In this document: positions 1 to 64,000 of the stretch, in pieces
Layout of the letters: every line of letters starts with the position of its first letter
Numbering within the stretch: the first letter of the stretch is position 1
IMG/VR virus record: IMGVR_UViG_3300030329_004647
Coordinates: 124,001 to 188,000 of that record
DNA length: 64,000 bases
Reading direction: 5' to 3' (one strand)
Program-made: the position numbers and the translations under genes
The notes under the pieces: model-generated
Database searches by the model: none
The model's input: the letters and a program-made list of their open reading frames with translations, nothing else
Told to the model about the DNA's origin: nothing

Positions 1-1
1 G

Positions 2-1204
2 TTAATCCAAGAACAAGTCCAGTCACCACCTTATGACCTATATACCCAATGGGAAGGTTCTGGTGGAAAAGTTATAACATCTAAGGAATGGAGTGATAAA
101 AAAATATTTAAAGCAGGTTTTATAAATTACATAGGTCCTTTTGGAGATAGAGGTTATGTTGTTTTAATGCCTGGTACAAAATATGTAGATGGAATTGGTG
201 AGATATCTTCACCTGTTGTAAATTCTAAATACCCTCCTATCGGAGGAAATGTGGACAACCAATTATTTAAAATAGAAGATAGAAAATTTAGACCTGGTCA
301 AAATAAAGTGTATGGGGGTGATTTGAAGTGGGCTGAAGGAAACCCACAAATTGACTTTATGAAATATCAAAATAACGATTTATGGGAGTTAGGCAGTCAA
401 GCTAAAGCTTTACAATCTGATATGAATAGAGGTGGTGGTCAGACTAAAACTAGATTTCATTTTTTAGCTTACTCTCAAAGAACTAATGGTAACTTAAGAA
501 TTCTAAACATAAATATTAGATTAAAAAACATAAAAGAATTAGAAGCAGAGGGTAAAACAGACAATACAAAAAAAGGTACTTTAAGCATTAACAATTATGT
601 AAAACAACGTGGTGGTAATGCATGGCACTTAGAATATGGTTCAGCACCGTTAGCGACTTATGGACCTGGAAACATTAGTATAGAGGAAGATTTACCAGAA
701 TTTGTTACCGACGAATACCAGTTTGATGCTGGTGAAAATTTTGATTTCGATTCTGCAGTTCTAACTCAATTAGCTAAAGACGCCATCAAAGAAAAAATTA
801 TTGACGCTATAAATGAATTAGGAGAATATAAAAGTGCTTATTTAAAAGAATTAGGTAAAAAACCCGTAATAATCACAGCTTACTCTTCTATCGACGCAGA
901 TTCTGAAACACCAGGTGGTGGTGGTGATTTTGGACCATGTCAAAGTATTAAAAAATCAGGAAAACGAAAAGATTATAATAAATGCCTTAGTCAATATAGA
1001 GCTAATACAGTTGTAAAACATCTCCAAGATAATTATTCGGATATATTTGGTAATGTTAAATTAAAAGGTATTGGAGGTGGTGAAAACCCATCTAAAAATA
1101 GTTGGAAACCAGGAAAAAAGAATCATGACTCTAAAACAACCCAAAAAGACCGTAAGTTTACAATTAAATTACCAGGATTTACTATACGAAGAAAAGTAGG
1201 TTAA
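2..1204 (+). CDS. 5'-truncated protein with C-terminal OmpA-like (peptidoglycan-binding) domain
   Basis: Frame is open from position 2 (LIQEQVQSPP...), so the gene begins before the window. C-terminus has the OmpA_C-like pattern IITAYSS...YNKCLSQYRANTVVKHL...GIGGGE...QKDRKFTI. Confidence 0.6.
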   Translation, partial: LIQEQVQSPPYDLYTQWEGSGGKVITSKEWSDKKIFKAGFINYIGPFGDRGYVVLMPGTKYVDGIGEISSPVVNSKYPPIGGNVDNQLFKIEDRKFRPGQNKVYGGDLKWAEGNPQIDFMKYQNNDLWELGSQAKALQSDMNRGGGQTKTRFHFLAYSQRTNGNLRILNINIRLKNIKELEAEGKTDNTKKGTLSINNYVKQRGGNAWHLEYGSAPLATYGPGNISIEEDLPEFVTDEYQFDAGENFDFDSAVLTQLAKDAIKEKIIDAINELGEYKSAYLKELGKKPVIITAYSSIDADSETPGGGGDFGPCQSIKKSGKRKDYNKCLSQYRANTVVKHLQDNYSDIFGNVKLKGIGGGENPSKNSWKPGKKNHDSKTTQKDRKFTIKLPGFTIRRKVG

Positions 1205-1785
1205 TAAATGTAATTTCTTGATATTTGAAAGGAAGAGTATATAGCAAGATGTGTTTTACCCTTCCATGTGAATAAACCTAACTGAGTAGACCCAGAACCA
1301 ATACCCACAATACCATCCCCAACAGAAGCCCAGTTTTTTATGATAATTTGGTGCCCAGGAGAGTTGTCCCAAGAGTTAACTAAATAAGTAGCTAAGTCTT
1401 GGTAAGTGACAAATCTTTCAGAGGACACACATGTTAACATACTTACTTCTGAATATGCATCAACTTCATACTTTAATGTTTTATTTTGGTATTGTGATTG
1501 TATCTCATCATATACATCTACACTTATTTTATTTAATATATGTTTACCTTCAGGATGCCCAGCAGTTTGTTGTTCCACTAAAACACCTGTAATGTATGTA
1601 GATAAATTGTCGTGTAAAACATCAGAATAAACTAACTTTGGATTTCCGTACGATTCACGATAATCATTAATTTCTACAAATACTAAACTATCTATAAGTT
1701 CAGCATTAAAATTATTATAATCAATTACCTGTGAATAGGTTGTTAGTGTTATAAGAGTTAGTAATAATGTAATTAATTTTTTCAT
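1201..1785 (-). CDS. Secreted CAP/SCP-domain protein
   Basis: Signal peptide MKKLITLLLTLITLTTYSQ; CAP motifs INDYRESYG and LVNSWDNSPGH. Confidence 0.7.
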   Translation of the reverse strand: MKKLITLLLTLITLTTYSQVIDYNNFNAELIDSLVFVEINDYRESYGNPKLVYSDVLHDNLSTYITGVLVEQQTAGHPEGKHILNKISVDVYDEIQSQYQNKTLKYEVDAYSEVSMLTCVSSERFVTYQDLATYLVNSWDNSPGHQIIIKNWASVGDGIVGIGSGSTQLGLFTWKGKTHLAIYSSFQISRNYIY

Positions 1786-1789
1786 ACTA

Positions 1790-1820
1790 CAAAGATAATA
1801 AATTTTAATTAAACAACAAA
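1790..1820 (-). promoter_or_regulatory. Bacteroidota-type primary-sigma promoter (TTTG-N19-TATCTTTG)
   Basis: Minus-strand TTTG at 1820-1817 and TATCTTTG at 1797-1790, 4 nt before the ATG at 1785. Confidence 0.7.
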
Positions 1821-1822
1821 GA

Positions 1823-1830
1823 TATTTATA
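1823..1830 (+). promoter_or_regulatory. Putative late promoter TATTTATA
   Basis: Motif recurs upstream of many structural genes; here upstream of 1848. Confidence 0.6.
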
Positions 1831-1847
1831 ATAAAAAAAAGAATATT

Positions 1848-2141
1848 ATGAATTTTTTCAAAAACATGTTAAGTAGTGAAGGTAAAGTATCTAGTAAGAG
1901 ATTTGTTACCTTCGTATGTCTTTTATTTATGTTAATCGGGTACACCGCTAATTTATTCTGGGATTTCACAATAGATGATAATCTATTCCAGTCACTTCAA
2001 TGGATTGTAATGGCGGGTCTTGGTTTTACAGCTGCAGAGAATTTTTCACCTAAAGGTGAAGAAACACCAGTAGAAGAAGAACCATCACCAACATCTACGA
2101 CTGTAACCCATCAGTATGATTATGATGAGGAAGACATTTAA
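1848..2141 (+). CDS. Small two-TM membrane protein (holin-like)
   Basis: SSKRF followed by two hydrophobic segments and an acidic tail. Confidence 0.45.
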   Translation: MNFFKNMLSSEGKVSSKRFVTFVCLLFMLIGYTANLFWDFTIDDNLFQSLQWIVMAGLGFTAAENFSPKGEETPVEEEPSPTSTTVTHQYDYDEEDI

Positions 2142-2145
2142 AAAC

Positions 2146-2174
2146 AAAAAAACCACTTAATAAGTGGTTTTTTT
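2146..2174. terminator. Bidirectional intrinsic terminator
   Basis: AAAAAAACCACTT-AAT-AAGTGGTTTTTTT between convergent genes. Confidence 0.85.
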
Positions 2175-2195
2175 TATTTCTATGTAATTATTTAA

Positions 2196-2834
2196 TTATC
2201 TTTTTGAAGCGTGATATCCCGCTAATATTGATTTACAATGCTTTTCACTCTTACATTTTCTCCATACACCAAGCTTAGGGTCGTTATCATCTAAAATAAC
2301 CCAACCACCAGCTCTTTTTCTAATACAACCTTTTGGTGAGTCTTCACAGTAGTTTCCACCTTTCTTTTCTTTTAATATTCTTTTTAATCTTTCTACAATA
2401 GTTTTAACTTTTTTTGTAGATTCATTAGCTCCGAATCCCATCATTCCGTGTGCTGGACTATCTGGGTTAGAATCGTCACCCATTCCATCATCAGCCATAT
2501 CATCTTCATCATGTGGTGTTAACTGACCTGTTAGTTTTTCACCAGCCACTTTTTGTAAATTACTAATATCCTCACCCATTTCCTGAGAGATTTTTTTTCT
2601 TCTATTGGCTAAGTACTTGTCTGAGCTATCGACATCACCATCATTATCTATGTCCGCGTCCTCTTTTCCTACAGGGTCTAATTTGGTTTCACCCATCTCC
2701 TGTTTTACTCTTCCAGTTCCTATCATTCCCATATTACCCATGCTCGATATATTATTACCCATTTTTGCTTTTACAGTTTTTTCTATAAGAGCTATGAGTT
2801 CTGATTCTGTTAGTCTAATTTTTTTTGTTTTCAT
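2196..2834 (-). CDS. Putative internal head protein with Dx[DN]xDG motif
   Basis: N-terminal IRLTESELIALIEK; DPVGKEDADIDNDGDVDSSDKYL motif; charged, low complexity. Confidence 0.5.
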   Translation of the reverse strand: MKTKKIRLTESELIALIEKTVKAKMGNNISSMGNMGMIGTGRVKQEMGETKLDPVGKEDADIDNDGDVDSSDKYLANRRKKISQEMGEDISNLQKVAGEKLTGQLTPHDEDDMADDGMGDDSNPDSPAHGMMGFGANESTKKVKTIVERLKRILKEKKGGNYCEDSPKGCIRKRAGGWVILDDNDPKLGVWRKCKSEKHCKSILAGYHASKR

Positions 2835-4321
2835 ATTTCATTTACTACTTGGAATTTTATTACTCTTCTATAAGTATTTACTTGTTGGTTTGAAATCGCT
2901 TTTAAATCTATAAAATACTCATTTGGTATCATATCTCTAGTGTCTACTAGGAAATAGTTTTGGTTAAACGCTCTATTAACAGGAGTCCATGGTTGTGTTT
3001 CTACTTCTGTTGTTCCCTGTCTAACATATAATCTATAGTCTAAATTTTCTATAGCTACGTGTTCATTTACTGTGTATGGTACTCTTACAGATACTATTAC
3101 TTTTCTAATATCATCATTGGTTACCTTTTCATCTAATTTAATTCCAGATAAAGAAAATCCATATTCCTTAGGTAACTCATCATTAGTGCCGATTTGGTAA
3201 TAGGAAGTTTCTGGTAATATTGTAAATTCATTTGTTACATTAGATAAAGAAATATTATCTATAGACATATTTGACCATTGGTCTTGGAATAAACTAGGTG
3301 TTCCATATGTGTCTCCCGTGACATTTAACCCAACATAATAAACACCACAAGTACATTGTGTAGCTGTCATAGATGTATATACAACATCATCACAATCATA
3401 TATAGTTACTTGAGGTAAATTATCTAAATTAGTAGGTACCCCATTAGTGTTAACATACAAATACAATTTATTATTTTTTGATTTATAGAATTGATTTCTA
3501 TCGTCTTGTATTAAATCGTTATAATAAGTTAAAACATAAGGTTCATAAAAAGTTTGAGTATACTTTGTAAAAAACCCTACTGTGTAAGATTCTGTAAGTC
3601 CAGTTAACTCCTCAAATTCTACTGGATAAGACACAACATAAGTAATACCTGTTGTAATAGAAGTATCACCAGTCAACCTACGATTTATTTCGTCTGTCAT
3701 ATCAATAGAAATGTCTTCATTACCATTATCAAAAGATTGGGTTCCTAAGACTTCAAAAGTCGACGAATCATTACTTTGATAAGTTCCATGATAATCCCAA
3801 GGAGTTACCGTAGTAGCCGATAACCAATTACTAGGCCTTTGTGACCAAGTTCTATCCCACTCGGGAGCAAACATACCAGGAGCTTGTACAAAGTCATAAC
3901 CGATACCTTCGTCCCAAGTTACCCCAGTAACTTTTAATAGGTTTAAAATAAATGAACTAGCCCTATTTGAACCATTATTTAACTTATCCCTTAACAAGTC
4001 CTTATCAAACGAGGACGTATTAGTCATTTTTAATGTGTGTGAAACAGCACACTCACCAGTTAATATAATACAACCACTATCAACTTTTTCTTTAATAGCA
4101 GCAATATCTACATCAAAAATAAATCTAGAAAAGAAATTACCCGAAGAAAACGTATACCCTGTATTACCTCCACAGGTGTCCCCTGAGAGACCTGTATACT
4201 TACATGGGTTCGAGGTATCCCTACCATAGAAAAGTTCCATAACAGGGTTCTTTGCGGTGTTAACAAGGCTATTGTTAACAATAGTATTATTTTTTGAGAA
4301 GTATGATTTATAATAAGACAT
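2831..4321 (-). CDS. Putative virion structural (baseplate-region) protein
   Basis: 496 aa, beta-rich, Thr/Ser/Gly motifs, follows gp5-like gene, preceded by TATTTATT (4343-4336). Confidence 0.5.
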   Translation of the reverse strand: MSYYKSYFSKNNTIVNNSLVNTAKNPVMELFYGRDTSNPCKYTGLSGDTCGGNTGYTFSSGNFFSRFIFDVDIAAIKEKVDSGCIILTGECAVSHTLKMTNTSSFDKDLLRDKLNNGSNRASSFILNLLKVTGVTWDEGIGYDFVQAPGMFAPEWDRTWSQRPSNWLSATTVTPWDYHGTYQSNDSSTFEVLGTQSFDNGNEDISIDMTDEINRRLTGDTSITTGITYVVSYPVEFEELTGLTESYTVGFFTKYTQTFYEPYVLTYYNDLIQDDRNQFYKSKNNKLYLYVNTNGVPTNLDNLPQVTIYDCDDVVYTSMTATQCTCGVYYVGLNVTGDTYGTPSLFQDQWSNMSIDNISLSNVTNEFTILPETSYYQIGTNDELPKEYGFSLSGIKLDEKVTNDDIRKVIVSVRVPYTVNEHVAIENLDYRLYVRQGTTEVETQPWTPVNRAFNQNYFLVDTRDMIPNEYFIDLKAISNQQVNTYRRVIKFQVVNEI

Positions 4322-4343
4322 ATCTATTCTTTAATAATAAATA

Positions 4344-6248
4344 TCAATTAATTCTGATGTTTTGATTTAAAACTGTTTCTGAAGCCTCTTGTATCAGTTT
4401 ATCTAGCTCTCCTTTTTCATCATTAGCACCTGCATCCGCTTCTTTATTCGCACATGCATGTTTGTGGTCCTTTAAAAATTCTACTATTTTTTTAAGTAAT
4501 TTTATTAAAGGTTCACCCCTAACCATAGAATTAGTAGAACTATCAACTTCCTTTATTAATTGTTCTTGGGTTAATCCATAGTTATCTGTCATATTAACAG
4601 TTCCCTGAGTTCCGTCTGGTCCTGCACTATTAGAAGAATGAGACACAAAATATATTTTTTCAGCACTACCGACAACAAAACCCTGTTGTTGGTCAGGTAT
4701 AGTATTTAGTCTTTCATCTTCGAACTCTACAGTTTTAGTAGGTACACTATCATTATCAGTCATTTTTTTAGGCTCAATCATAAACCCATTATTGACTACA
4801 CTTCCTAATTTTATTTTATTACAAATCTCGTTTAACCCGTTACTAGCGACAGTAGGTGGTGTAGTGTCTAATCCATTTCTAGTTGTAGCATTAGGTCTAA
4901 ACCATAAAGGATGTGTATTTCCTTGAACAGCATTTGCCATACTCTCACTACCCTCTCCCGTATCAAAGTCAAATGATTTTGTTGGGTTATCTGGGTCCTG
5001 TTTTAAACATTCGGTCCAGTTATTATTATGAACTTCACTAATAAAATCATTAACTTCTTTTATATATTCTTCACTAGTAACACCATTAAACGATTGTTTA
5101 AATATTTGCCTTTGTTTAGGCACATCAACTGGAGTATCTCTCCAAGTCCTAGAACAAGTTAATTTTCCACTGGTATTTGTTGGAGCGACAACTTGACCAT
5201 CTACAACACCTCCTTGAGCGTTTTCAGGGACATTACCATCATTTTCAGGTATAGTAGTAGCACTAGTAGTAGCTCCTGACGCGTCATACCCCGTCATAAT
5301 ATAAAAACTAACACCACCATTAACAGTTTGACCAGTGCCTCCATTAAAAGTACCCCAATTATCAATATGATACTCAATAAACCCCCTCATATTTTGGTCA
5401 TCTAATTCCTCTCTAGTATTAGTAAATTTTTCTAAAACTAGTGTGTTTGGGAATGTAGCTAGTTGCATTCCAGTATATTTGGTATTAAAAGCAGGTGTAT
5501 TAGGTGTGGTTTGATTTCTTATCATAGCACCAGTTCTAATAAGAACTTGAGGATATTCCTCAAAACTTGTACTGTCTTGAAAAGAACCATCTTCTAGACG
5601 AGGACCTATTTGTTTTTGTGGGACTTTCTCCTTCATACCAAGGATAACATCAGCACCATCTAATTTACCACCTCCACCACGACCTTTTATAGCGATATCA
5701 CCTGGATTAGGTATTACACCTTTAGACTCCACTGATGAACTTATAGGCACACCTTTTTCAGGTCTAAAATCTACCTCTTTACTCGTCCACATACTTCCTT
5801 TAGAATAGTGTTCTTGATAACCACCTGTTTGGAATTGAGAAATAAGAGGACCTATGTACTCAGCGTTTTGACTTTTATTTATTGGGTCGTAGTATATTAT
5901 TTTATGTAACTCATCTTCTTTTGGAATAATATTAAGATGTTGTGGTAAAAATGGTGTAATAATAAACGGGTCACTATCTTCCCATGGAACATAATTAGGT
6001 ATTTCATTACTATTACCAAAATTACTTCTTCCTGTTTTAGCTTTTTTGTCTTCTTCTTGTACAAATGTTATAGCGTCTGCTAACTGTCCTACAATCTGGT
6101 CTTGACCAAAAGGTATTACAGAACGAATTCTACAAGCTCCTCTTGGGTCGTTATTATCTACACATACAGCTAAATCAATAACATGTGCACGAGCCCTAGC
6201 TTGTTTACCAGTAGTTCTTGGAGCTACAAAATTATTTCCTACCGCCAT
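4344..6248 (-). CDS. Baseplate hub/central spike protein (gp5/VgrG OB-fold-like)
   Basis: N-terminal CVDNNDPRGACRIRS resembles the gp5 OB-fold start; C-terminal RGEPL...HKH resembles a spike-tip HxH. Confidence 0.6.
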   Translation of the reverse strand: MAVGNNFVAPRTTGKQARARAHVIDLAVCVDNNDPRGACRIRSVIPFGQDQIVGQLADAITFVQEEDKKAKTGRSNFGNSNEIPNYVPWEDSDPFIITPFLPQHLNIIPKEDELHKIIYYDPINKSQNAEYIGPLISQFQTGGYQEHYSKGSMWTSKEVDFRPEKGVPISSSVESKGVIPNPGDIAIKGRGGGGKLDGADVILGMKEKVPQKQIGPRLEDGSFQDSTSFEEYPQVLIRTGAMIRNQTTPNTPAFNTKYTGMQLATFPNTLVLEKFTNTREELDDQNMRGFIEYHIDNWGTFNGGTGQTVNGGVSFYIMTGYDASGATTSATTIPENDGNVPENAQGGVVDGQVVAPTNTSGKLTCSRTWRDTPVDVPKQRQIFKQSFNGVTSEEYIKEVNDFISEVHNNNWTECLKQDPDNPTKSFDFDTGEGSESMANAVQGNTHPLWFRPNATTRNGLDTTPPTVASNGLNEICNKIKLGSVVNNGFMIEPKKMTDNDSVPTKTVEFEDERLNTIPDQQQGFVVGSAEKIYFVSHSSNSAGPDGTQGTVNMTDNYGLTQEQLIKEVDSSTNSMVRGEPLIKLLKKIVEFLKDHKHACANKEADAGANDEKGELDKLIQEASETVLNQNIRIN

Positions 6249-6426
6249 CTTTGTATCGTTTTTTCATTTCATCATTTAGAAGATTGTAATTTCCCTCAAC
6301 ACTATCTAAATGTAATGTAAGTTTTATAATAAGGTCTTTAGTCTTATCAAACTCAGTTTTTAATTTATCCATCTCCGTTAGAAGATGTTTATTAGGTTTA
6401 TCTTTATAGTCTTTTAAAATTTCCAT
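6232..6426 (-). CDS. Small coiled-coil hypothetical protein
   Basis: 64 aa, tightly coupled with neighbours. Confidence 0.55.
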   Translation of the reverse strand: MEILKDYKDKPNKHLLTEMDKLKTEFDKTKDLIIKLTLHLDSVEGNYNLLNDEMKKRYKDGGRK

Positions 6427-6428
6427 AG

Positions 6429-8534
6429 TTATAAATAAAGTCCATTTGATACTATAGGTGGTATAATGGTTAATCCTGGTGGACCACTCGCGGTAGCTGG
6501 GTCTGATATAGACTGCACCCGTCCATTAGTTGATTTTTCATCATCCATAGATTCTATTAAGGCAAATTGTCCTAATAAATCTAAATTAGGTTCACCACTA
6601 GGCATATCTCCGGTAGGATAACCAAATTCCTCTAGTTTAGTTATTAATTTTTCAAAAGTTCTAAGTGAACTAGTACCAGCTCTTTTCTTAGTCGCGAACA
6701 ACAACCAAGGAGGTACACCAAACGGTACGTCAGGCGCCACCGCTTCCAGTAACCTAAGTAATGTGTCTAAAATACTTTTACAGTCTTTTGCATTACGAAG
6801 TTCATCAATCCAAGGCATTAAAGCGTTAATTAATGCTGTTACTACTTTTATATATTTTTTACCCTTCTCCCCAATTATTCTTTTTAATTTATCCATTAAC
6901 ATTTTGGTTAAATAACCAATTACAATGTTAAATAATATTCTCACAACTTCAGCTAAAACTTCTCTAGCTATTCTTACAACTACTCGTTTAAATATTTTCA
7001 TCCATTCTTTTGGATTTGAAGCTAAAAGAGCGTTTTCATTTAAAAATTTATACACCAGTACCACAGGTAAACAAAGTTTTGGTGATAATAATGCAATCAT
7101 TAATATGTCAGGAAATTTTACAATTAATTCTTCTTTAAAATCTATAGACCAATCTAGTGGATTAAAATAAGGGTCTGGTTCCTTATCTGCAGACTCCGCT
7201 AGTCCATTTTGTATTATTAACTCAAAAGTTTTAAACCCACTACCAGCTTGAACTAGTTCAGCTTGAATAATATCATCTGCTGCATCTATAAAGGTTTGGA
7301 GGTCTAAAGGAATTTCTATTTCTGCACAGGATTGCAGCGCAATAACCCCTTTTCGTTTTCTATTAGTTTCATCCACCAAATTTTGTTGTTCCTCAACATT
7401 AAATCTAAACCATGAATCATCATCATCTAATTCTTGTATAAATTGTTTAGTATCTGTACCTACTTCACCCAAGTCTCCTCCATCACAAGCACCTATTATA
7501 TTATTAAGAACTTTAATTAATTCATTTATCCCTAAAAGGTCAGCAAGATTTACACCACCGTTTCCGAAAGTTATAAGTCCAGATAATAATTCTAATATTG
7601 CTCCTAATATGTTATGTAGTTGGAATAGACGTATGTTCTCAAAATAATCAACTACAAACTCAATTACAGTAAATTTTGTTCCGTCTCCAGGTGATGCTTG
7701 ACCACCAGGACCAGGACACCCATCAAACACACTATTGTTGTCTGCAGCACCACCATTACTAGCTTTGTAATGTGGTGAGATTTTAAGGTAATCACCACCA
7801 TCATATTCTATTGTAAAAAGATTTAAACCACTTTTACCTTGTACTTGATATGGTGTGTTAGGGTTTTGTAATAAAAAATGTAAAAATCTATTCATCGAAA
7901 AAGGTGTTGAACCCGCAACGTAGGGTTCAGCTTCATAAGCAAACTTCCCAACTCCCTCGTCAGGAGATAACTTTAAATTTTTGAATAAATCTATATGAGA
8001 TATTTTTATCTCTATGGGACACGAAATACCATCACCCACAACGGGTACATTCATACTTAAATCACAATTAAAAGCGGCAAGAATTTCTTCTATTACAATA
8101 TGTTTGATTTTAGGTATAACAGTAAATATGGCTTGTTTTATCACCTTACTTAATAAAGCTGAGTAATTAACCTGTGAAGCACGTAACATTTGTTTGTTAG
8201 CTCTTTCACGCCATGCTTGACCTTTATCCCTAGCGTCGTCCGCTTGAGCTTGAAGTTCTTCTTGACCTTGTTTTTTTGCTTTTTTTATGTTCGCACGAAA
8301 GTTCTCTTTTTTTTCTCTAACTTTACTACTGGAATTTTCATAAGCTTGTGTTTCCTTAATTAGAGTTAATAAAAAAGGTAGAGGGTTCTCAACAATTCCT
8401 TGTAGAGCCTTAAAAGTTTTTTTCCACTCTTCTAAGTTTTTCCTTTCCTTCTTTTGACCATCTAATTCTAGTAATCTAGTAAGAGCCTGGATTTGGGCAA
8501 TAATATCCTTTTTATCTTGTTTAGTATCTGACAT
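6429..8534 (-). CDS. Large hypothetical protein, probably virion/baseplate-associated
   Basis: 701-aa ORF in late operon upstream of spike gene. Confidence 0.5.
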   Translation of the reverse strand: MSDTKQDKKDIIAQIQALTRLLELDGQKKERKNLEEWKKTFKALQGIVENPLPFLLTLIKETQAYENSSSKVREKKENFRANIKKAKKQGQEELQAQADDARDKGQAWRERANKQMLRASQVNYSALLSKVIKQAIFTVIPKIKHIVIEEILAAFNCDLSMNVPVVGDGISCPIEIKISHIDLFKNLKLSPDEGVGKFAYEAEPYVAGSTPFSMNRFLHFLLQNPNTPYQVQGKSGLNLFTIEYDGGDYLKISPHYKASNGGAADNNSVFDGCPGPGGQASPGDGTKFTVIEFVVDYFENIRLFQLHNILGAILELLSGLITFGNGGVNLADLLGINELIKVLNNIIGACDGGDLGEVGTDTKQFIQELDDDDSWFRFNVEEQQNLVDETNRKRKGVIALQSCAEIEIPLDLQTFIDAADDIIQAELVQAGSGFKTFELIIQNGLAESADKEPDPYFNPLDWSIDFKEELIVKFPDILMIALLSPKLCLPVVLVYKFLNENALLASNPKEWMKIFKRVVVRIAREVLAEVVRILFNIVIGYLTKMLMDKLKRIIGEKGKKYIKVVTALINALMPWIDELRNAKDCKSILDTLLRLLEAVAPDVPFGVPPWLLFATKKRAGTSSLRTFEKLITKLEEFGYPTGDMPSGEPNLDLLGQFALIESMDDEKSTNGRVQSISDPATASGPPGLTIIPPIVSNGLYL

Positions 8535-8905
8535 TACACTTCATATTCATCACTTTTGTCGTTAGAATCTGAATCTTGTGTTAATAGACTTGAAATTGAT
8601 TCTCTAATATCGTCACTTAAAGAACCAATAGTAGCTGAATTAGGAACTCTCTTATCTATTAAAGAGGAGTGTAATTTAGCTAACTGTAATTTTTTTTCAA
8701 TAGAGGAGTCAACAATTTTTTGTTGTTCTTTGAGAACAGGCCCTAGAAGAGTTAAGTCGGTAGCTTCTTTCATAAAAGAAATCATCTTGTTTTGTATACG
8801 TATAGCAGTAGTTCGTTGTTCTACACATTCATTATAGATTTCTTGCATAAGAGAAAGTACACTTTCATTATCTAACGTTATTTTCTTTTTTTTAGGTCTT
8901 GGCAT
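8534..8905 (-). CDS. Hypothetical helical protein (late gene)
   Basis: 123 aa; TATTTATA 5 nt upstream of ATG. Confidence 0.55.
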   Translation of the reverse strand: MPRPKKKKITLDNESVLSLMQEIYNECVEQRTTAIRIQNKMISFMKEATDLTLLGPVLKEQQKIVDSSIEKKLQLAKLHSSLIDKRVPNSATIGSLSDDIRESISSLLTQDSDSNDKSDEYEV

Positions 8906-8910
8906 AATAT

Positions 8911-8918
8911 TATAAATA
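8911..8918 (-). promoter_or_regulatory. Putative late promoter TATTTATA
   Basis: + strand TATAAATA at 8911-8918, heading the 8905-4344 operon. Confidence 0.6.
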
Positions 8919-8923
8919 TTTTG

Positions 8924-9625
8924 TTACTCATTTCTAAACTGCGAAATTAATTCACCGTATAAAACCTTGTATCTTCTAAGGGCCATCCTAATTTCTTTAG
9001 TGGTTAGACCAGTCATTTCTCTTAGGTGATATAGTATTACATTCTTATTAAATTTATTACCTTCACCACCTATAAAAATCCTTTCAAAGTTCTCGAAAAC
9101 ATCAATAAGTGATAATCCTACCTTGTTTTCATTCTCACTAAGTTTGTTTTCTGACATAAATACCTTTAGTTGGCTTATGTAAATTTTTATAAAATCACTA
9201 ATATTACTTTCCTCATCATCGATATGATACACCATGTCATCTCTTTCCTGAACACTAGTGGAAATATCTTCGTAAGATATTTTTCTTTTTAATTCCTTTT
9301 GGTCTTTCATTATTTGTCCCATTAGATAATTTTTACAAATAGTACCAAAATAGGAATAGGCTTTTTTACCTTTCTCAGGTTTAAATTTATCGGCTTTAGT
9401 TATTAAAAAAGATAATGTGTCAGCATGAATGTCTCTAAAATCTAAGTTACGTCTATATAATTTATAACGTCTTATAATACTATCAATCATCTTATTTAGT
9501 GGAGCACGTAAATTATCATTATAAACTTTATTTTTTTCGCTCCAAGTGGTAGCAGTTAGAAAAACTCTAACAGCTGCCTCCTCATTTTCACCGAAGTAAA
9601 GCCCTTGTGTTCTAGGTCTAGGCAT
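8924..9625 (-). CDS. Phage RNA polymerase sigma factor (T4 gp55-like late sigma)
   Basis: Region-2-like segment FLITKADKFKPEKGKKAYSYFGTICKNYL resembles gp55 F.P....NPFAYFTQI; C-terminal helical segment. Confidence 0.6.
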   Translation of the reverse strand: MPRPRTQGLYFGENEEAAVRVFLTATTWSEKNKVYNDNLRAPLNKMIDSIIRRYKLYRRNLDFRDIHADTLSFLITKADKFKPEKGKKAYSYFGTICKNYLMGQIMKDQKELKRKISYEDISTSVQERDDMVYHIDDEESNISDFIKIYISQLKVFMSENKLSENENKVGLSLIDVFENFERIFIGGEGNKFNKNVILYHLREMTGLTTKEIRMALRRYKVLYGELISQFRNE

Positions 9626-9631
9626 ACTTAC

Positions 9632-10432
9632 TTACGCTTCTGTTGTCTGATATTTTATTGGTCTATCCTGTGTGAAAAAATATTCTTTTTTAGCTGTGTC
9701 CACCCAAAATTTTGCTTCATTAGGTGAAAGCTTGTGCTTTGGATGGTTTTTATAATCCCAAAAAAGAGAATGCTCTCTCATATTTGTGTGTTTATAACCC
9801 ACCTTAGGTACAGTCATGATTTGAATATCGTTGTATGTAGCTCTTAATAAAAACTCATAAGAAAAAGTTAATTTAATATTAGATTTTAATCCCCCGATAT
9901 CTCTAAAACTTTCTGACCTCATCACCATTCCAGATGTTTGGAAATTTTGGTAATTAAGTAAAGTATTGTTGTCTAGGTACCCCATTTTTTCTGAGAATCC
10001 CATAGCCCATAAAGCTTCATTTGTGAAACCTAAAAATTCATTAGTTTCTGATGTTTCCACTACTAACGGGAAAAATAAATCCACATCTTCATAATAGTCT
10101 ATATATTGTTGTACATTTTTAAACCATATTTTAGAGTACTCATCATCAAACTCTAAAACAGAAAACCAATCTGTTTCTATATTATCCACTCCAAAATTTA
10201 TTTGTCCACTAAATGAAGAATCACCACTATTAAATAAAACATCAACATCTAAATTTTCTGGCTTTTCCCACTCTTCGAAAAATTTTATTATATCATTTTT
10301 AGCTGCATGTACAACTAATATTTTTTTAGGTTTATCAACCTGCTCCTCTAAGCTTTTAATGCATTTGGTAAATAAATTTTTAAACTCACCTGAAACATCA
10401 TTAACTGGTATAATTACTGTAATATCATTCAT
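9632..10432 (-). CDS. Glycosyltransferase family 2-like
   Basis: ITVIIPV start, INFGV..TDWFSVLEFDD (DxD-like), YEFLLRA. Confidence 0.75.
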   Translation of the reverse strand: MNDITVIIPVNDVSGEFKNLFTKCIKSLEEQVDKPKKILVVHAAKNDIIKFFEEWEKPENLDVDVLFNSGDSSFSGQINFGVDNIETDWFSVLEFDDEYSKIWFKNVQQYIDYYEDVDLFFPLVVETSETNEFLGFTNEALWAMGFSEKMGYLDNNTLLNYQNFQTSGMVMRSESFRDIGGLKSNIKLTFSYEFLLRATYNDIQIMTVPKVGYKHTNMREHSLFWDYKNHPKHKLSPNEAKFWVDTAKKEYFFTQDRPIKYQTTEA

Positions 10433-10437
10433 TTTAT

Positions 10438-11529
10438 TTAATTTTTAGCTTCTTCCATAACTGGACTTAATTTATTAATCATCATATTGATGTCTTCTAC
10501 TTTTTGAGTTTTAATACTTTCAAAATACCCTAACAAAGAATTCTTTTCTTTTTCTTGTGAAAACATTAAAGGTGTATTGGCTGTTTCATAGTATAACTCT
10601 TCAGGTAAAGTATCCTCCAACCAATTTTTCATATAAGCACCAATCATGTCTACAATTTTTAAATATTCGAATGTCCATAATCCATTATTTTCCGTTAACC
10701 AGTCAGGCTTTAATGTTGGTGCTAATCCGATTACTGGTGTTCCACACTGCATACTTTCTAAAGGAAAAGTACCCCAACCTGAAATTCTATCTACCCAAAC
10801 TGAAACACATGATTCAGAAAGTGATTCTGAAACAGCTTTTCTTGAAATATTTCTAATATCTCTAAAAGTAACCCATCTGTATTGTGGGAATTTAATATAA
10901 AAAGATTTTATAATCTTAACTGTATCTCTAGGGTCTCTAGTATGAATAGAAATTATAGGTTTTTTAGGTTCTTCCGTTTTTTTGAAGTATTCGGGTATGG
11001 AAGGTGTTACCACTTTTATATTTAAACTATTTTCTGTATAAAATTGCTCCAAATATTCTTTTTGTGAAGTAGTAGTAGTAATACAATGGTTTATACCATA
11101 ATTACCCCAACTAAATCCTGGTTGTAAAGTATCAAATTTGTAATCATAAGATTGACATAACATAATACGCGTACAAGGCATATTATTTGTTTGTTCTAAG
11201 ATATGACCAAATTTTTCAGGTATGATTACATAATCTGCTACTCCCACAGCTAAGTCTTGTTCTATAATAGCGTGTGGTAATGAAGAATATTCTTCACCCA
11301 ACCAATCGGTAACTGGTTTGTAATCTTTTTTATCATATAAAATAAAAGCGTTGTAATTATTTTCATTTAATATTTTAACCCATTCATAATTTACAGCTAC
11401 ACTCGCCATAGCTGTACCTTGTGTGTCAGGAGTTATAAAATAAATTTTACTTTCATTTTTATTTATTTTTTCCAGAGCCTCTGTTAATAGGGCTACTTTT
11501 TCTTCTGGTGTTTTTTGTTCGTTTTCCAT
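10438..11529 (-). CDS. GT-B (GT4-like) glycosyltransferase
   Basis: IIPE motif; SGWGTFPLESMQCGTPVIG matches the GT4 EgFGlp.lEama.G.PVI pattern. Confidence 0.7.
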   Translation of the reverse strand: MENEQKTPEEKVALLTEALEKINKNESKIYFITPDTQGTAMASVAVNYEWVKILNENNYNAFILYDKKDYKPVTDWLGEEYSSLPHAIIEQDLAVGVADYVIIPEKFGHILEQTNNMPCTRIMLCQSYDYKFDTLQPGFSWGNYGINHCITTTTSQKEYLEQFYTENSLNIKVVTPSIPEYFKKTEEPKKPIISIHTRDPRDTVKIIKSFYIKFPQYRWVTFRDIRNISRKAVSESLSESCVSVWVDRISGWGTFPLESMQCGTPVIGLAPTLKPDWLTENNGLWTFEYLKIVDMIGAYMKNWLEDTLPEELYYETANTPLMFSQEKEKNSLLGYFESIKTQKVEDINMMINKLSPVMEEAKN

Positions 11530-11532
11530 GTT

Positions 11533-11826
11533 TTATGACCTTTTTAATATATTATATTCAATTAATGTGTTAAAAGCTAACCTAAATGGTATGGTAGTTT
11601 TATTTAAAGCTAAGTGTCCCATTTCATTATCCACTTCTTCACCATACCCTAAAAGAGTATCGAGTAACCCTCTAAAAAATTCCCATCTAGGTAAGTTTAT
11701 GTTATTCTTTCCATCTTCTTCTTCTACCATTACAACGTGAGACATTAAAGTATCTACATCTAGATACAGATAATCCTTCCCAATTTTTACTTGTATATCT
11801 CTTAGTTGGGGTTCTTTATTTTTCAT
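11533..11826 (-). CDS. Hypothetical protein
   Basis: 97-aa ORF coupled in operon. Confidence 0.55.
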   Translation of the reverse strand: MKNKEPQLRDIQVKIGKDYLYLDVDTLMSHVVMVEEEDGKNNINLPRWEFFRGLLDTLLGYGEEVDNEMGHLALNKTTIPFRLAFNTLIEYNILKRS

Positions 11827-12370
11827 TAGTTATAATGTTTTTAATATCTGAAAACTTATCAATCTCAAAGTCCGCCTTGATAGTTTTATTATATTCTGTT
11901 ATTAGTTTTATTGTTTTTTTATTCCCCGCGGTATTCTTTAAAATGTTAGGGTCTGCTGTAATAAAATAATCCGCCTCTTCACAAAGTACAGATAAATCTT
12001 CTAATTTGTAGAATAATATTTTATCAACACAACAACCATATTTTGCAAGAAACCATAAAGTAGCTGCTTTACCTTTTCCTAGTTCGTCAGATAACAAGGT
12101 TATTTTACTATCAGGAAAATCTTTAAAAAATTCATGTAAGAAAGAAAAACAATTTTTTTCTTTTTCCTTAGCAGCTCCAAAAATTTCCATAGAAGCTTCT
12201 ATGTATAAAAATTCTTTCAAACCATCCTCCTCCTCAAACTCAAAAAATTCTTTTAAATTCATATTAGTTATTGGTTCTACAGCCTCTTTTTTGGTGTATT
12301 TTTCATACACCTCTTTCATTTTACCGAAAGTATCTCTTAAAACGTCGTTTAGTGTTATATATATGTTCAT
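11816..12370 (-). CDS. 5'(3')-deoxyribonucleotidase-like HAD-fold protein with degenerate motif I
   Basis: IYITLNDVLRD replaces the usual DxDGVLxD; TLWFL and YNK motifs as in phage NT5C-like proteins. Confidence 0.5.
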   Translation of the reverse strand: MNIYITLNDVLRDTFGKMKEVYEKYTKKEAVEPITNMNLKEFFEFEEEDGLKEFLYIEASMEIFGAAKEKEKNCFSFLHEFFKDFPDSKITLLSDELGKGKAATLWFLAKYGCCVDKILFYKLEDLSVLCEEADYFITADPNILKNTAGNKKTIKLITEYNKTIKADFEIDKFSDIKNIITNEK

Positions 12371-13105
12371 TTATCCTATAGAGTCAAACACTCTTTCTAT
12401 TTTAGCAATTAATGGATTTCTTACTACATCCGCTTTATTAAATTGTACACAACCAATCCCATCTATGTCTTGAAAGTGGTCCATAAGAAAAGTAAGACCG
12501 TTTCCACCTTTAGAATCTTGCTGTCTTTCGTCACCTAAAAATATCATTTTAGAATCTTTACCTAGTCTAGTCATTATAGTTCTCATATTTTCTTGTGATA
12601 TGTTTTGTGCTTCATCTACAATTATAATAGACCTATCTAGATTAATTCCCCTCATATACGCTATAGGCATCTCTTCAATAGTTTTTAACTCTCTAAGTCT
12701 CTGAGTAATAGCCTGTCCCACCAATTTTTCAAAATTATGGACAAATGAAAACATAAAAGGCTCCATCTTCTCTCTTAATCCACCTTTTAAAAACCCAATT
12801 TCTTCATTTTTTAAAGTAGTCACTGATTTTACGATTACCACTTTTTTATATTTCCTGTATCGTTTTATTAACTTTAAAGCTTCTGCACACGCTAAATACG
12901 TTTTACCAGTACCAGCTGGCCCAGAACAAATAGTCACTTCATTTTCTTTTATAGAATTTACTAATTTTTTTTGATTTCCTGTTTTACATTTAACACTAAT
13001 TGTCATAGTGTCAGTCATTCTAGTTTCCTCAGTATTATTCTGATAAATCCATGCTTCGACCTCTTCTTGTTCTTCTCTACTTAATCTTTTACTTCTTTTA
13101 CTCAT
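12371..13105 (-). CDS. phoH: PhoH-family ATPase
   Basis: GPAGTGKT, IGFLKG, YMRGINL, DEAQN, TRLG, GDERQ, VVRNPL. Confidence 0.92.
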   Translation of the reverse strand: MSKRSKRLSREEQEEVEAWIYQNNTEETRMTDTMTISVKCKTGNQKKLVNSIKENEVTICSGPAGTGKTYLACAEALKLIKRYRKYKKVVIVKSVTTLKNEEIGFLKGGLREKMEPFMFSFVHNFEKLVGQAITQRLRELKTIEEMPIAYMRGINLDRSIIIVDEAQNISQENMRTIMTRLGKDSKMIFLGDERQQDSKGGNGLTFLMDHFQDIDGIGCVQFNKADVVRNPLIAKIERVFDSIG

Positions 13106-13271
13106 TTATAGTTTCTTTTTTAGTGTTTACTGTTATTACGCAAGGTATAGTCTCAATTCGTTCCATAAATTTACCGTAGATTACTTCAAATCTCTCATGT
13201 CTACTTACTAAACTAAAGGGAACCATTGGTTCTCCATGACCATAACTTACCATGTCCCATAATTCATACAT
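13098..13271 (-). CDS. Small hypothetical protein (57 aa, not in ORF track)
   Basis: MYELWDMVSYGHGEPMVPF...KETINE*; ATG overlaps the ugd stop and the end overlaps the phoH start. Confidence 0.55.
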   Translation of the reverse strand: MYELWDMVSYGHGEPMVPFSLVSRHERFEVIYGKFMERIETIPCVITVNTKKETINE

Positions 13272-14149
13272 TATATTTCATTTTTTTCAAGGTTATTAAT
13301 TATTGCTCTACCTTCCATTTTTTCCCAATCCTTGTTAGTCCTAACCATTGTATTAGTGTTATGTGTAGCATCTAACATAGGTGTTTTTATTAAAAGTTTA
13401 TTAGCTTCATGTCTTAACGCTAATAAATCTTTAGGAAAACAATGACCACCAAACCCAAAGTCACCATCTGGCCCAGGAACATTCCAATGTGAGTAACCTA
13501 AACGTTCATCTAATTTAGCATACTCAATTACTTTATCGTAATCAACACCTAACCCTTTACAAACATTATACATTTCATTTGCAAAAGACACTTTAGTAGC
13601 TAAAAAAGTATTAGTTAGATATTTTACCATTTCTGCATATGTAGAATCTGTTTTTACTACATGTACTTTTGGAAAAGCTTTAGAAAAAATAGGTTTAACT
13701 TTAGCGGTAACCTCATTAGGACCACCTAGAATTATTCGGTTTTGATTTTTATAGTCTTCTATTGAATTCGCTTCAGTTAGAAATTCTGGATTATATACTA
13801 AAGATACTCTATTAAATCCTTTTTGTAGTTTTTTAGTAGTTCCAGGGGGTATAGTAGATTTAAGAACAATTGTTCTAGTTTCGTTTCCATAATAATCTTT
13901 AATATCACAATAGTTATTTATTTCACTTAAAACCTCTTCCACAATACCAGTATAACACTTACCCTCATTATCCATAGGTGTTGGTAGACATAAAAAAATT
14001 ATTTTACACCTCTCAACAATATCAACTAGTGTGTTAGTACTAAATTCTGGTTTGTTTAAATCAAAAGTTAATATATTAAAATATTTTTGAAGACCTTCTT
14101 TAACAGCGGTTCCTACAAAACCCTGTCCAACTATTCCTATTTTATCCAT
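13271..14149 (-). CDS. ugd: UDP-glucose/GDP-mannose 6-dehydrogenase family protein (short form)
   Basis: GQGFVG, CLPTP, KSTIPPG, NPEFL, catalytic GFGGHCFPKD; lacks C-terminal UDP-binding domain. Confidence 0.85.
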   Translation of the reverse strand: MDKIGIVGQGFVGTAVKEGLQKYFNILTFDLNKPEFSTNTLVDIVERCKIIFLCLPTPMDNEGKCYTGIVEEVLSEINNYCDIKDYYGNETRTIVLKSTIPPGTTKKLQKGFNRVSLVYNPEFLTEANSIEDYKNQNRIILGGPNEVTAKVKPIFSKAFPKVHVVKTDSTYAEMVKYLTNTFLATKVSFANEMYNVCKGLGVDYDKVIEYAKLDERLGYSHWNVPGPDGDFGFGGHCFPKDLLALRHEANKLLIKTPMLDATHNTNTMVRTNKDWEKMEGRAIINNLEKNEI

Positions 14150-15005
14150 TTTTAATTTGTTCTATATAATTTTTTAAATTTATCTTAGGTTCCCAACCCA
14201 ACTTTTTAGTGTTAGTATTATCTAATATAACAGAAGATAAACGTTCACCCCTTCTTTCAGGAACCAAAACCCAGTTATCAGTAAACATAGAAGCAACATC
14301 TGCTAATTTCCAGTTTTTACCAGTACCTAACATATATTCACTATTAAAACCTTTTTCTATTGTCATAATAATACCATTAATGATATCGTCAATATGTGTA
14401 AAGTCACGTGACTGTGTTCCTGGGGAAACCACTGTTAATGGCTCACCTTTTTTATACTGTCCCTCAAAAATTCCTATTACCGCTTTATAATCACCTTCCA
14501 TAATTTGTTTAGGACCATATACGTTGTAAAAATAAACTATTTCATATTTTAGAGAATACCATTCACCAAAATTTTTAATTAATTCTACATTTTTAGCTTT
14601 AGTCCAAGAATACGGGGATAAATTTTCATCCTTACCATCATTACCAAACTTACTACTAGATGCTGAATAAATTAATTTAACGTTATTTTTATGACAAAAA
14701 TTAACTATTTTCATAGTACCGTAACCATTAGATTTTAAAACATAATCTATATCTTTAAAAGAATTAACAATTCTAGAGTACTCACCAAAATGAAAAATTA
14801 TATCAATATCGGGTTTAACCAATTCATCAATATCCCAAGTATTTCCCTTAATATAATTTACTCGTTTGTCGTTTATGTGGTTTTTAATGTTACCAGTAAA
14901 ATAATTGTCTAAAGAAGTTATATTGATATTTTTATAACGTGATAATAATTCTTCTATAAGTGAAGACCCAATAAATCCTGCTCCACCAGTTACTAATATT
15001 TTCAT
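14142..15005 (-). CDS. NAD-dependent epimerase/dehydratase
   Basis: TGGAGFIGS, YSWTK (YxxxK), YNVYGP, RDFTHIDD. Confidence 0.85.
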   Translation of the reverse strand: MKILVTGGAGFIGSSLIEELLSRYKNINITSLDNYFTGNIKNHINDKRVNYIKGNTWDIDELVKPDIDIIFHFGEYSRIVNSFKDIDYVLKSNGYGTMKIVNFCHKNNVKLIYSASSSKFGNDGKDENLSPYSWTKAKNVELIKNFGEWYSLKYEIVYFYNVYGPKQIMEGDYKAVIGIFEGQYKKGEPLTVVSPGTQSRDFTHIDDIINGIIMTIEKGFNSEYMLGTGKNWKLADVASMFTDNWVLVPERRGERLSSVILDNTNTKKLGWEPKINLKNYIEQIKNG

Positions 15006-16166
15006 TTATTTATCTATTCTTTTTATGATATCACAAACAAATTTAATATCATCATATGTTAAATTTGGATGATTAGGTAAATATAAAGCTTTATTATCTA
15101 TAATTTCAGCATTTGGAAGTGTTAACTCACCGTAAAGTTTAGAGTAAAATGGTTGTTTGCCCATAGAACCACAAATAAGTGGTCTAACCTCTACCCCATT
15201 AGACTCCAATTCCTCAACCAACTTATTTCTATTATTAGAAACATATGGAAAAGCAAAATTAGAGACAAAATAGTCACCAGATTGTTGTGGAAAATATGAT
15301 AAGTCTCCTAATAGTTCATGGTAAATACTGTAATTTTTATGTCTTAACCTAACAGTTTCGTCTAACTTATCAAGTTGTCCTAATCCTATATAAGCTTGTA
15401 AATCAGTTGCTCTCATATTAAATCCAGGCACATAAAAAGTGTATAACCCATTAAAATTACTAACCTCCCACTCATCTCTTAATTTTTTAGTTGAGGTGTC
15501 ACACAAATCTCTATCCCAACCATGACTTCTTAACATGAGAATTAAATCATAAATTTCTTTTTCATTTGTACAAATTAATCCACCTTCAATCGTTGACATG
15601 TGATGACCAAAGTATGTTGAAAAAGTAGACATCAAGCCAAAATTTCCCAAAGTCTTGTCTTGGAATTTAGACCCTAAACTTTCACACACATCTTCTAATA
15701 GTGAAACGTTATATTTTTCACACAAACTTACTATTTTATCCATTTCAGGAACTAATCCTAAAACAGAAACTAATATAAGAGCTTTAGGACTGTCCTTTTT
15801 AAAAATCTCCTCCAAATGATTAAGGTCGACCGATAGATTTTTTAAATCTACATCACATAAAACAGGTTTCAAACCTAATTGTATTACAGGTGATAAATCT
15901 GTAGCCCAAGATAAAGAAGGGACAACCACCTTATCTCCTATGTTTAATAGTCCTTTTTGTACTAGAACATATAACATAATTAAATTTGCTGAGGAACCAG
16001 AGTTGACAAATACACAATGTTTACAACCGAGCCATTTTGCAAATAATTTTTCGAATTCAACAGTCAGTGTATTTTTAGTTAACCTAGGATAAGTTTTTAA
16101 CCATTCTATTAATCTATCAATATCTTTATTGTCGATAGTATCTTTTACTAATTCTATTTTATTCAT
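15006..16166 (-). CDS. colD: GDP-4-keto-6-deoxy-D-mannose 3-dehydratase (ColD-like, DegT/PLP family)
   Basis: VNSGSSANL, EDVCESLG, STYFGHHMSTIEGG (His in place of PLP Lys), RSHGWDRD; adjacent to fcl/gmd. Confidence 0.75.
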   Translation of the reverse strand: MNKIELVKDTIDNKDIDRLIEWLKTYPRLTKNTLTVEFEKLFAKWLGCKHCVFVNSGSSANLIMLYVLVQKGLLNIGDKVVVPSLSWATDLSPVIQLGLKPVLCDVDLKNLSVDLNHLEEIFKKDSPKALILVSVLGLVPEMDKIVSLCEKYNVSLLEDVCESLGSKFQDKTLGNFGLMSTFSTYFGHHMSTIEGGLICTNEKEIYDLILMLRSHGWDRDLCDTSTKKLRDEWEVSNFNGLYTFYVPGFNMRATDLQAYIGLGQLDKLDETVRLRHKNYSIYHELLGDLSYFPQQSGDYFVSNFAFPYVSNNRNKLVEELESNGVEVRPLICGSMGKQPFYSKLYGELTLPNAEIIDNKALYLPNHPNLTYDDIKFVCDIIKRIDK

Positions 16167-17068
16167 ACGCCTCTAAGATTTGGGTAGGTTTTTACAAAAT
16201 GTTCTATTGTTTCTTTTAAACCCACCTCTATAGGGGTAAATTTAAAGTCTGGTACGTAAGACATTAATTTTTTATTACAACTAGGTTTTCTAAATTGACC
16301 ATCTGGTTTGTCGTCTTGCCATACTACTTTACCATCAAAACCCATGTTATTCACTATCAAATCCACCAAATCTTTAATAGATATTTCGTGTGAGGTTGAA
16401 AAAATTATTGGTTCAGATTCATCGTAATTCTCTAAAGCCCAATTAGTTAACTTACCAATATCTTTTGCGTATATAAATTCTCTTAATGGTTTTCCAGAAC
16501 CCCAGACCTTAAAATCGGTATTATTTTTTTTAGCTAAATAACATTTGTGTATAAGTGACGGTATTACGTGTCCACTATCTAAATTAAAATTATCATTAAG
16601 ACCATATATGTTTGTAGGTATTACACTTACAAAATCTAACTTATACTGGTCTCTATATACTTCAGTTTGTACATCTAACATTCTTTTAGCATAGGCATAA
16701 CCATAATTAGAAGAATGGGGTGCCCCCAAGTGAATCTTTTTTTCTGTTAAAGGGTACTCCACTGAGTCGGGAAATATACAAGTAGACAGGAAAGAAACCA
16801 CTTTCTCTACTTTATATAATCTACAAGCTTCTAATACGTTAGTATTTATCATAATGTTATCATAAAAAAACTCTCCTTTAGCTTTCATATTCCCACCGAC
16901 ACCGCCAACTCTAGCAGCAGCATGAATTACGTGTGTTGGTCGATGAGTTTCAAATATCTTCTTTACATCTGACCACTTTCTTAAGTCACCATCTTTAGAC
17001 CCTAATTTTATTTCCGCGTCTATAGTTGAACCAACTAACCCACTTCCGCCTGTAATTAATCTTTTCAT
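16163..17068 (-). CDS. fcl: GDP-L-fucose synthase / GDP-colitose synthase (Fcl/ColC)
   Basis: TGGSGLVG, AARVGG, LSTCIFP, YAYAKR, PTNIYG, WGSGKPLREF; start refined to MKRLITGG. Confidence 0.88.
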   Translation of the reverse strand: MKRLITGGSGLVGSTIDAEIKLGSKDGDLRKWSDVKKIFETHRPTHVIHAAARVGGVGGNMKAKGEFFYDNIMINTNVLEACRLYKVEKVVSFLSTCIFPDSVEYPLTEKKIHLGAPHSSNYGYAYAKRMLDVQTEVYRDQYKLDFVSVIPTNIYGLNDNFNLDSGHVIPSLIHKCYLAKKNNTDFKVWGSGKPLREFIYAKDIGKLTNWALENYDESEPIIFSTSHEISIKDLVDLIVNNMGFDGKVVWQDDKPDGQFRKPSCNKKLMSYVPDFKFTPIEVGLKETIEHFVKTYPNLRGV

Positions 17069-18039
17069 TTTAATTTTTTTAACCAATCGTTTATCATGTC
17101 ATCCATCATAGTCTCAAAAGTATACTTAGGTTCCCAACCGAGTATTTTTTTAATTTTACTAGAGTCACCCTTTAAATGTTCTAACTCTTCAGGTCTATAA
17201 TATTTTTCATCAGTAACTACATAATCTCTCCAATCTAAATCCAGCTTACTAAAAACATATTCTACTAAATCTTTAACCGTATGAGACACACCCGTTGAAC
17301 ACACATAATCATCTGCTTTGTCATGTTGTAACATTAACCACATAGCTTCTACGTAGTCTTTTGCGTGACCCCAGTCTCTACTTGCATGTAAATTACCCAA
17401 ACTTAATTTATCAGTCAAACCAAGTTTTATTTTTACCGCTTCCTTAGCTACCTTTCCCGTAACAAAATTTGTGCCCCTTCTAGGTGATTCATGATTAAAA
17501 AGAATACCATTACACAAAAACATACCGTAAGAGTTACGATAATTTCTTACTAAATTATAACCATACACTTTTGCACACCCATATGGTGACACAGGATTTA
17601 ATGGGGTGGTTTCTCGTTGATACCCATCTTCATCTATGCTATTTCCAAACATTTCTGAACTACTAGCCTGATACATTTTAGACTTAGGAGATACTAATCT
17701 TATAGATTCTAGAAGATTTAAAGTTCCAGTAGCAATAGAGTGGGTGGTATATATGGGTTGGTCAAAGCTAATTCTAACATGTGATTGAGCTGCAAGATTA
17801 TATATCTCATCAGGTTCACACATCTGTAATACTCTAATTAAAGAGGCCATATCCAACATATCTGCGTATTCCAATCTTATTTTACCGTATACTTCTTTGG
17901 TTAGTCTAGCTGTTTGATTTTCAGCTACAGAATTTCTTTTTAAAATCCCCCAAACCTCATATCCTTTTTCTAATAAAAATTCTGCTAGATATGAACCATC
18001 CTGTCCATTTATTCCTGTTATTAATGCTACTTTACTCAT
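17065..18039 (-). CDS. gmd: GDP-mannose 4,6-dehydratase
   Basis: ITGINGQDGSYLAE, AAQSHVRISF, YQASSSEMFG, NHESPRRG, RDWGHAKDY. Confidence 0.96.
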   Translation of the reverse strand: MSKVALITGINGQDGSYLAEFLLEKGYEVWGILKRNSVAENQTARLTKEVYGKIRLEYADMLDMASLIRVLQMCEPDEIYNLAAQSHVRISFDQPIYTTHSIATGTLNLLESIRLVSPKSKMYQASSSEMFGNSIDEDGYQRETTPLNPVSPYGCAKVYGYNLVRNYRNSYGMFLCNGILFNHESPRRGTNFVTGKVAKEAVKIKLGLTDKLSLGNLHASRDWGHAKDYVEAMWLMLQHDKADDYVCSTGVSHTVKDLVEYVFSKLDLDWRDYVVTDEKYYRPEELEHLKGDSSKIKKILGWEPKYTFETMMDDMINDWLKKLK

Positions 18040-18041
18040 AA

Positions 18042-19115
18042 TTATTTTTTGTATTTTTCTACGTAATCACTACATAGACCCATAATATTTTTATGTTCTT
18101 TATTATCCCATTCAGGCATTACTTGGATTGAATTACTTGTCAGCTCCTTGCCTGGATATGTCCACATTACCCCTTTAGATGTGAGGGTAACATCATCTTC
18201 TTGGTGCCAAAAACAATGTATATCGTTTTCTAACATTTTATTTAAAGCTATTATATTTTTCGCATGACACCATAACTTTTCATTTTTTAAAAATTCTATT
18301 GGTATTTCGTATTGAGGGTTATCGTGGCCTAAATAAAATTTATCATTTACTACCCATACATCCACCTCAACGTCATACCCTAAGTCCAACGCTTTCTTAA
18401 CATACGATGGAGAATTTTCTAATTTTTCATTCTTACCATTTATATTGCCTCTATGAGAAATTAAAATAGTATCGTTTTTTTCTACCAAACCAAATTCCTC
18501 TAGTATTAAAGGTATTGTTTTTTGGTTTGCGTGAATATGAGCCCCATCCCAGTTATCCAACAAGTCTGGTTTGGTATACCCTTCACTATCTATCATTTTA
18601 TAAAAAATACTATAAAAAGGTATAGAGTTTTTTTCACACATCTCTTTTGCGTAGTCATTAAATTCTTTAGTAACCTCATTTCTCTCTAAACACGTACCAA
18701 AAGAAGGTCCCCCGGTATATTTTTTAGTTGGATGCCAACTTGCAATTGGACCCCAAACAGCTACCTTCATTCCCCAGTTTTTAACTTGTAGAACAGCTTC
18801 AATATATCTATCCACACATTCACGTACTATTTCTTTAACTGTTTTATTTTGTAATTCCATTTGTTTTATAAGATGAGCTCTACAATCTACTTCACCACAA
18901 CAAAACAAAATAGTATCATCAGTAGTTATACCAACCCTATTAATTACATTTTGTATTATTGATAATTTTCTTTCTAGTTGATAGGCTGTTACAGGACCTA
19001 ACCTGTATGTTCTAAACCACGGTAATCTATCGTCTGACCTTCCAGGCCATTCGGGAGTCATTAACTCTACACCCGAAAAAACAGCAGAATGACTGTCCCC
19101 AATACAATGTATCAT
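18042..19115 (-). CDS. Fusion: SGNH-hydrolase-like domain + GDPD/PLC-like phosphodiesterase domain
   Basis: N-terminal IGDSHS, GEVDCR, DGAHIH; C-terminal ISHRGN...YDVEVDVW...LGHD...WCHAKN. Confidence 0.6.
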   Translation of the reverse strand: MIHCIGDSHSAVFSGVELMTPEWPGRSDDRLPWFRTYRLGPVTAYQLERKLSIIQNVINRVGITTDDTILFCCGEVDCRAHLIKQMELQNKTVKEIVRECVDRYIEAVLQVKNWGMKVAVWGPIASWHPTKKYTGGPSFGTCLERNEVTKEFNDYAKEMCEKNSIPFYSIFYKMIDSEGYTKPDLLDNWDGAHIHANQKTIPLILEEFGLVEKNDTILISHRGNINGKNEKLENSPSYVKKALDLGYDVEVDVWVVNDKFYLGHDNPQYEIPIEFLKNEKLWCHAKNIIALNKMLENDIHCFWHQEDDVTLTSKGVMWTYPGKELTSNSIQVMPEWDNKEHKNIMGLCSDYVEKYKK

Positions 19116-20092
19116 ATTTCTAATTTTTTAATTATTTCTTCAAAAAAAAGATTTTCTTTTTCCTGAGAAGATTCGTTACCAATATTCCAAGGATTACCAG
19201 CACCATGTATTGTGTTAAACATGGTATGGATGGAAAAACCATTTTTTACGTATAAAACTTTTAATTTATTATTATTTCTGTAAATGTTTTGTGTTACCTC
19301 ATCATAAGCGTCTCTAATCATTCCTGTTATTTCAGTCCACCTATCAGATTTAATAATAAAAAGATTATTATTAAAATAAGGTTCATCTAATTCTGTAAAA
19401 CTATAAGAATGTTTAGACATTAGTCTATTAAAATTAGTGGTGATATAGTCGTTTAGTAAGAAATGACCCTCCCATGAAATTCTCATAGGATGCATACCCA
19501 TTAGATTAGTCCCTAAGTTTCTAAGAATATCATAGTATTTTTTAGGAGACCATTTAGTAGAATTAATAGTAGCTTCATTTAATGGTTCATAATCGACACC
19601 CCACAAACCTTTAGGTAATGGTCTGTCTAAAAAAATGTTATTTAATTTTTCTTTTATCTTTAAGTCAGTTACGAAGTCTTCTATAAACAAATCTACACAA
19701 GGGATTGTAGTAGACATAGTAGGCATAATCTGCATCACTTCAGAACTTTCTAAAACATTTAAATTTTCTATCATATAATCCCAAACATGACACGGAACAA
19801 ATACGTCTTCATCCCACTTCGCTAAATAAGGTGTATCACAATTTTTAGTTTTATTTATCTTAGACATGTAGTTATGTCCGTTTGGGTGGTAAATTATTTC
19901 ACATTCTATATTTTTAAGATGTGTTTTACTATTTTCTAATTCTGATTTATCGTCTGGATTATCAGCTAGAACAACAACTTTAATTTTATCTTTATTTTCT
20001 TTTTTTATGCCTGATAACATACTAAAAGCTGCTTTGTGAAATTTAGCTCTAGTGTGTGAAAGATAGTATAATGTTAAAAGTTTATTGTTCAT
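19112..20092 (-). CDS. Putative GT-A fold glycosyltransferase
   Basis: YLAKWDEDVF DxD-like motif; in glycan cluster. Confidence 0.5.
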   Translation of the reverse strand: MNNKLLTLYYLSHTRAKFHKAAFSMLSGIKKENKDKIKVVVLADNPDDKSELENSKTHLKNIECEIIYHPNGHNYMSKINKTKNCDTPYLAKWDEDVFVPCHVWDYMIENLNVLESSEVMQIMPTMSTTIPCVDLFIEDFVTDLKIKEKLNNIFLDRPLPKGLWGVDYEPLNEATINSTKWSPKKYYDILRNLGTNLMGMHPMRISWEGHFLLNDYITTNFNRLMSKHSYSFTELDEPYFNNNLFIIKSDRWTEITGMIRDAYDEVTQNIYRNNNKLKVLYVKNGFSIHTMFNTIHGAGNPWNIGNESSQEKENLFFEEIIKKLEI

Positions 20093-20876
20093 TTTTTAAT
20101 ATTTCTTTTTTTATATATGTCTTTAGAGGACAATCTTTTTTGTAATTTACTCTTTTTACTGATACGTAACCCTCATTAAACTTTTCATTAATTTGTTCTT
20201 GTGTAAGAATCCAGTTTTTATTGGGACACGATGGGTCAAAAGTACCAAAAAATGGTGGAAATTTCCACTCCTGACCTGTTAGTAATGCCATAAAACCTGG
20301 GTATAATGAAATCATATCTTGATTCGGATACAACTCAACACACACGTCTATATGCTTTTTACATAGTAACATAGACTCCCTTGTTAAGGTCATGTGTTCC
20401 CAGTTAGAGGCCATAGGTGTAGGAACATTTAATACTTTATGCATATCTTTTTGGTCCCAACGCCCGTAAGGTTGAGTTAACGGGTCTCCTTTAATATCAG
20501 TACTAAAATCTTTACCAGTATAATCAGAGTCCCAGTTAGGTGTGTTATAAAACATCACATAGTTTATATTTTTTTCATAATCAAAAGGCCTTATAAAGTA
20601 TTGATTTGCTGATACTAAACAAAAATGGTCAAAAGAGTTAATCTCTTCTTCTGTAAGACTTTTTACAAGTTCTATAAAAGCACCAAAAATAAAAGATGAA
20701 TGATTAACTGGACCTACATTATGTCTAGTTTTAATCTTAGGATGTTTAACGGTTGGATGATTAACAAAAAAATCACAGTTATCATGTAGAGAACCTATGT
20801 TGTCAACAATATCCTGTATATCATCATAATCATGAACCCCACAATGACCAAAAATTACAAAACCACATCTATTCAT
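20082..20876 (-). CDS. Putative glycosyltransferase (GT14/Core-2-branching-like)
   Basis: FDHFCLVSANQYFIRP resembles GT14-like pattern; C-terminal VKRV. Confidence 0.4.
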   Translation of the reverse strand: MNRCGFVIFGHCGVHDYDDIQDIVDNIGSLHDNCDFFVNHPTVKHPKIKTRHNVGPVNHSSFIFGAFIELVKSLTEEEINSFDHFCLVSANQYFIRPFDYEKNINYVMFYNTPNWDSDYTGKDFSTDIKGDPLTQPYGRWDQKDMHKVLNVPTPMASNWEHMTLTRESMLLCKKHIDVCVELYPNQDMISLYPGFMALLTGQEWKFPPFFGTFDPSCPNKNWILTQEQINEKFNEGYVSVKRVNYKKDCPLKTYIKKEILKNEQ

Positions 20877-20877
20877 T

Positions 20878-21213
20878 TTAATTACCTTTATACGCTCTAA
20901 TTGAATTTATTTTATTTTCAGAATCAAATGTGATAATATCCGTCACTAATAATGTGTCAGTTTCATTTATAACTACTTCTATTTCACAAGCAACAGTATT
21001 GTCTTCTTGAAACATTTTACTTGGTCTAACTTCCACAGACTCAACCGCTTCAAAAATTTGTTCATTTGATTTTATAACATTATCTAATCCTTTTGAATTA
21101 ACCTCCCAATCACGTAAATAACAATCTTCTGAAAGAAGTTTTCTTAATCCATCTAAATCTTGATTGGAAAAAGTTTTAAAGTAGGTTAAACATATATTTT
21201 TTAAATTGTCCAT
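20878..21213 (-). CDS. SnoaL/NTF2-like protein
   Basis: YFKTFSNQDLDGLRKLLSEDC...IITFDSENKINSIRAY. Confidence 0.75.
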   Translation of the reverse strand: MDNLKNICLTYFKTFSNQDLDGLRKLLSEDCYLRDWEVNSKGLDNVIKSNEQIFEAVESVEVRPSKMFQEDNTVACEIEVVINETDTLLVTDIITFDSENKINSIRAYKGN

Positions 21214-22193
21214 TCTATTAATTTTTTTATATGAGCTTTAATTTTTTCTTTAATGGTACCTTCCACTTCTCCAAGCTCACTTTTTAATGATAAAAATTTA
21301 TTATCAGATAGTACATAATGACCACATATTTCTACCAAAGTTTTTTTATTATCTTGAGGAATGAAATCTTCATTTACCCACTTTCTCCACCTATTAGATT
21401 CTAGACAAATTTCAAAAAATATTTCTTTTTGTTCTTCGTTCATTAATGAGTATAAAATAGTAGATTCTAACCGACCAAGTTCAGGAGCTATATTAATAGC
21501 GTCTAAACCATTTTGAAATCTAGATTGAAAATCTTTTTGAGATATATAATCCCCGTTATGTTCTTTGGATAGTAAATTAAATTTTTTTACTAAAGTAACC
21601 ATAGATAATAATTTATTCACATCATAAGTTCCTGTATTATGTGTTTCCTTTAATCCTGTTCCTGACTGTATAACACAAAATTTAATTTTAGAAAAAATAT
21701 TATCGGTTAGTTCTTTTTTAACCCTGGTCAACATATATGATATATCATCTAAAGAAAATGGACGTATACCCTCCTCGGTTCCTATCTCAAATAATATATT
21801 AGGATTTTGTTGGTGACAAAATTTAATTAAGTCTATAGTTTTATCTACCCCCTCCTTTATGTCTTTTATTTTTACCCAAGGGTCTATATGTATTAAATCT
21901 AAATATTTACAATCGTGGTTTAAAGAGTTATAACCATCGTCATCTTTATATCCTTGTCCAGGCCCTGCATGGTCCCGTTGCACTTCTATAAGATTAGTTT
22001 TAGATTTAATATAAGACATAAACTTTTCGGTTGTCCAGTTATTAACATAACCGCCGTCAAATTCTACCTGTCTTCTAGAAGGTATGAGTGTTATAATAGT
22101 TTGTAGTTCATTAGCTAATTCTATAGTGGAGTCCACTATATTTTTACTCATAGGTCCTACGTAAAGTTTTGCTGTTGTTGTATTGTTTTCCAT
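21201..22193 (-). CDS. TIM-barrel sugar(-phosphate) epimerase/aldolase-like (GatZ/KbaZ/UxaE-like)
   Basis: SRRQVEFDGGY, RDHAGPG, IHIDP, EIGTEE, KEHNGDY, INIAPELG. Confidence 0.55.
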   Translation of the reverse strand: MENNTTTAKLYVGPMSKNIVDSTIELANELQTIITLIPSRRQVEFDGGYVNNWTTEKFMSYIKSKTNLIEVQRDHAGPGQGYKDDDGYNSLNHDCKYLDLIHIDPWVKIKDIKEGVDKTIDLIKFCHQQNPNILFEIGTEEGIRPFSLDDISYMLTRVKKELTDNIFSKIKFCVIQSGTGLKETHNTGTYDVNKLLSMVTLVKKFNLLSKEHNGDYISQKDFQSRFQNGLDAINIAPELGRLESTILYSLMNEEQKEIFFEICLESNRWRKWVNEDFIPQDNKKTLVEICGHYVLSDNKFLSLKSELGEVEGTIKEKIKAHIKKLIEWTI

Positions 22194-23752
22194 AGATTGT
22201 ATTTTCCAAAGTAGTATAAGAATAAATCAAATGGATGATGATGTAAAGGAGACATGTTTAACCATATTATAGAAGTTAATATTTTTACCTTATCCAGGCT
22301 TAAATTTTTATCTAAAATAAATTGATGTAGTGTTTTTTCACACATAGATAATAAATGTCTACGATTTATATCACAATATATTTTGTCATCACCAATTTCT
22401 ATATTGAATAAATTATCATTAATAATATCATGATTAACAATTAAATTATGATTAAGTTTAGCTAAATCATAATGTATATCCCCTAATTTTAACTCTCCAC
22501 CAAAATCCTGCCTCCAATCTATTAAAGAAAAAGAACCATCCGATTTTTCTATAATATTCTCTAATATAAAATCTCCGTGAAAATAATTAGGTGAATTAAC
22601 ATTAGTTAGAATGTTTTTAACTAGTGATAGTTGGTATTTTACTGGTGGTATATACTCATCATTTATTATTTCTTCTTTATCTACTATATGTTGTTTTTTA
22701 ATTAAAGAATCTAATCGACTAATAGTTTTTTTAATGTAAAAATCTTCACAAATGTCTCTAAATTCATTTACTGATGGATAAATAACATTTTTATCCACAC
22801 CCTTAGACCATAGGTTAATATCAGTCCAGTTTAGTAAATCACTAAAACTTTTAGGTGTGACAGAACGTGAAAATAACTCACCCTCTACTAATTCGTATTT
22901 ATAGAAATTTTTAGTGCTGTCTATAATTTTAGGTACCGAATCCCCAAGAATAGAAGCTCTATCGACTCTTTTTTTAACAATATCTTTATTGTGGAAAAAT
23001 TTTATAACTTTATTATCTAAAATATAAATGGATTCATCTAACTTATCTAAAACATTTATTTCATTATTAATTACTTTTCTTGCTTTATTTAATGAAGATA
23101 CATTTCCTATGTCTTGCCATTTATGACATTCTTCTAAAACAAAACTATTTTTTTTCATCATTTTACTGTAGACATCACAATCAGATATGGAGTCATTAAC
23201 TCTATCCGTGTACACCTCATATAAACAAGACCAAAAATTTACATAGTCATTAATCCCAGCTACACCAACAAATTCATAATCATAGTTAAGTTCTCCTTTT
23301 TCATTAATTCTAGATATCTTAGAACCAGAAACATTTAATGTTCTATATTGAGAACTATTAATTTTTTTATGGCCAACAAGATAGTTTTTATTTGGGGTTA
23401 TATTTTGATAGTCTAAAATAGTATCACAAGCATGAAAAATAAAAGGACATTGTAAGTGATTTTTGGTTTGAAGCATCGAGTAAACCAAACTACTTCCTTT
23501 TCCAGAAAATACGTCAACCCACACAAATTGAAATTTTCTATCTGGGTATGCTAATTCTAAAAATTCTTTAACATGGTCACCAAAATGACCAAGGGTTATA
23601 ACAAACTCTACAGTTTTAGGGTAAGATTCTATTATATAAGATATAGCAGGTTTAGGACCGATTCTTACTAGAGATTTATTGGTAAAATTTGTTATTTCAC
23701 CTAATCTAGACCCCAATCCTGATGTTGTCAGTAATACCTTATACTCTTCCAT
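22157..23752 (-). CDS. Fusion: sugar nucleotidyltransferase + APH/choline-kinase-like domain
   Basis: N-terminal SGLGSRLG...NKSLVRIG.KP, WQDIGN; C-terminal HGDFILENII...LIDWR...YDLAKL. Confidence 0.7.
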   Translation of the reverse strand: MEEYKVLLTTSGLGSRLGEITNFTNKSLVRIGPKPAISYIIESYPKTVEFVITLGHFGDHVKEFLELAYPDRKFQFVWVDVFSGKGSSLVYSMLQTKNHLQCPFIFHACDTILDYQNITPNKNYLVGHKKINSSQYRTLNVSGSKISRINEKGELNYDYEFVGVAGINDYVNFWSCLYEVYTDRVNDSISDCDVYSKMMKKNSFVLEECHKWQDIGNVSSLNKARKVINNEINVLDKLDESIYILDNKVIKFFHNKDIVKKRVDRASILGDSVPKIIDSTKNFYKYELVEGELFSRSVTPKSFSDLLNWTDINLWSKGVDKNVIYPSVNEFRDICEDFYIKKTISRLDSLIKKQHIVDKEEIINDEYIPPVKYQLSLVKNILTNVNSPNYFHGDFILENIIEKSDGSFSLIDWRQDFGGELKLGDIHYDLAKLNHNLIVNHDIINDNLFNIEIGDDKIYCDINRRHLLSMCEKTLHQFILDKNLSLDKVKILTSIIWLNMSPLHHHPFDLFLYYFGKYNLWKTIQQQQNFT

Positions 23753-24086
23753 AATTATCCTCTAATCGTACGATATCGTCCTCCCCAAAATACTCACCCC
23801 ATTGAACCTCAATGAAAATCATATCATTACTACTATTATTAATAGGTCTATGCTTATCACCAACAGGAACTAAAATAGTACTACCGACAGTGACCTCAAT
23901 AACTTCATCATTAAGAATAACTTGTCCCGAACCCTGTACTACTGTCCACACTTCATTTCTTTTGTGGTGATATTGGTAACTTGGGGCACCGCCAGGTTTA
24001 ATAACTATTCTTTTAACTTTACAATAATCACAATCTAATAAATTTTCAAAAGTACCCCACGGTCTTTCTTCATTGTAGTTTTTCAT
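23739..24086 (-). CDS. Mannose-6-phosphate isomerase type II cupin (standalone)
   Basis: ERPWG, KVKRIVIKPG, SYQYHHKRNEVW, IEVQWGEYFGEDDIVRLEDNYGR. Confidence 0.88.
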   Translation of the reverse strand: MKNYNEERPWGTFENLLDCDYCKVKRIVIKPGGAPSYQYHHKRNEVWTVVQGSGQVILNDEVIEVTVGSTILVPVGDKHRPINNSSNDMIFIEVQWGEYFGEDDIVRLEDNYGRV

Positions 24087-24451
24087 ATTTTTAAATCTTT
24101 TATACCTTCAGTATTACGTCTTAAATTAACTGCAAAGGCAGTACCAGTCCTACCATCTTCCTTCATGTCGTTTATCAAATATCTTACTCCACCACCAAAA
24201 CCCATGACTAGTTGGTCATAAATTATTCCAGCTTCTGACAATTGTTGTTCAGTTTGTTTTCTAGCGGTATTTCTTCTACCAGTAGTTAAAACAATATGGT
24301 ATCCCTTTTTTTCCCATTCTAAAAGCTTCTCAATGGTTCCAGGGAGAGGTTCCATTTTAGCATTAGGTTTTGTAGCCTCACTAGGTAACATATGTTTAAC
24401 CAATGTACCATCTATATCACAAAATATTGTTTTAGGTCTATTTTCACTCAT
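24083..24451 (-). CDS. Small HAD-superfamily phosphatase
   Basis: FCDIDGTL, LTTGR, INDMK. Confidence 0.8.
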   Translation of the reverse strand: MSENRPKTIFCDIDGTLVKHMLPSEATKPNAKMEPLPGTIEKLLEWEKKGYHIVLTTGRRNTARKQTEQQLSEAGIIYDQLVMGFGGGVRYLINDMKEDGRTGTAFAVNLRRNTEGIKDLKI

Positions 24452-24452
24452 T

Positions 24453-25808
24453 TTATAATTTTTTTGAAATTTTATTTATAACAGTGTCTATGTAATCGAA
24501 TACTTCTTCAGTGTAGTGTGGAGAAGCCCCAACAAAAAACACTCTATCTAAAACAATATTTGCTTTAGGGTAGTCTTTATAATCACCTAGGTGTTTATAT
24601 CCAGGGTGTAGAAGTATATTACCAGCAAAGTAATTTCTAGTCTGTATTTTATTATCTTCTAACTCCTTCACAATTATTCTTTTTTGTTCAGCACTTTCAC
24701 AAATAAAAGGAGTACCGAACCAAGAGGTTTCGGCTTTTTCTAATTCTATAGGAACCCTTAATGAAGGAATATTTTTTTGAAAAATTTCGGTTATTCTATT
24801 TTTACTAATAATTCTACGTTCATGTATTTCATCAAATTTATCTAGTTGAACTAGACCTATAGCTCCTTGCATGTCTAAAGGTTTTAGATTATAACCCACA
24901 TTAGTGAATACGTATTTATGGTCAACAATTCCATCGTAATCTTCTAACCAAGGACTAAATCTTTTTCCACAAGTACCACAACCCAGAAGATTAGCTGAAC
25001 CTACACAATAACAATCTCTCCCCCACCAAGCAAAACTTCTAGCTAACTCTATAATTTTTGGATTTGCTGACGAAACCATCCCGCCTTCACCAGTGGTAAT
25101 GTGGTGAGCTGGATAAAATGAACATGATGAAGCGATAGAGTAGTCTGTAAGGTACTTACCGTCCCACTTACTACCCAGACTATCGCAATTATCCATAATT
25201 AATTGTATGTTATGTTTTTTAGCTATTTCATTTAACTTATCAAAATCTGGTGAGTTACCTAGTACAGGAGATATGAATATAGCTTTAGTTTTTTCGGTCA
25301 CTAAATCTTCTATTAAATCCACATCAAAGTTAAGAGTGTCTAATTCTATATCTACAAAAATAGGTGTTAAATTATTTTGTACTAAAGGAGCTAGAGTAGT
25401 CGGAAATCCTACCACTGAAATTAAAACCTCATCACCATCATTCCAACCAAAGTATTTTTTAAGAGCGGCTATTAATACAAGATTTGCAGAACTTCCAGAA
25501 TTAACCATAGTAGATTTTTGAAAATTAAAAATTCTAGAAAACATCGTTTCAAATCTATGTACGTTTGCACCTGTTGCTAACCACTTACCATATAAAAAAG
25601 CTTCCATAGCTGCAACCACTTCCCGTGTGTTCCAGTACGGTCCAGAATAGTATATAGGGGTTTTTCCTGGTTCAAATTTTTGATTTACATTATAGGCATA
25701 TTTTAAAATAGGATTTTCTTCATTTAACTCAGCTACAATCTCCTCTATATGTTCTACTTTATTTTTCTTTTTAGTAAGTCCTAATATTTTTTTAAGTTTT
25801 TTTATCAT
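24453..25808 (-). CDS. rfbH: NDP-4-keto-6-deoxyglucose 3-dehydratase (RfbH/DdhC E1-like)
   Basis: VNSGSSANL, DNCDSLGS, SFYPAHHITTGEGG, WGRDCYC...CGTCGKRF Fe-S motif, DHKYVF, TRNYFAGN. Confidence 0.85.
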   Translation of the reverse strand: MIKKLKKILGLTKKKNKVEHIEEIVAELNEENPILKYAYNVNQKFEPGKTPIYYSGPYWNTREVVAAMEAFLYGKWLATGANVHRFETMFSRIFNFQKSTMVNSGSSANLVLIAALKKYFGWNDGDEVLISVVGFPTTLAPLVQNNLTPIFVDIELDTLNFDVDLIEDLVTEKTKAIFISPVLGNSPDFDKLNEIAKKHNIQLIMDNCDSLGSKWDGKYLTDYSIASSCSFYPAHHITTGEGGMVSSANPKIIELARSFAWWGRDCYCVGSANLLGCGTCGKRFSPWLEDYDGIVDHKYVFTNVGYNLKPLDMQGAIGLVQLDKFDEIHERRIISKNRITEIFQKNIPSLRVPIELEKAETSWFGTPFICESAEQKRIIVKELEDNKIQTRNYFAGNILLHPGYKHLGDYKDYPKANIVLDRVFFVGASPHYTEEVFDYIDTVINKISKKL

Positions 25809-25820
25809 TCCTTTTAATTT

Positions 25821-26549
25821 TTATTTATTTATACAATCTTTATATCTTTCTAACGGTAACGCATTTTCTTTTTCTATATCTGCCCAAGAAAAGAAATTAA
25901 AATGTTTATGTTTTTCATCCATCCCAATCCAAAACTCAGCTTGATGTCTGTAGTCAAGTATAAAATTTTCTGGATTGATAATCCAGTCAATCGTAGGTAG
26001 TTTTGAAAGATATTCAGCATTTGCCCACCATATATTTCCAGAGTAGTGAGGCACATAGTCTTCGTATCCATCCCTCATATCTTTATTCCAGTTAGCACCA
26101 CAACTATCGTGGGTTTCTAATTTTTCTATACACTTTAAAAAGTTTTCTATTGAAAAATAAAAATGCATATTTCTTCTATCCATCATTTTTGGGTCATTCC
26201 AGTTCCAAGTGGACACGGATAAAGTTTGTGTGTATAAAACCTTATAATCTTTATTATTATCTACAAAATCTCTAAGTAATCTTAGGGTTGGCAATTCATA
26301 GTCTAATAAATTACCCACTCTAGTTATTTTATAGTTGTCAAAATTAAGTAAATGTTCTGGAAAGGGTAGGTCCCCAACAACATTAAAATGTACATAATCT
26401 ATGTAGTCAAATAAGCCAGATTTATTACCTTTTTCGACTATATCTTTAATTATTCTTTCATAAGTCGTGTTATATGCATGATTATTACCAATTACTGGAG
26501 TTGCAACATGCATAAACATAACCGCTTTATTATTCTTCATATTTATCAT
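25821..26549 (-). CDS. Glycosyltransferase-like hypothetical protein
   Basis: YELPTL, HYSGNIWWANAEY, RHQAEFWIG; type often seen in viral glycan clusters. Confidence 0.4.
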   Translation of the reverse strand: MINMKNNKAVMFMHVATPVIGNNHAYNTTYERIIKDIVEKGNKSGLFDYIDYVHFNVVGDLPFPEHLLNFDNYKITRVGNLLDYELPTLRLLRDFVDNNKDYKVLYTQTLSVSTWNWNDPKMMDRRNMHFYFSIENFLKCIEKLETHDSCGANWNKDMRDGYEDYVPHYSGNIWWANAEYLSKLPTIDWIINPENFILDYRHQAEFWIGMDEKHKHFNFFSWADIEKENALPLERYKDCINK

Positions 26550-26850
26550 TTTTTACACAAGGTGTTTTTACCACAACTGTGGTAACATGAGTTAAACATT
26601 TAAAGTCCGTACTTTCACCTGGTTTTATTACTATTATATCATCCGCCGAATATTCCACCCCATTCATCTCGACCACACCATCAACTATTACAGTAAATTC
26701 CGTAGCCACCTTATGAGTGTGTCTTTTTTCTACAGCACCCTCTAAATACCTTTTAACTGCCACCTCAAAGTCTTGAGTTTTATAAAGGCTAGGTTCAAAG
26801 TCACCCACAAACCAACCCTTAATCATTTCATTTAAATTATGTTTTTCCAT
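26530..26850 (-). CDS. Cupin-fold protein
   Basis: GWFVGDFEPS, HTHKVATEFTVIVDG, VVKTP...DKY. Confidence 0.75.
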   Translation of the reverse strand: MEKHNLNEMIKGWFVGDFEPSLYKTQDFEVAVKRYLEGAVEKRHTHKVATEFTVIVDGVVEMNGVEYSADDIIVIKPGESTDFKCLTHVTTVVVKTPCVKNDKYEE

Positions 26851-28217
26851 TAGTATTTATGATTTTCTAAAAATTTATTTAAATCTTCTGGTGTTCCTAA
26901 TCCCCACATTTTTTTAGTGTGAAACGTCTTTATTTTTTTACCATCCTCTATAGCTTCATTATATATTGGACAAACATAAAATTCATTGTTTATTCTTAAG
27001 TCTTTTTCAATCATTTGTTCACCATATCTTACATAATCAGAACCCTTTGACCAATAGTATATACCCACCGTAGCGATATTACTTATTGGCTTTTTTTCTG
27101 CAACTTCAGATACATACCCATCATTATCTAGTTTAGCAAAACTCCATTTTGGATGAGTTGCGGTAAAAGATAAAATACCACCATCAATTTCATCTGCCAT
27201 CATAGAGTACATAAACTCATTAGAATCCCACTCCACAAACTGGTCAGAGTTTGCTATTAATAAAGGTTCATCATTATTTATAAATTCTTTAGCTAATAAA
27301 GTTGTACATGCTGCACCTTCTGTTACCCCATCAACCTGAACTATTTCACAACCAGGTGTAATAAGGTTTAGTAAGTGTTTTAAGTTATACTTTTCATAGT
27401 GTGATTTTTGAACAATGTATATGTGACGTGCATCAATATTTAAATTTTCAGTCACTACTTGAATCATAGGTTTATTATTAACTTCTATCAGTGGTTTAGG
27501 GAAAGTATACCCAGCTTTTTCAAATCTAGAACCTGCTCCTGCCATAGGGATTAAAACATTCATTTTTCCACCTTGCCACTTAGGTATAATAGCACCGTTA
27601 TTATGTTTGTCTAAATGTTCATTAATTTTTTCGTATGTAACATCTTCACAGTCTTTAACCGCACATAAATGACCTCCACTTTCTACCGCTCCCTTTCTAC
27701 CGTGATGAGAATCCTCAATAATAAGAGTTTGTTTTGGTGACACACCAAAATGTAACATACATTTCATGTACATTTCAGGATGTGGTTTAGGTTTAATAAC
27801 ATCTTGATTCGTGTATAGAACATCTATGTGTTCCATAAACCCTTTTCTAATTAGTTGTAATTTTGCTGTTTCTCTAATTGAATTAGTACAACAAGCTATC
27901 TGATATCCTGAATCTTTTAATCTTCTTAGAATGTCTTTAATTCTAAAATCTTGTGAAAATTTATCTATAATAGATACGGTTTTTTCTTGTTTAAGTTTCC
28001 ATACTATGTTATGAACATCCTTTGATAGTCCTTTTGAGGATGTTAACATTTCTAATTTTTTTGTGGTAGATAACCCATCATATGTAGATAGGTGTTCATC
28101 TCTGGAAATGATAAACTTTTCATCTATGGTTTCTAAAGCTTTATTTAAAGCTTCGTAATGTAATTCTCTAGCGTTTACTAAAACACCATCTAAGTCAAAT
28201 ATAATTAATTTAATCAT
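26850..28217 (-). CDS. Fusion: HAD phosphatase + nucleotidyltransferase
   Basis: FDLDGVL, KPHPEMY, IEDS; then IPMAGAGSRF...PKPLIEV, NSDQ, AEKKPIS, GLGTPEDL. Confidence 0.8.
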   Translation of the reverse strand: MIKLIIFDLDGVLVNARELHYEALNKALETIDEKFIISRDEHLSTYDGLSTTKKLEMLTSSKGLSKDVHNIVWKLKQEKTVSIIDKFSQDFRIKDILRRLKDSGYQIACCTNSIRETAKLQLIRKGFMEHIDVLYTNQDVIKPKPHPEMYMKCMLHFGVSPKQTLIIEDSHHGRKGAVESGGHLCAVKDCEDVTYEKINEHLDKHNNGAIIPKWQGGKMNVLIPMAGAGSRFEKAGYTFPKPLIEVNNKPMIQVVTENLNIDARHIYIVQKSHYEKYNLKHLLNLITPGCEIVQVDGVTEGAACTTLLAKEFINNDEPLLIANSDQFVEWDSNEFMYSMMADEIDGGILSFTATHPKWSFAKLDNDGYVSEVAEKKPISNIATVGIYYWSKGSDYVRYGEQMIEKDLRINNEFYVCPIYNEAIEDGKKIKTFHTKKMWGLGTPEDLNKFLENHKY

Positions 28218-28279
28218 TTTATTTAATTTCTAATTTTATTAGAAAAAATACTAGAATTATTTGGTAAAGTAAACGTTGG

Positions 28280-29197
28280 TTAAATGTTTTGAATGATGTT
28301 CTCAAACAAGTTAATAAGATAATCTAAGTTAATAACATTAGACTGTTTATTGCTAACTATTGGTTCCTTAAAATAACTTTGATATAGCTTATCGTCAGAG
28401 TCTATTTCTAATATTTTTTCTATTAATTCTTCATCACTTTCAAAATCAAAATAATTTAAAAAGCTATTAGGGTTATATTCTTCGTGTATCCTATCATTTC
28501 CCCAGTAAATCGGGATAACACCAGATATAAATGGTTCTATAAATTTTTCACTAATCATACCATTCATACTTACCATTTCTCCATTCTCAATTACCGCGTT
28601 AGGGTAAGAAGGATATGTAGCTCTAAAGTTATTCTCAAAAGCAATATTAAATTTATAATCTTTTATAAAATTTATTTTTGGTAAGGAGGAGTTTAAAGAA
28701 GTATTATCAAAAGGAATGGAAAAGTCTTTGAATGGGTGAACATTAGTTTCTACTTTTTTTACATTATTTAATTTATGAAAAAAACGACCTCTTTTACCGT
28801 GTAAACTTCTACTTACATAAGAACAAAATTTTGTTTTTGGTGGTATAGGTCTATTTTCTTGGGTAAAAAAACTAAAATCCTTTATTAATCCATTTTTTAT
28901 AAATTCATAAACATATTGATAGTAGGCTGGAAATCTTGTGTAATTAGGATAATCTAAAAAAAATCCACCTAAAAAATGGTCAGCAATTTCTGGTGTGGGT
29001 ACTGGAAAATAAGGTTCCCCACCATTAAAATAAATGGTATACACATCAGGAAATGGTCGGTCATTTAAAGAAATTACTAAATTAGGGTTTGAGTCGACCA
29101 CAGTAACATTATGATTTTGACTTAATATCCACACAAAAAAATTATCCTGCTTATTAAAACCACCCCAAAATTCATGAAAATATAATCTAATATCCAT
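28280..29197 (-). CDS. GT10 alpha-1,3/4-fucosyltransferase-like
   Basis: KTKFCSYV, KINFIKDYKFNIAFEN, ISEKF, IPIYWG. Confidence 0.82.
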   Translation of the reverse strand: MDIRLYFHEFWGGFNKQDNFFVWILSQNHNVTVVDSNPNLVISLNDRPFPDVYTIYFNGGEPYFPVPTPEIADHFLGGFFLDYPNYTRFPAYYQYVYEFIKNGLIKDFSFFTQENRPIPPKTKFCSYVSRSLHGKRGRFFHKLNNVKKVETNVHPFKDFSIPFDNTSLNSSLPKINFIKDYKFNIAFENNFRATYPSYPNAVIENGEMVSMNGMISEKFIEPFISGVIPIYWGNDRIHEEYNPNSFLNYFDFESDEELIEKILEIDSDDKLYQSYFKEPIVSNKQSNVINLDYLINLFENIIQNI

Positions 29198-29198
29198 T

Positions 29199-29927
29199 TT
29201 ATTTATCTGTATTTTCTTTAGTAGTTCTAAGGTCTATTTCATATGCGGTACAATCTATATTTTCTTGTCTAGTTAATCTAGGAACAATAGCATAACAAGT
29301 TTCATTTTTTTGTTTAACTACTTCACTAAAAGCTCCGTCTGCTGTGTAATATCCTTCTTTATTAAATTCAGCCATTGTTTTAGCAAAGGATTTTGTTATA
29401 CCAATACTGTGAGTACAGTGTAAGTGAATAAAATTATCTTTTGTTACTTTACATATATTAGAAGAGTGGTTTGGTTGCGGATACATATTTCCGTCCCACC
29501 CTAGGTATACCATGCCCCAGTCATTAGGAAGTTGTGACATGTAATCTTCTACATTTTCAAATTCTGGAAAAAAGATACAATCGTCCTCCAATATTAATAC
29601 CTTCTCCCAATCACCATTAGCTATTTTTTCATACATTTTAACATGGGACAAAGAACATCCTATTTGTCCAAAAGATAGATTTTGTGGCATTACCCTAACT
29701 ATACCATTCGTGTCTGTATGTAAATTAGTAAAACCAGCTTTAGAACCATCTATACCATAAAACAACTCATAATCTAATCCATCCAACCTATCTTTTATTC
29801 TTTGTATTCTTGATTTAGCAGTTGGTGCTAAATTAGCATTAGCCACAAAATCAGATTCATTAAAATCATGTTCTAGTGTTAACACTAAAACTTTATCGAA
29901 TAATTTATTTAATATACTTAAATCCAT
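29199..29927 (-). CDS. GT25 glycosyltransferase
   Basis: GIDG, GQIGCSLSH, LILEDD, DWGMVYLG. Confidence 0.82.
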   Translation of the reverse strand: MDLSILNKLFDKVLVLTLEHDFNESDFVANANLAPTAKSRIQRIKDRLDGLDYELFYGIDGSKAGFTNLHTDTNGIVRVMPQNLSFGQIGCSLSHVKMYEKIANGDWEKVLILEDDCIFFPEFENVEDYMSQLPNDWGMVYLGWDGNMYPQPNHSSNICKVTKDNFIHLHCTHSIGITKSFAKTMAEFNKEGYYTADGAFSEVVKQKNETCYAIVPRLTRQENIDCTAYEIDLRTTKENTDK

Positions 29928-30595
29928 GTTTTTATATAGTTTTTAGTTTCATCACTCATTTCATTAAAAGCTCTATCTTTAAATTTTAAAAGTGAAACTG
30001 AGGATTCAGGGTTCATATAGAATGTGTATTTTTCCCTAACTTGTTTGGACCAAACAACATCTTCGGATTCTCCCCACATTCTATTTTCATCTAAAGGAAA
30101 TTCTTTCATTATATGTTTTTTACATACCCAGTAAGCTCCTGAAATATACATCCACTTAGTAAACTCAGTAAAGTCATAAGGAAGAAGAAATTCTTTATTT
30201 TTCACACCTAAAGGTTCCACATCAAAAGCCCATAAAGTCCAATCTCTATATCGACTACCATCTCTATTTAAAATTTTAGTCATACAAACATCAAAATCGT
30301 TTCCAAATTTTAAAAAGCCATCATACCAATTCTTAGATAAAAATACATAATCGTGTAAGTAAACAATGTTATCAAACTTAGCTTCATTAGTGATGATATT
30401 CTTTTTTTTAGTAATCCACATTGGTCTTTGAGTCTCATCAAATGGAATAACCCGAGTATTTTCCGCTTTAACATTACTATTACCAACTACAATAATTTCA
30501 AAATTAGGGATATTTTGTGATAATATAGAATTTATAACTATTTCTACAAAATCATCCGAAGAACCGTTTGTTATTATTCCAAAAGTAAAATCCAT
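29918..30595 (-). CDS. GT2-like glycosyltransferase
   Basis: FTFGIIT, KKKN, VYLHDY, WGESEDVVWS. Confidence 0.65.
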   Translation of the reverse strand: MDFTFGIITNGSSDDFVEIVINSILSQNIPNFEIIVVGNSNVKAENTRVIPFDETQRPMWITKKKNIITNEAKFDNIVYLHDYVFLSKNWYDGFLKFGNDFDVCMTKILNRDGSRYRDWTLWAFDVEPLGVKNKEFLLPYDFTEFTKWMYISGAYWVCKKHIMKEFPLDENRMWGESEDVVWSKQVREKYTFYMNPESSVSLLKFKDRAFNEMSDETKNYIKTWI

Positions 30596-30597
30596 AA

Positions 30598-31410
30598 TTA
30601 AAAGTAGTTTGTGTAGTTTTTAAAAATCCAATCTTCAGCGAGAATAAATTCCTTTGATTTATCTAAATTATTCTTAATAGCTTCCATTCTATTAATATAA
30701 TCTTCTTCTGTTAAATTATCTAAAATATTTTTTAACTCTTCCACAGTTTCAAAAAATATTATTCCATTTTCGTCAAAAAAGTTTTTAACAGAGTGGGTTC
30801 CCCAATATATTGGTATGGTTCCAGTAGCGAAACAATCTATTATTTTTTCCGTAAAATAATCATCATACTTTATATTTTCTACTACTACTGAAAATCTGTA
30901 TTTAGACAACCCATCTATTTTGAACTCTAAATCATTAATTCCTCTTCCATAAACATCTATATTATTACCCATTTCTTTAATAATAGAATGCCTTAATTTG
31001 TGACCAGTAGTTGTTTGTTTATTTGAAGCTATGATAGAACATAGAGAAGACTTAGGCCATATTTTTATATCTTTATCGTCAATCCAACACCCAGCGTGAG
31101 GATACCATTTAAATTTTTCAGGGTCACTTTCTATTAGTTCTTGGGAATAGGTAAATATTACATCATATCTATCTTTGACAGTTTTAACCGACTCATACCC
31201 TCTTGGATTTATAGATGGAGGTTCTATCAACCAACCTATATTTTTTTTGTATGGTGAACTTAATACGTGTGTAATTAAGTAGTCAGTAAAAAAACAAATT
31301 TCGGATTCATAATCTTCCCTAATCCACTCAAAGTAAGAGGGTTTTCTTCCATGACAAGAAGATTCACCATGAGCGAAACACATGTCTTTTATTAGTATTT
31401 TTTTATTCAT
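30598..31410 (-). CDS. GT10-like glycosyltransferase
   Basis: YRFSVVVEN, YFTEKIIDCFATGTIPIYWG. Confidence 0.75.
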   Translation of the reverse strand: MNKKILIKDMCFAHGESSCHGRKPSYFEWIREDYESEICFFTDYLITHVLSSPYKKNIGWLIEPPSINPRGYESVKTVKDRYDVIFTYSQELIESDPEKFKWYPHAGCWIDDKDIKIWPKSSLCSIIASNKQTTTGHKLRHSIIKEMGNNIDVYGRGINDLEFKIDGLSKYRFSVVVENIKYDDYFTEKIIDCFATGTIPIYWGTHSVKNFFDENGIIFFETVEELKNILDNLTEEDYINRMEAIKNNLDKSKEFILAEDWIFKNYTNYF

Positions 31411-32204
31411 TTTAAAATAAATTTAATTTCTTGATGAGGACCATTAACGTCAGTAAAATCCATATTAACAAAATCTAGTCTTTTTCCATTAATATATTCC
31501 CTCACTAATTCTTTTTCACTGTAACTTATTTTTTTACCATAAGGATTGTTAAAAACGTCGTTAACTTTATTAACAGGAATACTAACCAACTTACTCTCTT
31601 CGAATGAATGCATAAATCTTTCACCAATTATAGGTAAAAAATGCTGTAAATTAGCTTCTAGTGTGTTGGGTGATGTAAAGGGACACCTTTCTAATATTTT
31701 TAGTATAAATTCTTTTTTAAATATATGGCCATCAACAGATAGTGGATAGGCAAAATCAACTTCATTTTCATCCCATCTCCATTTTAAAACACCATTGTTA
31801 TTACTTACATTTTTAGTTTCATAACTTTTAGAAGCGGGATGAGAATAGTTACAATTTAATCCTAGTCTTAGGGAAAAACAGGCTGCGTCATCATCTATAT
31901 TAATTTTATTAAACTGAAGTGTTTTAAAAATAACACTATCATCTGTCATGAAAGAAAATAACTTAAATTTTTGTTTTCTAACAAACGATAATACTTGATT
32001 GTAAAAATCCTCTTCTTCTATATTAAAATTAACATCTGGATGTTCTTTTATGAGTGTCTTGTACGCGGATTCATAATGAGGTGCTGTTGTTTTATATATA
32101 ATATTTATGTTAAAAAAATTGGGCATATTAAGATATATAGAGTTTAACAACCCATCTAATTGTAATGGTCTATTTTTAGAAAATATAACTAATTCACACC
32201 TCAT
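31407..32204 (-). CDS. GT-A-like putative glycosyltransferase
   Basis: IFSKNRPLQL, FMTDD, FSLRLG, YPLSVDGHIF. Confidence 0.5.
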   Translation of the reverse strand: MRCELVIFSKNRPLQLDGLLNSIYLNMPNFFNINIIYKTTAPHYESAYKTLIKEHPDVNFNIEEEDFYNQVLSFVRKQKFKLFSFMTDDSVIFKTLQFNKINIDDDAACFSLRLGLNCNYSHPASKSYETKNVSNNNGVLKWRWDENEVDFAYPLSVDGHIFKKEFILKILERCPFTSPNTLEANLQHFLPIIGERFMHSFEESKLVSIPVNKVNDVFNNPYGKKISYSEKELVREYINGKRLDFVNMDFTDVNGPHQEIKFILK

Positions 32205-32815
32205 TTTAATAAATTATCATAGTTTACAACTCTTCCTTGTATATCTGAATAACCTTCTCTTTGAAAAGCAATAGAGGGGTTAGTACAATATACATTAAAA
32301 CTTTTTTGAATCATTGTATAGTAGTTATCTACTTGTTTTTTATGTTTAGGTAATATGCTTTCTATTACGTCATACACCGTTGATTTTACAGCGACACAAT
32401 GAATCGCTACTGTATAGTGTAATTTTAATGTTGTCTCATTTATAACTTGGGGTGGTGAACCGTATCTATGATTACCACCAAAATAAATCATATCCCAATC
32501 ATCGGGAATGTTATTCATAAATTTATCTAAATTTTTTAATTCAGGCCCAAAAACCACATCATCCTCCAACATTAGATAATGGGGTAAATTATTTTCTTTA
32601 GCGTGACGCACTAAAGATAAGTTACTCTCCAATATACCTAATTCTCCTGGGAGTATAAATTTAGGTTTTTCTAACTTACTACCATCTACAGCTGAAAATC
32701 GTTCAACATCTTTTAATCCCACTCTATCAAACTCTGAACAAGCTTCTTCCCACCTATCCTTTCTTTGGTCCAAATTAATACAAAATATGTCTTTAAAATA
32801 TTTGTTAAAACTCAT
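32201..32815 (-). CDS. GT25 glycosyltransferase
   Basis: CINLDQRKDRW, RFSAVDG, GELG, MLEDD, DWDMIYFG, QREGYSDI. Confidence 0.85.
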   Translation of the reverse strand: MSFNKYFKDIFCINLDQRKDRWEEACSEFDRVGLKDVERFSAVDGSKLEKPKFILPGELGILESNLSLVRHAKENNLPHYLMLEDDVVFGPELKNLDKFMNNIPDDWDMIYFGGNHRYGSPPQVINETTLKLHYTVAIHCVAVKSTVYDVIESILPKHKKQVDNYYTMIQKSFNVYCTNPSIAFQREGYSDIQGRVVNYDNLLK

Positions 32816-34464
32816 AATAGTTCTTCGTATGTTTTTATAATTTCATTTATTGTGTATGTCGAACGGAATTTTTCCATATCTCCAGGTACCTCATTATATG
32901 TTATATCTAGAATATTACCACTTTCATCGACATTGTAAATCCATCCTGGTCTATTACATAGCCAACCCTCGATAGTTGTTCTACCTAATAATATACCAGC
33001 CGTCTCATGACACTCCTTTATATAGTTTTCTACAGACCAAGTAGGTTCAAAATATTTAACATGTGGTTCATTAATTTTATCTAAATAGTCCGCTCTCTTT
33101 TTACCCACAATCCATAATTCTTTATTGTCAGATTTAGTTTTCTCAATTAAATCTTCTATAGTCAATTGTCTTAACCAATCTATAGTACCCACGAATAAAA
33201 TTCTAGGCTTTATATTTTTTTGTAATGGATAGTGTTTAAATCTTGTTTCATCAAAAGGATTATAAATGGTAACCGTTTTATCCTCTGAGATGTTAAACCT
33301 ATCTTCGATATATTTTTTAATTTCAGGACGAATACATATATATTTTTTAATTCTTTCATCTAATACCGGTTGTTCTAATTCTAAAACTTCAGAATGTATG
33401 GTACAGAGTATAGATGATGCTTGGGGATATAGATTTAACATTCCTTCTGTTATTGGTTTGTGATGTAAGTGAAGAACGTCAAACTTAACATCTTTTACTT
33501 TATAAAGCTGTCCCTCTACTGTTTGTATTTGTCCTTGAGCTGTGTTAAGCACTGTTTTACCATCTCCTTTAAAAAATCCTGGAGGTTCATTTATAGACCA
33601 TAATGTTACACCATAGGTTTTTATTTTTTTAGATATACTACCTCCTATATTTGAACAGATGTGTACGTCATGTCCCTCTTGAGCTAAACCTTTAGCTAGC
33701 TCGTAAACATGTAACTCAGAACCCGTATAATCGTTAAAATTTAAACAAGCTATTAATATCTTTAGTTTTTCACCTTTCCATAATTTACGATTCATAAAAA
33801 CAGGTAAATTGGTAGAATACTTCTCAACGAACAATTGTCTAGCCTCTTCCCATTTATCATTAGTAGCACCAATTGAAAGGTGTGTAATTTTAATATTAGA
33901 GTGTACCCCTATTTTAACACCATCCATATAATTAGGAAAACAAAACCCCACATCATAAAAGTGAAAATTGGTAAAACTCTCATCAAACTTATGTTTTATA
34001 CTATTTTTTTTAATAGAGAAAAATAATCCGTCTACTAATACAACGTCATCAATTCTATTTCCTATATCTTTAGAATATCTACTTAACCATCTTTTACCTT
34101 CATGTTCGTGATAAACAGCACCATGCATTTTTGAAAAGTCATCCCACCATCGTCCACTAGAAGGCATATATCTCGTTCCCGCTACACCTAAAATTCCATA
34201 GTCTTTATTTTTTTTATGATGATTTAAAACCCTTCTACCCCAATTACGAGTATCAAACTTTATGTCGTCATGACAAAATACCACAATATCGTTTGTGGCT
34301 TTAGAAAGTCCGATGTTAAAAGCTTCAGATAATGAATATTTGCCATCGTTTTCTATAGGAATAACTTCTACCTTGTGTACACCACAAGTTGATTTTATTA
34401 GTTCTACAAAGTAGGGGTCTACTTTTTTTGTAGAAAACACTACTGATAAATTTTTAAAGTTCAT
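32812..34464 (-). CDS. Bifunctional glycosyltransferase (GT-A Glyco_tranf_2_5-like + GT-B)
   Basis: N-terminal FCHDDI, GVAG, VDGLF, FHFYD; C-terminal TGSELHVYELAKGL, IYNPFD, GRTTIEGW. Confidence 0.75.
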   Translation of the reverse strand: MNFKNLSVVFSTKKVDPYFVELIKSTCGVHKVEVIPIENDGKYSLSEAFNIGLSKATNDIVVFCHDDIKFDTRNWGRRVLNHHKKNKDYGILGVAGTRYMPSSGRWWDDFSKMHGAVYHEHEGKRWLSRYSKDIGNRIDDVVLVDGLFFSIKKNSIKHKFDESFTNFHFYDVGFCFPNYMDGVKIGVHSNIKITHLSIGATNDKWEEARQLFVEKYSTNLPVFMNRKLWKGEKLKILIACLNFNDYTGSELHVYELAKGLAQEGHDVHICSNIGGSISKKIKTYGVTLWSINEPPGFFKGDGKTVLNTAQGQIQTVEGQLYKVKDVKFDVLHLHHKPITEGMLNLYPQASSILCTIHSEVLELEQPVLDERIKKYICIRPEIKKYIEDRFNISEDKTVTIYNPFDETRFKHYPLQKNIKPRILFVGTIDWLRQLTIEDLIEKTKSDNKELWIVGKKRADYLDKINEPHVKYFEPTWSVENYIKECHETAGILLGRTTIEGWLCNRPGWIYNVDESGNILDITYNEVPGDMEKFRSTYTINEIIKTYEELL

Positions 34465-35449
34465 ATTTTTTTATATAGTATTTTATAGTTTCGTTAATAC
34501 TGTCCTCAAAAGAGTAAACAGGCCACCAACCTAAATCCGTTGTAATTTTATCATGATTAATTGAGTATCTAAAATCATGCCCCGCTCTATCCTTTACAAA
34601 ACTTATTAAATTTTGGGAGTCAACATTACCCGTGAGTTCATCGAAATTTTTACACATAAAAGTGATTAAATCTATGTTCGATAGTTCCATGTCACCCCCT
34701 ATATTATATTTTTGTCCTGAAGTTCCATTATGAAAGACACTATCTAATGCTCTACAATGGTCATCCACATACAACCAATCTCTTATATTTTTACCATCAC
34801 CATAAACAGGTATTTCTGTTCTATTATAAAGATTTTTTATAACGGTTGGTATTAGTTTTTCTTCATGTTGTCTAGGACCAAAATTATTAGAACAATTAGT
34901 CATAACAACATCCAAACCAAAAGTATGAAAATATGATAGTACAAAGTGGTCAGATGACGCTTTAGACGCGGAATAAGGTGACCTAGGAAGGTATAATGAG
35001 TTTTCATGTGAAGATGGTGAATCCATGTCTAATGACCCATAAACCTCATCAGTAGAAATATGTAAAAATCTTTTAGTTTTATATTTTAAAGCTAAGTTTA
35101 ATAAATTTAATGTCCCTATAACATTAGTTTCCGCGAATATAGTAGGATTTTCAATAGAATTGTCTACATGACTTTCAGCTGCTAGATGAAAAATTCCATG
35201 AGGATTAAACTCTTTGAAGATTTCCTCAAGTTTACTTTTATCCCTAATATCACATTTTACAAAATGGTAATTAGGATGATTCTCAACATCATTTAAATTA
35301 TTTAAATCAGCAGCATAAGTTATAGAATCTACATTTACGATTAAATAATCTTTATACTTTTCAAGAAGGTGAATTATTAAATTAGAACCGATGAATCCCA
35401 ATCCTCCAGTCACTAATATAATCTTATTATTATTTAATGGTATTAACAT
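34454..35449 (-). CDS. rmlB: dTDP-glucose 4,6-dehydratase
   Basis: TGGLGFIGSN, HLAAESHVDNSI, STDEVYG, PYSASKA, NNFGPRQHEEKLIP, DRAGHDFRY. Confidence 0.93.
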   Translation of the reverse strand: MLIPLNNNKIILVTGGLGFIGSNLIIHLLEKYKDYLIVNVDSITYAADLNNLNDVENHPNYHFVKCDIRDKSKLEEIFKEFNPHGIFHLAAESHVDNSIENPTIFAETNVIGTLNLLNLALKYKTKRFLHISTDEVYGSLDMDSPSSHENSLYLPRSPYSASKASSDHFVLSYFHTFGLDVVMTNCSNNFGPRQHEEKLIPTVIKNLYNRTEIPVYGDGKNIRDWLYVDDHCRALDSVFHNGTSGQKYNIGGDMELSNIDLITFMCKNFDELTGNVDSQNLISFVKDRAGHDFRYSINHDKITTDLGWWPVYSFEDSINETIKYYIKKYEL

Positions 35450-35452
35450 AAA

Positions 35453-36088
35453 TTATAGTTTACCTGTGGAACCAAATCCTTTATCACTCCTAGATGTTCC
35501 ATCCAAATTATCTACTTTACGTAAATTAATCCATCTAGGACTAAGAACATAATTTATCACCGCTTGTGCAATTCTTTCACCAGGTTTTAAAGTGTACTCC
35601 TCATTAGATAAGTTTATTAAAATTACTTTTATCTCACCTCTATATCCATTATCTACAGTTCCTGGTGTATTTAAAACACTTATTCCATGTTTAAGGGTTA
35701 AACCACTTCTGGGTCTTACTTGTATTTCATAATCTTGGGGTAACTGGAAAAAAACCCCAGTAGGTACTAAAGTTCTTTCCATAGGACCAAGAGTTAATGG
35801 AGACTCTATATTTGCTCGTAAATCCATTCCACTATCAGTATCATATTGATAGTGAGGGTCATCAAAAGTTGATGTATTAACAAATTTTATATCAAATTTT
35901 TGTTGTACTCCAGACGAAAAATCCTTAGTTAAATTATCTATAGATTCTGTATCTAAACCAAATTGAGCTCCAATCTCAGCAACTGTAGGAACTTCTTCTG
36001 ATGATTCTTCAGAATACCCTTTTAATTTTTCTAATGTAGATTTTAAGGATTTATTTTGGAATAAATTTTCTGGTGTTAGTTTTTTCAT
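35453..36088 (-). CDS. dut: dUTPase (trimeric) with N-terminal extension
   Basis: SGMDL, QVRPRSGL, PGTVDNGYRGEI, ERIAQ, RSDKGFGSTG. Confidence 0.93.
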   Translation of the reverse strand: MKKLTPENLFQNKSLKSTLEKLKGYSEESSEEVPTVAEIGAQFGLDTESIDNLTKDFSSGVQQKFDIKFVNTSTFDDPHYQYDTDSGMDLRANIESPLTLGPMERTLVPTGVFFQLPQDYEIQVRPRSGLTLKHGISVLNTPGTVDNGYRGEIKVILINLSNEEYTLKPGERIAQAVINYVLSPRWINLRKVDNLDGTSRSDKGFGSTGKL

Positions 36089-36786
36089 TATAAAGTTTTA
36101 ATTTTTTGTATTAATTTTATTGTGGATTTTACATCCTCTTCACAATAATTTTTTATTTTATCCTTATCACTATTATTATAGTAATAATTGTGCATATTTG
36201 AACCATTAACCTCATTATCTTTTGGATTGTCTATTCCCATGGTTGCACATATTAATTCTAAAGAAGACAACCCTTTAAATGAATTAAAATTCCAAACCTC
36301 CTTGGTGTCTAAAACTTTTGACTCCCAAGGTTTGATTTTATAATTAGGAATAATATTAGGGACTTTTATGTTATTAATTAACATTCTTTTAGCGATATAC
36401 GGTAAATCAAAATTTTTAATATTATGACCACAAATATTAAAATTTAAATTATCTACTCTGTCAAAAAGAGAGGATGTTTTTTGTAATATATCTTTCTCAT
36501 TACCCATAAAAGTATCTAATTTAATTTCACCATCTGCCATTAAAAAACCAACAGACACACATACTATCTTCCCAAACTCAGGAATTAAAGCTGCTCTTTT
36601 TGTGAATAATTGATTACTAGATAAATTAGAATCTTCAGGATAACGTCTTTTAAAGTAATCTACGCCTGTAGACTCCCACACTTTAAAGAGATGGGGATAT
36701 TCAGAATGTAAAGAATCTAAATCCTCCTCAATTCCTACCGTCTCTATATCAATAAATAAAAGTTTTGTTATGTCTTCTTTAATCAT
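36088..36786 (-). CDS. PolB-related DEDD 3'-5' exonuclease
   Basis: FIDIETV, FGKIVCVS, GHNIKNFDLPY, YCEEDV; start refined to MIKED. Confidence 0.8.
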   Translation of the reverse strand: MIKEDITKLLFIDIETVGIEEDLDSLHSEYPHLFKVWESTGVDYFKRRYPEDSNLSSNQLFTKRAALIPEFGKIVCVSVGFLMADGEIKLDTFMGNEKDILQKTSSLFDRVDNLNFNICGHNIKNFDLPYIAKRMLINNIKVPNIIPNYKIKPWESKVLDTKEVWNFNSFKGLSSLELICATMGIDNPKDNEVNGSNMHNYYYNNSDKDKIKNYCEEDVKSTIKLIQKIKTL

Positions 36787-36794
36787 TTTTATTT

Positions 36795-36833
36795 TAAAGA
36801 TAAAAAAAATCGACCTATAATCCAAGTCGATTT
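36795..36833 (-). promoter_or_regulatory. TTG-N20-TATCTTTA promoter overlapping an intrinsic terminator hairpin
   Basis: Minus-strand TTG 36825-36823, TATCTTTA 36802-36795; inverted repeat AAATCGAC (36807-36814)/GTCGATTT (36826-36833) with minus-strand U-tract. Confidence 0.55.
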
Positions 36834-36857
36834 AATTTTTTTATCATTTAAAATTGA

Positions 36858-37085
36858 TTAATAATATTTAGGAGTCAATTTAGGGTGTAAAATATCTTCA
36901 TAAGGTGCTTTTACTAAAGAAACTATTTCTGAATCTCTAGCATCTTCACTTAGATACTTACTTAATCTTTGAGTTGCTTCATACACAGACTCGGATTCTA
37001 CCACATATTTAAATTTTTTGACCTTTGGATTTCCCTGGTTGTCAATTACACCAGTTTCAAATGCTACGATTGCTTGATAGTACAT
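36858..37085 (-). CDS. DUF4494-like small protein (Bacteroidota-associated)
   Basis: YYQAIVAFE...GNPKVKKFKYVVESESVYEA...EIVSL resembles DUF4494. Confidence 0.5.
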   Translation of the reverse strand: MYYQAIVAFETGVIDNQGNPKVKKFKYVVESESVYEATQRLSKYLSEDARDSEIVSLVKAPYEDILHPKLTPKYY

Positions 37086-37089
37086 ATTT

Positions 37090-38322
37090 TTACGCTTTTT
37101 TAATTAATTCTTTATATATCTGTGCTCTAGTTTTACACACATTATCCATATGGTATTTTTGCACATCCTCATAGAGTTTTTCACCCAAGTCCTTTACCAT
37201 GTTAGGGTTATCTATAAGTCTTTTTATGTGTTGATACCACTGTTTGTGATTTTTTCTAGTTTCTACCATGAGACAATTTCCTTTAGAATTTAGTTTACCA
37301 CCATATTCTACTGCATTAACACAATCTATTTGGTAAGGACCGTAGTCTTGTGCAATTAATGCCTTTTTATGAAAACCAGCTTCAATAACTTTTAATTGTG
37401 ATTTTACATAGTTAAAGACATGTTCTTTAATAGGTGCTAGTGATACATCAAATAAGTTATAGTTAGAAGCATAAGTAGTAATAGGTTTAGTCCATACTCT
37501 TCTATATGGTAACTCTTCTTCCCCTTTATACTTACCTTTTTTAAATGACTGTAACCAATCACCATATTCTTTTGATACTATTTTATAATTCTCAGTAAAT
37601 ATCTTTTCGTAAGTATACCAAATAGACTCATGAGGCTCTATATCTCTAGTGGTTTGTTGTCCTGTTTGTTGGTTCATTTCCGTAATTTTACCTCTAAGGT
37701 CATAACCACACAATACAAATTGAAATTTTCCAGTACAACTTGTACTTAATCTTCCAGGCATCCCACTTAGAATTTCTAAATCTTTTAAGTGAGAAGAACC
37801 ACCTAACCAACCTATTCTAACCACATCAGAATCTACTGGTTTAGGTTGAAACTGTCGTTCATTAGGGTTTACAGCGTTAGGTAAAATAAAAATTTCACCA
37901 CCGAAAGTCTTCATTTCATTAGCATAAATTTGTGTTGTAGTACTAATATACTCTGTTTCTTTAAGGTGAGCTTTAATATTTTTATCTAATTGGTGCTGCT
38001 TAACTATCGCGTGTGCTGGATGGTCTATAGTAGGTAACCAATAGTCGTCTATATCCATAATAGCTGGTATACCTAACTTTTTTATTTTCTTTAACGCTTT
38101 TAACGAAACTTCATGATTAGGGCTTAAATGTCTATGAAAATGAATTAAATCATATCCTGTTAAATAACTTTCATCATCTAATTTAGGTTCATAATCAACA
38201 TCAACCCAGAAATCTTCGGGATATAATTCTTGTAAACGTATATGAGGGTCTACTGACCTAAACTTACTAACCCCAGTTCTATCACTAGGTATAACTAAAA
38301 TTTTGTATTTCGAATTGTCCAT
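37090..38322 (-). CDS. GT-B glycosyltransferase
   Basis: GVSKFRS, DIDDYW, LPNA, RIGWLGGSSH, LAPI...FNYVKSQLKVIEAG. Confidence 0.78.
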   Translation of the reverse strand: MDNSKYKILVIPSDRTGVSKFRSVDPHIRLQELYPEDFWVDVDYEPKLDDESYLTGYDLIHFHRHLSPNHEVSLKALKKIKKLGIPAIMDIDDYWLPTIDHPAHAIVKQHQLDKNIKAHLKETEYISTTTQIYANEMKTFGGEIFILPNAVNPNERQFQPKPVDSDVVRIGWLGGSSHLKDLEILSGMPGRLSTSCTGKFQFVLCGYDLRGKITEMNQQTGQQTTRDIEPHESIWYTYEKIFTENYKIVSKEYGDWLQSFKKGKYKGEEELPYRRVWTKPITTYASNYNLFDVSLAPIKEHVFNYVKSQLKVIEAGFHKKALIAQDYGPYQIDCVNAVEYGGKLNSKGNCLMVETRKNHKQWYQHIKRLIDNPNMVKDLGEKLYEDVQKYHMDNVCKTRAQIYKELIKKA

Positions 38323-38327
38323 ATGAA

Positions 38328-38356
38328 ATTATAAAAGACTAAATCGAATATGTCAA
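38328..38356 (-). promoter_or_regulatory. Perfect TTGACA-N17-TATAAT promoter
   Basis: + strand tgtcaa 38351-38356 and attata 38328-38333; ATG at 38322. Confidence 0.7.
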
Positions 38357-38367
38357 TTAGTGTGGGA

Positions 38368-38994
38368 TTAAAATTTTTCAGAAGAGGTTATTTTTCCGTA
38401 AAAAACTGTATCACCTACTTTAACTTGAAGATTTTCATCCATAGGACTTCTCATGGTTAGTCTTTCTTCTATTCTTTCATCTATAACTTCATCTATTACT
38501 TCACTAATAGATTCTTTTATGATGTTTTTTAAAGTAGATTTGTTTAATTTAACATTTTTGGTTGGTGTGGCATTAGGTTTAGACTCTACTATTCTTTGTG
38601 GTTGAGGAGATGAATTATTACCCGTATTCACATACTTATCCATTTTTTCTTTAATACCATCAGTAAACGAAGCAGGTAACTCATTACCCATTTGTATATC
38701 TGGTATAGGATGTTCAATCATTAATTTTTTAATGTCTTCTGGTAATCTAGAACCTTTTATTTTATCCTCAGTAATGCCTGCTTTAGGCTTCATATTCATC
38801 CCTGAATCTTTTCCTTTTATAAAATTTTGAGTTAAACTCGGTGGTTTTTTTTCTGAAAAAGAAGGCATTGACGACATGGAATTTGACTGTGTAAATGAAG
38901 CGTTTGAGATTGGTTGCATTTTGTCACCCTCAACCTTATTCATTACGTGTTTTGCTTTTAATAGTTTTTCCTGTAAAGTGGTAAAATCTGTCAT
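38368..38994 (-). CDS. Hypothetical protein (possible head-associated)
   Basis: 208 aa; LNKSTLKNIIKESISE motif. Confidence 0.5.
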   Translation of the reverse strand: MTDFTTLQEKLLKAKHVMNKVEGDKMQPISNASFTQSNSMSSMPSFSEKKPPSLTQNFIKGKDSGMNMKPKAGITEDKIKGSRLPEDIKKLMIEHPIPDIQMGNELPASFTDGIKEKMDKYVNTGNNSSPQPQRIVESKPNATPTKNVKLNKSTLKNIIKESISEVIDEVIDERIEERLTMRSPMDENLQVKVGDTVFYGKITSSEKF

Positions 38995-38996
38995 AT

Positions 38997-39389
38997 TTAA
39001 AATTTAGCGTTTAAAAGTACTCTATTCATCGATTTATCTCCAAAAGGGTTGTATAACGGGGGCTTAGAAAAATCCTCAAAAGCACCATCAACCATTTTAG
39101 GTTTAAAACTTTTTATTCTATCTAATCTAAACAACCTCCAATCAGGTAAAGGAATTCCTTCTTCATTCACCTTAAGTGAAGGTCCTTCGGTTTGATACGC
39201 TCTTAAAACTTTATTATTTCTTTTAGAAAGTCCTAAAGCTACTGGTTCTATGGTTCTTTTACCTGGACCCAGTTTAGAGTCGTCTTCATAACCTAGTTCA
39301 CAAACATGTTTATTTCTAATCGCGTCAGAAATTTCTGCTTGAGAAGCTTGCTCAAGAATAATATTTTTAAATATATTGTAAAGAGTCAT
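38997..39389 (-). CDS. Standalone WYL-domain protein
   Basis: Y...KRTIEPVALG...LRAYQ...WRLFRLDRI. Confidence 0.7.
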   Translation of the reverse strand: MTLYNIFKNIILEQASQAEISDAIRNKHVCELGYEDDSKLGPGKRTIEPVALGLSKRNNKVLRAYQTEGPSLKVNEEGIPLPDWRLFRLDRIKSFKPKMVDGAFEDFSKPPLYNPFGDKSMNRVLLNAKF

Positions 39390-39399
39390 TTTTTTAATA

Positions 39400-39768
39400 T
39401 TAAGGACTCAAATCACCTAAAGTAACACTACCATTACTTTTAGCTAAATTACCCGCGGAATATTCGTTATCTCTAGAATATGTGTTCTTTGTTAGATTTC
39501 CTATTCTTCCACTACCAGGTTCTCCATTACCCAAAATATCTAAACTTCCACCAGTATTATCACTATCATAAACATTTAGATACTGTGCATTACCCTTACC
39601 TTTAGGGTCACCGTCAGAAACAGCGTTAGGGTGATTAGCACTATAAGTTTGAGCACCCCCATTTTGACCATTATAGAGATTTCTACTTATTAGTTTATTT
39701 CTCTCTAATTCTGCCAATTCGGAAAGAGCTTCCCCAGCTTTAGATTTGTTTAAATTTGCATCAGCCAT
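39400..39768 (-). CDS. Gly/Asn-rich hypothetical (probable virion) protein
   Basis: 122 aa in late-type operon. Confidence 0.5.
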   Translation of the reverse strand: MADANLNKSKAGEALSELAELERNKLISRNLYNGQNGGAQTYSANHPNAVSDGDPKGKGNAQYLNVYDSDNTGGSLDILGNGEPGSGRIGNLTKNTYSRDNEYSAGNLAKSNGSVTLGDLSP

Positions 39769-39774
39769 TTTTTA

Positions 39775-40239
39775 TTATTTTAATTCAGTTATTATTTGTT
39801 TTATTCTTTTTATTTCTTCATATATAGGTTTATCACTATAAATAGACCTAGAATCATTTGGTGCCTTAACTAACCTAACTTTAGTTGCGTTTTTAGAGTT
39901 ATCTTTAGTGTGTTCTTTTTTAAACTGATTAGGCATCCCAGCGTTCATTCTTTGTCTTTTCCCAGACTCAATTGATTTACGTCTATGTTCTAGTTTACTA
40001 TTAACCCAATCTAATAACTCATCACCACCTATTAATTTATAGACCTTAGGGTCCATATCATTTTCCATCTCATGTTTTATTTTTTTAGCTTGACCATAAT
40101 TAACTCCTTTTTTTTCACATAGACCATTTAGTCTATCATACCCATTTTGTTTTTCATTAGAGTTGGACAGATTGGTTGTAAGTACCGATAGTAGTTCATC
40201 AGGTAACTTATAAAAATCATTTACTAAATCTTTGTTCAT
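39775..40239 (-). CDS. Hypothetical protein
   Basis: 154 aa; C-terminal YEEIKRIKQII. Confidence 0.5.
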   Translation of the reverse strand: MNKDLVNDFYKLPDELLSVLTTNLSNSNEKQNGYDRLNGLCEKKGVNYGQAKKIKHEMENDMDPKVYKLIGGDELLDWVNSKLEHRRKSIESGKRQRMNAGMPNQFKKEHTKDNSKNATKVRLVKAPNDSRSIYSDKPIYEEIKRIKQIITELK

Positions 40240-41015
40240 TTTTTGTTGTAAGAAACTTTTATATCCAAACCTTCCTTGTCTCCTAACTTTTTTAGTTGAT
40301 TTATTTTTCTATCTAAAAAATAATTAATGTCTTCTTCGTCTTCGTCTATCTCTTTAGAGGATATTTCACCATCCTCACTACGTTTACTAAGAATTACCTC
40401 AATCATTTTTCGCATTCTATCTTCAGATATTTTTTTAAGTTTAGCTCTTTCGTTTAATCTTTTTAAATCTTCTTCACCTTCTATAGCTCCCGAAGCTTCA
40501 GCTCTATCTTTAGCCTCATCCTCATTAAAACCATACTCTTTTTCGTACATGTCAACTATTTCTTCAAAATCCATTCTATCGGTCTTAAGAGGCAACCCAT
40601 CACTTTTTTCATTTTGAACACCCAACATATCTTGCATGTCAATTTCTTTAATAGGTTTTTCAGATTCTACAGATTCACCCCAATACCTTTTATAAAAGTA
40701 ACCTTTTCCTTGTTCTCCACTTTGTCTAGTAGCAGGTACCACAGCATCGGTAGTTTTCTTTTGAGATATAGTCTGGTTATTATTATATCCTAAAGGCACT
40801 TTATTACCAAGAATAGACCCGTCAAAGTCCACTAACTCATCTATTTCTTCTTCTGTATCTTCAGATTTTTTCTCCTCCAATTCCGACTGAGAAGGAAGTG
40901 CAGGGTCTATCAGATAATCATAAGTTATCACAACTTCATCTTTATCTATAGGCATACCTTTATGTAAAAGTTTCATTTCGTCTTTAGTTAATTCTATTTC
41001 TTTTTTCGTAGCCAT
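40236..41015 (-). CDS. Acidic hypothetical protein (possible head-associated)
   Basis: 259 aa, very acidic; TATTTATA upstream at 41040-41033. Confidence 0.5.
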   Translation of the reverse strand: MATKKEIELTKDEMKLLHKGMPIDKDEVVITYDYLIDPALPSQSELEEKKSEDTEEEIDELVDFDGSILGNKVPLGYNNNQTISQKKTTDAVVPATRQSGEQGKGYFYKRYWGESVESEKPIKEIDMQDMLGVQNEKSDGLPLKTDRMDFEEIVDMYEKEYGFNEDEAKDRAEASGAIEGEEDLKRLNERAKLKKISEDRMRKMIEVILSKRSEDGEISSKEIDEDEEDINYFLDRKINQLKKLGDKEGLDIKVSYNKK

Positions 41016-41032
41016 ATTATATAATCTTTATA

Positions 41033-41067
41033 TATAAATATTAAGTTATGGTAGAATGATATTTATT
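41033..41067. promoter_or_regulatory. Divergent pair of putative late promoters
   Basis: Minus-strand TATTTATA (41040-41033) and plus-strand TATTTATT (41060-41067) in a 56-bp intergenic gap. Confidence 0.6.
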
Positions 41068-41071
41068 ATTA

Positions 41072-43837
41072 ATGGGAACACAAAATTTAAATAACTACTA
41101 CTTCAACAAAGTAGACGCAAAAATAAATTATAGTTCATACTATGATTTCTATTTAGCTTCTGATGGAAAAGATTTTCAGACAGAAGTTGTTTATTCAAAT
41201 AATATTATAGGTTACGATAATGGGTTTGTATTACCTACTTGGATAGACTTAGATGATTCACTGTGTAGTCAAAAATCGACACTTACCTGTAACAGTATCA
41301 GAACATATTCTCCAGGAGGAGAGCCTATAGTAAATCCTTACCTACAAGTTATATTAAGTAAAAATTATTGGCCAGAAGCCACTACAGACTGTCCATGTCC
41401 ATTTACGGGTACACAATCAGGAAGTTCTGCTTATACCATCTTTAATATTAGTTTAACTGGTATCGATAACGGTTTATTTACAGGAATGACTAGTGCATCA
41501 ACAATAGACCTATATAATATACTACCCCAAGACCTAACATTTTCAGCTAACTCTTACGATAGAAGATTCAAAATGCATCAAGTAAGGTCGTCGAACTTCA
41601 CCAATCACGCGACACCATATAATGATAACATGCTTCCAAAATCAGGTTACACATCCTACGCTATAAGTTCTACTACTGACAACTCAGGTTACTACCAAGA
41701 GTTAAATGGTGGATTTTACCAAGGATTTTATAAATTATATGGGTACCCATATGAAGTACTACCCAATAGAACTGAATGTGGTTGGACAATGGAAACTTTT
41801 TTAAAATTAAGAGTTACAGGAAGTACCAGTCCTAGTTCAGCCTCAACATGTTTTTCTACAAACCATAACCAATGTGCGGGGTATCTTCTAGGTTCGGTAA
41901 CTGGAGGCTCCAATCTGGGTTCAAGTGTATGGATTACAGATGGTTCATGTACACACGTTGGTTGTGGAAGTGGTGACGACCAACCTTATTACGACGGAAG
42001 TGTAACATATAGTGCTATTAACAATCTAGATAGTTTTGTTGTAACTCCTGTGGACTATACATTCCCTATAAGATACGCGTACATTCCTAACAAAGTAGTA
42101 CAAGGAAAAAGTTATGAATTCCTATTTACCATATCCGATTACACAGGTGGTTATGTATCCCCTCAGGCAGGTACTTTTATCCAAAGTCAAGAAGTTTTTT
42201 CTGGTAATGGGAGACATAGAAGTACAGCTATTAACGCGGGTGTTGACCCATATGGTGGTATGGTTCCATGGGCTTGTGCTAAAGATTGTTTAGCTCTACT
42301 TTTGAGATTCGATGATGAATTTGGTGGTGTTGTAAGTGATATTGTAGTGAGAGAAAAAACTACACTTAATGACATTAATCCTAACAATACTGGATTTTTC
42401 TACTATCAAGGAACGAGAGCAGAAAATAAATTTTGGGAACCCTTTAGTGCAGAAACAGGATGCACATCTTTTACAGGGTACTGTAGTGAAACAGGTTTAA
42501 CGGGAGATACATGTACTCTAGATATATCAAGTGGAGCAACGGGATATACCACCATTTATGAATTAGATTGTTGTAATGGGGTAATTAGCGCTAATACTCT
42601 CGGACCAACTAAGGTAAAGGTTAAAAAAGGCCCATGCACTACCGAAGAAAGATACCTACCCGTATCAGCTATATCAGATACCTACTCCAATGCTTTTGGG
42701 GTTAGAATGACGCCAGACTTTAAATTAGGATATAGAGCTTTAAGGTATACAGGGTCTTGTGTGACTACAGGAACTTCAGTAGATTGTAATACCGGAGGTG
42801 TGTTTAATTGTGGGTATAATGTTGAGGAGGCCTATTCTGATGTTATTTGTCCTGTATTAGTAAATTCTGGAACTTGTGAGGATACGTGGATACAAGTTTC
42901 CGTAGTATATGAAAGGGATGTTTGCTTTAGTGGGTGTAATTTAGAAAATAAAGGGGGATTAAATGACTTACTTAAAACGCCTACTTTTTATGAGTGGGAA
43001 AGATATGGATATGATGATGTTAAAAGATGTAATGATGAATACCCGTTAATACCAGAAGATGGTTATTATGATTTAGAATGTAGTGGAGCCACTCAAGGAC
43101 TAACATCAACAGGGGATACTGGGTATGGAAAATGGTTATCCGAAAAAGATTTACGAGAAGGAACTTTAAGTTTCTATGTTAACGGAAGAAGAGTAATGAA
43201 AGTGGAAAATTTTGAGGAAATCATACCTAGAGCTTTAAATACTCATAGAAATTTACAAGTTGGTGTGCCATTTAATATGTCATGGGGTGGTGGTTCACAA
43301 GGGTTATACGAAAATGTAACCTATCAAGGTACAGGTTGTACTGGAAGCCCACCATATGTACAAGACGCAAATGATTTAGGTTTATTAATTGAAAAACATT
43401 TTGCGGGTAGTTGGATGGGAGGAATATCTCAATTTAGATATTATATTAAACCATTACAAGCAGATGAAATATATCATAATTTCTTAGTCAATAAAGATAG
43501 GTATAGTTTAATAGATTGTGAGTTTCACAAAAACTGTACTAGAAATGTTTGTAGTAATCCACAAACCTTATATTATAGAGATGGTGATTCCTTAGACATT
43601 AAGGTAATTTTTGAAGGACCGAACATGAACAATGTTTTTGTAGGAACGGATGGTCAGAACATAAAATTTAAGTCCGATTTACAAGAAAACATATCTTCTG
43701 TAACTTATAAGAAAAACAATGAAGAGGTTAGTTTACCGTTTATTTTACGCTCTTCAGATAATCTAGAAATTATAATTTCCGCTATGGATTCGAGTATAAA
43801 TTCAATAATAACATTAATAGGTAATGAAATTAAGTGA
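41072..43837 (+). CDS. Large Cys/Ser/Thr/Gly-rich virion protein with LamG/ConA-like C-terminal region
   Basis: GTLSFYVNG...GGISQFRYYIKPLQADEIYHNF LamG-like ending; many [ST]GxT motifs. Confidence 0.55.
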   Translation: MGTQNLNNYYFNKVDAKINYSSYYDFYLASDGKDFQTEVVYSNNIIGYDNGFVLPTWIDLDDSLCSQKSTLTCNSIRTYSPGGEPIVNPYLQVILSKNYWPEATTDCPCPFTGTQSGSSAYTIFNISLTGIDNGLFTGMTSASTIDLYNILPQDLTFSANSYDRRFKMHQVRSSNFTNHATPYNDNMLPKSGYTSYAISSTTDNSGYYQELNGGFYQGFYKLYGYPYEVLPNRTECGWTMETFLKLRVTGSTSPSSASTCFSTNHNQCAGYLLGSVTGGSNLGSSVWITDGSCTHVGCGSGDDQPYYDGSVTYSAINNLDSFVVTPVDYTFPIRYAYIPNKVVQGKSYEFLFTISDYTGGYVSPQAGTFIQSQEVFSGNGRHRSTAINAGVDPYGGMVPWACAKDCLALLLRFDDEFGGVVSDIVVREKTTLNDINPNNTGFFYYQGTRAENKFWEPFSAETGCTSFTGYCSETGLTGDTCTLDISSGATGYTTIYELDCCNGVISANTLGPTKVKVKKGPCTTEERYLPVSAISDTYSNAFGVRMTPDFKLGYRALRYTGSCVTTGTSVDCNTGGVFNCGYNVEEAYSDVICPVLVNSGTCEDTWIQVSVVYERDVCFSGCNLENKGGLNDLLKTPTFYEWERYGYDDVKRCNDEYPLIPEDGYYDLECSGATQGLTSTGDTGYGKWLSEKDLREGTLSFYVNGRRVMKVENFEEIIPRALNTHRNLQVGVPFNMSWGGGSQGLYENVTYQGTGCTGSPPYVQDANDLGLLIEKHFAGSWMGGISQFRYYIKPLQADEIYHNFLVNKDRYSLIDCEFHKNCTRNVCSNPQTLYYRDGDSLDIKVIFEGPNMNNVFVGTDGQNIKFKSDLQENISSVTYKKNNEEVSLPFILRSSDNLEIIISAMDSSINSIITLIGNEIK

Positions 43838-43883
43838 TTTTTAGTGCAACCAAAATAATTATAGTAAAGAAACATTTTAAAAT

Positions 43884-44765
43884 ATGCCATCATACATTAG
43901 ATTACTAACAGAAAAAAACACCAATGTCCCTATTCCACCAACAGGGCATACATCAATATTCTCTAGCAGTGGAACAACACACGGAGAAAAACAATATACA
44001 TTATATTATAAAACACCAGGTGGTAGCACGTATCCAGTAGGATACCAAGCTCTTTTAATGAGTGGTGGTACTTTTTCTGGCACTGTAGAGTTTTTATCAG
44101 GAGCAACTTTTGGTGGGTTGACTGCTGATACAGGAAACTTCTTATCAGGAATGACATCTAGTACTGGTATATTTTCAGGTATTAGTACTGGTTTTATCAC
44201 AGCAACTACAGGTGTCTTTACAGCGATAACAGCAACTGACGGCATAACTGGTGGTACAGGTTGTGTTTTCTCTGCTGTAACAGTAGCAGGTTCAGGTCTA
44301 ACCGCTGATACTATATACGCTACAACAGGTGTTACTGTAATAGGTGGATTAACAGCCACTACTAGTGGAACTACCTTCCCACCGAACCAAACAGTATCAT
44401 TTACTACAGGAGCAACAATAAGTGCTTGTGTTGAAACTTATATTTGTACAGCACAAACGCAGTCTTTAGTAATCGCACCATCCCCAACCTTAACAACTAG
44501 TAGTACGGGTACCACTGGCAGCTATTCTTTCTATAAAGTTAATACTACTGGAGGTGATTTTGGTACTCAGTTACCAGACGCGGCAGATGGAGAATTAAAA
44601 TATTTTGCTGTAGTAGCTGGGACTAATGAATTTGCTATACATGGAGTTAATCTTAATGGCACAAAACTAGTTTTAGATGCTATAGGAGAAGGGGCTACCC
44701 TTATTTATGATTCTACTACTACTAAATGGACTGTATTAGGCACAACAGGAACATTGACAGTTTAA
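43884..44765 (+). CDS. Ser/Thr/Gly-rich fibre/decoration-like virion protein
   Basis: Repeated SGGT/SGAT/SGMT/TAIT/SAVT units; C-terminal beta domain. Confidence 0.55.
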   Translation: MPSYIRLLTEKNTNVPIPPTGHTSIFSSSGTTHGEKQYTLYYKTPGGSTYPVGYQALLMSGGTFSGTVEFLSGATFGGLTADTGNFLSGMTSSTGIFSGISTGFITATTGVFTAITATDGITGGTGCVFSAVTVAGSGLTADTIYATTGVTVIGGLTATTSGTTFPPNQTVSFTTGATISACVETYICTAQTQSLVIAPSPTLTTSSTGTTGSYSFYKVNTTGGDFGTQLPDAADGELKYFAVVAGTNEFAIHGVNLNGTKLVLDAIGEGATLIYDSTTTKWTVLGTTGTLTV

Positions 44766-44768
44766 ATT

Positions 44769-45155
44769 ATGGAATTTTTCGTTAGAAAAGAATCACTAGA
44801 ACCAATTCTTAAGTTACAACTTGTACAAGACGGTAGAAATGACTTTGATGCATTTTATGATAAGTTATCTAATTCTACTATAAAATTTTCTATGAGAAAA
44901 GTAGAAAATGGTGTTTATAAAATTTTAAATAGAGCCGGTGGAATTGTACAAAAAACAAAAGAAAGTATTAATGCTCCTACAGAATATTACATTTATTATA
45001 GATGGAGAAAAAGTGATGTTAACAAAGTAGGTAGATTTCAAGGAATGTTTTCTATATATTTACACGACGAGTGTACAGAACTTAAAGTACCAATCAGAGA
45101 AGACCTATTTATTAATATAACAGATTCTTTTGTTCAAACTTCTTGTGACTGTTAA
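44769..45155 (+). CDS. BppU-like baseplate protein
   Basis: FFVRKESLEPILKLQL...IKFSM...YYRWRKSDVNKVGRFQGMF...LKVP. Confidence 0.5.
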   Translation: MEFFVRKESLEPILKLQLVQDGRNDFDAFYDKLSNSTIKFSMRKVENGVYKILNRAGGIVQKTKESINAPTEYYIYYRWRKSDVNKVGRFQGMFSIYLHDECTELKVPIREDLFINITDSFVQTSCDC

Positions 45156-45186
45156 TTGAATTTCCAACTTTTTATTATTACTTTTA
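45156..45186 (+). promoter_or_regulatory. TTG-N20-TACTTTTA host-type promoter for DNA polymerase
   Basis: TTG 45156-45158, TACTTTTA 45179-45186; same register as other early-type promoters. Confidence 0.5.
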
Positions 45187-45211
45187 CAGTATAATATAAA
45201 AACGAAATTTA

Positions 45212-47932
45212 ATGCACATCCCAACTCAAAAAGACATAGAACAATTTCTACACGGTAATGACCCAGAAAAATACATAGTATCCTTAGAATTTGGTTATCG
45301 TTCAGGTAAAATATACAAAATTAAAGAGGACCCTAAAAGAGGAAAAATTGTAGAACCCGATACCTTTGTACCATTTTGTTGGGTAGGTGACCTAAGAAGT
45401 AAAAATTTTTACCAAAATAATAAAATCCTCCAAAAACAAGCAATTTCTAAATATGGAATTTTAATAGAGCCATTAGACACAGCTAATGATGAAAGATTAG
45501 AATCTGGATTAAAATACTTAGTAAAAACAACCAAAACTTATAGAGACTTAGTTACGTTTTTTAGACAGGGTGGGTTGGAACCGTGGGCTCAAGACAATAG
45601 GGATACTATTCTTATTTTACCACCTATAGAACAATATTTAATACAAAAACAAAAAAGATTATTTAAAGGATTTGAAGATTATGATAATATCCATAGGTTT
45701 GTTTTTGATTTGGAGACCACAAGTTTAAGACCTTCAGATGGTAGAATTTTTATGATTGGTATGAAGGACAATAGAGGGTTCGAAAGAGTTATAGAAGTCA
45801 AAAACGATAATGAAAGTGAAAAAGACGCTATTATACAATTTTTTGAAACTATTGATGTAATACGACCAACAATTATTGGTGGTTATAATTCAGCAAACTT
45901 TGATTGGGATTGGTTATTTGAAAGAGCACAAATTTTAGGTGTAGACACCACTAAATTTAAAACACTTAATCCAAATGAAGGATATAAATTAAAAAAAGGG
46001 GTTTTAAAGTTAGGTGCAGAAGTAGAAGAATACAATCAACTTAAAATATGGGGATACAATTCAATTGATATAGCACACGCGGTTAGAAGAGCACAAACTA
46101 TTAATTCAGACATTAAAAGTTGGGGACTAAAATATATAACCCAATTCACCAATTCTGAAAAACCAAACAGGGTTTATGTTCCTGGTGATAAAATTGCGTC
46201 AACTTATAGTGAAAATAAAGAGTATTACCTAAATAAAGATAATGGTAACTATAAGTTAACCACAGAACCAGGTTTACACAATTTAGATAAAAAATTTCCT
46301 AATGTTTATGAAAAGGTTAATGGTGAGTATATTATAGAAAGATATCTTATGGACGATTTATGGGAAACAATGGAGATTGACGCTCAATTTAACCAAGCTT
46401 CCTTTCTACTAGCTTCTATGGTACCCACTACCTATGAAAGAGTTTCTACTATGGGGACAGCTACATTATGGAAAATGTTAATGTTAGCTTGGTCCTATAC
46501 AAATAATTTAGCTATCCCTAAGAAAAAGGAAAAAAGACCTTTTGTCGGCGGACTATCACGATTAGTTAAAACGGGTTACTCAACTAAAGTTTTAAAATTA
46601 GATTTTAGTTCACTATACCCTTCAATACAATTAGTACACGACGTATTCCCAGAATGTGATGTTACTGGAGCTATGAAATGTATGTTAAAATATTTTAGAG
46701 ATACTAGGATAAAATATAAAAATTTAGCTTCAGAATATTATGAAAAAGATAAAAAAAAGTCTGAATCTTTTGGGAGAAAACAACTACCTATTAAAATTTT
46801 TATTAATTCTATGTTTGGTTCTTTATCAGCACCTCAGGTATTCCCTTGGGGTGACATGGATAGAGGTGAAGAAGTTACTTGTACCGGAAGACAATATTTA
46901 AGACACATGATAAAATGGTTTATCTCAAAAGGATATAAACCTTTGGTGTTGGATACTGACGGTGTTAATTTCTCATCACCAGAAGGTGTCGAGTCACATT
47001 CATATGTGGGTGTCGGTAATAACGAATTGGTGAAAAACGGAAAGGAGTATACTGGTAGTGATGCTCATGTAGCTGAGTATAACGATTTATATATGGTGGG
47101 TGAAATGGGGTTAGATACAGACGGAACTTGGCCCTCTTGTATTAATGTAGCTAGAAAAAATTACGCTTTACTTACTGATAAAGGAAAGGTTAAATTGACG
47201 GGTAATTCTATTAAGTCTAAAAAAATGCAAGGATTTTTAGAAGATTTTATAGATAAAGGTTTAAGAATTTTATTAGAAGGTAGGGGTTCTGACTTTATAG
47301 AATATTATTATGAATATTTGACATTAATATTTAATAAAGAAATTCCATTAGCTAAAATAGCTAATAAGGCAAGAGTAAAACAAAGTATAGAAGCTTATAA
47401 AAAACGATGTACACAAAGAACCAAAGCTGGACATTTAATGGCAAGACAAGCTCATATGGAGTTAGCAATTAGTAAAAACTTAAAAGTAGATTTAGGAGAT
47501 ACAATACATTATGTTAATAATGGTAAAGTAATGTCTCATGGTGATGTACAAAGAAAAAAGAAAAAAGACGGTACTGAAGAAATTGTTTTAAATTGTTATT
47601 TAATTTCAGAAAATGAACTACAAAATGAAACAACAGGAGAATATAATGTACCAAGATGTATAGCCGCGTTCAATAAAAGAATCGAACCATTATTAGTTTG
47701 TTTTAAACCAGAAATTAGAGACAGTATTTTAGTTAAAAAACCAGAAGATAGACAATACTTCACAAGAAAACAATGTGAATTAATAAATGGTATAGCTAGA
47801 AGACAAGGGGACCAAGACTCTCTAGAAGAAATATTAGAGTTATCTCCAGAAGAAAAAATATTCTGGTCTCAAACTATGGGAGAAAGTGAAAATTATTTTC
47901 TTGAAAAATTAGGACTCTTTGATACCGTCTGA
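45212..47932 (+). CDS. Family B DNA polymerase
   Basis: Exonuclease FDLETT, GYNSANFD; polymerase DFSSLYPS, KIFINSMFG, DTDG, KNYA. Confidence 0.93.
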   Translation: MHIPTQKDIEQFLHGNDPEKYIVSLEFGYRSGKIYKIKEDPKRGKIVEPDTFVPFCWVGDLRSKNFYQNNKILQKQAISKYGILIEPLDTANDERLESGLKYLVKTTKTYRDLVTFFRQGGLEPWAQDNRDTILILPPIEQYLIQKQKRLFKGFEDYDNIHRFVFDLETTSLRPSDGRIFMIGMKDNRGFERVIEVKNDNESEKDAIIQFFETIDVIRPTIIGGYNSANFDWDWLFERAQILGVDTTKFKTLNPNEGYKLKKGVLKLGAEVEEYNQLKIWGYNSIDIAHAVRRAQTINSDIKSWGLKYITQFTNSEKPNRVYVPGDKIASTYSENKEYYLNKDNGNYKLTTEPGLHNLDKKFPNVYEKVNGEYIIERYLMDDLWETMEIDAQFNQASFLLASMVPTTYERVSTMGTATLWKMLMLAWSYTNNLAIPKKKEKRPFVGGLSRLVKTGYSTKVLKLDFSSLYPSIQLVHDVFPECDVTGAMKCMLKYFRDTRIKYKNLASEYYEKDKKKSESFGRKQLPIKIFINSMFGSLSAPQVFPWGDMDRGEEVTCTGRQYLRHMIKWFISKGYKPLVLDTDGVNFSSPEGVESHSYVGVGNNELVKNGKEYTGSDAHVAEYNDLYMVGEMGLDTDGTWPSCINVARKNYALLTDKGKVKLTGNSIKSKKMQGFLEDFIDKGLRILLEGRGSDFIEYYYEYLTLIFNKEIPLAKIANKARVKQSIEAYKKRCTQRTKAGHLMARQAHMELAISKNLKVDLGDTIHYVNNGKVMSHGDVQRKKKKDGTEEIVLNCYLISENELQNETTGEYNVPRCIAAFNKRIEPLLVCFKPEIRDSILVKKPEDRQYFTRKQCELINGIARRQGDQDSLEEILELSPEEKIFWSQTMGESENYFLEKLGLFDTV

Positions 47933-48874
47933 CGAAACAATCATCCAAGAAGACATAGGTTCATAATATCTAAACTCAACACAACTTTCAGGCAACATCT
48001 CTAAAGACTCCCATTGATTATCTATGTAACCTTTATCTGGAAATACGTTACAATTTGCTAATGATTTAATAACATATTTTTTAGCAACATGACTGTCTAA
48101 GGTATAATCTACATCCTCATCTAAGACAATAAAAACATCTTTTTCACAAAGACATTCTTTTTTAGTGGTTTCCGTTGAAGTATTAACCTTAGGTGTGTGA
48201 CCCTTTTTAAGATATTCTATTATAGCTAGAGTAAGTAATTTATAGTTAACTCCTCTAGGGGTCTTACCATCTATTTCATATGATACAAAATCAGTTAGTC
48301 CTAAATCATGTACTTCTTCCGCTATTAATCCTATAGCTTCTGTTTTATCTGCCTTCCACCTAAATCTTTTAGTTTCTAAACTTAATAAATTTTCTAAATT
48401 TAGAATATCCGTATTTCTAATATCGTATTTAACTCTTTTTGTCGAGGTATCAATGTATATGTTACCATTAGAATCAATACCTAAAGCGTCTTTATCCGCA
48501 GCCAATAAATTACTTCTATTAATTTGTAGGCATGTAGCACTAAACGCGGGAACATTTGGGTTACTCCTATCAATTGGGTCTAAAGGTGCTTGACCAATAG
48601 ATAAAACTGTAGTCGCACTTGTTATTCCTGAATATGTTGTTATAGCTACACCGTGAGTACAATCTTCAGTAAGATTTCCAGCACTATTATATATTGAACT
48701 ACCAACTAACAGTGTAGCTCCACTAGAACATCGTGTACATGCACTAGAATAACTAAATCCGTTATTCATAGCTCTGAAATTTCCTAAATAAAAAGTGTTA
48801 CCAGATAATATAGCGGTTTGACCACTATATTGCCTCATTTGTCTACTATAATCTATCTTTGTATAAAATCCCAT
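47909..48874 (-). CDS. Fibre-like protein with internal intramolecular chaperone (peptidase S74) domain
   Basis: STKRVKYDI...RFRWK...IGLIAEEV...VNYKLL; S/T/G-rich N-terminus. Confidence 0.65.
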   Translation of the reverse strand: MGFYTKIDYSRQMRQYSGQTAILSGNTFYLGNFRAMNNGFSYSSACTRCSSGATLLVGSSIYNSAGNLTEDCTHGVAITTYSGITSATTVLSIGQAPLDPIDRSNPNVPAFSATCLQINRSNLLAADKDALGIDSNGNIYIDTSTKRVKYDIRNTDILNLENLLSLETKRFRWKADKTEAIGLIAEEVHDLGLTDFVSYEIDGKTPRGVNYKLLTLAIIEYLKKGHTPKVNTSTETTKKECLCEKDVFIVLDEDVDYTLDSHVAKKYVIKSLANCNVFPDKGYIDNQWESLEMLPESCVEFRYYEPMSSWMIVSSDGIKES

Positions 48875-48875
48875 A

Positions 48876-50006
48876 TTAAATTACGTAAATACTTCCTGGA
48901 TTCATTGGCCTATATCCTAATGATTTATTTAGGTTTTCTGCCTCTAGAGCTTTTCTCTCTAACATTTTATCATTCCTTAATCTTTCTAATCTAGCTACTA
49001 ACTCCTCTATTAATTTAGCATATTCATCTTTAGCTTCATTTAATAAACTATCATACTCTAAAGTAAGTTCTGAATCTGGTGTTTTTAAATTACCACCAAA
49101 CTTTCCTCGGACACGACCTAATATTTCTTTAGATTTAGCGAAAAAATATCTTCTAACCCATGATTGAGCTGGAGGATTAAGTTCACCAAAATTAATTTCA
49201 TCCAATCTTACATCACTAGGTAATAATACAATATCTTTATTTTTTGCTAAACAATCGTCTCTATCACCACCAGTATCATAATACCAATAATAAACTCTGT
49301 GTTGGTTAACATCTATATTACCAAAATCAAATCTTCCACCAGGTACATTATATAGGTGTAGGTACTTAACTCCATTCACACCACCTGCTCCAGCTGTTAT
49401 TCTATATGTTAATTCACCACCAATAATTCTATTTTTAAGATTTCTATCCTGCATTCTTAATAGGATATCAAAAGCAGGCATCATATAATAAGAACCTTGA
49501 ATCCCCATTTGAGCAAATCCTCCAGGACCACCAACACCCATTCCACCAAATCCACCAAAAGCACCTAAAAACGGGTCTAAAAAAGCTTCGTTTAATTCTG
49601 CACGACTATACCACAACACTTCATTAATCTCTCGACCAGCTGGTATTTCATACATTTGTTGGTTATTAACTAAGGTTACATAGTCTTGTTTTAATTGGTA
49701 CGGTCCTCCAGCTTGTAAACCTACAATCTTTGAGTATGCGTAAGTAAATGACGTTTCAAAGTTAAGGTCTCTAGTCATAAAAGCGTTGGTGAGAGAAATA
49801 ACATCCTGGTCTTGACCATATAAAGAAGACCATTGATTTTCTATCAACCAATCCTGTATATACTGACCATAATCCATTATAGCTACTTCTAATGCCGTAT
49901 CTAACATTTCATCTTCTAATTCAACAGCTCTTATAGGAGCACCTAACATGTGCTTACACTGTTTAAATAATTTTTCTCTTTTTAAGGGGTCTATTGTTGG
50001 TTCCAT
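48876..50006 (-). CDS. Neck protein (T4 gp13-like)
   Basis: LGAPIRAVELED, WVRRYFFAKSKEILGRVRGKF; TATTTATA at 50030-50023. Confidence 0.7.
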   Translation of the reverse strand: MEPTIDPLKREKLFKQCKHMLGAPIRAVELEDEMLDTALEVAIMDYGQYIQDWLIENQWSSLYGQDQDVISLTNAFMTRDLNFETSFTYAYSKIVGLQAGGPYQLKQDYVTLVNNQQMYEIPAGREINEVLWYSRAELNEAFLDPFLGAFGGFGGMGVGGPGGFAQMGIQGSYYMMPAFDILLRMQDRNLKNRIIGGELTYRITAGAGGVNGVKYLHLYNVPGGRFDFGNIDVNQHRVYYWYYDTGGDRDDCLAKNKDIVLLPSDVRLDEINFGELNPPAQSWVRRYFFAKSKEILGRVRGKFGGNLKTPDSELTLEYDSLLNEAKDEYAKLIEELVARLERLRNDKMLERKALEAENLNKSLGYRPMNPGSIYVI

Positions 50007-50046
50007 AAGCTAATTCTTTTACTATAAATATTAGCAACTACGCATT

Positions 50047-50070
50047 AAAAAAGGTTCAAAAAGAACCTTT
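50047..50070 (-). terminator. Intrinsic terminator
   Basis: AAAGGTTC-AAAAA-GAACCTTT with minus-strand U-tract after the 50095 gene. Confidence 0.6.
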
Positions 50071-50094
50071 CTTATATAAATTAGAATAAATAAC

Positions 50095-50703
50095 TTAATC
50101 TTCGTCTGTAATCTTATATTCTAGCTCCTGTCCTACAAGAGGTTCTTCTTTTTCAATCTCTATATCAACTTCGGATTCTTCTTCAGTTGGTGGAGTCATC
50201 ATTTCCTCATATTGTGTTAGTAAGTTTTGAACACCTCTACCAAACAAATCTTCATTACCTATATTATCTCTAAGGTCAAAAATATCTTGTACTAGTCTAT
50301 CTTGAGGAGAAATAGCCACCTCTGTTTCTTCCATTACTCTATGGACTATTCTTTTAAGTGTAGACTCATTTATTTTTACAACTTTTTTAGATTCATTCAT
50401 TCCTAATCCTTTAAATGTTCCATATCCTTCAGAGTTTTCATTTTTACCCTCAACCTCCATTTCTTTCATTTCTTCCATTTCAGTTTTTTCAGTATCCTCC
50501 ATTTCAGCTATCTCATCAGCTATTTTTCGTTGTGCTTTTGTTAACTCCTTAATGTCTGCGTTATACTTACCATGATTTTTTAAACCTTCTTTTGCAATCT
50601 TAAGAGCGTTGTATGCTGCTTTTAAGTCTGTTTTAGTATTCTTTGAATCACCCTCGTATAGGTTCATTAGAGTTTTACGTAGTTTAGATTTTATATTTTC
50701 CAT
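50095..50703 (-). CDS. Charged hypothetical protein (putative internal head protein)
   Basis: Start refined to MENIKSK with TATTTATT at 50727-50720; KKVVKINESTLKRIV motif. Confidence 0.5.
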   Translation of the reverse strand: MENIKSKLRKTLMNLYEGDSKNTKTDLKAAYNALKIAKEGLKNHGKYNADIKELTKAQRKIADEIAEMEDTEKTEMEEMKEMEVEGKNENSEGYGTFKGLGMNESKKVVKINESTLKRIVHRVMEETEVAISPQDRLVQDIFDLRDNIGNEDLFGRGVQNLLTQYEEMMTPPTEEESEVDIEIEKEEPLVGQELEYKITDED

Positions 50704-51192
50704 ACTGTTGTGTTTTAATAATAAATATTTACTACACCAATAAAGATACATTAGGATTATAGTATAAATTTTTTCTTTATAAAAAAGCGGTATTTAATTA
50801 TAATATTTTAATCACATTTAGAGCTAGTCTTTAAAAAGTAAAAAACAATAAAAAAATAGTTAAGTTTGTCGTAAAAATATTAACAACAGAAATAGTAACA
50901 TAGCTAAACTTATGACAATTAGCTGTAATTAAATAAAAATCACCCTAAAACCTTGACTTATTTTACGACAATTTTATATTAAAACTTGGAAAAATTAGAG
51001 TAAATTAGTGAAAATAATGGAAAATAATTGATATTAAAAAAAATACGTCTAACGTGTGTATAAACGTAAGTTTTTTAATAATTAAAATTAAGTTTGTATT
51101 ATTGACTACTATGGTTGGGGTTAAAATATGGGTTTTTAGTAATAATAACGGGTATTTATGACTACCAATAACAGTTATAAAAAATAGTGATT

Positions 51193-51417
51193 ATGGATTC
51201 AGTATTTAAGTATGTAAATGGTTTTATTAGTGGAGTTGGAAGTCTTTTTATGGCTTTCATACCAGTAACGATTCTATGGTATGTATTGACTGGCGGTGCT
51301 GTGTTTAACATGGACGTAGTAGGAAACTTAACAAATCTTCTAACAAGTTTAGGTGACGGAGGTTTTGTTGGTTTAGTAGTATTAGTTATTCTAGCATCCT
51401 TTTTTACAAAAAAGTAA
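51193..51417 (+). CDS. Small membrane protein
   Basis: MDSVFKYV..., two or three hydrophobic segments; TATTTATG at 51153-51160. Confidence 0.6.
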   Translation: MDSVFKYVNGFISGVGSLFMAFIPVTILWYVLTGGAVFNMDVVGNLTNLLTSLGDGGFVGLVVLVILASFFTKK

Positions 51418-51491
51418 AATAAAAAAAGGTGAAGATAATTCTCTTACACCTTAAAAAAAAATGAGAATATAAAAAGAGAAAAAATTTTAAT

Positions 51492-51899
51492 ATGAAAAAT
51501 TTAATTTTAGCAGGGATTTTCAGTTTAGCCACTTTATGTGGGTATTCACAAACAAAGGGAGACTGGTATGTAGGAACAGGCGACATCGCGAACAGCGCTT
51601 GGACTGACTGGGCAGTATCACCAACGATTGGATACGGAATTATGGACAACCTAATGATAGGAATGTCTGTATCACAAGCTGATTCTACTGTGGATATGGA
51701 TTTGGATTTTCACGCAAGATACTTTACAAAAGGATATTTTGTGTATGTTGCAACAGATGGATTGAGTACTGACAACATGGTTTTAGGAGGTGGTAAAATG
51801 TTTGCCTTCAGAAACAATATGTACATCGACCCAAAAATTGTATACAACATGGGTGAAAAGACCACAAACCTTACAATGGGATTTGGTTTCAAATTTTAA
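51492..51899 (+). CDS. Outer-membrane beta-barrel protein (small, Bacteroidota-type)
   Basis: Signal peptide ending GYSQ, TKGDW start, amphipathic strands, C-terminal MGFGFKF BAM signal. Confidence 0.72.
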   Translation: MKNLILAGIFSLATLCGYSQTKGDWYVGTGDIANSAWTDWAVSPTIGYGIMDNLMIGMSVSQADSTVDMDLDFHARYFTKGYFVYVATDGLSTDNMVLGGGKMFAFRNNMYIDPKIVYNMGEKTTNLTMGFGFKF

Positions 51900-51914
51900 C
51901 AAAATAGTAAAGGA

Positions 51915-52009
51915 TAAATAATTTAAGACGGTTGCAAATTAGTGAAAGTTTTTTCCCGCAACCAAAAGATGGAAACTAATTACGGATTTTGAATTATTTA
52001 AGAGTTGCG
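51915..52009 (+). ncRNA. Candidate structured RNA with pseudoknot in 3' UTR
   Basis: Pairings 51915-51926/51989-52000, 51930-51935/51958-51963 and crossing 51937-51943/51975-51981. Confidence 0.35.
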
Positions 52010-52012
52010 AAG

Positions 52013-52038
52013 AACCCTGACGACGGTCAGGGTTTTTT
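52013..52038. terminator. Intrinsic terminator between convergent genes
   Basis: AACCCTGAC-GACG-GTCAGGGTT-TTTT. Confidence 0.85.
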
Positions 52039-52690
52039 ATTGCTTAGACTTTAAAGTATCACTAACATTATTCCAGTTAACAACTTTCCAGAAATTTTTT
52101 ATATATTTTTTTCTATCGGACATGTAATTAAGGTAATAAGCGTGTTCCCACACATCTAAACCTAGTAGAGGTTCCCCTAATCCTTCCATTAAAGGATTAT
52201 CTTGATTGGGTGTTGTAACTATTTTAAGTCGTCCATTTTTTAACACCAACCAACACCAACCAGAACCAAATACTTTACCTGACTCTTCGTCAAACTGTCT
52301 TTTAAAATTATCAAGACTACCAAAATCTTTATTTATTTTTTGTCTTAGTTCTTTAGACAAGTCTGTTTTGTTGGGGGTGATATAATCTTTAAAAAATAAA
52401 CTATGATTATAATACCCACCAGCATTATTCCTAGTAAAAGTATCATAATTTTTAATACCTTTAATAATTTTTTCTATGTCTTTTGGTGGGTTTTTTCTTT
52501 TAGATAGAGCTTCATTTAGTTTTGTTGTATACCCCTTATAATGTTTATTATAATGTTCCCACATTGTTTCATAACCCACGAAATCTTTAACAGAATTATA
52601 ATCATATGGTAGACTAACCCTCTTAAAAAATGATTTTTTAGCTTCCGCTATAATATTTTCGTTTAATATTTTCTTAATTAAATTTCTCAT
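52037..52690 (-). CDS. sodA: Fe/Mn superoxide dismutase (Mn-type signature)
   Basis: HYNKH, NNAGGYYNHSLFF, FGSGWCWL, NQDNP, DVWEHAYY. Confidence 0.9.
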   Translation of the reverse strand: MRNLIKKILNENIIAEAKKSFFKRVSLPYDYNSVKDFVGYETMWEHYNKHYKGYTTKLNEALSKRKNPPKDIEKIIKGIKNYDTFTRNNAGGYYNHSLFFKDYITPNKTDLSKELRQKINKDFGSLDNFKRQFDEESGKVFGSGWCWLVLKNGRLKIVTTPNQDNPLMEGLGEPLLGLDVWEHAYYLNYMSDRKKYIKNFWKVVNWNNVSDTLKSKQ

Positions 52691-53142
52691 TGTTTACTAA
52701 CTTTTTGCCAATAAGGTGACCTTAAAAGTACTGGGTACAGCTTTTTAGCTATCTCTTTGAATACTTTATTAATATTATCCATGTCGTCAACGTCTTTTTT
52801 ATTGTCATGAACAAATCTAAGAGCCGCTCTAGTAAAAATATCTCTTATCTCTTGTGCATTATCCCATAAATATTTAACAGGACCCTCTTGGTCCTCAAAA
52901 AAAGAATCTGTATTATAATCGCCAGTTTCCTTTCCTCGATTTAAAATATCAGAAGAAAAATGATGCTCCAAATTAGACTTACCGTCTGTTAAAAATGGTG
53001 AAAGGTCGGTCATTAACATATTATAAGCACCCCATAGTCTAAGCTGTTCAATATATCTAGAGACCTCAAAACGGTCTTTTGTTGGTAGTAGTTCTAAAGC
53101 ATCGTAATTATCTATTAGGTAGTCTATATCTGATTTTGACAT
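52687..53142 (-). CDS. Hypothetical protein
   Basis: 151 aa; TATTTATT at 53171-53164 upstream. Confidence 0.55.
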   Translation of the reverse strand: MSKSDIDYLIDNYDALELLPTKDRFEVSRYIEQLRLWGAYNMLMTDLSPFLTDGKSNLEHHFSSDILNRGKETGDYNTDSFFEDQEGPVKYLWDNAQEIRDIFTRAALRFVHDNKKDVDDMDNINKVFKEIAKKLYPVLLRSPYWQKVSKQ

Positions 53143-53172
53143 ATAAATTAAGTTTAGTTTTTAAATAAATAT

Positions 53173-54906
53173 TTAGAGAGACTGCATTTCCTGTAGTATT
53201 TCCGCAAACATGTCTTCTTCTTCCATGTTATCTCCCATTACAGTGTCTATAATTCTTTTTTTCTGTTGTACTATATTATATATAATACGTTCTATTGTAT
53301 TTTCAAAAATAGGATATATACATGACACATTTTTCTTTTGTCCTATTCTAAATGCTCTATCTTCCGCTTGAGACATTGTAGCTGGAACAAAAGACAGGTC
53401 ATTAAATATTACAACCTCAGCCTCTGTAAGAGTAATACCAACCCCACCAGCAACTATATTTGAAACAAATACTTTTACATTTGAGTCATTTTGAAAATCG
53501 TCTACACTTTTTTGTCTATCTTCTTTTTTCATTTGACCATATAATGGAACAGCTACCTTTTTATATTTTGAAAGAATTTGCATTAGAGGTTCAGTAAAGT
53601 TTGTAAAAACAATCACCTTTTTATCTTGTTCTAAACACTGGTCAATAAGGTCATATGTGTTTTTGAGTTTTTCTAGAGCAATAAGTTGTCTAACCTTCAT
53701 TAGTTTGGACAGCTGTATTGTTAAACTTTTATTTTTGTTATCGTTTGCCCAATCCAAATACTCACCAACCTCTCTTTGATATTCCGTAGAATTTAACTCC
53801 AAAAAAATTGGCGTTATAATTTTATCTGGTAAATCTAATATTTCTTCTTTTAGTCTTCTTAAAACTTTTTGTTTAGTTCGGTCCCGTAATTCTTCTAGGT
53901 TGGATGCTCCATGAGTTAACCAAATTTTTCTATTCCCTTTTCTAATCTGATACCCATCACAATATCTTTTAACATAATGAACCCAGTTTTTCGCTACTCT
54001 AGAGTCTACTAACTTAAGAATATTATAGTAATTCATTGGTCTAGAAGTCATAGGTGTACCAGTTAATAACCAAACCTTTTTAATTTTAGAACATAAATTA
54101 TTCACCAACTTAGTACGTTGAGCTTTAGGATTAGAAATGTAATGAGCCTCATCTATTATAATTAAATCAAAATTTTCATCTAAAATAGTCGTAATACTCT
54201 TATCTATAGAGTGAAAGTTTTTTAATATATCATAATTTATTATTACGAATTTACCACTTTTCCACTTCTTACCCTCAACAATTCCAATTTCTTCTTTACT
54301 ATAATTTTCTATTTCTCTTTTCCAGTTTAATTTAAGTGTAGCTGGACATATTACTAATATTTTAGTTGACTTACTCTCAATAGCGGCTATTGTCCCACTA
54401 GTAGTTTTACCAACACCCATATCATCAGCTAAAATAAATTTATCATTACCTAATAATTTTTCTATAGCAATTTTTTGGTGGTCATAAGGCATTCTATGTG
54501 AATAAGGAGAGTAGTCTACAGAAACCTTTCTTTCTGTGTTAACAATAATTTGTGCTTTAGGCACCCAGAAGTCGTTTAAAGGATGAGTATCTATTATCTT
54601 CCCCCAAACATGGTAAGCTTTATCACTTTCACTTAATATTTTTTCTACCCATATTTTTTCTGGTTTTTTTTGTAAAAAGTTTTGTGACATAAGTGTTTCA
54701 CTTAAATAATCATCTATCTCAATCCACTTACGAGCTATTTTAGGTACATTTTCATAATTTTTAATAATATAGTCTGCTTGTTTACGAGTGGGCAAAAAGT
54801 TTTTAGATAACTTTAAATTGTTTTTTAATTTCAATATATAGTTATTTGCCCCCTCATATTTACTTAAGAGACTTAAAGATTCTATTTCAGGAAGTAAGTT
54901 ATCCAT
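53173..54906 (-). CDS. SNF2-family (SMARCAL1/HARP-like) helicase
   Basis: DDMGVGKT, DEAH, LTGTP, LRRLK, GVGITLT, QAEDRAFRIGQ; start refined to MDNLL. Confidence 0.88.
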   Translation of the reverse strand: MDNLLPEIESLSLLSKYEGANNYILKLKNNLKLSKNFLPTRKQADYIIKNYENVPKIARKWIEIDDYLSETLMSQNFLQKKPEKIWVEKILSESDKAYHVWGKIIDTHPLNDFWVPKAQIIVNTERKVSVDYSPYSHRMPYDHQKIAIEKLLGNDKFILADDMGVGKTTSGTIAAIESKSTKILVICPATLKLNWKREIENYSKEEIGIVEGKKWKSGKFVIINYDILKNFHSIDKSITTILDENFDLIIIDEAHYISNPKAQRTKLVNNLCSKIKKVWLLTGTPMTSRPMNYYNILKLVDSRVAKNWVHYVKRYCDGYQIRKGNRKIWLTHGASNLEELRDRTKQKVLRRLKEEILDLPDKIITPIFLELNSTEYQREVGEYLDWANDNKNKSLTIQLSKLMKVRQLIALEKLKNTYDLIDQCLEQDKKVIVFTNFTEPLMQILSKYKKVAVPLYGQMKKEDRQKSVDDFQNDSNVKVFVSNIVAGGVGITLTEAEVVIFNDLSFVPATMSQAEDRAFRIGQKKNVSCIYPIFENTIERIIYNIVQQKKRIIDTVMGDNMEEEDMFAEILQEMQSL

Positions 54907-54912
54907 TATATA

Positions 54913-54955
54913 CAAATATAATAAATTCTCTAATATAAACAATTAAGTATTTATC
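54913..54955. promoter_or_regulatory. Divergent promoters: minus TTG-N19-TATATTTG (helicase) and plus TATTTATC (neck gene)
   Basis: CAAATATA 54913-54920, CAA 54940-54942; TATTTATC 54948-54955. Confidence 0.65.
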
Positions 54956-54960
54956 TATAT

Positions 54961-55479
54961 ATGGCAAAACAGAAAAAAATACCTATTACAAGGATATCTC
55001 GATTTTTTGGGTCGGAAGATTTTGACCTAGAACAACAAATGGGGATGGAATGGTTACATGGTGACATGCATTTCACATTAGTATTATTTAGGGTAGATAG
55101 AAGACAATCAGACGTAGATGATGTTTATGGTGAATCAGGTCCAGAAGAAATTAGATATTTTGCTCCTGTAGAATTTAACGCTTACGTCAAAATAGATGAA
55201 CCACAAAATAAAAGCTACGCCGATGGACTTGTAAATCAGATGGAGCCAGGAAATCTTACCTTTGGTGTTTATACTAAACATTTAGATGAATTAGATATTG
55301 ATATTTCTTATGGTGATTACATTGGTTATCAAGAAACCGAAGATAGGATGAGATATTATAGTGTAACTAATGATGGAAGAGTAACATCCGATTTAAAACA
55401 CACCATTGGTGGATACAAACCTTTTTATAGGACAATAAAATGTGCTTACGTAACACCAAATCAATTTAAAGGAATATAA
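54961..55479 (+). CDS. Neck/head-closure protein (gp14-like)
   Basis: DDVYGES...L.ELDIDISYGDYI pattern; position before tail terminator and sheath. Confidence 0.55.
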   Translation: MAKQKKIPITRISRFFGSEDFDLEQQMGMEWLHGDMHFTLVLFRVDRRQSDVDDVYGESGPEEIRYFAPVEFNAYVKIDEPQNKSYADGLVNQMEPGNLTFGVYTKHLDELDIDISYGDYIGYQETEDRMRYYSVTNDGRVTSDLKHTIGGYKPFYRTIKCAYVTPNQFKGI

Positions 55480-56567
55480 TGGCATTACCTAAAAAAGTTA
55501 AAAAGAATTTAGATATTACTTCTAGAAAGGTACAAGAAGAGTATCCGTTTGGTTATAACGGAATACAAGTTCCTGACAGAAGAAAAGAATTAGCAGGACT
55601 CATAACAGAAGACGGTACATTTTTACCTAAATCGGTATTACATGAAGACCTAGACGGGGGTATGTTAAGTTTTGTACAAGAACAACTAAAAGTAGCACTT
55701 AACGGAAAACAACTTCCTGTCATAGATAGAATTTTAACCATTCAACGATGGGGAGAATTTGCACAAACTTGGAGTTTTGCTAATGAAGATAAAAATGTAG
55801 AACTACCTTTTATTGTTGTAGTAAGAAAACCAGATGTACAATACGGTAGTAATCCAGCTTTAAGATATACAATCCCAAATAGAAAACAGTTTCATTTTGC
55901 CAAAGTACCAACTTGGGATGGAACTAGAAAAGGTATGGACGTTTATACAATTCCACAACCCGTACCTATAGACATTACTTATGATGTTAAAATCGTATGT
56001 AATAGAATGAGAGAACTTAACATTTTTAACAGAAAAGTAATGCAAACTTTTACTTCTAGACAAGCCTATACTTTTGTTAAAGGACACTATGTTCCAATAA
56101 TACTTAATTCTGTAGGTGATGAAAGTGTTATAGATACTGACGATAGAAGGTACTATCAACAAAATTATAGTTTTATCTTATTAGGATTTTTAATTGACGA
56201 GGAGGAGTTTGAAGTAAAACCAGCAATTACCAGAAACTTAATGTTATTTGATTTTGATGTTAAAAATAAAAGAAAAAATATACAGGTTATGGATGGGAAG
56301 GTTAACCCATACAAATATAGAAGAAAATTAAATTATGAAATAGGGTCAACAACCCCAGAAGTAGGAACTATAACTTATCAGTATAGAGCTAATATAAAAA
56401 CTGTAAGAACAAGAAACGTATCGTCAGTAACATTTAAAATTAATGGTGTGACGGACAACTCACCAGAAATAGAAATAAAGAAGTTGGATAAATTAGAAGT
56501 GATTATTGATATAGACGATAACTCTAAAACATCTATGGTTGTATTAGAAGAAACTCTTTTACCTTAA
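55479..56567 (+). CDS. Tail terminator/sheath stabiliser (gp15-like)
   Basis: LPFIVVVR, PQPVPIDITYDVKI, F..LGFL; directly upstream of sheath. Confidence 0.55.
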   Translation: MALPKKVKKNLDITSRKVQEEYPFGYNGIQVPDRRKELAGLITEDGTFLPKSVLHEDLDGGMLSFVQEQLKVALNGKQLPVIDRILTIQRWGEFAQTWSFANEDKNVELPFIVVVRKPDVQYGSNPALRYTIPNRKQFHFAKVPTWDGTRKGMDVYTIPQPVPIDITYDVKIVCNRMRELNIFNRKVMQTFTSRQAYTFVKGHYVPIILNSVGDESVIDTDDRRYYQQNYSFILLGFLIDEEEFEVKPAITRNLMLFDFDVKNKRKNIQVMDGKVNPYKYRRKLNYEIGSTTPEVGTITYQYRANIKTVRTRNVSSVTFKINGVTDNSPEIEIKKLDKLEVIIDIDDNSKTSMVVLEETLLP

Positions 56568-56728
56568 CCCTCTCCGTATATATCACTTTTTTGTTTACAA
56601 TTTTTTTCTATTAACTTTTCTATATACCTGGATAGGAGTAAACCATGTTTTTTACAATACCTTTTAAGTATTCTATGGTATTCTTCTCGAATCTTTAAAT
56701 TTTTTATTTTTTTGTTGTTTTCTTTCAT
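56564..56728 (-). CDS. Ribbon-helix-helix (Arc/CopG-like) DNA-binding protein, 54 aa (not in ORF track)
   Basis: MKENNKKIKNLKIREEYHRILKRYCKKHGLLLSRYIEKLIEKNCKQKSDIYGEG: beta strand, helix, G turn, helix. Confidence 0.65.
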   Translation of the reverse strand: MKENNKKIKNLKIREEYHRILKRYCKKHGLLLSRYIEKLIEKNCKQKSDIYGEG

Positions 56729-56749
56729 AGGTAGAAAAAAGGTAGAAAA
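56729..56749. repeat. Tandem direct repeat AGGTAGAAAA x2 (11-bp period), candidate operator
   Basis: Copies at 56729-56738 and 56740-56749, abutting the RHH start codon. Confidence 0.55.
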
Positions 56750-56808
56750 TATTCATACTTTACAATAAATAGTACGTTTTTAGCAATACCTTTTCGGTTG
56801 GGAAAAAG

Positions 56809-56816
56809 TATTTATC
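56809..56816 (+). promoter_or_regulatory. Putative late promoter TATTTATC for tail sheath
   Basis: Recurring motif; an opposite copy at 56764-56771 faces the RHH gene. Confidence 0.55.
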
Positions 56817-56855
56817 TAATGATAAAATAAATTTATTTAGTAAAAAAAGACAAAT

Positions 56856-59800
56856 ATGGCTAACGGTAATAATAGAGTATTCGTATCTCCAGGGGTATAC
56901 ACCTCGGAAAAAGATTTAAGTTTTGTAGCACAGAGTGTTGGTGTTACAACATTAGGTTTGGTCGGAGAGACCAAAAAAGGGCCAGCTTTTGAACCAATCT
57001 TTGTAAGTAATTATAGTGACTTTACAACTAGATTTGGTAGTACATCAGCTGACAAATTTGTTGATACACAAATTCCTAAACACGAATTAGCATTTATAGC
57101 AAAATCTTACTTATCACAATCAAATCAATTGTTTGTGACAAGAGTATTAGGATTAAATGGTTATGATGCAGGACCATCTTGGTCAATAACAACAATCGGT
57201 GAAGTAGACCCACTATACGTTTCTGCTGCAACATCAGCTCAAACAACGAGTAACTGGAGTGACATTATTTACATTCCAATGACCTCAACTACCGCTACGC
57301 CAGACGGAATATATTTAACATATAACTCTGCGACAGGAAAGTTTAGTGACCCTATCACTGATATGACAACATTTGGGGGTGCCAATTTCCCAATTCAAAA
57401 TTACCAACTAACAGGCCAAACATTTATTAATGGGTATGGAACTACTTTAGGTACTTTTATTGATGAAATAACCTCTTTTGTTAACACAGTAAATGGTGGG
57501 GACAATATGTCTTGGGATGGTTCAGGACTAAGTCAATACTGGTATTATGGTGTATTAGGTACAGGAACAACTGTTGGTGGTGAAGGAGCAAATAGTTTTT
57601 GTGAACATTACGCTAACACGTGGATGACAGGTAATACATCAGGATTATCCATTCAAGCAATAGACCATGAAAATAGATTAGCTGTTGACGCTTCAAACTT
57701 CTATGATGACCAAAATGATGGTTGGTATGACACTTTATTCGAGTATGAATATGGTGAAGGTGCTAACTGTTACTGTACTTCTTATTCAGGTTCTTCATTT
57801 GATATGTTTGGTTATTCAGCTTTAACAGCTCAAACATATATAGATGAAGTTGACTTAAGTACTAGTGGAGCAAGTACATTCTTTGCTGGTGGACAATTTA
57901 ATAATGACCCAACATCAGGAGGAACAAGTACAGAATGGTCAGGAGCTACAGGAGTAAATGGAACAGGTGGACAAGCTGTAATATCGTTTACGGCTACTAG
58001 TAGTGGTGGTCCAGAAACTTGGGCATACAGAATTGGTTCAACATCAGCTAACGCAACAGGTGTAGTAGCTAATGTATGGAGTTCCCTATACCAAACACCA
58101 GTGGGAACATATGATAGTATAGGACCTGTAACGACACATCCTTATGTACCATCTGATTTTGACGAGGTATTATCAGGAGGAACAGCATCCACAACAACAG
58201 TATTAAAGAGTAATCCATATCCAGTACCATTAACGCCATTCGATTTCGCGAAGAGTGGTACAACTTGTGATACTAGTATAGGAGCTTACTCAGCTGTTTC
58301 AGTAATTTATAGTGGATTTGCTAATATTGGTAGTTTAGTAGGTGGTAACTTAGGTGGAGCAGGAACTGGATTCGACCAAGGTAATCTATCTTCAGGTATT
58401 TCACATACCTTTGTTGGTTTCTCTGGAGCTGACGGACCAAACTCATATTCTGGGACACTTGCTGTTAATATGGTATTCTATAGTGCTGATTGTCAATCAC
58501 AAAATCTGTTAACATTACAATTAAGTGGTTGTGCAGCTGAATATCAAAATGTAAGTGCAGACACTGAATATCACAACTTAGTAGTGGCAACAATGAGAGC
58601 TAGAGGACAAAGTTCACTTTCTACAGGAGGACCAGTCTATACAATTAGTGGTTCATCATCATCCTCAACAGGAGCTTACGGTGATGTAACATTTAATTGT
58701 TTAGGAGCTTACCAACCAATAGTTGATGACCCATTCTTTAATTTTGGTATAAGTGCTAGAACGGATGGTGGAGCAACATATAACTTTGATGTGAGCATGA
58801 ATACATCATCTAAAAATTACCTACCAAAAGTATTAGGTAGAAATGTATTTGATAAAAAAATGGAGGAAGTTCCTATTTTTGTTGAGGAAGTTTACCCTAA
58901 TATCCTAAAATATGGATTTAATAGAAATAGAATTAGAGGCCTAAACTGTTGTTTATTAAAATTACCAGCAGCAAGATGGAACAATACAGGTATGGATTCT
59001 ATAGGTTGGTACATGCAACAATGGCAAACACCAGAAACACCTTACGTAGTTTCAGAATTACGAGGTGAGGATGTATATAGACTATTTAAATTTGTTTCTA
59101 TTTCAGACGGTACAGAAGCAAATAGAGAATATAAAGTATCAATTATAAACATTTCATTTGAAAGATTAGAGTTTGATGTATTAGTTAGAGATTTCTATGA
59201 TAGTGACGCTAGTCCTGTTGTTTATGAAAAATTCACAAGATGTAGTTTAGACCCATCATTACCTTCTTTTATAGGAAGAAAAATAGGTACTTCAGATGGT
59301 CAATACGAATTAAGGTCTAAATACACAATGTTATATTTAACTGAAGAGGTTTTAGATGGAACACTTAAAGACGCTGTTCCAGCAGGTTTTGATTACTACG
59401 ATTTTAGAAATTATGAAAACGGTGCTGGTAAAACGTGTAGAGCTATTCCACCGATGTTAAAATATAAAACAAAATACTTTACGGCTGGAGAAGTAGTTTA
59501 TGACCCACCTTATGATAACGCTGACGGAAGTGCTAACTCTTATATATCACCAGGTGACAATGTGAGAAAAACATATTTAGGTATTTCTGACACAGTAGGT
59601 GCAGCTATAGATTTTGATTTCTTCGAGTATAAAGGTAAGAAAACACCAGTATCGGTTTGTACAGATGTTAATGGTGTAAGTTGGGGAACAATCAGAAAAG
59701 GTTTCCATATGGATTCAGGAGCTACAATAATTGTTGCGGGTTCTGGAACGTATATAACACAATCGGGTACAACTCTTAGTGGTGACTCTATCTTTGAGGT

Positions 59801-60941
59801 GGGAGCAGCAGACTTTAGAGGTGAACCAGCATCAAGTAATCACCCATACAAAAAACTAAATTCTCGTAAATTTACTTTAGCACCTTATGGTGGTTTTGAT
59901 GGATGGGATGAATACCGTAAGTTTAGAAGTAATGGTGATTCCTATAGACTTGGACTACAAGGATTCTTAAATGGAGCGTGTAATGACGCGGTTTACCCGT
60001 CAGCTGTAGGAGACGGTTCATTTAAAGCTCTAAGTAGTACTGAAGCAAATACGGATTATTTTGCATACCTTAGAGGTGTACAAACATTCCAAAACCCAGA
60101 AGCGGTTAATATTAATGTATTTGCTACACCAGGTATTGACTACGTTAACAACCAATCTCTAGTTAAAGAATCTATAGATATGGTAGAAAGTCAAAGAGCT
60201 GACTCGTTATATATTACGACAACACCTGACTTTAACATGTACGTACCAACATCTTCAGATGTGACAAATCAAATATCACCAACAGAAGCTGGAGATAATT
60301 TAGAGGACTCACTAATAGATTCTAACTATACGGCAACGTATTATCCATGGATTTTGGTTAGAGATGACAATAGTAATAAACAAATCTATATACCACCAAC
60401 ATCAGAGGTTACTAGAAACTTAGCATTAACTGATAATGTAGCATTCCCTTGGTTCGCTTCAGCAGGTTATACACGTGGTTTAGTAAACGCACAAAGAGCT
60501 AGAAGAAAACTGACTCAGGACGAAAGAGATACGTTATATGTTGATAGAATTAACCCAATAGCGACATTCTCAGATGTAGGACCAATTATTTTTGGACAGA
60601 AAACTCTACAAATTAAAGAGTCTGCTCTTGACAGAATTAATGTTAGAAGATTATTATTACAAACAAGAAAACTAATTTCCGCGGTAGCTGTTAGACTACT
60701 ATTCGAACAAAATGATGATGTAGTAAGACAACAATTCTTAGACCTAGTTAACCCTATATTAGATTCTATTAGAAGAGATAGAGGTTTAACAGACTTTAGA
60801 GTTGTACTTTCTAACGACCCAGAAGAAATTGATAGAAATGAATTAAATGGTAAGATTTACTTAAAACCTACAAGAGCGTTAGAGTTTATCTTCATAGAAT
60901 TCTTGATAACACCAACTGGAGCAGAATTTGAATCAGTTTAA
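56856..60941 (+). CDS. Contractile tail sheath protein (gp18-like) with large insertion
   Basis: VSPGVYTSEKDLS, GETKKGPAFEP, WFASAGYTRG, RINPI, GQKTLQ, LDRINVRRLL, IYLKPTRALEFI. Confidence 0.92.
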   Translation: MANGNNRVFVSPGVYTSEKDLSFVAQSVGVTTLGLVGETKKGPAFEPIFVSNYSDFTTRFGSTSADKFVDTQIPKHELAFIAKSYLSQSNQLFVTRVLGLNGYDAGPSWSITTIGEVDPLYVSAATSAQTTSNWSDIIYIPMTSTTATPDGIYLTYNSATGKFSDPITDMTTFGGANFPIQNYQLTGQTFINGYGTTLGTFIDEITSFVNTVNGGDNMSWDGSGLSQYWYYGVLGTGTTVGGEGANSFCEHYANTWMTGNTSGLSIQAIDHENRLAVDASNFYDDQNDGWYDTLFEYEYGEGANCYCTSYSGSSFDMFGYSALTAQTYIDEVDLSTSGASTFFAGGQFNNDPTSGGTSTEWSGATGVNGTGGQAVISFTATSSGGPETWAYRIGSTSANATGVVANVWSSLYQTPVGTYDSIGPVTTHPYVPSDFDEVLSGGTASTTTVLKSNPYPVPLTPFDFAKSGTTCDTSIGAYSAVSVIYSGFANIGSLVGGNLGGAGTGFDQGNLSSGISHTFVGFSGADGPNSYSGTLAVNMVFYSADCQSQNLLTLQLSGCAAEYQNVSADTEYHNLVVATMRARGQSSLSTGGPVYTISGSSSSSTGAYGDVTFNCLGAYQPIVDDPFFNFGISARTDGGATYNFDVSMNTSSKNYLPKVLGRNVFDKKMEEVPIFVEEVYPNILKYGFNRNRIRGLNCCLLKLPAARWNNTGMDSIGWYMQQWQTPETPYVVSELRGEDVYRLFKFVSISDGTEANREYKVSIINISFERLEFDVLVRDFYDSDASPVVYEKFTRCSLDPSLPSFIGRKIGTSDGQYELRSKYTMLYLTEEVLDGTLKDAVPAGFDYYDFRNYENGAGKTCRAIPPMLKYKTKYFTAGEVVYDPPYDNADGSANSYISPGDNVRKTYLGISDTVGAAIDFDFFEYKGKKTPVSVCTDVNGVSWGTIRKGFHMDSGATIIVAGSGTYITQSGTTLSGDSIFEVGAADFRGEPASSNHPYKKLNSRKFTLAPYGGFDGWDEYRKFRSNGDSYRLGLQGFLNGACNDAVYPSAVGDGSFKALSSTEANTDYFAYLRGVQTFQNPEAVNINVFATPGIDYVNNQSLVKESIDMVESQRADSLYITTTPDFNMYVPTSSDVTNQISPTEAGDNLEDSLIDSNYTATYYPWILVRDDNSNKQIYIPPTSEVTRNLALTDNVAFPWFASAGYTRGLVNAQRARRKLTQDERDTLYVDRINPIATFSDVGPIIFGQKTLQIKESALDRINVRRLLLQTRKLISAVAVRLLFEQNDDVVRQQFLDLVNPILDSIRRDRGLTDFRVVLSNDPEEIDRNELNGKIYLKPTRALEFIFIEFLITPTGAEFESV

Positions 60942-60962
60942 AACTAAATAAAAATTATTACG

Positions 60963-61247
60963 ATGGAATTGAATAAAGAAATTTTAATAGAAAGTTTAGG
61001 TGTGAAGTCGACTGGAGCTAAACATTTTACTAATAATAAAAAACAATCAGTTATTATAAGTGAAAAACAACTCGAAAGATTAGTAGAAAAATATGTCAAT
61101 GAAGATGAAAATGTTGTTAATATCGACATACCATCGGGAAGTAACGTAGAAGTTACCCCAAAAGATGAAGATATGGCAGAAGATGTTGTAGCAGGAATCG
61201 ACAATGACATGATTGATGAGGAAGAATCTTGTCCAGACGATGTTTAA
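60963..61247 (+). CDS. Small acidic hypothetical protein
   Basis: ILIESLG and IISEKQLERLVE motifs. Confidence 0.55.
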   Translation: MELNKEILIESLGVKSTGAKHFTNNKKQSVIISEKQLERLVEKYVNEDENVVNIDIPSGSNVEVTPKDEDMAEDVVAGIDNDMIDEEESCPDDV

Positions 61248-61275
61248 TCTACATTAAGTTTACTTCTTAATATTA

Positions 61276-61307
61276 TATAAAAAACTCCTACACAGGAGTT
61301 TTTTATA
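61276..61307. terminator. Intrinsic terminator
   Basis: TATAAAAAACTCCT-ACAC-AGGAGTTTTTTATA. Confidence 0.8.
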
Positions 61308-61365
61308 TTATAACCATATAGTTTATGTAAGTTGTATTAACAAAATGTTTTAATATTTATAAGAT

Positions 61366-62226
61366 ATGAGTAAAATTATCATAACAGCAAAACAACTAGA
61401 ACATCTAAGTAATGTAGTTAAAGAACAAGCTAGAGCAAATAATGGTGCTGTAAGAGCTTATTCTTTTGATTGGGACGACAATATCCTCCATATGCCTACT
61501 AAAATTGCAATTGATTACAATAACGGCACAGAATGGGTACCAACCCTCATAACCACTGAAATGTTTTCTAAGGTAAGAGAAAATGAAAATTTTAGGGTAA
61601 ATGAAGATTCCTTTGTTAATTTTAGAAATGATAATGTTTTTTTTGACGACCTTAATGAAGCTTTACAAAAAAGAAGTTTCGCTCCTTCTTTTGAAAAATT
61701 TAAAGAATCTTTAATATACGCTAATCCTTTTTCTATTATTACAGCAAGAGGACATACACCAGAAGTTTTTCCTAAAGGTATAAAAGTAATAATTGGAAAT
61801 ACTTTTAGTGAGGGAGAACTAGAAGATATGTTATTTAACATTAAGAAGAAATATCCAGAAACTGTGGACTATTCACCGTGGGACGCGATTGATTTTTATT
61901 TAAATGAAAATGAATACCACCCTGTAACATCCGAAGAATTCGGTAAAAAATTCGGAAATAGGTTCATCAATACGGATAACCCTGAAGAAGCTAAAAAAAC
62001 AGCACTTAGAAATTATATAGAAAAAGTTGTAAACGGTGTTAGTAAAATAGAAGATGGTAATTATTCACAATTATCTATAGGTTTTAGTGACGATGACTAC
62101 GGTAATATAAGTGCTGTAATAAATTTAATAAAAGATGAACTAAACCAAAAGTATCCACAAGTAAATTTTGTTGTATATGACACATCTAGTGGTGACATAA
62201 ACAAAATTGTAGTTAAAAGAGAATAG
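61366..62226 (+). CDS. HAD-superfamily hydrolase-like protein
   Basis: FDWDDNIL, IITARGH, IGFSDDD; TATTTATA at 61354-61361. Confidence 0.6.
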   Translation: MSKIIITAKQLEHLSNVVKEQARANNGAVRAYSFDWDDNILHMPTKIAIDYNNGTEWVPTLITTEMFSKVRENENFRVNEDSFVNFRNDNVFFDDLNEALQKRSFAPSFEKFKESLIYANPFSIITARGHTPEVFPKGIKVIIGNTFSEGELEDMLFNIKKKYPETVDYSPWDAIDFYLNENEYHPVTSEEFGKKFGNRFINTDNPEEAKKTALRNYIEKVVNGVSKIEDGNYSQLSIGFSDDDYGNISAVINLIKDELNQKYPQVNFVVYDTSSGDINKIVVKRE

Positions 62227-62296
62227 AAACAAGAAAGTTTTCAAATATAGATATATTTATAATAGTAAATAAAAGAAATTTTTAAAAATACACAAT

Positions 62297-62785
62297 ATGG
62301 CTGATTTATTAATGAAAATGCCCGTTCCTTATGAACCGAAAAGAAAGAATCGGTTTATTTTGAGATTTGATTCTTCACTGGGTTTAAACGAGTGGTACGT
62401 TGAAAGTACATCAAGACCACAAGTAACAATAAATTCTGTAGAAATACCTTTCCTAAACACATCTACTTATGTGGCAGGAAGATTTACATGGAATACTGTT
62501 AATGTAACATTCAGAGACCCAATCGGTCCTTCAGCAGCACAAGCGTTGATGGAGTGGGTTAGACTACACGCTGAGTCAGTTACTGGTAGAATGGGATATG
62601 CTGCGGGATATAAGAAAAATATCGATTTAGAATTATTAGACCCTACAGGAGTTGTTGTAGAAAAATGGGTAATGCAAGGTGTATTTTTAACAGATGTTAA
62701 TTTTAATGACTTATCTTATAGTGATGACGGACTATCTAACATTTCTGCTACACTAAGACCAGACAGATGTATATTAGTTTACTAA
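62297..62785 (+). CDS. Tail tube protein (gp19-like)
   Basis: YEPKRKNRF, YVAGRFTW, TFRDPI, MEWVR, LLDPTGVVVEKW; TATTTATA at 62254-62261. Confidence 0.88.
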   Translation: MADLLMKMPVPYEPKRKNRFILRFDSSLGLNEWYVESTSRPQVTINSVEIPFLNTSTYVAGRFTWNTVNVTFRDPIGPSAAQALMEWVRLHAESVTGRMGYAAGYKKNIDLELLDPTGVVVEKWVMQGVFLTDVNFNDLSYSDDGLSNISATLRPDRCILVY

Positions 62786-62806
62786 AACTATAAAACATAC
62801 AATATT

Positions 62807-62832
62807 AAAAAACCCCAGTTATGGGGTTTTTT
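62807..62832. terminator. Bidirectional intrinsic terminator
   Basis: AAAAAACCCCA-GTTA-TGGGGTTTTTT. Confidence 0.8.
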
Positions 62833-63445
62833 TATTTAAAGGGGCAACATTTTTATTTTTGGGATAAGGTTGTTTAATCCACTTAGTTTTAAGGGTTTTA
62901 TCAAAAACTAACATGTATCTATGTTTTCTAGTCCTATCCCTCCATTCACCTCGTTTATTTTTTACGGGTCCTCGAGAATGTTTTATAAACGTACCATCAC
63001 CCAACTCAAACCAAAAATCTTTCTTTTTATCTGTTAATCCATAATACGAAAAATTGGTTGCCTGATAAATGTAACCATTATGTAGTTTGGAATCAGCATA
63101 AGATATTACAGCTTTAAGAACTGTTTCTTTTTTAAGAAGTTTAATAGATTTTGAGACGAACCAAGATAATAAATTTTTAAAATTGTGTTCGGGATGTACA
63201 CACAGTCTTCCCAGTTCATATATTCCCTCCTGAGAACTCCTATCTAAACCAAAACAACCTTTAACTAATTCAGGCACAGAGGGAGCATGAAAGATACATA
63301 CACTTATTAACTCATCTTGTTTAAAAATTCCGTAATTAAAACCACATCTGAAACCTTTACTTTCTTTTGACAAGTAATGATATTCATTAAGTAGCTTAGC
63401 GCATTCGGATTTAGTAATAGCTCTAATGCTTAAATTTTGAAACAT
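62819..63445 (-). CDS. Mom-like (GNAT-fold) DNA modification protein
   Basis: YHYL, YGIF, ELGRLC, SWFVSKSIKLL, VISYADS, GYIYQATNF. Confidence 0.65.
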   Translation of the reverse strand: MFQNLSIRAITKSECAKLLNEYHYLSKESKGFRCGFNYGIFKQDELISVCIFHAPSVPELVKGCFGLDRSSQEGIYELGRLCVHPEHNFKNLLSWFVSKSIKLLKKETVLKAVISYADSKLHNGYIYQATNFSYYGLTDKKKDFWFELGDGTFIKHSRGPVKNKRGEWRDRTRKHRYMLVFDKTLKTKWIKQPYPKNKNVAPLNKKTP

Positions 63446-63515
63446 ATAATAATTATATTTTATAATGTTGATATAAAATTATAATAAACTTAAATTAGTA
63501 TTTAAACGCAAAAAT

Positions 63516-64000
63516 ATGGATTTACAACAAAACACACCAGAAATGGAACCACAAGTAGCTTATGACATGGTAGAATTGCCTTCTAAGGGCGTATTTTATC
63601 CTGGCAATAAGAAAAGTGTAAAGGTTAGCTACCTCACAGCTGAAGATGAAAATATTTTAACAGCACCTAATCTTGTACAATCAGGAGAAATGATGGACAT
63701 TTTATTAGGTAAGAAAATTTTAGATAAAGATATTGATATAGCAACTTTAGCTGAATGTGATAGACAAGCGGTCCTAATCTTTTTAAGAAACACCGCTTTT
63801 GGTTCGGAATACACTTTTAATCTTGTAGACCCAGTAACTAATGAAAGTTTTGAACACATAGAAGACTTAAGTAATTTAACATTCAAAGAAGTTAAAATAA
63901 GTCCAAACAAAAAAGGAGAATACGAAACCACACTCCCAAAAAGTGGACGAAAGGTAATGTTAAAAACCTTGTCACCAAAAGATGAACAAGAATTAAATGA
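63516..64000 (+). CDS. Baseplate hub assembly protein (T4 gp26-like), 3'-truncated (not in ORF track)
   Basis: MDLQQ...VELPSKGVFYP...YLTAEDENILT...DRQAVLIFLRNTAFGSEY; open to window end. Confidence 0.75.
   Translation, partial: MDLQQNTPEMEPQVAYDMVELPSKGVFYPGNKKSVKVSYLTAEDENILTAPNLVQSGEMMDILLGKKILDKDIDIATLAECDRQAVLIFLRNTAFGSEYTFNLVDPVTNESFEHIEDLSNLTFKEVKISPNKKGEYETTLPKSGRKVMLKTLSPKDEQELN

What the first reader, a model, noticed from the sequence alone, without database searches (positions are those of the whole stretch)
1823..63506. Late promoter motif TATTTAT(A), the reverse complement of T4's TATAAATA, alongside a gp55-like sigma
Seen: sense-strand TATTTAT[A/T/C/G] lies upstream of genes at 1823, 4343, 8918, 41040, 41060, 50030, 50727, 51153, 53171, 54948, 56771, 56809, 61354 and 62254 (variant TATTTAAA at 63499). 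It is always oriented with the downstream gene, including in divergent pairs. ORF 8924-9625 resembles gp55. Known: T4 gp55 reads TATAAATA on the sense strand. Inference: this sigma has a different -10 specificity, and a naive T4-motif scan would assign the wrong strand.
Basis: partly seen in the sequence, partly recalled or inferred. Interest (0 to 1): 0.62.

Follow-up and report, generated by a model that had tools for sequence, protein, structure and literature searches.

The report
Phage late promoter TATTTAT with own sigma
An uncultured 232-kb marine phage marks the starts of its virion and many other genes with a strictly conserved, strand-specific heptamer (R-TATTTAT-W). This is most likely a -10-only promoter read by the phage's own divergent sigma factor, and the same heptamer and sigma family recur in hundreds of relatives and in a cultured Microcystis phage.

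Summary
TATTTAT is the most enriched 7-mer in the 60 nt upstream of genes on the sense strand: 66 of 258 genes against 5 expected. In intergenic regions between same-strand genes it runs 45 sense to 5 antisense, and TATTTATA 27 to TATAAATA 1. There is no -35-like element. The distance to the ATG peaks at 5 nt (leaderless layout) and at 12-18 nt.

Genes behind the motif include terminase, portal, the major capsid operon, tail sheath and a tail lysin. DNA ligase and the SNF2 helicase instead carry canonical Bacteroidota promoters (TTG...TAnnTTTG).

The motif is depleted inside genes, kept in 80 IMG/VR relatives, and enriched in Microcystis phage Mel-JY01, whose sigma homologue is 25% identical.

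ORF 8924-9625 has a sigma region-2 fold (Z 8.2 to T4 gp55) and a modelled interface with beta-prime clamp helices. It also has an extra C-terminal domain, and no gp45 was found in this incomplete contig.

"Reverse complement of T4" really means two central substitutions, TAT-AA-ATA to TAT-TT-ATA. No RNA data exist, so transcription starts and the sigma-motif link are inferred. I rate it a new variant of a known kind.

The parts
8924..9625 (-). Phage sigma factor, 233 aa. It has an N-terminal sigma region-2 domain (residues ~10-122) and a C-terminal helical domain (~142-231) of uncertain type.
   Evidence: phrog_234 E 4.9e-5. Sigma70_r2 21.3-23.3 bits against a cut-off of 24. AF2 model pLDDT 73.5. 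VIA-align Z 8.5 to sigB, 8.2 to T4 gp55 chain 7d7d_F over 118 residues, 7.7 to AR9 gp226. Modelled interface with F. johnsoniae beta-prime 272-346: score 0.74 vs best control 0.00.
8912..8918 (-). TATTTAT site 6 nt before the ATG of gene 8534-8905, immediately downstream of the sigma stop codon.
   Evidence: The same position keeps TATTTAT 4-6 nt before the ATG in 64 of 74 relatives, in otherwise variable spacers; 71 of 74 have the heptamer in that spacer.
8534..8905 (-). Conserved 123-aa gene (MPRPKKKK...) always placed after the sigma gene and always behind the motif. Function unknown; it may be a partner of the sigma.
   Evidence: no family hit; conserved synteny and N-terminus in relatives.
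1823..1829 (+). TATTTAT site 18 nt before ATG 1848. It overlaps a divergent host-type box on the other strand.
4337..4343 (-). TATTTAT site 15 nt before ATG 4321, directly after the stop of the upstream same-strand gene.
6431..6437 (-).
41034..41040 (-). TATTTAT site 18 nt before ATG 41015. It heads the 47-gene minus-strand block that ends at 2196 and contains the sigma gene.
41060..41066 (+). TATTTAT site exactly 5 nt before ATG 41072 (leaderless layout). It heads the unit that contains DNA polymerase B.
   Evidence: polymerase identified.
50024..50030 (-). TATTTAT site 17 nt before ATG 50006, preceded by a terminator-like hairpin and T-run.
50721..50727 (-). TATTTAT site 17 nt before the in-frame ATG at 50703, the likely true start of ORF 50095-50751.
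51153..51159 (+). TATTTAT site 33 nt before ATG 51193 (74-aa ORF).
53165..53171 (-). TATTTAT site 22 nt before ATG 53142.
54948..54954 (+). TATTTAT site 6 nt before ATG 54961, divergent from the host-type promoter of the SNF2 helicase gene.
56809..56815 (+). TATTTAT site 40 nt before the ATG of the tail sheath gene 56856-60941.
   Evidence: sheath identified by phrog_23 E 7.7e-54.
56765..56771 (-). TATTTAT copy preceding only a 54-aa ORF; a doubtful promoter.
61354..61360 (+). TATTTAT site exactly 5 nt before ATG 61366, with a terminator-like hairpin upstream.
62254..62260 (+). TATTTAT site 36 nt before ATG 62297.
1790..1797 (-). Second promoter class: a host-type Bacteroidota -7 box TATCTTTG with TTG at -33, followed by TAGT and the ATG at 1785 (leaderless layout).
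   Evidence: Box position -12..-5 relative to the start is taken from PMC9723704.
54913..54920 (-). Host-type -7 box TATATTTG with TTG at -33, 6 nt before the ATG (54906) of the SNF2 helicase gene.
   Evidence: helicase identified.

Best explanation
R-TATTTAT-W is the non-template-strand -10-like element of the phage-specific promoters of this jumbo phage. It has no -35 partner. Transcription most likely starts at a purine 5-7 nt downstream of the heptamer. In about a fifth of cases that purine is the A of the ATG, giving leaderless mRNAs. In most others the leader is only about 7-13 nt and A-rich, which suits a host that does not use Shine-Dalgarno sequences.

The reader of the motif is most likely host RNA polymerase core carrying the product of ORF 8924-9625. 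This is a divergent sigma whose region-2 domain docks on the beta-prime clamp helices and captures flipped non-template bases, as T4 gp55 does. Early functions (ligase, SNF2 helicase, proteases) instead use the host's own sigma-A promoters (TTG at -33, TAnnTTTG at -12..-5).

Compared with T4's TATAAATA, the element keeps T1 A2 T3 and A6 T7 A8 and changes only the two central bases from AA to TT. The specificity change is therefore small, and is plausibly tied to the gp55 H95 to Tyr/Phe and T99 to Gly/Ser replacements in the recognition segment.

Shown here: motif, strand, spacing, conservation, depletion in genes, gene classes, sigma fold. Inferred: transcription starts, which protein reads the motif, timing of expression, residue-level specificity.
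For: - Enrichment and strand: top 7-mer on the sense strand, 66 vs 5.1 expected. Co-directional intergenic regions: 45 sense vs 5 antisense, TATTTATA 27 vs TATAAATA 1, shuffle 5.9 +/- 2.4.
- Positive control: the same pipeline on T4 75-125 kb returns TATAAATA, 12 sense vs 5 antisense, as the top 8-mer.
- Architecture: no conserved column from -60 to -2; R at -1; A at the 6th/7th base after the heptamer. All seven positions are near-invariant; no one-mismatch variant is enriched.
- Spacing: 11 sites at exactly 5 nt and 3 at 6 nt, then a 12-18 nt class. Host-type boxes TAnnTTTG sit 4 nt before the ATG, i.e. the same register, and that box is mapped to -12..-5 in F. psychrophilum (PMC9723704).
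- DNA-level selection: in coding DNA the motif is depleted against synonymous-codon shuffles, 39 vs 64.0 +/- 6.1 on the sense strand (z -4.1) and 55 vs 69.0 +/- 6.9 on the antisense strand.
- Unit boundaries: terminator-like hairpins lie within 70 nt upstream of 9 of 64 sites, against 1.25% of random positions.
- Gene classes: terminase L, portal, tail sheath, a tailspike/virion operon, a lytic tail protein and the Gp23-like capsid operon lie behind the motif. DNA ligase, SNF2 helicase, a peptidase and a Lon-like protease lie behind host-type boxes.
- Conservation: in 80 relatives with sigma 54-69% identical it is again the top 7-mer, 196 vs 46 in co-directional regions. 71 of 74 relatives keep the heptamer in the otherwise variable spacer after the sigma gene, 64 of them 4-6 nt before the ATG.
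- Cross-phylum: in Microcystis phage Mel-JY01 (sigma 25% identical) ATATTTAT is the top 8-mer, 19 sense vs 2 antisense. In co-directional regions TATTTAT is 25 vs 7 with shuffle 4.7 +/- 2.1, and it lies before the terminase, tail tube and other genes.
- Recognition segment: it is the best-kept stretch between the two sigmas, KAYSYFGTICKNYL vs RAFSYFSIIAKNYL.
- Sigma identity: fold matches; hhalign to gp55 71-124; modelled beta-prime interface 0.74 vs control 0.00, with at least 83% contact agreement between runs and partner pLDDT at least 78.
- No alternative polymerase: no RNAP beta/beta-prime or T7-type RNAP was detected in the contig.
- gp55 mechanism: it flips A-12, A-9 and A-8 (PMC7892883).
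Against: - No transcriptome or 5'-end data exist. All 20 sequencing runs that hold the stretch are DNA metagenomes kept as contigs.
- The sequence link to gp55 is weak: hhalign E 0.0096 at 4% probability, Pfam below cut-off, Foldseek E >= 0.04. At Z about 8, many sigma region-2 domains match equally well.
- The protein has a second domain that gp55 lacks. It ends differently from gp55's clamp-binding tail, and no gp45-like clamp was found.
- The sigma gene has no recognisable promoter of its own. It lies at the end of a block whose only clear upstream signal is another TATTTAT site, so how it is first expressed is unexplained.
- The contig is about 72% complete, so a phage RNA polymerase or other reader could lie in the missing part.
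- The complex score could reflect the model's memory of solved sigma-core complexes.
Confidence: 0.7

Rival explanations
1. The heptamer is a real promoter element, but it is read by something other than ORF 8924's product. Candidates are host sigma-A (possibly re-targeted by a phage protein, as T4 AsiA/MotA do), another host sigma, or an unrecognised phage RNA polymerase encoded among the large unannotated proteins or in the missing ~28% of the genome.
For: The motif shares T1, A2, T5 and T7 and the same register with the host box TAnnTTTG. The sigma-motif link is only correlative. Several proteins of 1,000-2,000 aa have no annotation. The contig is incomplete.
Against: The same heptamer is enriched in a cyanobacterial phage whose host sigma-A differs, and that phage keeps the sigma homologue with its recognition segment conserved. 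Strict invariance and the lack of a -33 element are unlike housekeeping promoters. No RNAP beta/beta-prime or T7-type domains were detected. The sigma is invariant at the putative DNA-melting aromatics across the 26 aligned family members, and the family has thousands of members.
Confidence: 0.17
2. The heptamer acts at RNA level, as a translation-initiation enhancer or an RNA-processing site upstream of start codons, not as a promoter.
For: It lies close to start codons (4-41 nt), is strand-specific, and the host class lacks Shine-Dalgarno sites, so some other signal might be needed.
Against: It is absent from tightly packed operons, including nearly all of the 47-gene block, so most genes are translated without it. 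Spacing to the ATG is bimodal and broad. In Mel-JY01 it lies 14-45 nt upstream with a purine-rich, SD-like stretch in between at many sites. It follows terminator-like hairpins. It is also depleted on the antisense strand of genes, which an RNA signal would not explain. At 5-nt spacing it would lie outside a transcript that starts at the ATG.
Confidence: 0.06
3. The true element is T4-type TATAAATA on the opposite strand, and the apparent sense orientation is an artefact of divergent gene pairs. A second version of this rival is that the whole pattern is AT-rich chance.
For: The two 8-mers are reverse complements. In divergent spacers such as 41016-41071 either reading is geometrically possible. 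The whole-window count is below shuffle expectation.
Against: In spacers between same-strand genes the ratio is 45:5 for the heptamer and 27:1 for the octamer, and 196:46 in relatives. Convergent spacers hold 1 copy on each strand. Spacing is phased to the downstream ATG. Same-composition 7-mers are not enriched. The same pipeline returns the opposite orientation in T4.
Confidence: 0.02

Closest known systems
Bacteriophage T4 late transcription: gp55 sigma with the TATAAATA late promoter (plus gp33 and the gp45 clamp)
   Same: A phage-encoded, highly diverged sigma with a region-2 homology domain. An 8-bp, near-invariant, -10-only promoter with no -35 element. The motif sits in front of virion genes. 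The phage has a T4-like Gp23 capsid protein. T1 A2 T3 / A6 T7 A8 of the element are identical, including the two adenines that gp55 buries in deep pockets (PMC7892883).
   Different: The central two bases are TT instead of AA. By the weak hhalign alignment, the residue matching gp55 H95 (shallow -9 pocket) is Tyr/Phe and the one matching T99 is Gly/Ser. The protein is 233 aa with an extra ~95-aa C-terminal helical domain and no T4-like clamp-binding tail. No gp45 was detected in the held contig. The spacing to the ATG is much shorter (4-18 nt, often leaderless, against 14-28 nt in T4). The motif also heads non-structural units.
Bacteroidota housekeeping promoters (sigma-A: TTG at -33, TAnnTTTG at -12..-5)
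   Same: Same register relative to the ATG of leaderless genes. Shared T1, A2, T5 and T7. Both classes occur side by side in this genome.
   Different: The phage element has A at position 6 and W at position 8 instead of T and G. It has no -33 TTG, tolerates no mismatches, and also occurs in a cyanobacterial phage.
Other phage-encoded sigmas with their own promoter classes (Bacillus SPO1 gp28 and gp33/34, from my own knowledge; the AR9 non-virion RNAP promoter-specificity subunit)
   Same: A phage-encoded specificity subunit redirects transcription to phage promoters. The AR9 subunit matches the model's N-terminal domain at Z 7.7.
   Different: SPO1 sigmas use bipartite -35/-10 promoters. The AR9 subunit serves a phage-encoded polymerase and reads the template strand of uracil-containing DNA (PMC5449584). 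No phage polymerase was found here.

Membership tests
T4 gp55-type late sigma | Sigma region-2 homology domain | tested here: met
   VIA-align Z 8.2 to gp55 chain 7d7d_F over 118 residues, and Z 8.4-8.5 to sigB/SigC/AlgU region 2. phrog_234 E 4.9e-5. Pfam Sigma70_r2 is just below cut-off. The fold does not discriminate gp55 from other sigma region-2 domains.
T4 gp55-type late sigma | Single-domain protein of ~185 aa without a region 4; helix-loop-helix after region 2 | tested here: not met
   233 aa, with a second helical domain at residues 142-231 that weakly matches the C-terminal part of sigma-H at Z 5.8.
T4 gp55-type late sigma | C-terminal sliding-clamp-binding motif, and dependence on gp45 and gp33 | tested here: inconclusive
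   The C-terminus (…YGELISQFRNE) is unlike gp55's …SLDFLYEAND. No PF02916 clamp was found in the contig, but the contig is ~72% complete. gp33 was not searched for as a family; the small gene next to the sigma (8534-8905) matched no PHROG or Pfam family.
T4 gp55-type late sigma | Recognises a -10-only 8-bp element with consensus TATAAATA on the non-template strand | tested here: not met
   The -10-only architecture is met, but the consensus is R-TATTTAT-W. Sense-strand TATAAATA occurs once against 27 TATTTATA in co-directional spacers.
T4 gp55-type late sigma | Binds RNAP core through the beta-prime clamp helices | tested here: met
   Model only. Score 0.74 vs best control 0.00; this mark was reached by 51 of 78 solved complexes and 2 of 108 mismatched pairs. 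Interface: beta-prime 272-346 with sigma 28-40, 65-79 and 112-121. The score may reflect the model's memory of solved sigma-core complexes.
Sigma-70 family (Pfam Sigma70_r2 / r4) | Pfam region 2 and region 4 above the gathering score | tested here: not met
   r2 scores 21.3 bits and 23.3 bits against a cut-off of 24. No r4 hit at E <= 0.01. A few relatives do carry a precomputed PF04542 hit.
Bacteroidota sigma-A promoter (the second class in this genome) | TTG at -33, a 17-21 nt spacer, and TAnnTTTG at -12..-5 | tested here: met
   11 intergenic matches to the full pattern, 6 of them with the box 4 nt before an ATG. Box position from PMC9723704. Transcription starts were not mapped.

The most novel reading that the evidence does not exclude
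A very large, almost wholly uncultured clade of phages with T4-like capsids, many on contigs over 200 kb, shares one ancient late-transcription system. The sigma search scored its 8,000-candidate limit and 7,975 of those 90%-identity clusters matched, so the true number is larger; 1,541 50%-identity clusters match at E <= 0.001. The system would consist of a two-domain sigma unrelated in detail to gp55 and an invariant R-TATTTAT-W promoter, kept across hosts as different as Bacteroidota-like bacteria and Microcystis. It would routinely produce leaderless or near-leaderless late mRNAs. If so, the AA to TT switch relative to T4 would map to a few pocket residues (gp55 H95/T99 equivalents), giving a natural experiment on how region 2 of sigma reads flipped bases.
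Probability: 0.5. Interest if true: 0.7.

Novelty: new variant of a known kind. Interest (0 to 1): 0.6.

Why it matters
- It gives a simple, testable promoter rule for a phage group that is abundant in marine and freshwater metagenomes and has almost no cultured members: R-TATTTAT-W on the sense strand, with the start about 6 nt downstream. This helps with calling transcription units, choosing start codons (for example 50703 rather than 50751), and separating host-driven from phage-driven genes.
- It shows that scanning distant T4 relatives with the T4 consensus puts promoters on the wrong strand.
- It offers a natural specificity variant of a gp55-like region 2, with candidate residues to test.
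- It suggests that leaderless late mRNAs are common in these phages.
- Mel-JY01, which is cultured, provides an experimental entry point.

Tried and rejected
- Megablast of 25 kb against 50,697 phage records: no match.
- tblastn with the sigma found only Mel-JY01; with the polymerase, only distant Salinibacter and Nostoc phages.
- Sequencing runs: 20 holders, all DNA metagenomes kept as contigs and none RNA. Read laying was therefore not used, because contigs cannot show starts or strand.
- A PDB sequence search with the family profile gave only noise, plus SigA1 at E 0.39.
- Foldseek against the PDB listed sigma factors, but at E 0.04-1.
- A host search with the GDP-mannose dehydratase returned unrelated taxa (Hyphomonas, Prochlorococcus) at ~48% identity and is uninformative.
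- Searching the 59 motif-less upstream spacers for a third (middle) promoter class found nothing beyond A/T-rich words.
- Searching the minus-strand block for the sigma gene's own promoter found nothing convincing.
- Sigma-70-type sites are not enriched: 90 vs 97.4 +/- 10.3.
- A palindromic operator for a dimeric regulator was rejected. Information content is 1.4 bits per position in the heptamer but at most 0.42 in the would-be right half.
- Three distant family members were looked up. One useful 20-kb locus (L099) carries few heptamers and is too small to judge; two contigs were under 2.1 kb.
- Literature searches for TATTTATA/ATATTTAT as a phage promoter and for Mel-JY01 found nothing relevant.
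- Only genetic code 11 was used.

Full report
**Where the window lies.** The window is bases 124,001-188,000 of a single 232,028-bp IMG/VR virus contig. The contig has 32% G+C, is linear, and CheckV estimates it about 72% complete. Near-identical DNA occurs in about 20 marine and seawater metagenome runs from 14 studies, all DNA and all held as contigs. No close relative is in the phage record collection. The phage encodes a T4-like Gp23 capsid protein, terminase, portal, a 1,361-aa tail sheath and a family-B DNA polymerase.

**Checking the observation.**
- Every listed TATTTAT is present on the stated strand.
- The raw window count (43) is lower than dinucleotide shuffles give (58.7 +/- 7.1). 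The reason is that the word is concentrated in the 3% of non-coding DNA and depleted in genes.
- I called 258 ORFs over the whole contig and counted 7-mers in -60..-1. TATTTAT is the most enriched word on the sense strand: 66 genes against 5.1 expected, and 25 on the antisense strand.
- The clean strand test uses spacers between genes on the same strand. There it is 45 sense vs 5 antisense, TATTTATA 27 vs TATAAATA 1, with a shuffle mean of 5.9 +/- 2.4 and maximum 15. Convergent spacers hold one copy on each strand. Among words of the same composition the next best has 19.
- The same script run on T4 bases 75,001-125,000 returns TATAAATA as the top 8-mer, 12 sense vs 5 antisense. The opposite orientation here is therefore not an artefact of the method.

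**Anatomy of the motif.**
- Aligning the 64 intergenic sense sites shows seven invariant positions. A purine precedes them (A 42, G 12 of 64) and A or T follows.
- There is no informative column anywhere from -60 to -2, so there is no -35 partner.
- No single-mismatch variant is enriched in the sense orientation, here or in relatives. The heptamer is essentially all-or-none, and the TATTTAA at 63499 is not supported.
- The 6th and 7th bases after the heptamer are mostly A, a plausible initiating purine.
- The distance from the heptamer to the ATG is bimodal: exactly 5 nt in 11 cases and 6 nt in 3, then a class at 12-18 nt.

**A second promoter class calibrates the register.**
- Eleven spacers carry the full Bacteroidota housekeeping pattern, TTG, 17-21 nt, TAnnTTTG. 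Six of them have the box followed by four bases (five TAGT, one TAAT) and the ATG (box-only hits).
- In Flavobacterium psychrophilum that box was mapped to -12..-5 (PMC9723704). These phage genes would therefore be leaderless, starting at the A of the ATG.
- TATTTATW followed by four bases and the ATG is the same register. The phage element thus sits where a -10/-7 element should, on the sense strand.
- This also points to a Bacteroidota host. No Shine-Dalgarno-like word is enriched upstream of genes, and sigma-70-type sites are not above chance.

**Which genes carry which signal.**
- Behind TATTTAT: terminase large subunit (5 nt), portal, the unit holding the Gp23-like capsid protein, tail sheath, a virion-structural/tailspike operon, and a lytic tail protein.
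- Behind host-type boxes: DNA ligase, SNF2 helicase, a peptidase, an AAA protein operon, and the unit holding a Lon-like protease.
- This fits a two-step programme, host-driven first and phage-driven later.
- The phage class is broader than 'late', however. It also heads the unit with the DNA polymerase (41060) and the 47-gene minus-strand block from 41015 to 2196. Most of that block is a roughly 30-kb sugar-nucleotide and glycosyltransferase cluster, followed by the sigma gene and a few more genes.

**Evidence that it acts on DNA as a promoter.**
- Inside genes the heptamer is depleted relative to synonymous-codon shuffles: 39 vs 64.0 +/- 6.1 on the sense strand (z -4.1, 0 of 200 shuffles as low). 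The antisense strand shows 55 vs 69.0 +/- 6.9, and the antisense extended word is also depleted (z -3.8). Three of four other same-composition words are not depleted. Avoidance on both strands is what selection against stray promoters predicts, not what an RNA signal predicts.
- Strict terminator-like hairpins with T-runs lie within 70 nt upstream of 9 of 64 sites. The rate is 1.25% at random positions and 3 of 191 at motif-less gene starts.
- The motif is absent inside tightly packed operons.

**Conservation.**
- The sigma search hit its 8,000-candidate limit, and 7,975 of those 90%-identity clusters matched, some on contigs up to 424 kb. An exhaustive search finds 1,541 50%-identity clusters at E <= 0.001.
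- In 80 IMG/VR loci with sigma 54-69% identical (1.48 Mb), TATTTAT is again the top sense 7-mer, 258 vs 27.5 expected. In co-directional spacers it is 196 vs 46, with spacing peaks at 4-6 and 12-16 nt. These loci are homologous regions, so they are not independent counts.
- They do give a footprint. In 71 of 74 loci (63 distinct sequences) the spacer after the sigma stop codon varies in length and sequence but keeps TATTTAT, and in 64 of them it lies 4-6 nt before the ATG of the next gene.

**Cross-phylum test.**
- The only cultured phage with a detectable homologue is Microcystis phage Mel-JY01, at 25% identity.
- In 150 kb of its genome ATATTTAT is the top 8-mer upstream of genes, 19 sense vs 2 antisense. 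In co-directional spacers TATTTAT is 25 vs 7, with shuffles at 4.7 +/- 2.1.
- It lies before the large terminase gene, the tail tube gene and other genes in the virion-gene region. There the leaders are longer, many with a purine-rich stretch before the ATG.
- A cyanobacterial host's housekeeping sigma differs from a Bacteroidota one. The shared motif therefore goes with the phage, and the shared sigma is the obvious candidate reader. The best-conserved stretch between the two sigmas is KAYSYFGTICKNYL against RAFSYFSIIAKNYL.

**The sigma itself.**
- Sequence evidence is weak: phrog_234 E 4.9e-5, Sigma70_r2 below cut-off, and hhalign to T4 gp55 at E 0.0096 over residues 66-119 vs 71-124.
- The AlphaFold model has pLDDT 73.5.
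- Its N-terminal domain aligns to sigma region-2 domains at Z 8.4-8.5. It aligns to T4 gp55 in the gp45-dependent activation complex (7d7d_F) at Z 8.2 with the longest alignment (118 residues), and to AR9 gp226 at Z 7.7.
- Foldseek also lists sigma factors, but at E 0.04-1.
- A complex model of residues 1-135 with F. johnsoniae beta-prime 200-400 scores 0.74 against 0.00 for the best control. That mark was reached by 51 of 78 solved complexes and 2 of 108 mismatches; runs agree in at least 83% of contacts and partner pLDDT is at least 78. The interface falls on beta-prime 272-346, the clamp-helix region. This may partly reflect the model's memory of solved sigma-core complexes.
- The C-terminal domain (142-231) is not in gp55. 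It weakly resembles the C-terminal part of sigma-H (Z 5.8), yet no -35 element exists.
- The protein ends unlike gp55's clamp-binding tail. No gp45-type clamp and no RNAP beta/beta-prime or T7-type polymerase was found in the held contig.

**Relation to T4.**
- gp55 flips non-template A-12 (deep pocket, Y97), A-9 (shallow pocket, N13/H95) and A-8 (deep pocket, T99) of TATAAATA (PMC7892883).
- Written in the same frame, TATTTATA keeps A2 and A6 and all flanking bases and changes only positions 4-5. Because TAT..ATA is self-complementary, those two substitutions make the word the reverse complement of T4's.
- In the hhalign alignment gp55 F86, Y97 and N104 correspond to invariant F81, Y92 and N99. 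H95 corresponds to Y90 (Phe in Mel-JY01) and T99 to G94 (Ser in Mel-JY01). This is a low-confidence alignment and a hypothesis, not a finding.

**What stays open.**
- The sigma gene has no promoter of its own. In relatives it overlaps the upstream gene by TAATG, and nothing host-like lies upstream in the block. How the first sigma is made is unexplained.

**Verdict.** It is best described as a new specificity variant of the phage late-sigma/-10-only promoter system, conserved across a large uncultured clade.

Noticed in passing
window 1790-1797(-), 54913-54920(-); genome 4018, 74476, 95921, 98634, 123863: Canonical Bacteroidota promoters (TTG at -33, TAnnTTTG) precede early-type genes, often with the box exactly 4 nt before the ATG. 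This implies leaderless early mRNAs and a Bacteroidota host.
   Followed up: yes
window 9632-41015 (-): A roughly 30-kb run of sugar-nucleotide and glycan-synthesis genes: GDP-mannose 4,6-dehydratase, two DegT-type aminotransferases, nucleotidyl transferases, UDP-glucose dehydrogenase and several glycosyltransferases. It lies upstream of the sigma gene, and glycosyltransferases also precede the sigma in a distant relative (L099).
   Followed up: partly
L007:124-528 (-) = genome 90124-90528, outside the window: A full-length tmRNA gene in the phage genome: Rfam RF00023, 107.9 bits, E 6e-43. ARAGORN reports the tag peptide GKTLAKLATLGLVREESAVTVA. No tRNA genes were found in the parts of the contig scanned (the window and ten other loci).
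   Followed up: partly
window 38328-38356 (-): A perfect 12-of-12 sigma-70 consensus, TTGACA, 17 nt, TATAAT, lies 5 nt before the ATG of gene 37090-38322. It is inside the glycan block, in a genome where such sites are otherwise not above chance (90 vs 97.4).
   Followed up: partly
window 8534-8905 (-): A 123-aa gene always follows the sigma gene and always sits behind the heptamer. Its N-terminus (MPRPKKKK) resembles that of the sigma (MPRPRTQG). It has no family hit and is a possible co-factor.
   Followed up: partly
window 9626-9631 and loci L016-L095: The sigma gene has no promoter of its own. In most relatives its ATG overlaps the stop of the upstream gene (TAATG), so it is co-transcribed with the glycan cluster. 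How it is first expressed is unexplained.
   Followed up: partly
window 12371-14149 (-): The UDP-glucose/GDP-mannose dehydrogenase ORF (13271-14149) has only the N-terminal and central domains. A 165-nt gap (13106-13270) follows, then another ORF. The gene may be split, frameshifted or interrupted.
   Followed up: no
window 50752-51186 and 56568-56855: Two long non-coding stretches (435 and 288 nt) sit between divergent or same-strand genes. There is no Rfam match at gathering threshold and no tRNA.
   Followed up: partly
window 56856-60941 (+): The tail sheath protein is 1,361 aa, but only residues ~1065-1359 match sheath families. The first ~1,060 residues are unannotated.
   Followed up: no
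L099:16386-16414: In a 284-kb relative, a 29-nt divergent spacer holds TATTTAT-T-ATAAATA. The heptamer is therefore present on both strands, each copy 10-13 nt before its own ATG: a compact back-to-back promoter pair.
   Followed up: no

What the first reader, a model, noticed from the sequence alone, without database searches (positions are those of the whole stretch)
2831..60941. Recurring [S/T]-[G/A]-x-[S/T] motif across unrelated virion proteins: candidate glycosylation sequon
Seen: the same short motif is dense in non-homologous structural proteins. 2831: SGDT, TGYT, TGVT, SATT, TGIT, TGLT. 4344: TGQT, SGAT, SATT. 41072: TGMT, SAST, SGYT, SAET, TGCT, TGDT, SGAT, SANT. 43884: SGTT, SGGT, SGAT, SGMT, TAIT, SAVT, TADT. 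47909: SGQT, SGNT, SACT, SGIT. Sheath insert: SAAT, SAQT, TGQT, TGNT, SALT, SGGT, SADT. It appears largely absent from the enzymes and tail tube. Inference: convergence on one tetrapeptide in likely surface-exposed regions, in a genome with about 13 GTs, fits a phage-specific O-glycosylation sequon distinct from the Bacteroidota D-(S/T)-(A/L/V/I/M/T) sequon.
Basis: partly seen in the sequence, partly recalled or inferred. Interest (0 to 1): 0.88.

Follow-up and report, generated by a model that had tools for sequence, protein, structure and literature searches.

The report
Recurring Ser/Thr-Gly/Ala-x-Thr motif in phage tail proteins
Five unrelated tail proteins of an uncultured marine jumbo phage carry about five times more copies of the short motif Ser/Thr-Gly/Ala-x-Thr than chance allows; this fits a tag for phage-made sugar attachment, but that is not shown.

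Summary
[ST][GA]x[ST], almost entirely as [ST][GA]xT, is 4-8 times over-represented in five mutually non-homologous proteins. These are p2831, p41072, p43884, the S74 fibre p47909 and the roughly 890-aa insert of the giant tail sheath. The excess survives local-composition shuffles. Six permuted-order controls are flat. The other 57 proteins of the window sit at expectation (23 observed, 21.6 expected). An unbiased scan of all spaced patterns ranks SA.T, TG.T and SG.T first. p4344 is not significant.

The excess recurs in 51 sheath homologues, 120 p41072 homologues and about 100 close p2831 homologues. It is absent from T4 and nearly absent from pelagiphage HTVC008M. One deep clade of p2831 homologues has no motif.

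In a confident AlphaFold model of p2831 all nine sites lie in loops of varied context.

An acceptor sequon for phage-encoded glycosyltransferases is the best single reading (confidence about 0.4), and it is unproven. Two syntenic glycosyltransferases occur equally in motif-free relatives. In p43884 the motif sits in a periodic fibre repeat, where a structural role suffices. No glycan evidence exists.

The parts
2831..4321 (-). p2831, 496 aa, made of several beta-sandwich (Ig/FN3-like) domains and encoded in the T4-like structural module. It has 9 motif copies (8 as [ST][GA]xT) at aa 43, 46, 54, 132, 168, 217, 224, 240 and 335.
   Evidence: Counts. AlphaFold2 pLDDT 93.5 with all sites in coil. 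Foldseek finds tandem Ig/FN3/macroglobulin-like sandwiches and uncharacterised myovirus proteins. Sites are conserved in about 100 close homologues, 633 observed against 131 expected. They are absent from a deep clade of the family. Relatives sit beside Gp23, the gp21 protease and the T4 portal.
It has 4 copies, which is not significant in this genome.
   Evidence: 4 observed against 1.75 expected, z 1.1-1.7. The family shows a weak 2.5-fold excess in the motif-rich lineage (90 against 36.4) and none in the motif-poor lineage.
41072..43837 (+). p41072, 921 aa and cysteine-rich (30 Cys), probably a lectin-domain tail or baseplate protein. It has 21 motif copies.
   Evidence: In 120 homologues there are 1524 copies against 267 expected, and 111 of 120 have z>3. 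Copies are spread over 255 alignment columns, with about 10% in columns shared by at least half the sequences. The ESM Atlas lead is Laminin_G_3/ConA-like phage proteins. No Pfam, PHROG or PDB hit.
43884..44765 (+). p43884, 293 aa, a gp9/gp10-like fibre candidate. It has 19 copies, mostly in an approximately 8-residue periodic repeat, hydrophobic-[ST][GA]xT-xxx, over aa 58-160.
   Evidence: The Atlas lead is T4_gp9_10_N / Mtd_N. No homologue turned up in the word-indexed search. The positional orthologue in L084 shares the N-terminus but has 14-residue AxG[ST][GA][NT]T repeats that resemble YadA-head repeats (my comparison from memory), 15 observed against 3.7 expected.
47909..48874 (-). Tail-fibre-type protein with a C-terminal Peptidase_S74 intramolecular chaperone domain. 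It has 6 copies, all in the N-terminal stalk (aa 17-89).
   Evidence: Pfam PF13884 at aa 144-194 and PHROG tail and tail-fibre hits. Counts.
56856..60941 (+). Giant tail sheath, 1361 aa. All 26 copies are inside the approximately 890-aa insert (aa 111-1000) and none in the conserved core.
   Evidence: Pfam and PHROG sheath hits cover only aa 1065-1359. Insert against core. All 51 full-length homologues are enriched (11-22 observed against 3-7 expected), with six columns shared by more than 55% of them. The AlphaFold2 model was unusable, pLDDT 43.
9632..11529 (-). A GT2-family glycosyltransferase (9632-10432) and a GT1-like glycosyltransferase (10438-11529) beside the late-sigma-like gene and the structural genes. 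They are candidate modifying enzymes; this is inferred only.
   Evidence: Pfam hits, weak for the GT1-like protein. Homologues are syntenic with p2831 homologues in about 68% of loci in both the motif-rich and the motif-free lineage.
13271..36825 (-). Sugar-nucleotide synthesis and glycosyltransferase island. It is a possible donor and elongation machinery; this is inferred only.
   Evidence: The island holds a UDP-Glc dehydrogenase, three epimerases/dehydratases, a GDP-Man 4,6-dehydratase, two DegT aminotransferases, nucleotidyltransferases, two GT10, two GT25 and a GT2_5+GT4 fusion. Homologues of the sugar enzymes lie near p2831 homologues in 27/80 motif-rich against 4/80 motif-poor loci.
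37090..38322 (-). GT-B (RfaG/GT1-like) glycosyltransferase of a family found only in viruses, 3 kb from p41072. It is a candidate modifying enzyme; this is inferred only.
   Evidence: PHROG 7162, E 5e-34. Atlas clusters are 96-100% viral. It keeps the same position next to the p41072 homologue in relative L084.

Best explanation
hydrophobic-[ST]-[GA]-x-T is a short linear recognition motif. It was acquired in surface loops and fibre repeats of outward-facing tail proteins in one lineage of marine T4-like jumbo myoviruses. The most likely reader is a phage-encoded cytoplasmic glycosyltransferase that O-glycosylates a Ser or Thr of the motif before or during tail assembly. The sugar-nucleotide island would supply the donors, possibly 6-deoxyhexose or amino sugars.

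Shown: the motif, its specificity to these proteins, its conservation across relatives, its loop location in p2831, and the presence of glycosyltransferase and sugar genes.

Inferred: that any enzyme reads the motif, that the modification is a glycan, which residue is the acceptor, and which glycosyltransferase acts.
For: 1. The enrichment depends on residue order and on all four positions. It survives local-composition shuffles and comes out on top in an unbiased pattern scan.
2. It is confined to five non-homologous proteins. The other 57 proteins are at expectation, including the tail tube, which in a contractile tail lies inside the sheath (established tail architecture). In the sheath, only the insert carries the motif.
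3. The motif is not intrinsic to the fold. p2831 homologues of the same family split into a supported clade of 30 diverse representatives with 0-1 copies and a motif-bearing remainder. At the window's sites the motif-free homologues have P-E/Q-x-D/E, N-R-T-T or D-S-D-D, while flanking residues are conserved.
4. In the confident p2831 model the nine sites sit in varied contexts: strand ends, a bulge, a helix C-cap and long loops. All have the G/A position in coil. Ala is accepted at position 2, and SA.T is the most enriched pattern. From general knowledge of turn geometry, that argues against a Gly-dependent tight turn.
5. Positions 1 and 4 exchange S and T across homologues, so the hydroxyl is what is conserved.
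6. In p41072 the density is maintained in 120 homologues while positions turn over.
7. Eight glycosyltransferase-domain proteins and about 11 sugar-nucleotide enzymes are encoded. Sugar enzymes lie near p2831 homologues far more often in the motif-rich lineage (27/80 against 4/80).
8. Tail and fibre proteins rich in Ser, Thr and Gly in T4 and in pelagiphage HTVC008M show no comparable excess.
9. There is a precedent for phage-encoded virion O-glycosylation, in mycobacteriophages (Freeman et al. 2023, as cited in PMC12619734).
Against: There is no direct evidence of any modification.

The GT2/GT1 pair next to the structural genes is equally common beside motif-free p2831 homologues. The association with sugar genes is one clade-level contrast limited to 10-kb flanks.

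There is no covariation between p2831 and p4344 motif excess within the clade (rho -0.34).

In p43884 and its L084 orthologue the motif is a unit of periodic fibre repeats, where structure alone explains it.

Several sites in p2831 and the sheath are strictly conserved, which also fits a structural role.

A non-virion sigma-like protein carries one or two conserved copies in the same lineage.

In other phages the same statistic is inflated by tandem-repeat proteins.

The glycosyltransferase island could instead serve DNA or host-surface modification.
Confidence: 0.4

Rival explanations
1. The motif is a purely structural element with no modification. A small-residue turn or cap (Ser/Thr hydroxyl capping, Gly/Ala, then a beta-branched Thr that starts or ends a strand) would be favoured in beta-rich tail proteins and fibre repeats of this lineage, for folding or trimer packing.
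For: - p43884 shows an approximately 8-residue periodicity. Its L084 orthologue embeds the motif in 14-residue repeats that resemble YadA-head repeats.
- The S74 fibre carries all its copies in the stalk upstream of the chaperone domain.
- A hydrophobic residue is preferred at position -1, 33 of 64 against 20.8 expected.
- All p2831 sites lie at the edges of secondary-structure elements.
- Many sites are positionally conserved.
- Repeat proteins of other phages, such as LRR and fibre repeats, carry the same tetrapeptide as part of their repeat unit.
Against: - The same fold exists without the motif in a large clade.
- The contexts in p2831 are varied: a helix C-cap, long loops and a bulge.
- Ala at position 2 is as enriched as Gly.
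- T4 beta-helices, fibres and sheath, and the HTVC008M fibres, lack the excess.
- There is no obvious reason why five unrelated folds in one lineage would settle on one order-specific tetrapeptide.
Confidence: 0.33
2. The motif is a recognition site for something other than a glycosyltransferase. Candidates are another modification (phosphorylation, acylation, nucleotidylation), an assembly chaperone, or a functional surface such as a carbohydrate-binding Thr/Ser array.
For: The same evidence for a trans-acting reader applies. p41072 resembles lectin-domain proteins, and the affected proteins are all tail-exterior components.
Against: No kinase or other protein-modifying enzyme was recognised among the window's ORFs. 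Only 64 kb of a genome of at least 232 kb was examined. Nothing points to one of these alternatives specifically.
Confidence: 0.17
3. The pattern is a statistical or phylogenetic artefact: a pattern picked by eye, hidden internal repeats, or inheritance that inflates the counts.
For: The homologue counts are not independent. Tandem-repeat proteins produce high z-scores elsewhere. p4344 was a false inclusion.
Against: An unbiased scan recovers the motif as the top three patterns. Order-permuted controls are flat. The five proteins are non-homologous and lack BLAST-detectable repeats. The same positional orthologues are enriched in a 42-46%-identical relative. The 57 control proteins sit exactly at expectation.
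Confidence: 0.05

Closest known systems
Mycobacteriophage virion O-glycosylation (Freeman et al. 2023, Cell Host Microbe; cited in PMC12619734, the paper itself not held)
   Same: Phage-encoded glycosyltransferases are thought to modify Ser/Thr of virion proteins in the cytoplasm. Here too, glycosyltransferase genes lie near the structural genes.
   Different: In mycobacteriophages the glycans sit on C-terminal extensions of the capsid and tail-tube subunits, as stated in PMC12619734. To my knowledge no defined tetrapeptide is described there. Here the tail tube is motif-free, the sites are internal loops of tail-exterior proteins, and no modification has been demonstrated.
Bacteroidota general O-glycosylation sequon D-(S/T)-(A/I/L/V/M/T)
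   Same: It is a short three- or four-residue acceptor motif with a hydroxyl residue followed by a small or aliphatic residue.
   Different: The sequence is different. D[ST][AILVMT] is at expectation in these proteins (11 observed, 13.2 expected). From established knowledge, that system acts in the periplasm on exported proteins, whereas phage tails assemble in the cytoplasm.
Autotransporter heptosylation (AIDA-I/TibA by Aah/TibC) and BclA collagen-like GXT O-glycosylation (from memory; not tested here)
   Same: In these systems the glycosylation sites are embedded in short structural repeats of fibrous or beta-helical surface proteins. This parallels p43884 and the G-x-T triplets such as TGLTGDT.
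   Different: No homologues of those enzymes were identified. The repeats here are shorter, and most motif copies are not in repeats.
Chlorovirus PBCV-1 major capsid glycosylation (from memory)
   Same: A virus encodes its own cytoplasmic glycosylation machinery and uses non-canonical acceptor sites rich in Thr.
   Different: That virus infects a eukaryote, its glycans are N-linked, and the protein and glycosyltransferase sets differ.
Fibre and beta-helix sequence repeats (T4 gp5 VxGxxxxx octads; YadA-head-type 14-mers)
   Same: p43884 and its orthologue share the periodicity (about 8 or 14 residues), the small residue at the kink and the flanking hydrophobic residue.
   Different: T4 gp5, gp12 and gp34-37 show no [ST][GA]xT excess. 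Most motif copies in p2831, p41072 and the sheath are aperiodic.

Membership tests
Phage-encoded virion protein O-glycosylation system | The phage genome encodes glycosyltransferases, and usually sugar-nucleotide enzymes as well | tested here: met
   There are 8 glycosyltransferase-domain proteins and about 11 sugar-nucleotide enzymes.
Phage-encoded virion protein O-glycosylation system | The candidate acceptor proteins are virion components | tested here: inconclusive
   The sheath and the S74 fibre are confirmed by Pfam and PHROG hits. p43884, p41072 and p2831 rest only on Atlas leads, fold similarity and synteny with the T4-type structural module.
Phage-encoded virion protein O-glycosylation system | A glycan is covalently attached to Ser/Thr of the proteins | not testable with these tools
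   This needs mass spectrometry or glycan staining of virions or of co-expressed proteins.
Phage-encoded virion protein O-glycosylation system | The modification depends on a particular phage glycosyltransferase; co-occurrence of motif and glycosyltransferase serves as a proxy | tested here: inconclusive
   The GT2/GT1 pair occurs in 53/80 motif-rich against 54-56/80 motif-poor loci, so there is no association. Sugar-nucleotide enzymes occur in 27/80 against 4/80, but that is one phylogenetic contrast within 10-kb flanks.
Linear acceptor sequon (in the sense of N-x-S/T or D-S/T-A) | Order-specific short motif enriched beyond composition in the target proteins only | tested here: met
Linear acceptor sequon (in the sense of N-x-S/T or D-S/T-A) | Sites are surface-exposed and independent of the fold | tested here: inconclusive
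   In p2831 all nine sites are in coil, in varied contexts, and the motif-free clade has hydrophilic residues at those columns. No coordinates were available to compute solvent accessibility. The sheath model failed. p43884 is periodic.
Bacteroidota D-(S/T)-(A/I/L/V/M/T) O-glycosylation targets | Enrichment or presence of that sequon in the candidate proteins | tested here: not met
   11 observed against 13.2 expected.
Beta-helix or fibre structural repeat | The motif recurs with a fixed period inside a repeat unit | tested here: inconclusive
   This is met for p43884 (about 8 aa) and its L084 orthologue (about 14 aa). It is not met for p2831, p41072 or the sheath, which have no internal repeats and irregular spacing.

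The most novel reading that the evidence does not exclude
hydrophobic-[ST]-[GA]-x-T would be the first defined acceptor sequon of a phage-encoded cytoplasmic protein O-glycosylation system. It would decorate the outer tail surface (sheath insert, fibres, baseplate-associated proteins) of a widespread lineage of marine T4-like jumbo myoviruses. Glycan coats on phage tails could then be predicted from sequence alone.
Probability: 0.33. Interest if true: 0.85.

Novelty: new variant of a known kind. Interest (0 to 1): 0.62.

Why it matters
To my knowledge, phage virion glycosylation has been shown experimentally only in a few systems and without a predictive sequence rule. The full-text searches run here found no such rule either.

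If this motif marks glycan attachment, glycosylated tail surfaces could be predicted from sequence for hundreds of uncultured marine jumbo phages. The family searches found at least 536 sheath relatives, at least 596 p41072 relatives and more than 3500 p2831 relatives.

It would also give a function to the large 'LPS-like' sugar islands of marine phages, and it would offer a compact tag for glycoengineering.

If the motif proves to be structural, it is still an unusual convergent element shared by five folds. The contrast between the motif-rich and motif-free clades of one well-modelled protein makes a clean system for testing either idea.

Tried and rejected
- AlphaFold2 of the sheath (aa 1-1200, 39-sequence alignment) gave pLDDT 43 and was not used.
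- Megablast of 20 kb and tblastn of p2831 against cultured phages found nothing. The sheath matched cultured phages almost only through its conserved N- and C-terminal parts.
- PDB sequence searches for p43884, p41072, p2831 and GT-B 37090 gave nothing meaningful.
- Foldseek of p2831 found only generic tandem Ig/FN3/macroglobulin-like sandwiches.
- The word-indexed homologue search found no relative of p43884.
- A DNA-level cause was rejected because the codons are diverse.
- Shared domains or internal duplication were rejected for four of the five proteins.
- A generic property of phage fibres, or of tail proteins rich in Ser, Thr and Gly, was rejected using T4 and HTVC008M.
- Using the flanks of motif-free p2831 homologues as a test of a 'genome-wide trait' was only partly informative. 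Their motif-rich ORFs turned out to be tandem-repeat proteins (LRR, coiled coil, fibre repeats). Their sheaths are only weakly enriched, 5-6 observed against 1.6 expected.
- Within-clade covariation between p2831 and p4344 was absent.
- The Freeman 2023 paper is not held in the library.
- Literature searches found no described phage sequon of this kind.
- The window has no tRNA genes and no Rfam hits.

Full report
**What the window is.**
The window is a low-GC (about 31%) stretch of IMG/VR contig IMGVR_UViG_3300030329_004647, which is 232 kb long. The window covers contig positions 124001-188000. It encodes these phage proteins:
- a family-B DNA polymerase
- an SNF2 helicase
- PhoH
- a gp55-like sigma protein
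- a gp13-like adaptor
- a tail tube
- a 1361-aa tail sheath
- an S74-chaperone fibre
- a Mom-family protein and a superoxide dismutase

Between 9.6 and 38.3 kb it carries 8 recognisable glycosyltransferase proteins: one GT2, one GT1-like, two GT10, two GT25, a GT2_5+GT4 fusion and a GT-B of a virus-only family. It also carries about 11 sugar-nucleotide enzymes.

The nearest cultured relatives, matched mostly through the conserved sheath core, are a Microcystis phage, Flavobacterium phages, pelagiphage HTVC008M and T4-like cyanophages. The host is unknown.

All the listed tetrapeptides exist. Against within-protein shuffles, [ST][GA]x[ST] is enriched in five proteins:
- p2831: 9 observed, 1.5 expected
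- p41072: 21 observed, 3.8 expected
- p43884: 19 observed, 5.9 expected
- p47909: 6 observed, 1.3 expected
- sheath: 26 observed, 7.8 expected

p4344 is not enriched (4 observed, 1.75 expected).

Shuffling inside 30- or 12-residue blocks keeps z at 3.3-8. Six order-permuted patterns are flat, apart from a weaker excess of [ST][ST].[GA] in the sheath (z 2.8-3.8). Thr, not Ser, is required at position 4.

An unbiased scan of all spaced di- and tri-residue patterns in the four aperiodic proteins puts SA.T, TG.T and SG.T in the top three places. Pooled [ST][GA].T is 46 observed against 9.1 expected. With a hydrophobic residue at position -1 it is 23 against 2.8. Without Ser/Thr at position 1 it is 25 against 32.7.

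The other 57 proteins have 23 observed against 21.6 expected. The five proteins are not homologous to one another and have no BLAST-detectable internal repeats. They encode the motif with diverse codons. In the sheath all copies lie in the approximately 890-aa insert.

**The excess is a family-wide, lineage-structured trait.**
- Sheath: all 51 distinct full-length homologues (about 55% identity; 536 relatives in IMG/VR) are enriched. Six positions are shared by more than 55% of them and the rest are lineage-specific.
- p41072: 120 homologues at 31-71% identity hold 1524 copies against 267 expected. The copies are spread over 255 alignment columns.
- p2831: close homologues hold 633 copies against 131 expected, at conserved sites where S and T interchange at positions 1 and 4.
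- p2831, diverse representatives: 35 of 118 have no copy at all. A maximum-likelihood tree places 30 of the low-count representatives in one supported clade. At the window's sites those proteins carry hydrophilic loop residues, while flanking residues stay conserved.
- Relative L084, a 280-kb contig: the same four positional orthologues are enriched again.

Negative controls show no comparable excess:
- T4 structural proteins show none.
- The baseplate and fibre proteins of pelagiphage HTVC008M, which are very rich in Ser, Thr and Gly, total 91 observed against 64 expected, with a maximum z of 3.2.

**Structure.**
The sheath model failed, with pLDDT 43. p2831, modelled with a 143-sequence alignment, gave pLDDT 93.5 and pTM 0.91. 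It is a chain of beta-sandwich domains, which is a generic Ig/FN3/macroglobulin-like similarity.

All nine motif copies have their G/A position in coil. Their contexts differ: after a strand, in a hairpin bulge, at a helix C-cap and in long loops. I could not compute solvent accessibility because no coordinates are returned.

p43884 is different. Its copies follow an approximately 8-residue period, and its L084 orthologue embeds the motif in 14-residue AxG[ST][GA][NT]T repeats that resemble YadA-head repeats. There a structural reading is sufficient.

**Co-occurrence with glycosylation genes.**
I fetched 80 loci around motif-poor p2831 homologues and 80 around motif-rich ones.
- Homologues of GT2 9632 and GT1-like 10438 lie within 10 kb equally often, in 53 against 54-56 loci.
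- Sugar-nucleotide enzymes do so in 27 against 4 loci (Fisher p 5e-6). This is a single clade contrast.
- By family, the motif-rich lineage is enriched in p2831 (475 observed, 78.5 expected) and weakly in p4344 (90, 36.4). It is not enriched in p6429, the glycosyltransferases or PhoH. The motif-poor lineage is flat.
- Within-clade covariation is absent.
- The motif-rich ORFs in the motif-poor loci are tandem-repeat proteins. This is a warning that repeats inflate the statistic.

**Interpretation.**
Five points together favour a linear motif read by some trans-acting factor:
- the motif is order-specific;
- it is restricted to tail-exterior proteins;
- it is independent of the fold;
- it tolerates Ala at position 2;
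- its structural contexts are varied.

Given the gene content, and the mycobacteriophage precedent cited in PMC12619734, a phage glycosyltransferase is the most likely reader. I put this at about 0.4. A purely structural turn or repeat element gets about 0.33, another reader or function about 0.17, and an artefact about 0.05.

The Bacteroidota sequon and N-x-S/T are not enriched. Nothing here demonstrates a glycan. No paper in the library describes such a phage sequon.

Noticed in passing
window 56856-60941: The tail sheath is 1361 aa long. An insert of about 890 aa lies between the N-terminal ~110 residues and the conserved core. There are 536 relatives in IMG/VR, in two size classes (about 1047-1110 aa and about 1344-1375 aa).
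   Followed up: partly
window 13271-36825 (-): A sugar-nucleotide and glycosyltransferase island of about 24 kb holds a GDP-Man 4,6-dehydratase, two DegT aminotransferases, a UDP-Glc dehydrogenase, two GT10, two GT25 and a GT2_5+GT4 fusion. Seven ORFs inside it have no family hit (18042, 19112, 20082, 21201, 25821, 29918, 31407).
   Followed up: partly
window 62819-63445 (-); L086 5432-6448; L087 3341-4846: A Mom-family protein (DNA-modification family) is encoded here. In relatives a Mom homologue sits directly beside the Gp23 major capsid gene.
   Followed up: no
window 41072-43837: p41072 has 30 cysteines. Several lie in nearly invariant columns across 120 homologues, which is unusual for a protein made in the cytoplasm.
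   Followed up: no
window 37090-38322 (-): This GT-B glycosyltransferase belongs to a family that is 96-100% viral in the ESM Atlas. One related cluster (787 aa) carries a LAGLIDADG homing-endonuclease insertion.
   Followed up: no
window 8924-9625 (-): The gp55-like sigma protein is not a virion protein, yet it carries 1-2 conserved motif copies in the motif-rich lineage (47 observed against 5 expected over 54 homologues).
   Followed up: partly
window 36088-36825 (-) and 45212-47932 (+): A separate ORF resembling the PolB 3'-5' exonuclease domain exists in addition to the full family-B polymerase.
   Followed up: no
window 52037-52690 (-); 38997-39389 (-): The phage encodes an Fe/Mn superoxide dismutase and a small WYL-domain protein.
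   Followed up: no
window 47909-47932: The PolB gene and the S74 fibre gene converge, and their 3' ends overlap by 24 nt.
   Followed up: no
L148 605-2500; L099 6764-9979; L110 7667-9982: Large phage contigs (89-147 kb for L148 and L110, 24 kb for L099) that carry motif-free p2831 homologues encode tandem-repeat proteins just upstream: a Cys-rich BspA-type LRR protein, a long coiled-coil repeat protein and a fibre with repeats of about 110 aa.
   Followed up: partly
L084 4758-5465; L087 2625-3269: A Sulfotransfer_2-family gene lies next to the p2831 homologue in two relatives. This hints at another possible modification activity near the structural module.
   Followed up: no

What the first reader, a model, noticed from the sequence alone, without database searches (positions are those of the whole stretch)
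2196..62226. Shared I/L-x-E 'capsid-targeting'-like peptide on unrelated proteins
Seen: similar amphipathic peptides recur. 2196 KKIRLTESELIALIEK; 50095 KVVKINESTLKRIV..VMEE; 60963 IISEKQLERLVEKYVNE; 61366 IIITAKQLEHLSNVVKEQ; SOD MRNLIKKILNE..IAEA; WYL MTLYNIFKNIILEQ; 38368 LNKSTLKNIIKESISE; first ORF LIQEQ. Most of these genes sit behind the late motif. Known: T4 internal proteins carry an N-terminal capsid-targeting sequence removed by the prohead protease after (I/L)xE. Inference: a portable tag that loads diverse cargo into the head for injection.
Basis: partly seen in the sequence, partly recalled or inferred. Interest (0 to 1): 0.75.

Follow-up and report, generated by a model that had tools for sequence, protein, structure and literature searches.

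The report
Portable peptide tags on jumbo-phage proteins
An uncultured T4-like jumbo phage puts one of four short, conserved peptide tags on about 12% of its otherwise unrelated proteins, most likely as protease-removable address labels that load them into the phage head; the tags themselves are well supported, but that function is inferred, not shown.

Summary
The recurring peptide is real but was lumped. The window belongs to a 232-kb IMG/VR phage contig. It has a T4-type portal, an S77 prohead protease, a scaffold-like protein and a gp23-like capsid protein.

Profile searches separate four tag families cleanly from reversed-sequence controls:
- A: KKIxLTExxLxxIVxxVIxEQ, 12 proteins, five of them in the window.
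- B: MKxLIKKILRE, 7 proteins, including the SOD.
- C: SExEKNRIRGLH.TES, 8 proteins.
- D: EEINRIKxLMG..L.EQ, 4 proteins, including the ORF that runs into the window start.

That is 31 of 261 ORFs. The WYL protein does not qualify.

Tag A alone marks 6,491 protein clusters in 1.84 billion. It is nearly always at residue 1. It is common in viral contigs and almost absent from 185,000 prokaryote genomes. All 10 large tag-bearing contigs tested encode the S77 protease.

The tags end in [I/L/V]-x-E with a near-invariant Glu, which is the T4 gp21 cleavage format. The capsid protein has an invariant LINE|A at its predicted maturation site. Internal tags often follow an h-x-E-S/N site. Orthologues swap tag A for tag B. 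Tagged genes tend to sit behind the late-promoter-like motif.

A capsid-targeting propeptide role is the best reading (about 0.55). No cleavage or virion data exist.

The parts
2760..2825 (-). Tag A at residues 4-25 of the 212-aa ORF 2196-2834 (KKIRLTESELIALIEKTVKAKM). This copy lacks the terminal Glu.
   Evidence: Profile hit of 27.4 bits; translation checked. The cargo carries an acidic Asp-rich dockerin/EF-hand-like motif.
38497..38559 (-). Internal tag A at residues 146-166 of the 208-aa ORF 38368-38994 (KNVKLNKSTLKNIIKESISEV).
   Evidence: Profile hit of 21.8 bits and 15.1 bits with the iterated profile. It is the weakest true member.
50320..50385 (-). Internal tag A at residues 123-144 of the 218-aa ORF 50095-50751. 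It is preceded by GMNE|S and ends in VMEE.
   Evidence: Profile hit of 29.1 bits; flanking residues shown.
61044..61109 (+). Internal tag A at residues 28-49 of the acidic 94-aa ORF 60963-61247, which lies directly after the sheath gene.
   Evidence: Profile hit of 31.2 bits; translation checked.
61369..61431 (+). N-terminal tag A (the IIIT.KQL variant) of the 286-aa ORF 61366-62226. This is a conserved core gene between sheath and tube with a DWDDN motif.
   Evidence: Profile hit of 26.8 bits. There are 2,665 homologues, all about 286 aa, and they keep the tag. In the AF2 model the tag helix (residues 8-25) has pLDDT 50-59, and the core starts at residue 29.
52634..52690 (-). N-terminal tag B (MRNLIKKILNE...) on the Fe/Mn superoxide dismutase ORF 52037-52690.
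   Evidence: Tag B profile hit of 27.4-27.8 bits. The Pfam Sod_Fe_N match starts at residue 25, so the tag is an extension of about 20 aa.
1..25 (+). End of an N-terminal tag D (...GLKLIQEQ) on a 419-aa ORF that starts 55 nt upstream of the window and ends at 1204.
   Evidence: Tag D profile hit of 38.2 bits. The ORF is at genome coordinates 123945-125204.
39348..39389 (-). N-terminus of the WYL-domain protein (MTLYNIFKNIILEQ). It looks tag-like but is not a supported member.
   Evidence: Below 1 bit with the tag A profile, and absent from all lists made with the iterated profiles. The WYL domain itself is confirmed.
56856..62785 (+). Context: tail sheath (56856-60941) and tail tube (62297-62785), which bracket two tagged genes. 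Neither of these two structural proteins carries a tag.
   Evidence: N-terminal sequences. The late-promoter-like motif lies upstream of both.

Best explanation
The peptides are portable, protein-level address tags of a clade of uncultured T4-like jumbo phages.

Each tag is a short extended segment followed by a basic amphipathic helix that starts at an S/T-E-x-D/E/Q cap. There are four sequence classes in two superfamilies: A and B are related, and C and D are related.

Inferred mechanism:
1. During prohead assembly the tag binds a component of the scaffolding core.
2. The attached cargo is therefore enclosed in the head.
3. The gp21-type (S77) prohead protease then cuts after the conserved [I/L/V]-x-Glu at the tag boundary. 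For internal or C-terminal tags it may also cut at an h-x-E-S/N site on the other side.
4. This frees the cargo, which stays in the head and can be ejected into the host.

What is shown: the tags exist, they are modular, and they always occur with the protease in the genomes tested. They also have the cleavage-site format, and tagged genes are enriched behind the late-promoter-like motif.

What is inferred: binding to the core, cleavage, residence in the virion, and injection.
For: - Motif reality. Four profiles separate 31 of 261 ORFs from reversed controls with a wide score gap. At positions where two copies have the same amino acid, 42% use different codons, so the conservation is at protein level.
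- Unrelated cargo. M23 + PG_binding + SLT peptidoglycan hydrolase, VanY peptidase, a CarboxypepD_reg domain, DeoC aldolase, Fe/Mn SOD, and many ORFans.
- T4-type head module. Portal, S77 protease and gp23-like capsid protein are present. LINE|A is invariant in 68 of 68 capsid proteins and is followed by a variable stretch. The scaffold-like protein is enriched in [LIVM]xE: 24 against 15.8 expected, p = 0.01.
- Tag boundary. P3 is I/V/L in 100%, P2 is variable, and P1 is Glu in 148 of 150 and 54 of 60 copies, with Asp almost never seen. In T4, Asp at P1 blocks processing (PMC9026906).
- Polar linker after the tag, and a low-confidence, detached tag helix in the AF2 model.
- Internal tags have h-x-E-S/N within 14 aa upstream in 33% of cases, against 4% of control windows, p = 7e-13.
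- Tag swapping. Orthologues of one Cys-rich basic protein next to the capsid gene carry a C-terminal tag B (5 relatives) or tag A (2 relatives), in 6 of the 7 after KNES (one has QNET).
- Late-promoter-like motif enrichment, p = 9e-5.
- Distribution of tag A. It marks 6,491 protein clusters, mostly starting at residue 1.
- Ten of 10 large tag-bearing contigs that were found by the tag alone encode the S77 protease.
Against: - There are no proteomic, cleavage or virion data.
- There is no sequence homology to the T4 CTS.
- Four of the 12 tag A copies in this genome lack the terminal Glu.
- Only a third of internal tags have a clear upstream site.
- A complete 56-aa protein consists of two tags and no cargo. 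This suggests the tag may have a function of its own.
- The cargo includes ordinary cytoplasmic enzymes (SOD, DeoC), whose delivery by the virion is not obviously useful.
- The invariant Glu could instead be a structural feature of the helix.
- The complex prediction with protease and scaffold gave no answer.
Confidence: 0.55

Rival explanations
1. The tags are permanent docking or oligomerisation modules. They tether many proteins to a common hub, such as an inner body, a tail or baseplate part, or an intracellular assembly. They are not removed, so the conserved Glu is structural rather than a cleavage site.
For: - Complete proteins consist only of two tags.
- 43 of the top 150 tag A proteins carry 2-3 tags, which suggests multivalent binding.
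- Two tagged genes sit between the sheath and tube genes.
- The peptidoglycan hydrolase cargo matches families annotated as tail-associated lysins as well as internal virion proteins.
- Some copies lack the Glu.
Against: - The strict preference for Glu over Asp, with a variable P2, matches a protease site better than an exposed helix position.
- A polar linker follows the tag, and the tag helix is detached in the model.
- Internal tags are enriched for upstream h-x-E-S/N sites.
- Canonical tail, portal and capsid proteins carry no tag.
Confidence: 0.22
2. The tags are recognition elements for the phage-encoded chaperone or unfoldase pair, a DnaK homologue and a ClpA/B-like AAA+ protein. They would serve folding, disaggregation or timed degradation of late proteins.
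For: - The DnaK-like and Clp-like genes lie next to the tag-rich region, at genome coordinates 98675-102897.
- The closest large relative also has an Hsp70.
- The tags are hydrophobic cores flanked by basic residues, the general style of Hsp70-binding peptides (established knowledge, not tested here).
Against: - Hsp70 was found in only 1 of 5 related contigs, although these are fragments.
- This idea does not explain the invariant terminal Glu, the h-x-E-S/N sites before internal tags, or the perfect co-occurrence with the S77 protease.
- Four distinct conserved sequences are more than a promiscuous chaperone would need.
Confidence: 0.1
3. The tags are amphipathic helices that bind membrane or DNA, for example half of a ribbon-helix-helix motif. 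They would localise proteins in the infected cell rather than in the virion.
For: - The strand-plus-helix pattern resembles the start of RHH domains, and there are weak sub-threshold hits to RelB-like antitoxin and Ant families.
- The helix is basic and amphipathic.
- Several cargoes act on the cell envelope.
Against: - No second helix follows the tag, and no Pfam family reaches its threshold.
- The two tags in one chain are not predicted to pair (pTM 0.33).
- There is no hydrophobic signal-peptide core.
- This idea does not explain the link to the protease or the boundary sites.
Confidence: 0.06

Closest known systems
[quoted passage not shown]
   Same: - A short N-terminal peptide is shared by otherwise unrelated proteins.
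- It ends in [I/L]-x-Glu.
- The phage has a gp21-family (S77) protease, a gp20-type portal and a gp23-type capsid protein.
- Tag B (MKxLIKKILRE, 11 aa) has the same length and layout as MKTYQEFIAE.
- The T-even internal proteins are likewise diverse, with only the CTS conserved (PMC3012670, PMC8442874, PMC9026906).
   Different: - There is no sequence homology.
- There are four tag classes instead of one, and tags A, C and D are about twice as long.
- The tags are basic rather than acidic.
- About 12% of genes are tagged, against a handful in T4.
- Tags also occur internally, at C-termini and in multiple copies.
- The cargo includes enzymes such as SOD, an aldolase and peptidoglycan hydrolases.
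- Nothing has been shown experimentally.
Propeptides of phiKZ, 201phi2-1 and SPN3US giant-phage head and ejection proteins
   Same: - Many head proteins (tens) are processed after Glu by a diverged gp21-like protease.
- Propeptides are thought to target proteins into the prohead.
- Paralogues can share identical N-termini, and multiple cleavage sites occur per propeptide (PMC5694885, PMC9026906).
   Different: - Those propeptides are mostly longer than 100 residues, and the cleavage motif is S/A/G-x-E.
- They are not a short portable consensus shared by unrelated proteins.
- The phage lineage is different.
Encapsulin cargo-loading peptides
   Same: Short terminal peptides address diverse enzymes to the interior of an HK97-fold shell. 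The peptides are modular and transferable.
   Different: Those peptides bind the shell protein directly, are not cleaved, and belong to bacterial nanocompartments rather than phage heads. No encapsulin-type shell gene was looked for in this genome.
Phage P1 Dar anti-restriction proteins, packaged through N-terminal regions and dependent on DarA/Hdf
   Same: Head-internal proteins that are injected with the DNA. Their incorporation is tied to head morphogenesis (PMC12810830, PMC9024508, listed).
   Different: No shared consensus tag is known for them, and the head assembly system is different. These papers were not read in detail here.

Membership tests
T4-type capsid targeting sequence / gp21-processed propeptide | The phage encodes a gp21-family (Peptidase_S77) prohead protease within a T4-type head module. 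| tested here: met
   PF03420 scores 88.7-88.9 bits, Portal_T4 scores 260 bits and Gp23 scores 206 bits. All 10 of 10 independent tag-bearing large contigs also have the S77 protease.
T4-type capsid targeting sequence / gp21-processed propeptide | The tag is a short peptide (10-20 aa) at the extreme N-terminus. | tested here: met
   28 of 32 tags in this genome begin within the first residues of the ORF, after three obvious start corrections. 142 of 196 tag A copies in the global top 150 are N-terminal. Exceptions exist: three internal tags in the window, and C-terminal tags in relatives.
T4-type capsid targeting sequence / gp21-processed propeptide | The tag ends in the protease motif: hydrophobic (L/I) at P3, any residue at P2, Glu at P1. 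| tested here: met
   For tag A, P3 is I/V/L in 100% of copies and P1 is Glu in 148 of 150 and 54 of 60. Tag B ends in IL[RKN]E. Tag C ends in [LI]TE|S or LHE|S. Tag D ends in L.(Q)E|Q. Four of the 12 tag A copies in this genome lack the Glu.
T4-type capsid targeting sequence / gp21-processed propeptide | The same tag is found on otherwise unrelated proteins. | tested here: met
   Different Pfam domains, or none, lie behind the same tag. Tag A and tag B swap on orthologues.
T4-type capsid targeting sequence / gp21-processed propeptide | Sequence relationship to the T4 CTS MKTYQEFIAE. | tested here: not met
   There is no detectable similarity beyond the format, by comparison of the consensus sequences. 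There was no tblastn hit of tag A in 50,697 cultured phage genomes.
T4-type capsid targeting sequence / gp21-processed propeptide | The tag is cleaved off in the prohead and the cargo is present in mature virions. | not testable with these tools
   The phage is uncultured and no proteomics are available. The complex prediction gave no answer.
T4-type capsid targeting sequence / gp21-processed propeptide | The tag is sufficient to package a foreign protein. | not testable with these tools
   This needs a packaging assay.
phiKZ-like giant-phage propeptides | Long propeptides (often more than 100 aa) cleaved at S/A/G-x-E. | tested here: not met
   The tags are 11-24 aa and P3 is I/L/V, never S/A/G. 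The motif definition is taken from PMC9026906.
Ribbon-helix-helix DNA-binding domain | A strand-helix-helix unit of about 45 aa that is recognised by RHH profiles. | tested here: not met
   Only sub-threshold hits were seen (RelB_like_antitoxin at E = 0.046; phrog_847 at E = 8e-4 over 29 residues). No second helix follows the tag, and the sequence after the tag is variable.
Encapsulin cargo-loading peptide | A cargo peptide paired with a dedicated encapsulin shell gene, and not proteolytically removed. | not tested
   No encapsulin search was run. The only HK97-fold shell gene identified is the gp23-like capsid protein.

The most novel reading that the evidence does not exclude
The four tag classes form a combinatorial packaging code. 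Each class would address cargo to a different receptor, layer or ejection order inside the head of T4-like jumbo phages. Thousands of uncharacterised tagged proteins in aquatic viromes would then be a catalogue of injected effectors: anti-defence factors, envelope-active enzymes and metabolic enzymes. Tag-only peptides would act as cross-linkers or regulators of loading.
Probability: 0.15. Interest if true: 0.9.

Novelty: new variant of a known kind. Interest (0 to 1): 0.72.

Why it matters
If the tags are packaging signals, a simple sequence rule would predict the injected protein arsenal of a large, uncultured clade of jumbo phages. That arsenal cannot currently be identified without virions. 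Tag A alone marks more than 6,000 protein clusters, almost all of unknown function, and their first expected site of action would be the newly infected cell.

It would also extend the T4 CTS principle from one tag and a few proteins to a multi-tag system covering about an eighth of a genome. It would supply natural, short, transferable loading peptides for putting proteins into phage heads.

Even if the function turns out to be different, the tags are a widespread conserved element that is missing from Pfam, PHROGs and the searched literature.

Tried and rejected
- Complex prediction of S77 protease + scaffold-like protein + a 76-aa tagged protein gave a score of 0.00. The tool states this is no evidence either way.
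- A Foldseek search of the 286-aa cargo model against the PDB gave no significant match.
- An ESM Atlas look-up of the tag returned only unnamed clusters.
- The search for related loci with the tagged M23/SLT protein found no close relatives.
- A tblastn search of a consensus-like tag A protein against 50,697 cultured phage genomes gave no match.
- The nearest cultured relative by capsid protein, Flavobacterium phage immuto (40% identity), has no tag A.
- Pfam on 58 global tag A proteins found almost no domains.
- Literature searches for the tag strings and for related concepts found nothing describing them.
- A two-tag protein is not predicted to fold back on itself (pTM 0.33).
- pI does not distinguish tagged from untagged proteins.
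- A DNA-level repeat, such as a shared leader or recombination site, was rejected because codons differ at conserved residues.
- Paralogy of whole proteins was rejected because the cargo domains differ.
- The genome search 'relatives' is not available for a virus record.
Full report
**What the window is.** The window is bases 124001-188000 of a single 232,028-bp IMG/VR virus contig. The contig has 31% GC and CheckV rates it 72% complete. I called 261 ORFs with a simple greedy longest-ORF procedure, not a trained gene finder.

The genome has a T4-type head module just upstream of the window:
- a gp20-type portal (PF07230, 260 bits);
- a Peptidase_S77 prohead protease (88.9 bits);
- an acidic 473-aa scaffold-like protein;
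- a gp23-type major capsid protein (206 bits).

The window itself holds a 1,361-aa sheath, a tube protein, a family B DNA polymerase, an SNF2 helicase, a Mom-family protein and a long sugar-metabolism cluster. The closest cultured phages by capsid protein are only about 40% identical: Flavobacterium phage immuto and Microcystis phage Mel-JY01. More than 597 IMG/VR contigs have capsid proteins at 65-80% identity.

**Checking the observation.** 'Amphipathic with I/L-x-E' is too loose to mean anything, because [LIVM]xE occurs about twice per 100 residues across the proteome.

A specific motif is real, however. A strict pattern occurs 6 times against 0.01 expected from shuffles. A profile of 22-mers hits exactly 12 proteins at 22-34 bits. 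The next score is 5.5 bits, and the best score on the reversed proteome is 7.0 bits.

**Four tags, not one.** An all-against-all comparison of the first 40 residues of every ORF showed four N-terminal families. Profiles confirmed them:
- Tag A: KKIxLTExxLxxIVxxVIxEQ, 12 proteins.
- Tag B: MKxLIKKILRE, 7 proteins.
- Tag C: (I)LSExEKNRIRGLH.TES, 8 proteins.
- Tag D: EEINRIKxLMG..L.EQ, 4 proteins, plus a second internal copy in a tag C protein.

That makes 31 of 261 ORFs. The ORFs at 2196, 38368, 50095, 60963 and 61366 carry tag A. The SOD carries tag B. The 'first ORF' carries tag D on an ORF that begins 55 nt before the window. WYL is not a member.

A and B are related: in an orthologue alignment, tag B lines up with the helix half of tag A. 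C and D cross-hit each other's profiles.

Conservation is at the protein level. At positions where two copies share an amino acid, 42% use different codons.

**The cargo is unrelated.** The proteins behind the tags include:
- a Peptidase_M23 + PG_binding_1 + SLT protein;
- a VanY peptidase;
- a CarboxypepD_reg domain protein;
- a DeoC aldolase;
- a Fe/Mn superoxide dismutase, in which the tag is an extension of about 20 residues before the Pfam domain;
- an 892-aa ORFan (tag A);
- many other ORFans.

Canonical sheath, tube, portal, capsid and large baseplate-sized proteins have no tag.

**Distribution.** The tag A profile finds 6,491 cluster representatives at E <= 0.001 among 1.84 billion proteins. 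In the top 150, the tag nearly always starts at residue 1, the consensus is MKKVIRLTESDLvRIVKRVIkEQ, and protein lengths range from 30 to 509 aa. Of these 150, 43 carry two or three copies. Those sampled are unnamed metagenomic proteins with almost no Pfam domains.

It hits only one 3-kb MAG contig in 185,579 prokaryote genomes.

Contigs reached through tag A proteins show runs of same-strand genes. Many of these start with an A-, B-, C- or D-type tag. Related contigs carry all four classes. Complete genomes of 257-412 kb hold 7-17 tag A genes each.

All ten large contigs that were found by the tag alone encode an S77 protease.

The tag is not in Pfam or PHROGs as a family. No paper in the searched library contains the tag strings.

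**Evidence on mechanism.** In T4, gp21 cleaves after L/I-X-E. The first 10 residues of IPIII (MKTYQEFIAE) suffice for head targeting. Asp at P1 blocks processing. The T-even internal proteins share only this CTS. Alt also has a C-terminal propeptide (PMC9026906, PMC8442874, PMC3012670).

In this phage:
- The capsid protein has an invariant L-I-N-E|A in 68 of 68 relatives. It follows the conserved ..ENQ.. propeptide stretch and precedes a variable Ser/Thr-rich stretch. This is upstream of the segment that aligns with mature T4 gp23*.
- The scaffold-like protein is enriched in [LIVM]xE: 24 observed against 15.8 +/- 3.2 from shuffles.
- At the end of tag A, P4 and P3 are V/I/L, P2 is variable (K, N, S...), and P1 is Glu in 148 of 150 global and 54 of 60 clade copies. 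Asp is seen only twice. P1' is mostly Gln.
- Tags B, C and D also end in hydrophobic-x-Glu.
- The 12 residues after the tag are enriched in Pro, Ser and Gln and depleted in hydrophobic residues.
- In an AF2 model of the 286-aa window protein (40-sequence alignment), the tag is a low-confidence helix with pLDDT 50-59. The fold begins at residue 29.
- Internal tags have [LIVMFAG]xE[SN] within 14 residues upstream in 19 of 58 cases, against 4% of control windows (p = 7e-13). Examples are GMNE|S before the tag in ORF 50095 and KNE|S before C-terminal tags in relatives.
- A Cys-rich basic protein family encoded next to the capsid gene carries a C-terminal tag B in five relatives and tag A in two, in six of the seven after KNES (one has QNET). 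The tags are therefore interchangeable modules.
- The motif [AGT]TATTTAT(A) is 12-fold enriched upstream of genes. It lies 13-50 nt before the protease, scaffold, sheath and tube genes. It is significantly more frequent before tagged genes. I read it as a late-promoter analogue of T4's TATAAATA; that reading rests on my own knowledge of T4.

**What does not fit or remains open.**
- Four tag A copies in this genome lack the terminal Glu.
- Most internal tags lack an obvious upstream site.
- A complete 56-aa gene encodes nothing but two tags. Its model shows two helices with no confident packing.
- It is not obvious why SOD or an aldolase would be loaded into heads.
- A DnaK homologue and a Clp-like ATPase sit beside the tag-rich region, which keeps a chaperone-recognition idea alive. 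Hsp70 was seen in only one of five related fragments.
- The one complex prediction allowed returned no answer.

**Conclusion.** The capsid-targeting reading is the best-supported explanation, at a probability of about 0.55, but it rests entirely on sequence logic.

The closest known system is the T4 CTS. The membership features that could be tested are met: the protease, the position, the cleavage format and the unrelated cargo. Sequence homology is not met, and the defining biochemical features could not be tested.

I rate it a new variant of a known kind. The tag families themselves appear to be undescribed.

Noticed in passing
window 13271-35449 (- strand): A run of about 22 kb of sugar-nucleotide and glycan genes in a phage. 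By N-terminal sequence it includes NAD-dependent epimerases/dehydratases and a GDP-mannose dehydratase-like protein. It also has a DegT aminotransferase, a HAD + nucleotidyltransferase fusion, and GT2/GT4 glycosyltransferases. None of these genes is tagged.
   Followed up: partly
window 62819-63445 (-): A Mom-family protein (PF25680, 96 bits), which suggests DNA base modification in this phage.
   Followed up: no
genome 98675-102897 (outside the window; G000:C1): A phage-encoded DnaK/Hsp70 homologue (618 aa) and a ClpA/B-like AAA+ protein (674 aa) lie next to the tag-rich region. An Hsp70 is also present in the closest large relative, G004.
   Followed up: partly
P0027, P0030, P0052 (L263:701-871): Proteins of 55-56 aa that consist of two tag A copies joined by a short basic linker, with no cargo. 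P0052 is a complete gene inside its contig.
   Followed up: partly
relatives, e.g. L044:4035-4499, L032:8484-9176, G001:108711-109412: A conserved Cys-rich, very basic protein family (WFGTKKKPKGS...GPWVNICRK...PPCGRP...KCRA) is encoded a few kb from the capsid gene. It ends in KNES (QNET in one member) followed by a C-terminal tag A or tag B. It looks like a DNA-associated internal protein.
   Followed up: partly
window 2196-2834 (residues 36-98) and genome 57418-58512: An Asp-rich motif of dockerin/EF-hand type (DADIDNDGDVDSSDKYLANRRKKI) is shared with several PHROG families of unknown function (phrog_4359, 38880, 727). It occurs on two differently tagged proteins.
   Followed up: no
whole genome; window examples upstream of 61366, 4321, 41015/41072: Two upstream motifs partition the genes. 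[AGT]TATTTAT(A) lies 13-50 nt before structural and tagged genes and is late-promoter-like. A Bacteroidota-style TAnnTTTG lies before 29 other genes. Two secreted proteins have Bacteroidota-type signal peptides ending in ...YSQ or ...YGQ, which points to a Bacteroidota host.
   Followed up: partly
window 39775-39840 (-), C-terminus of ORF 39775-40239: The C-terminal EEIKRIKQIITELK resembles tag C/D and ends in I-T-E, but it is below the profile thresholds. The segment KTIVERLKRILKE after ANES in ORF 2196-2834 is similar: a degenerate second tag.
   Followed up: no
window 50095-50751 (-): The listed ORF probably starts too early, at MYLYWCSKYLL.... Met17 (MENIKSKL) is a more plausible start. 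Genome ORFs 59090, 83314 and 120721 likewise have better starts that put their tags at the N-terminus.
   Followed up: no
L131:1725-2894: An IS605 OrfB/TnpB-type gene sits inside a tag-rich viral contig.
   Followed up: no
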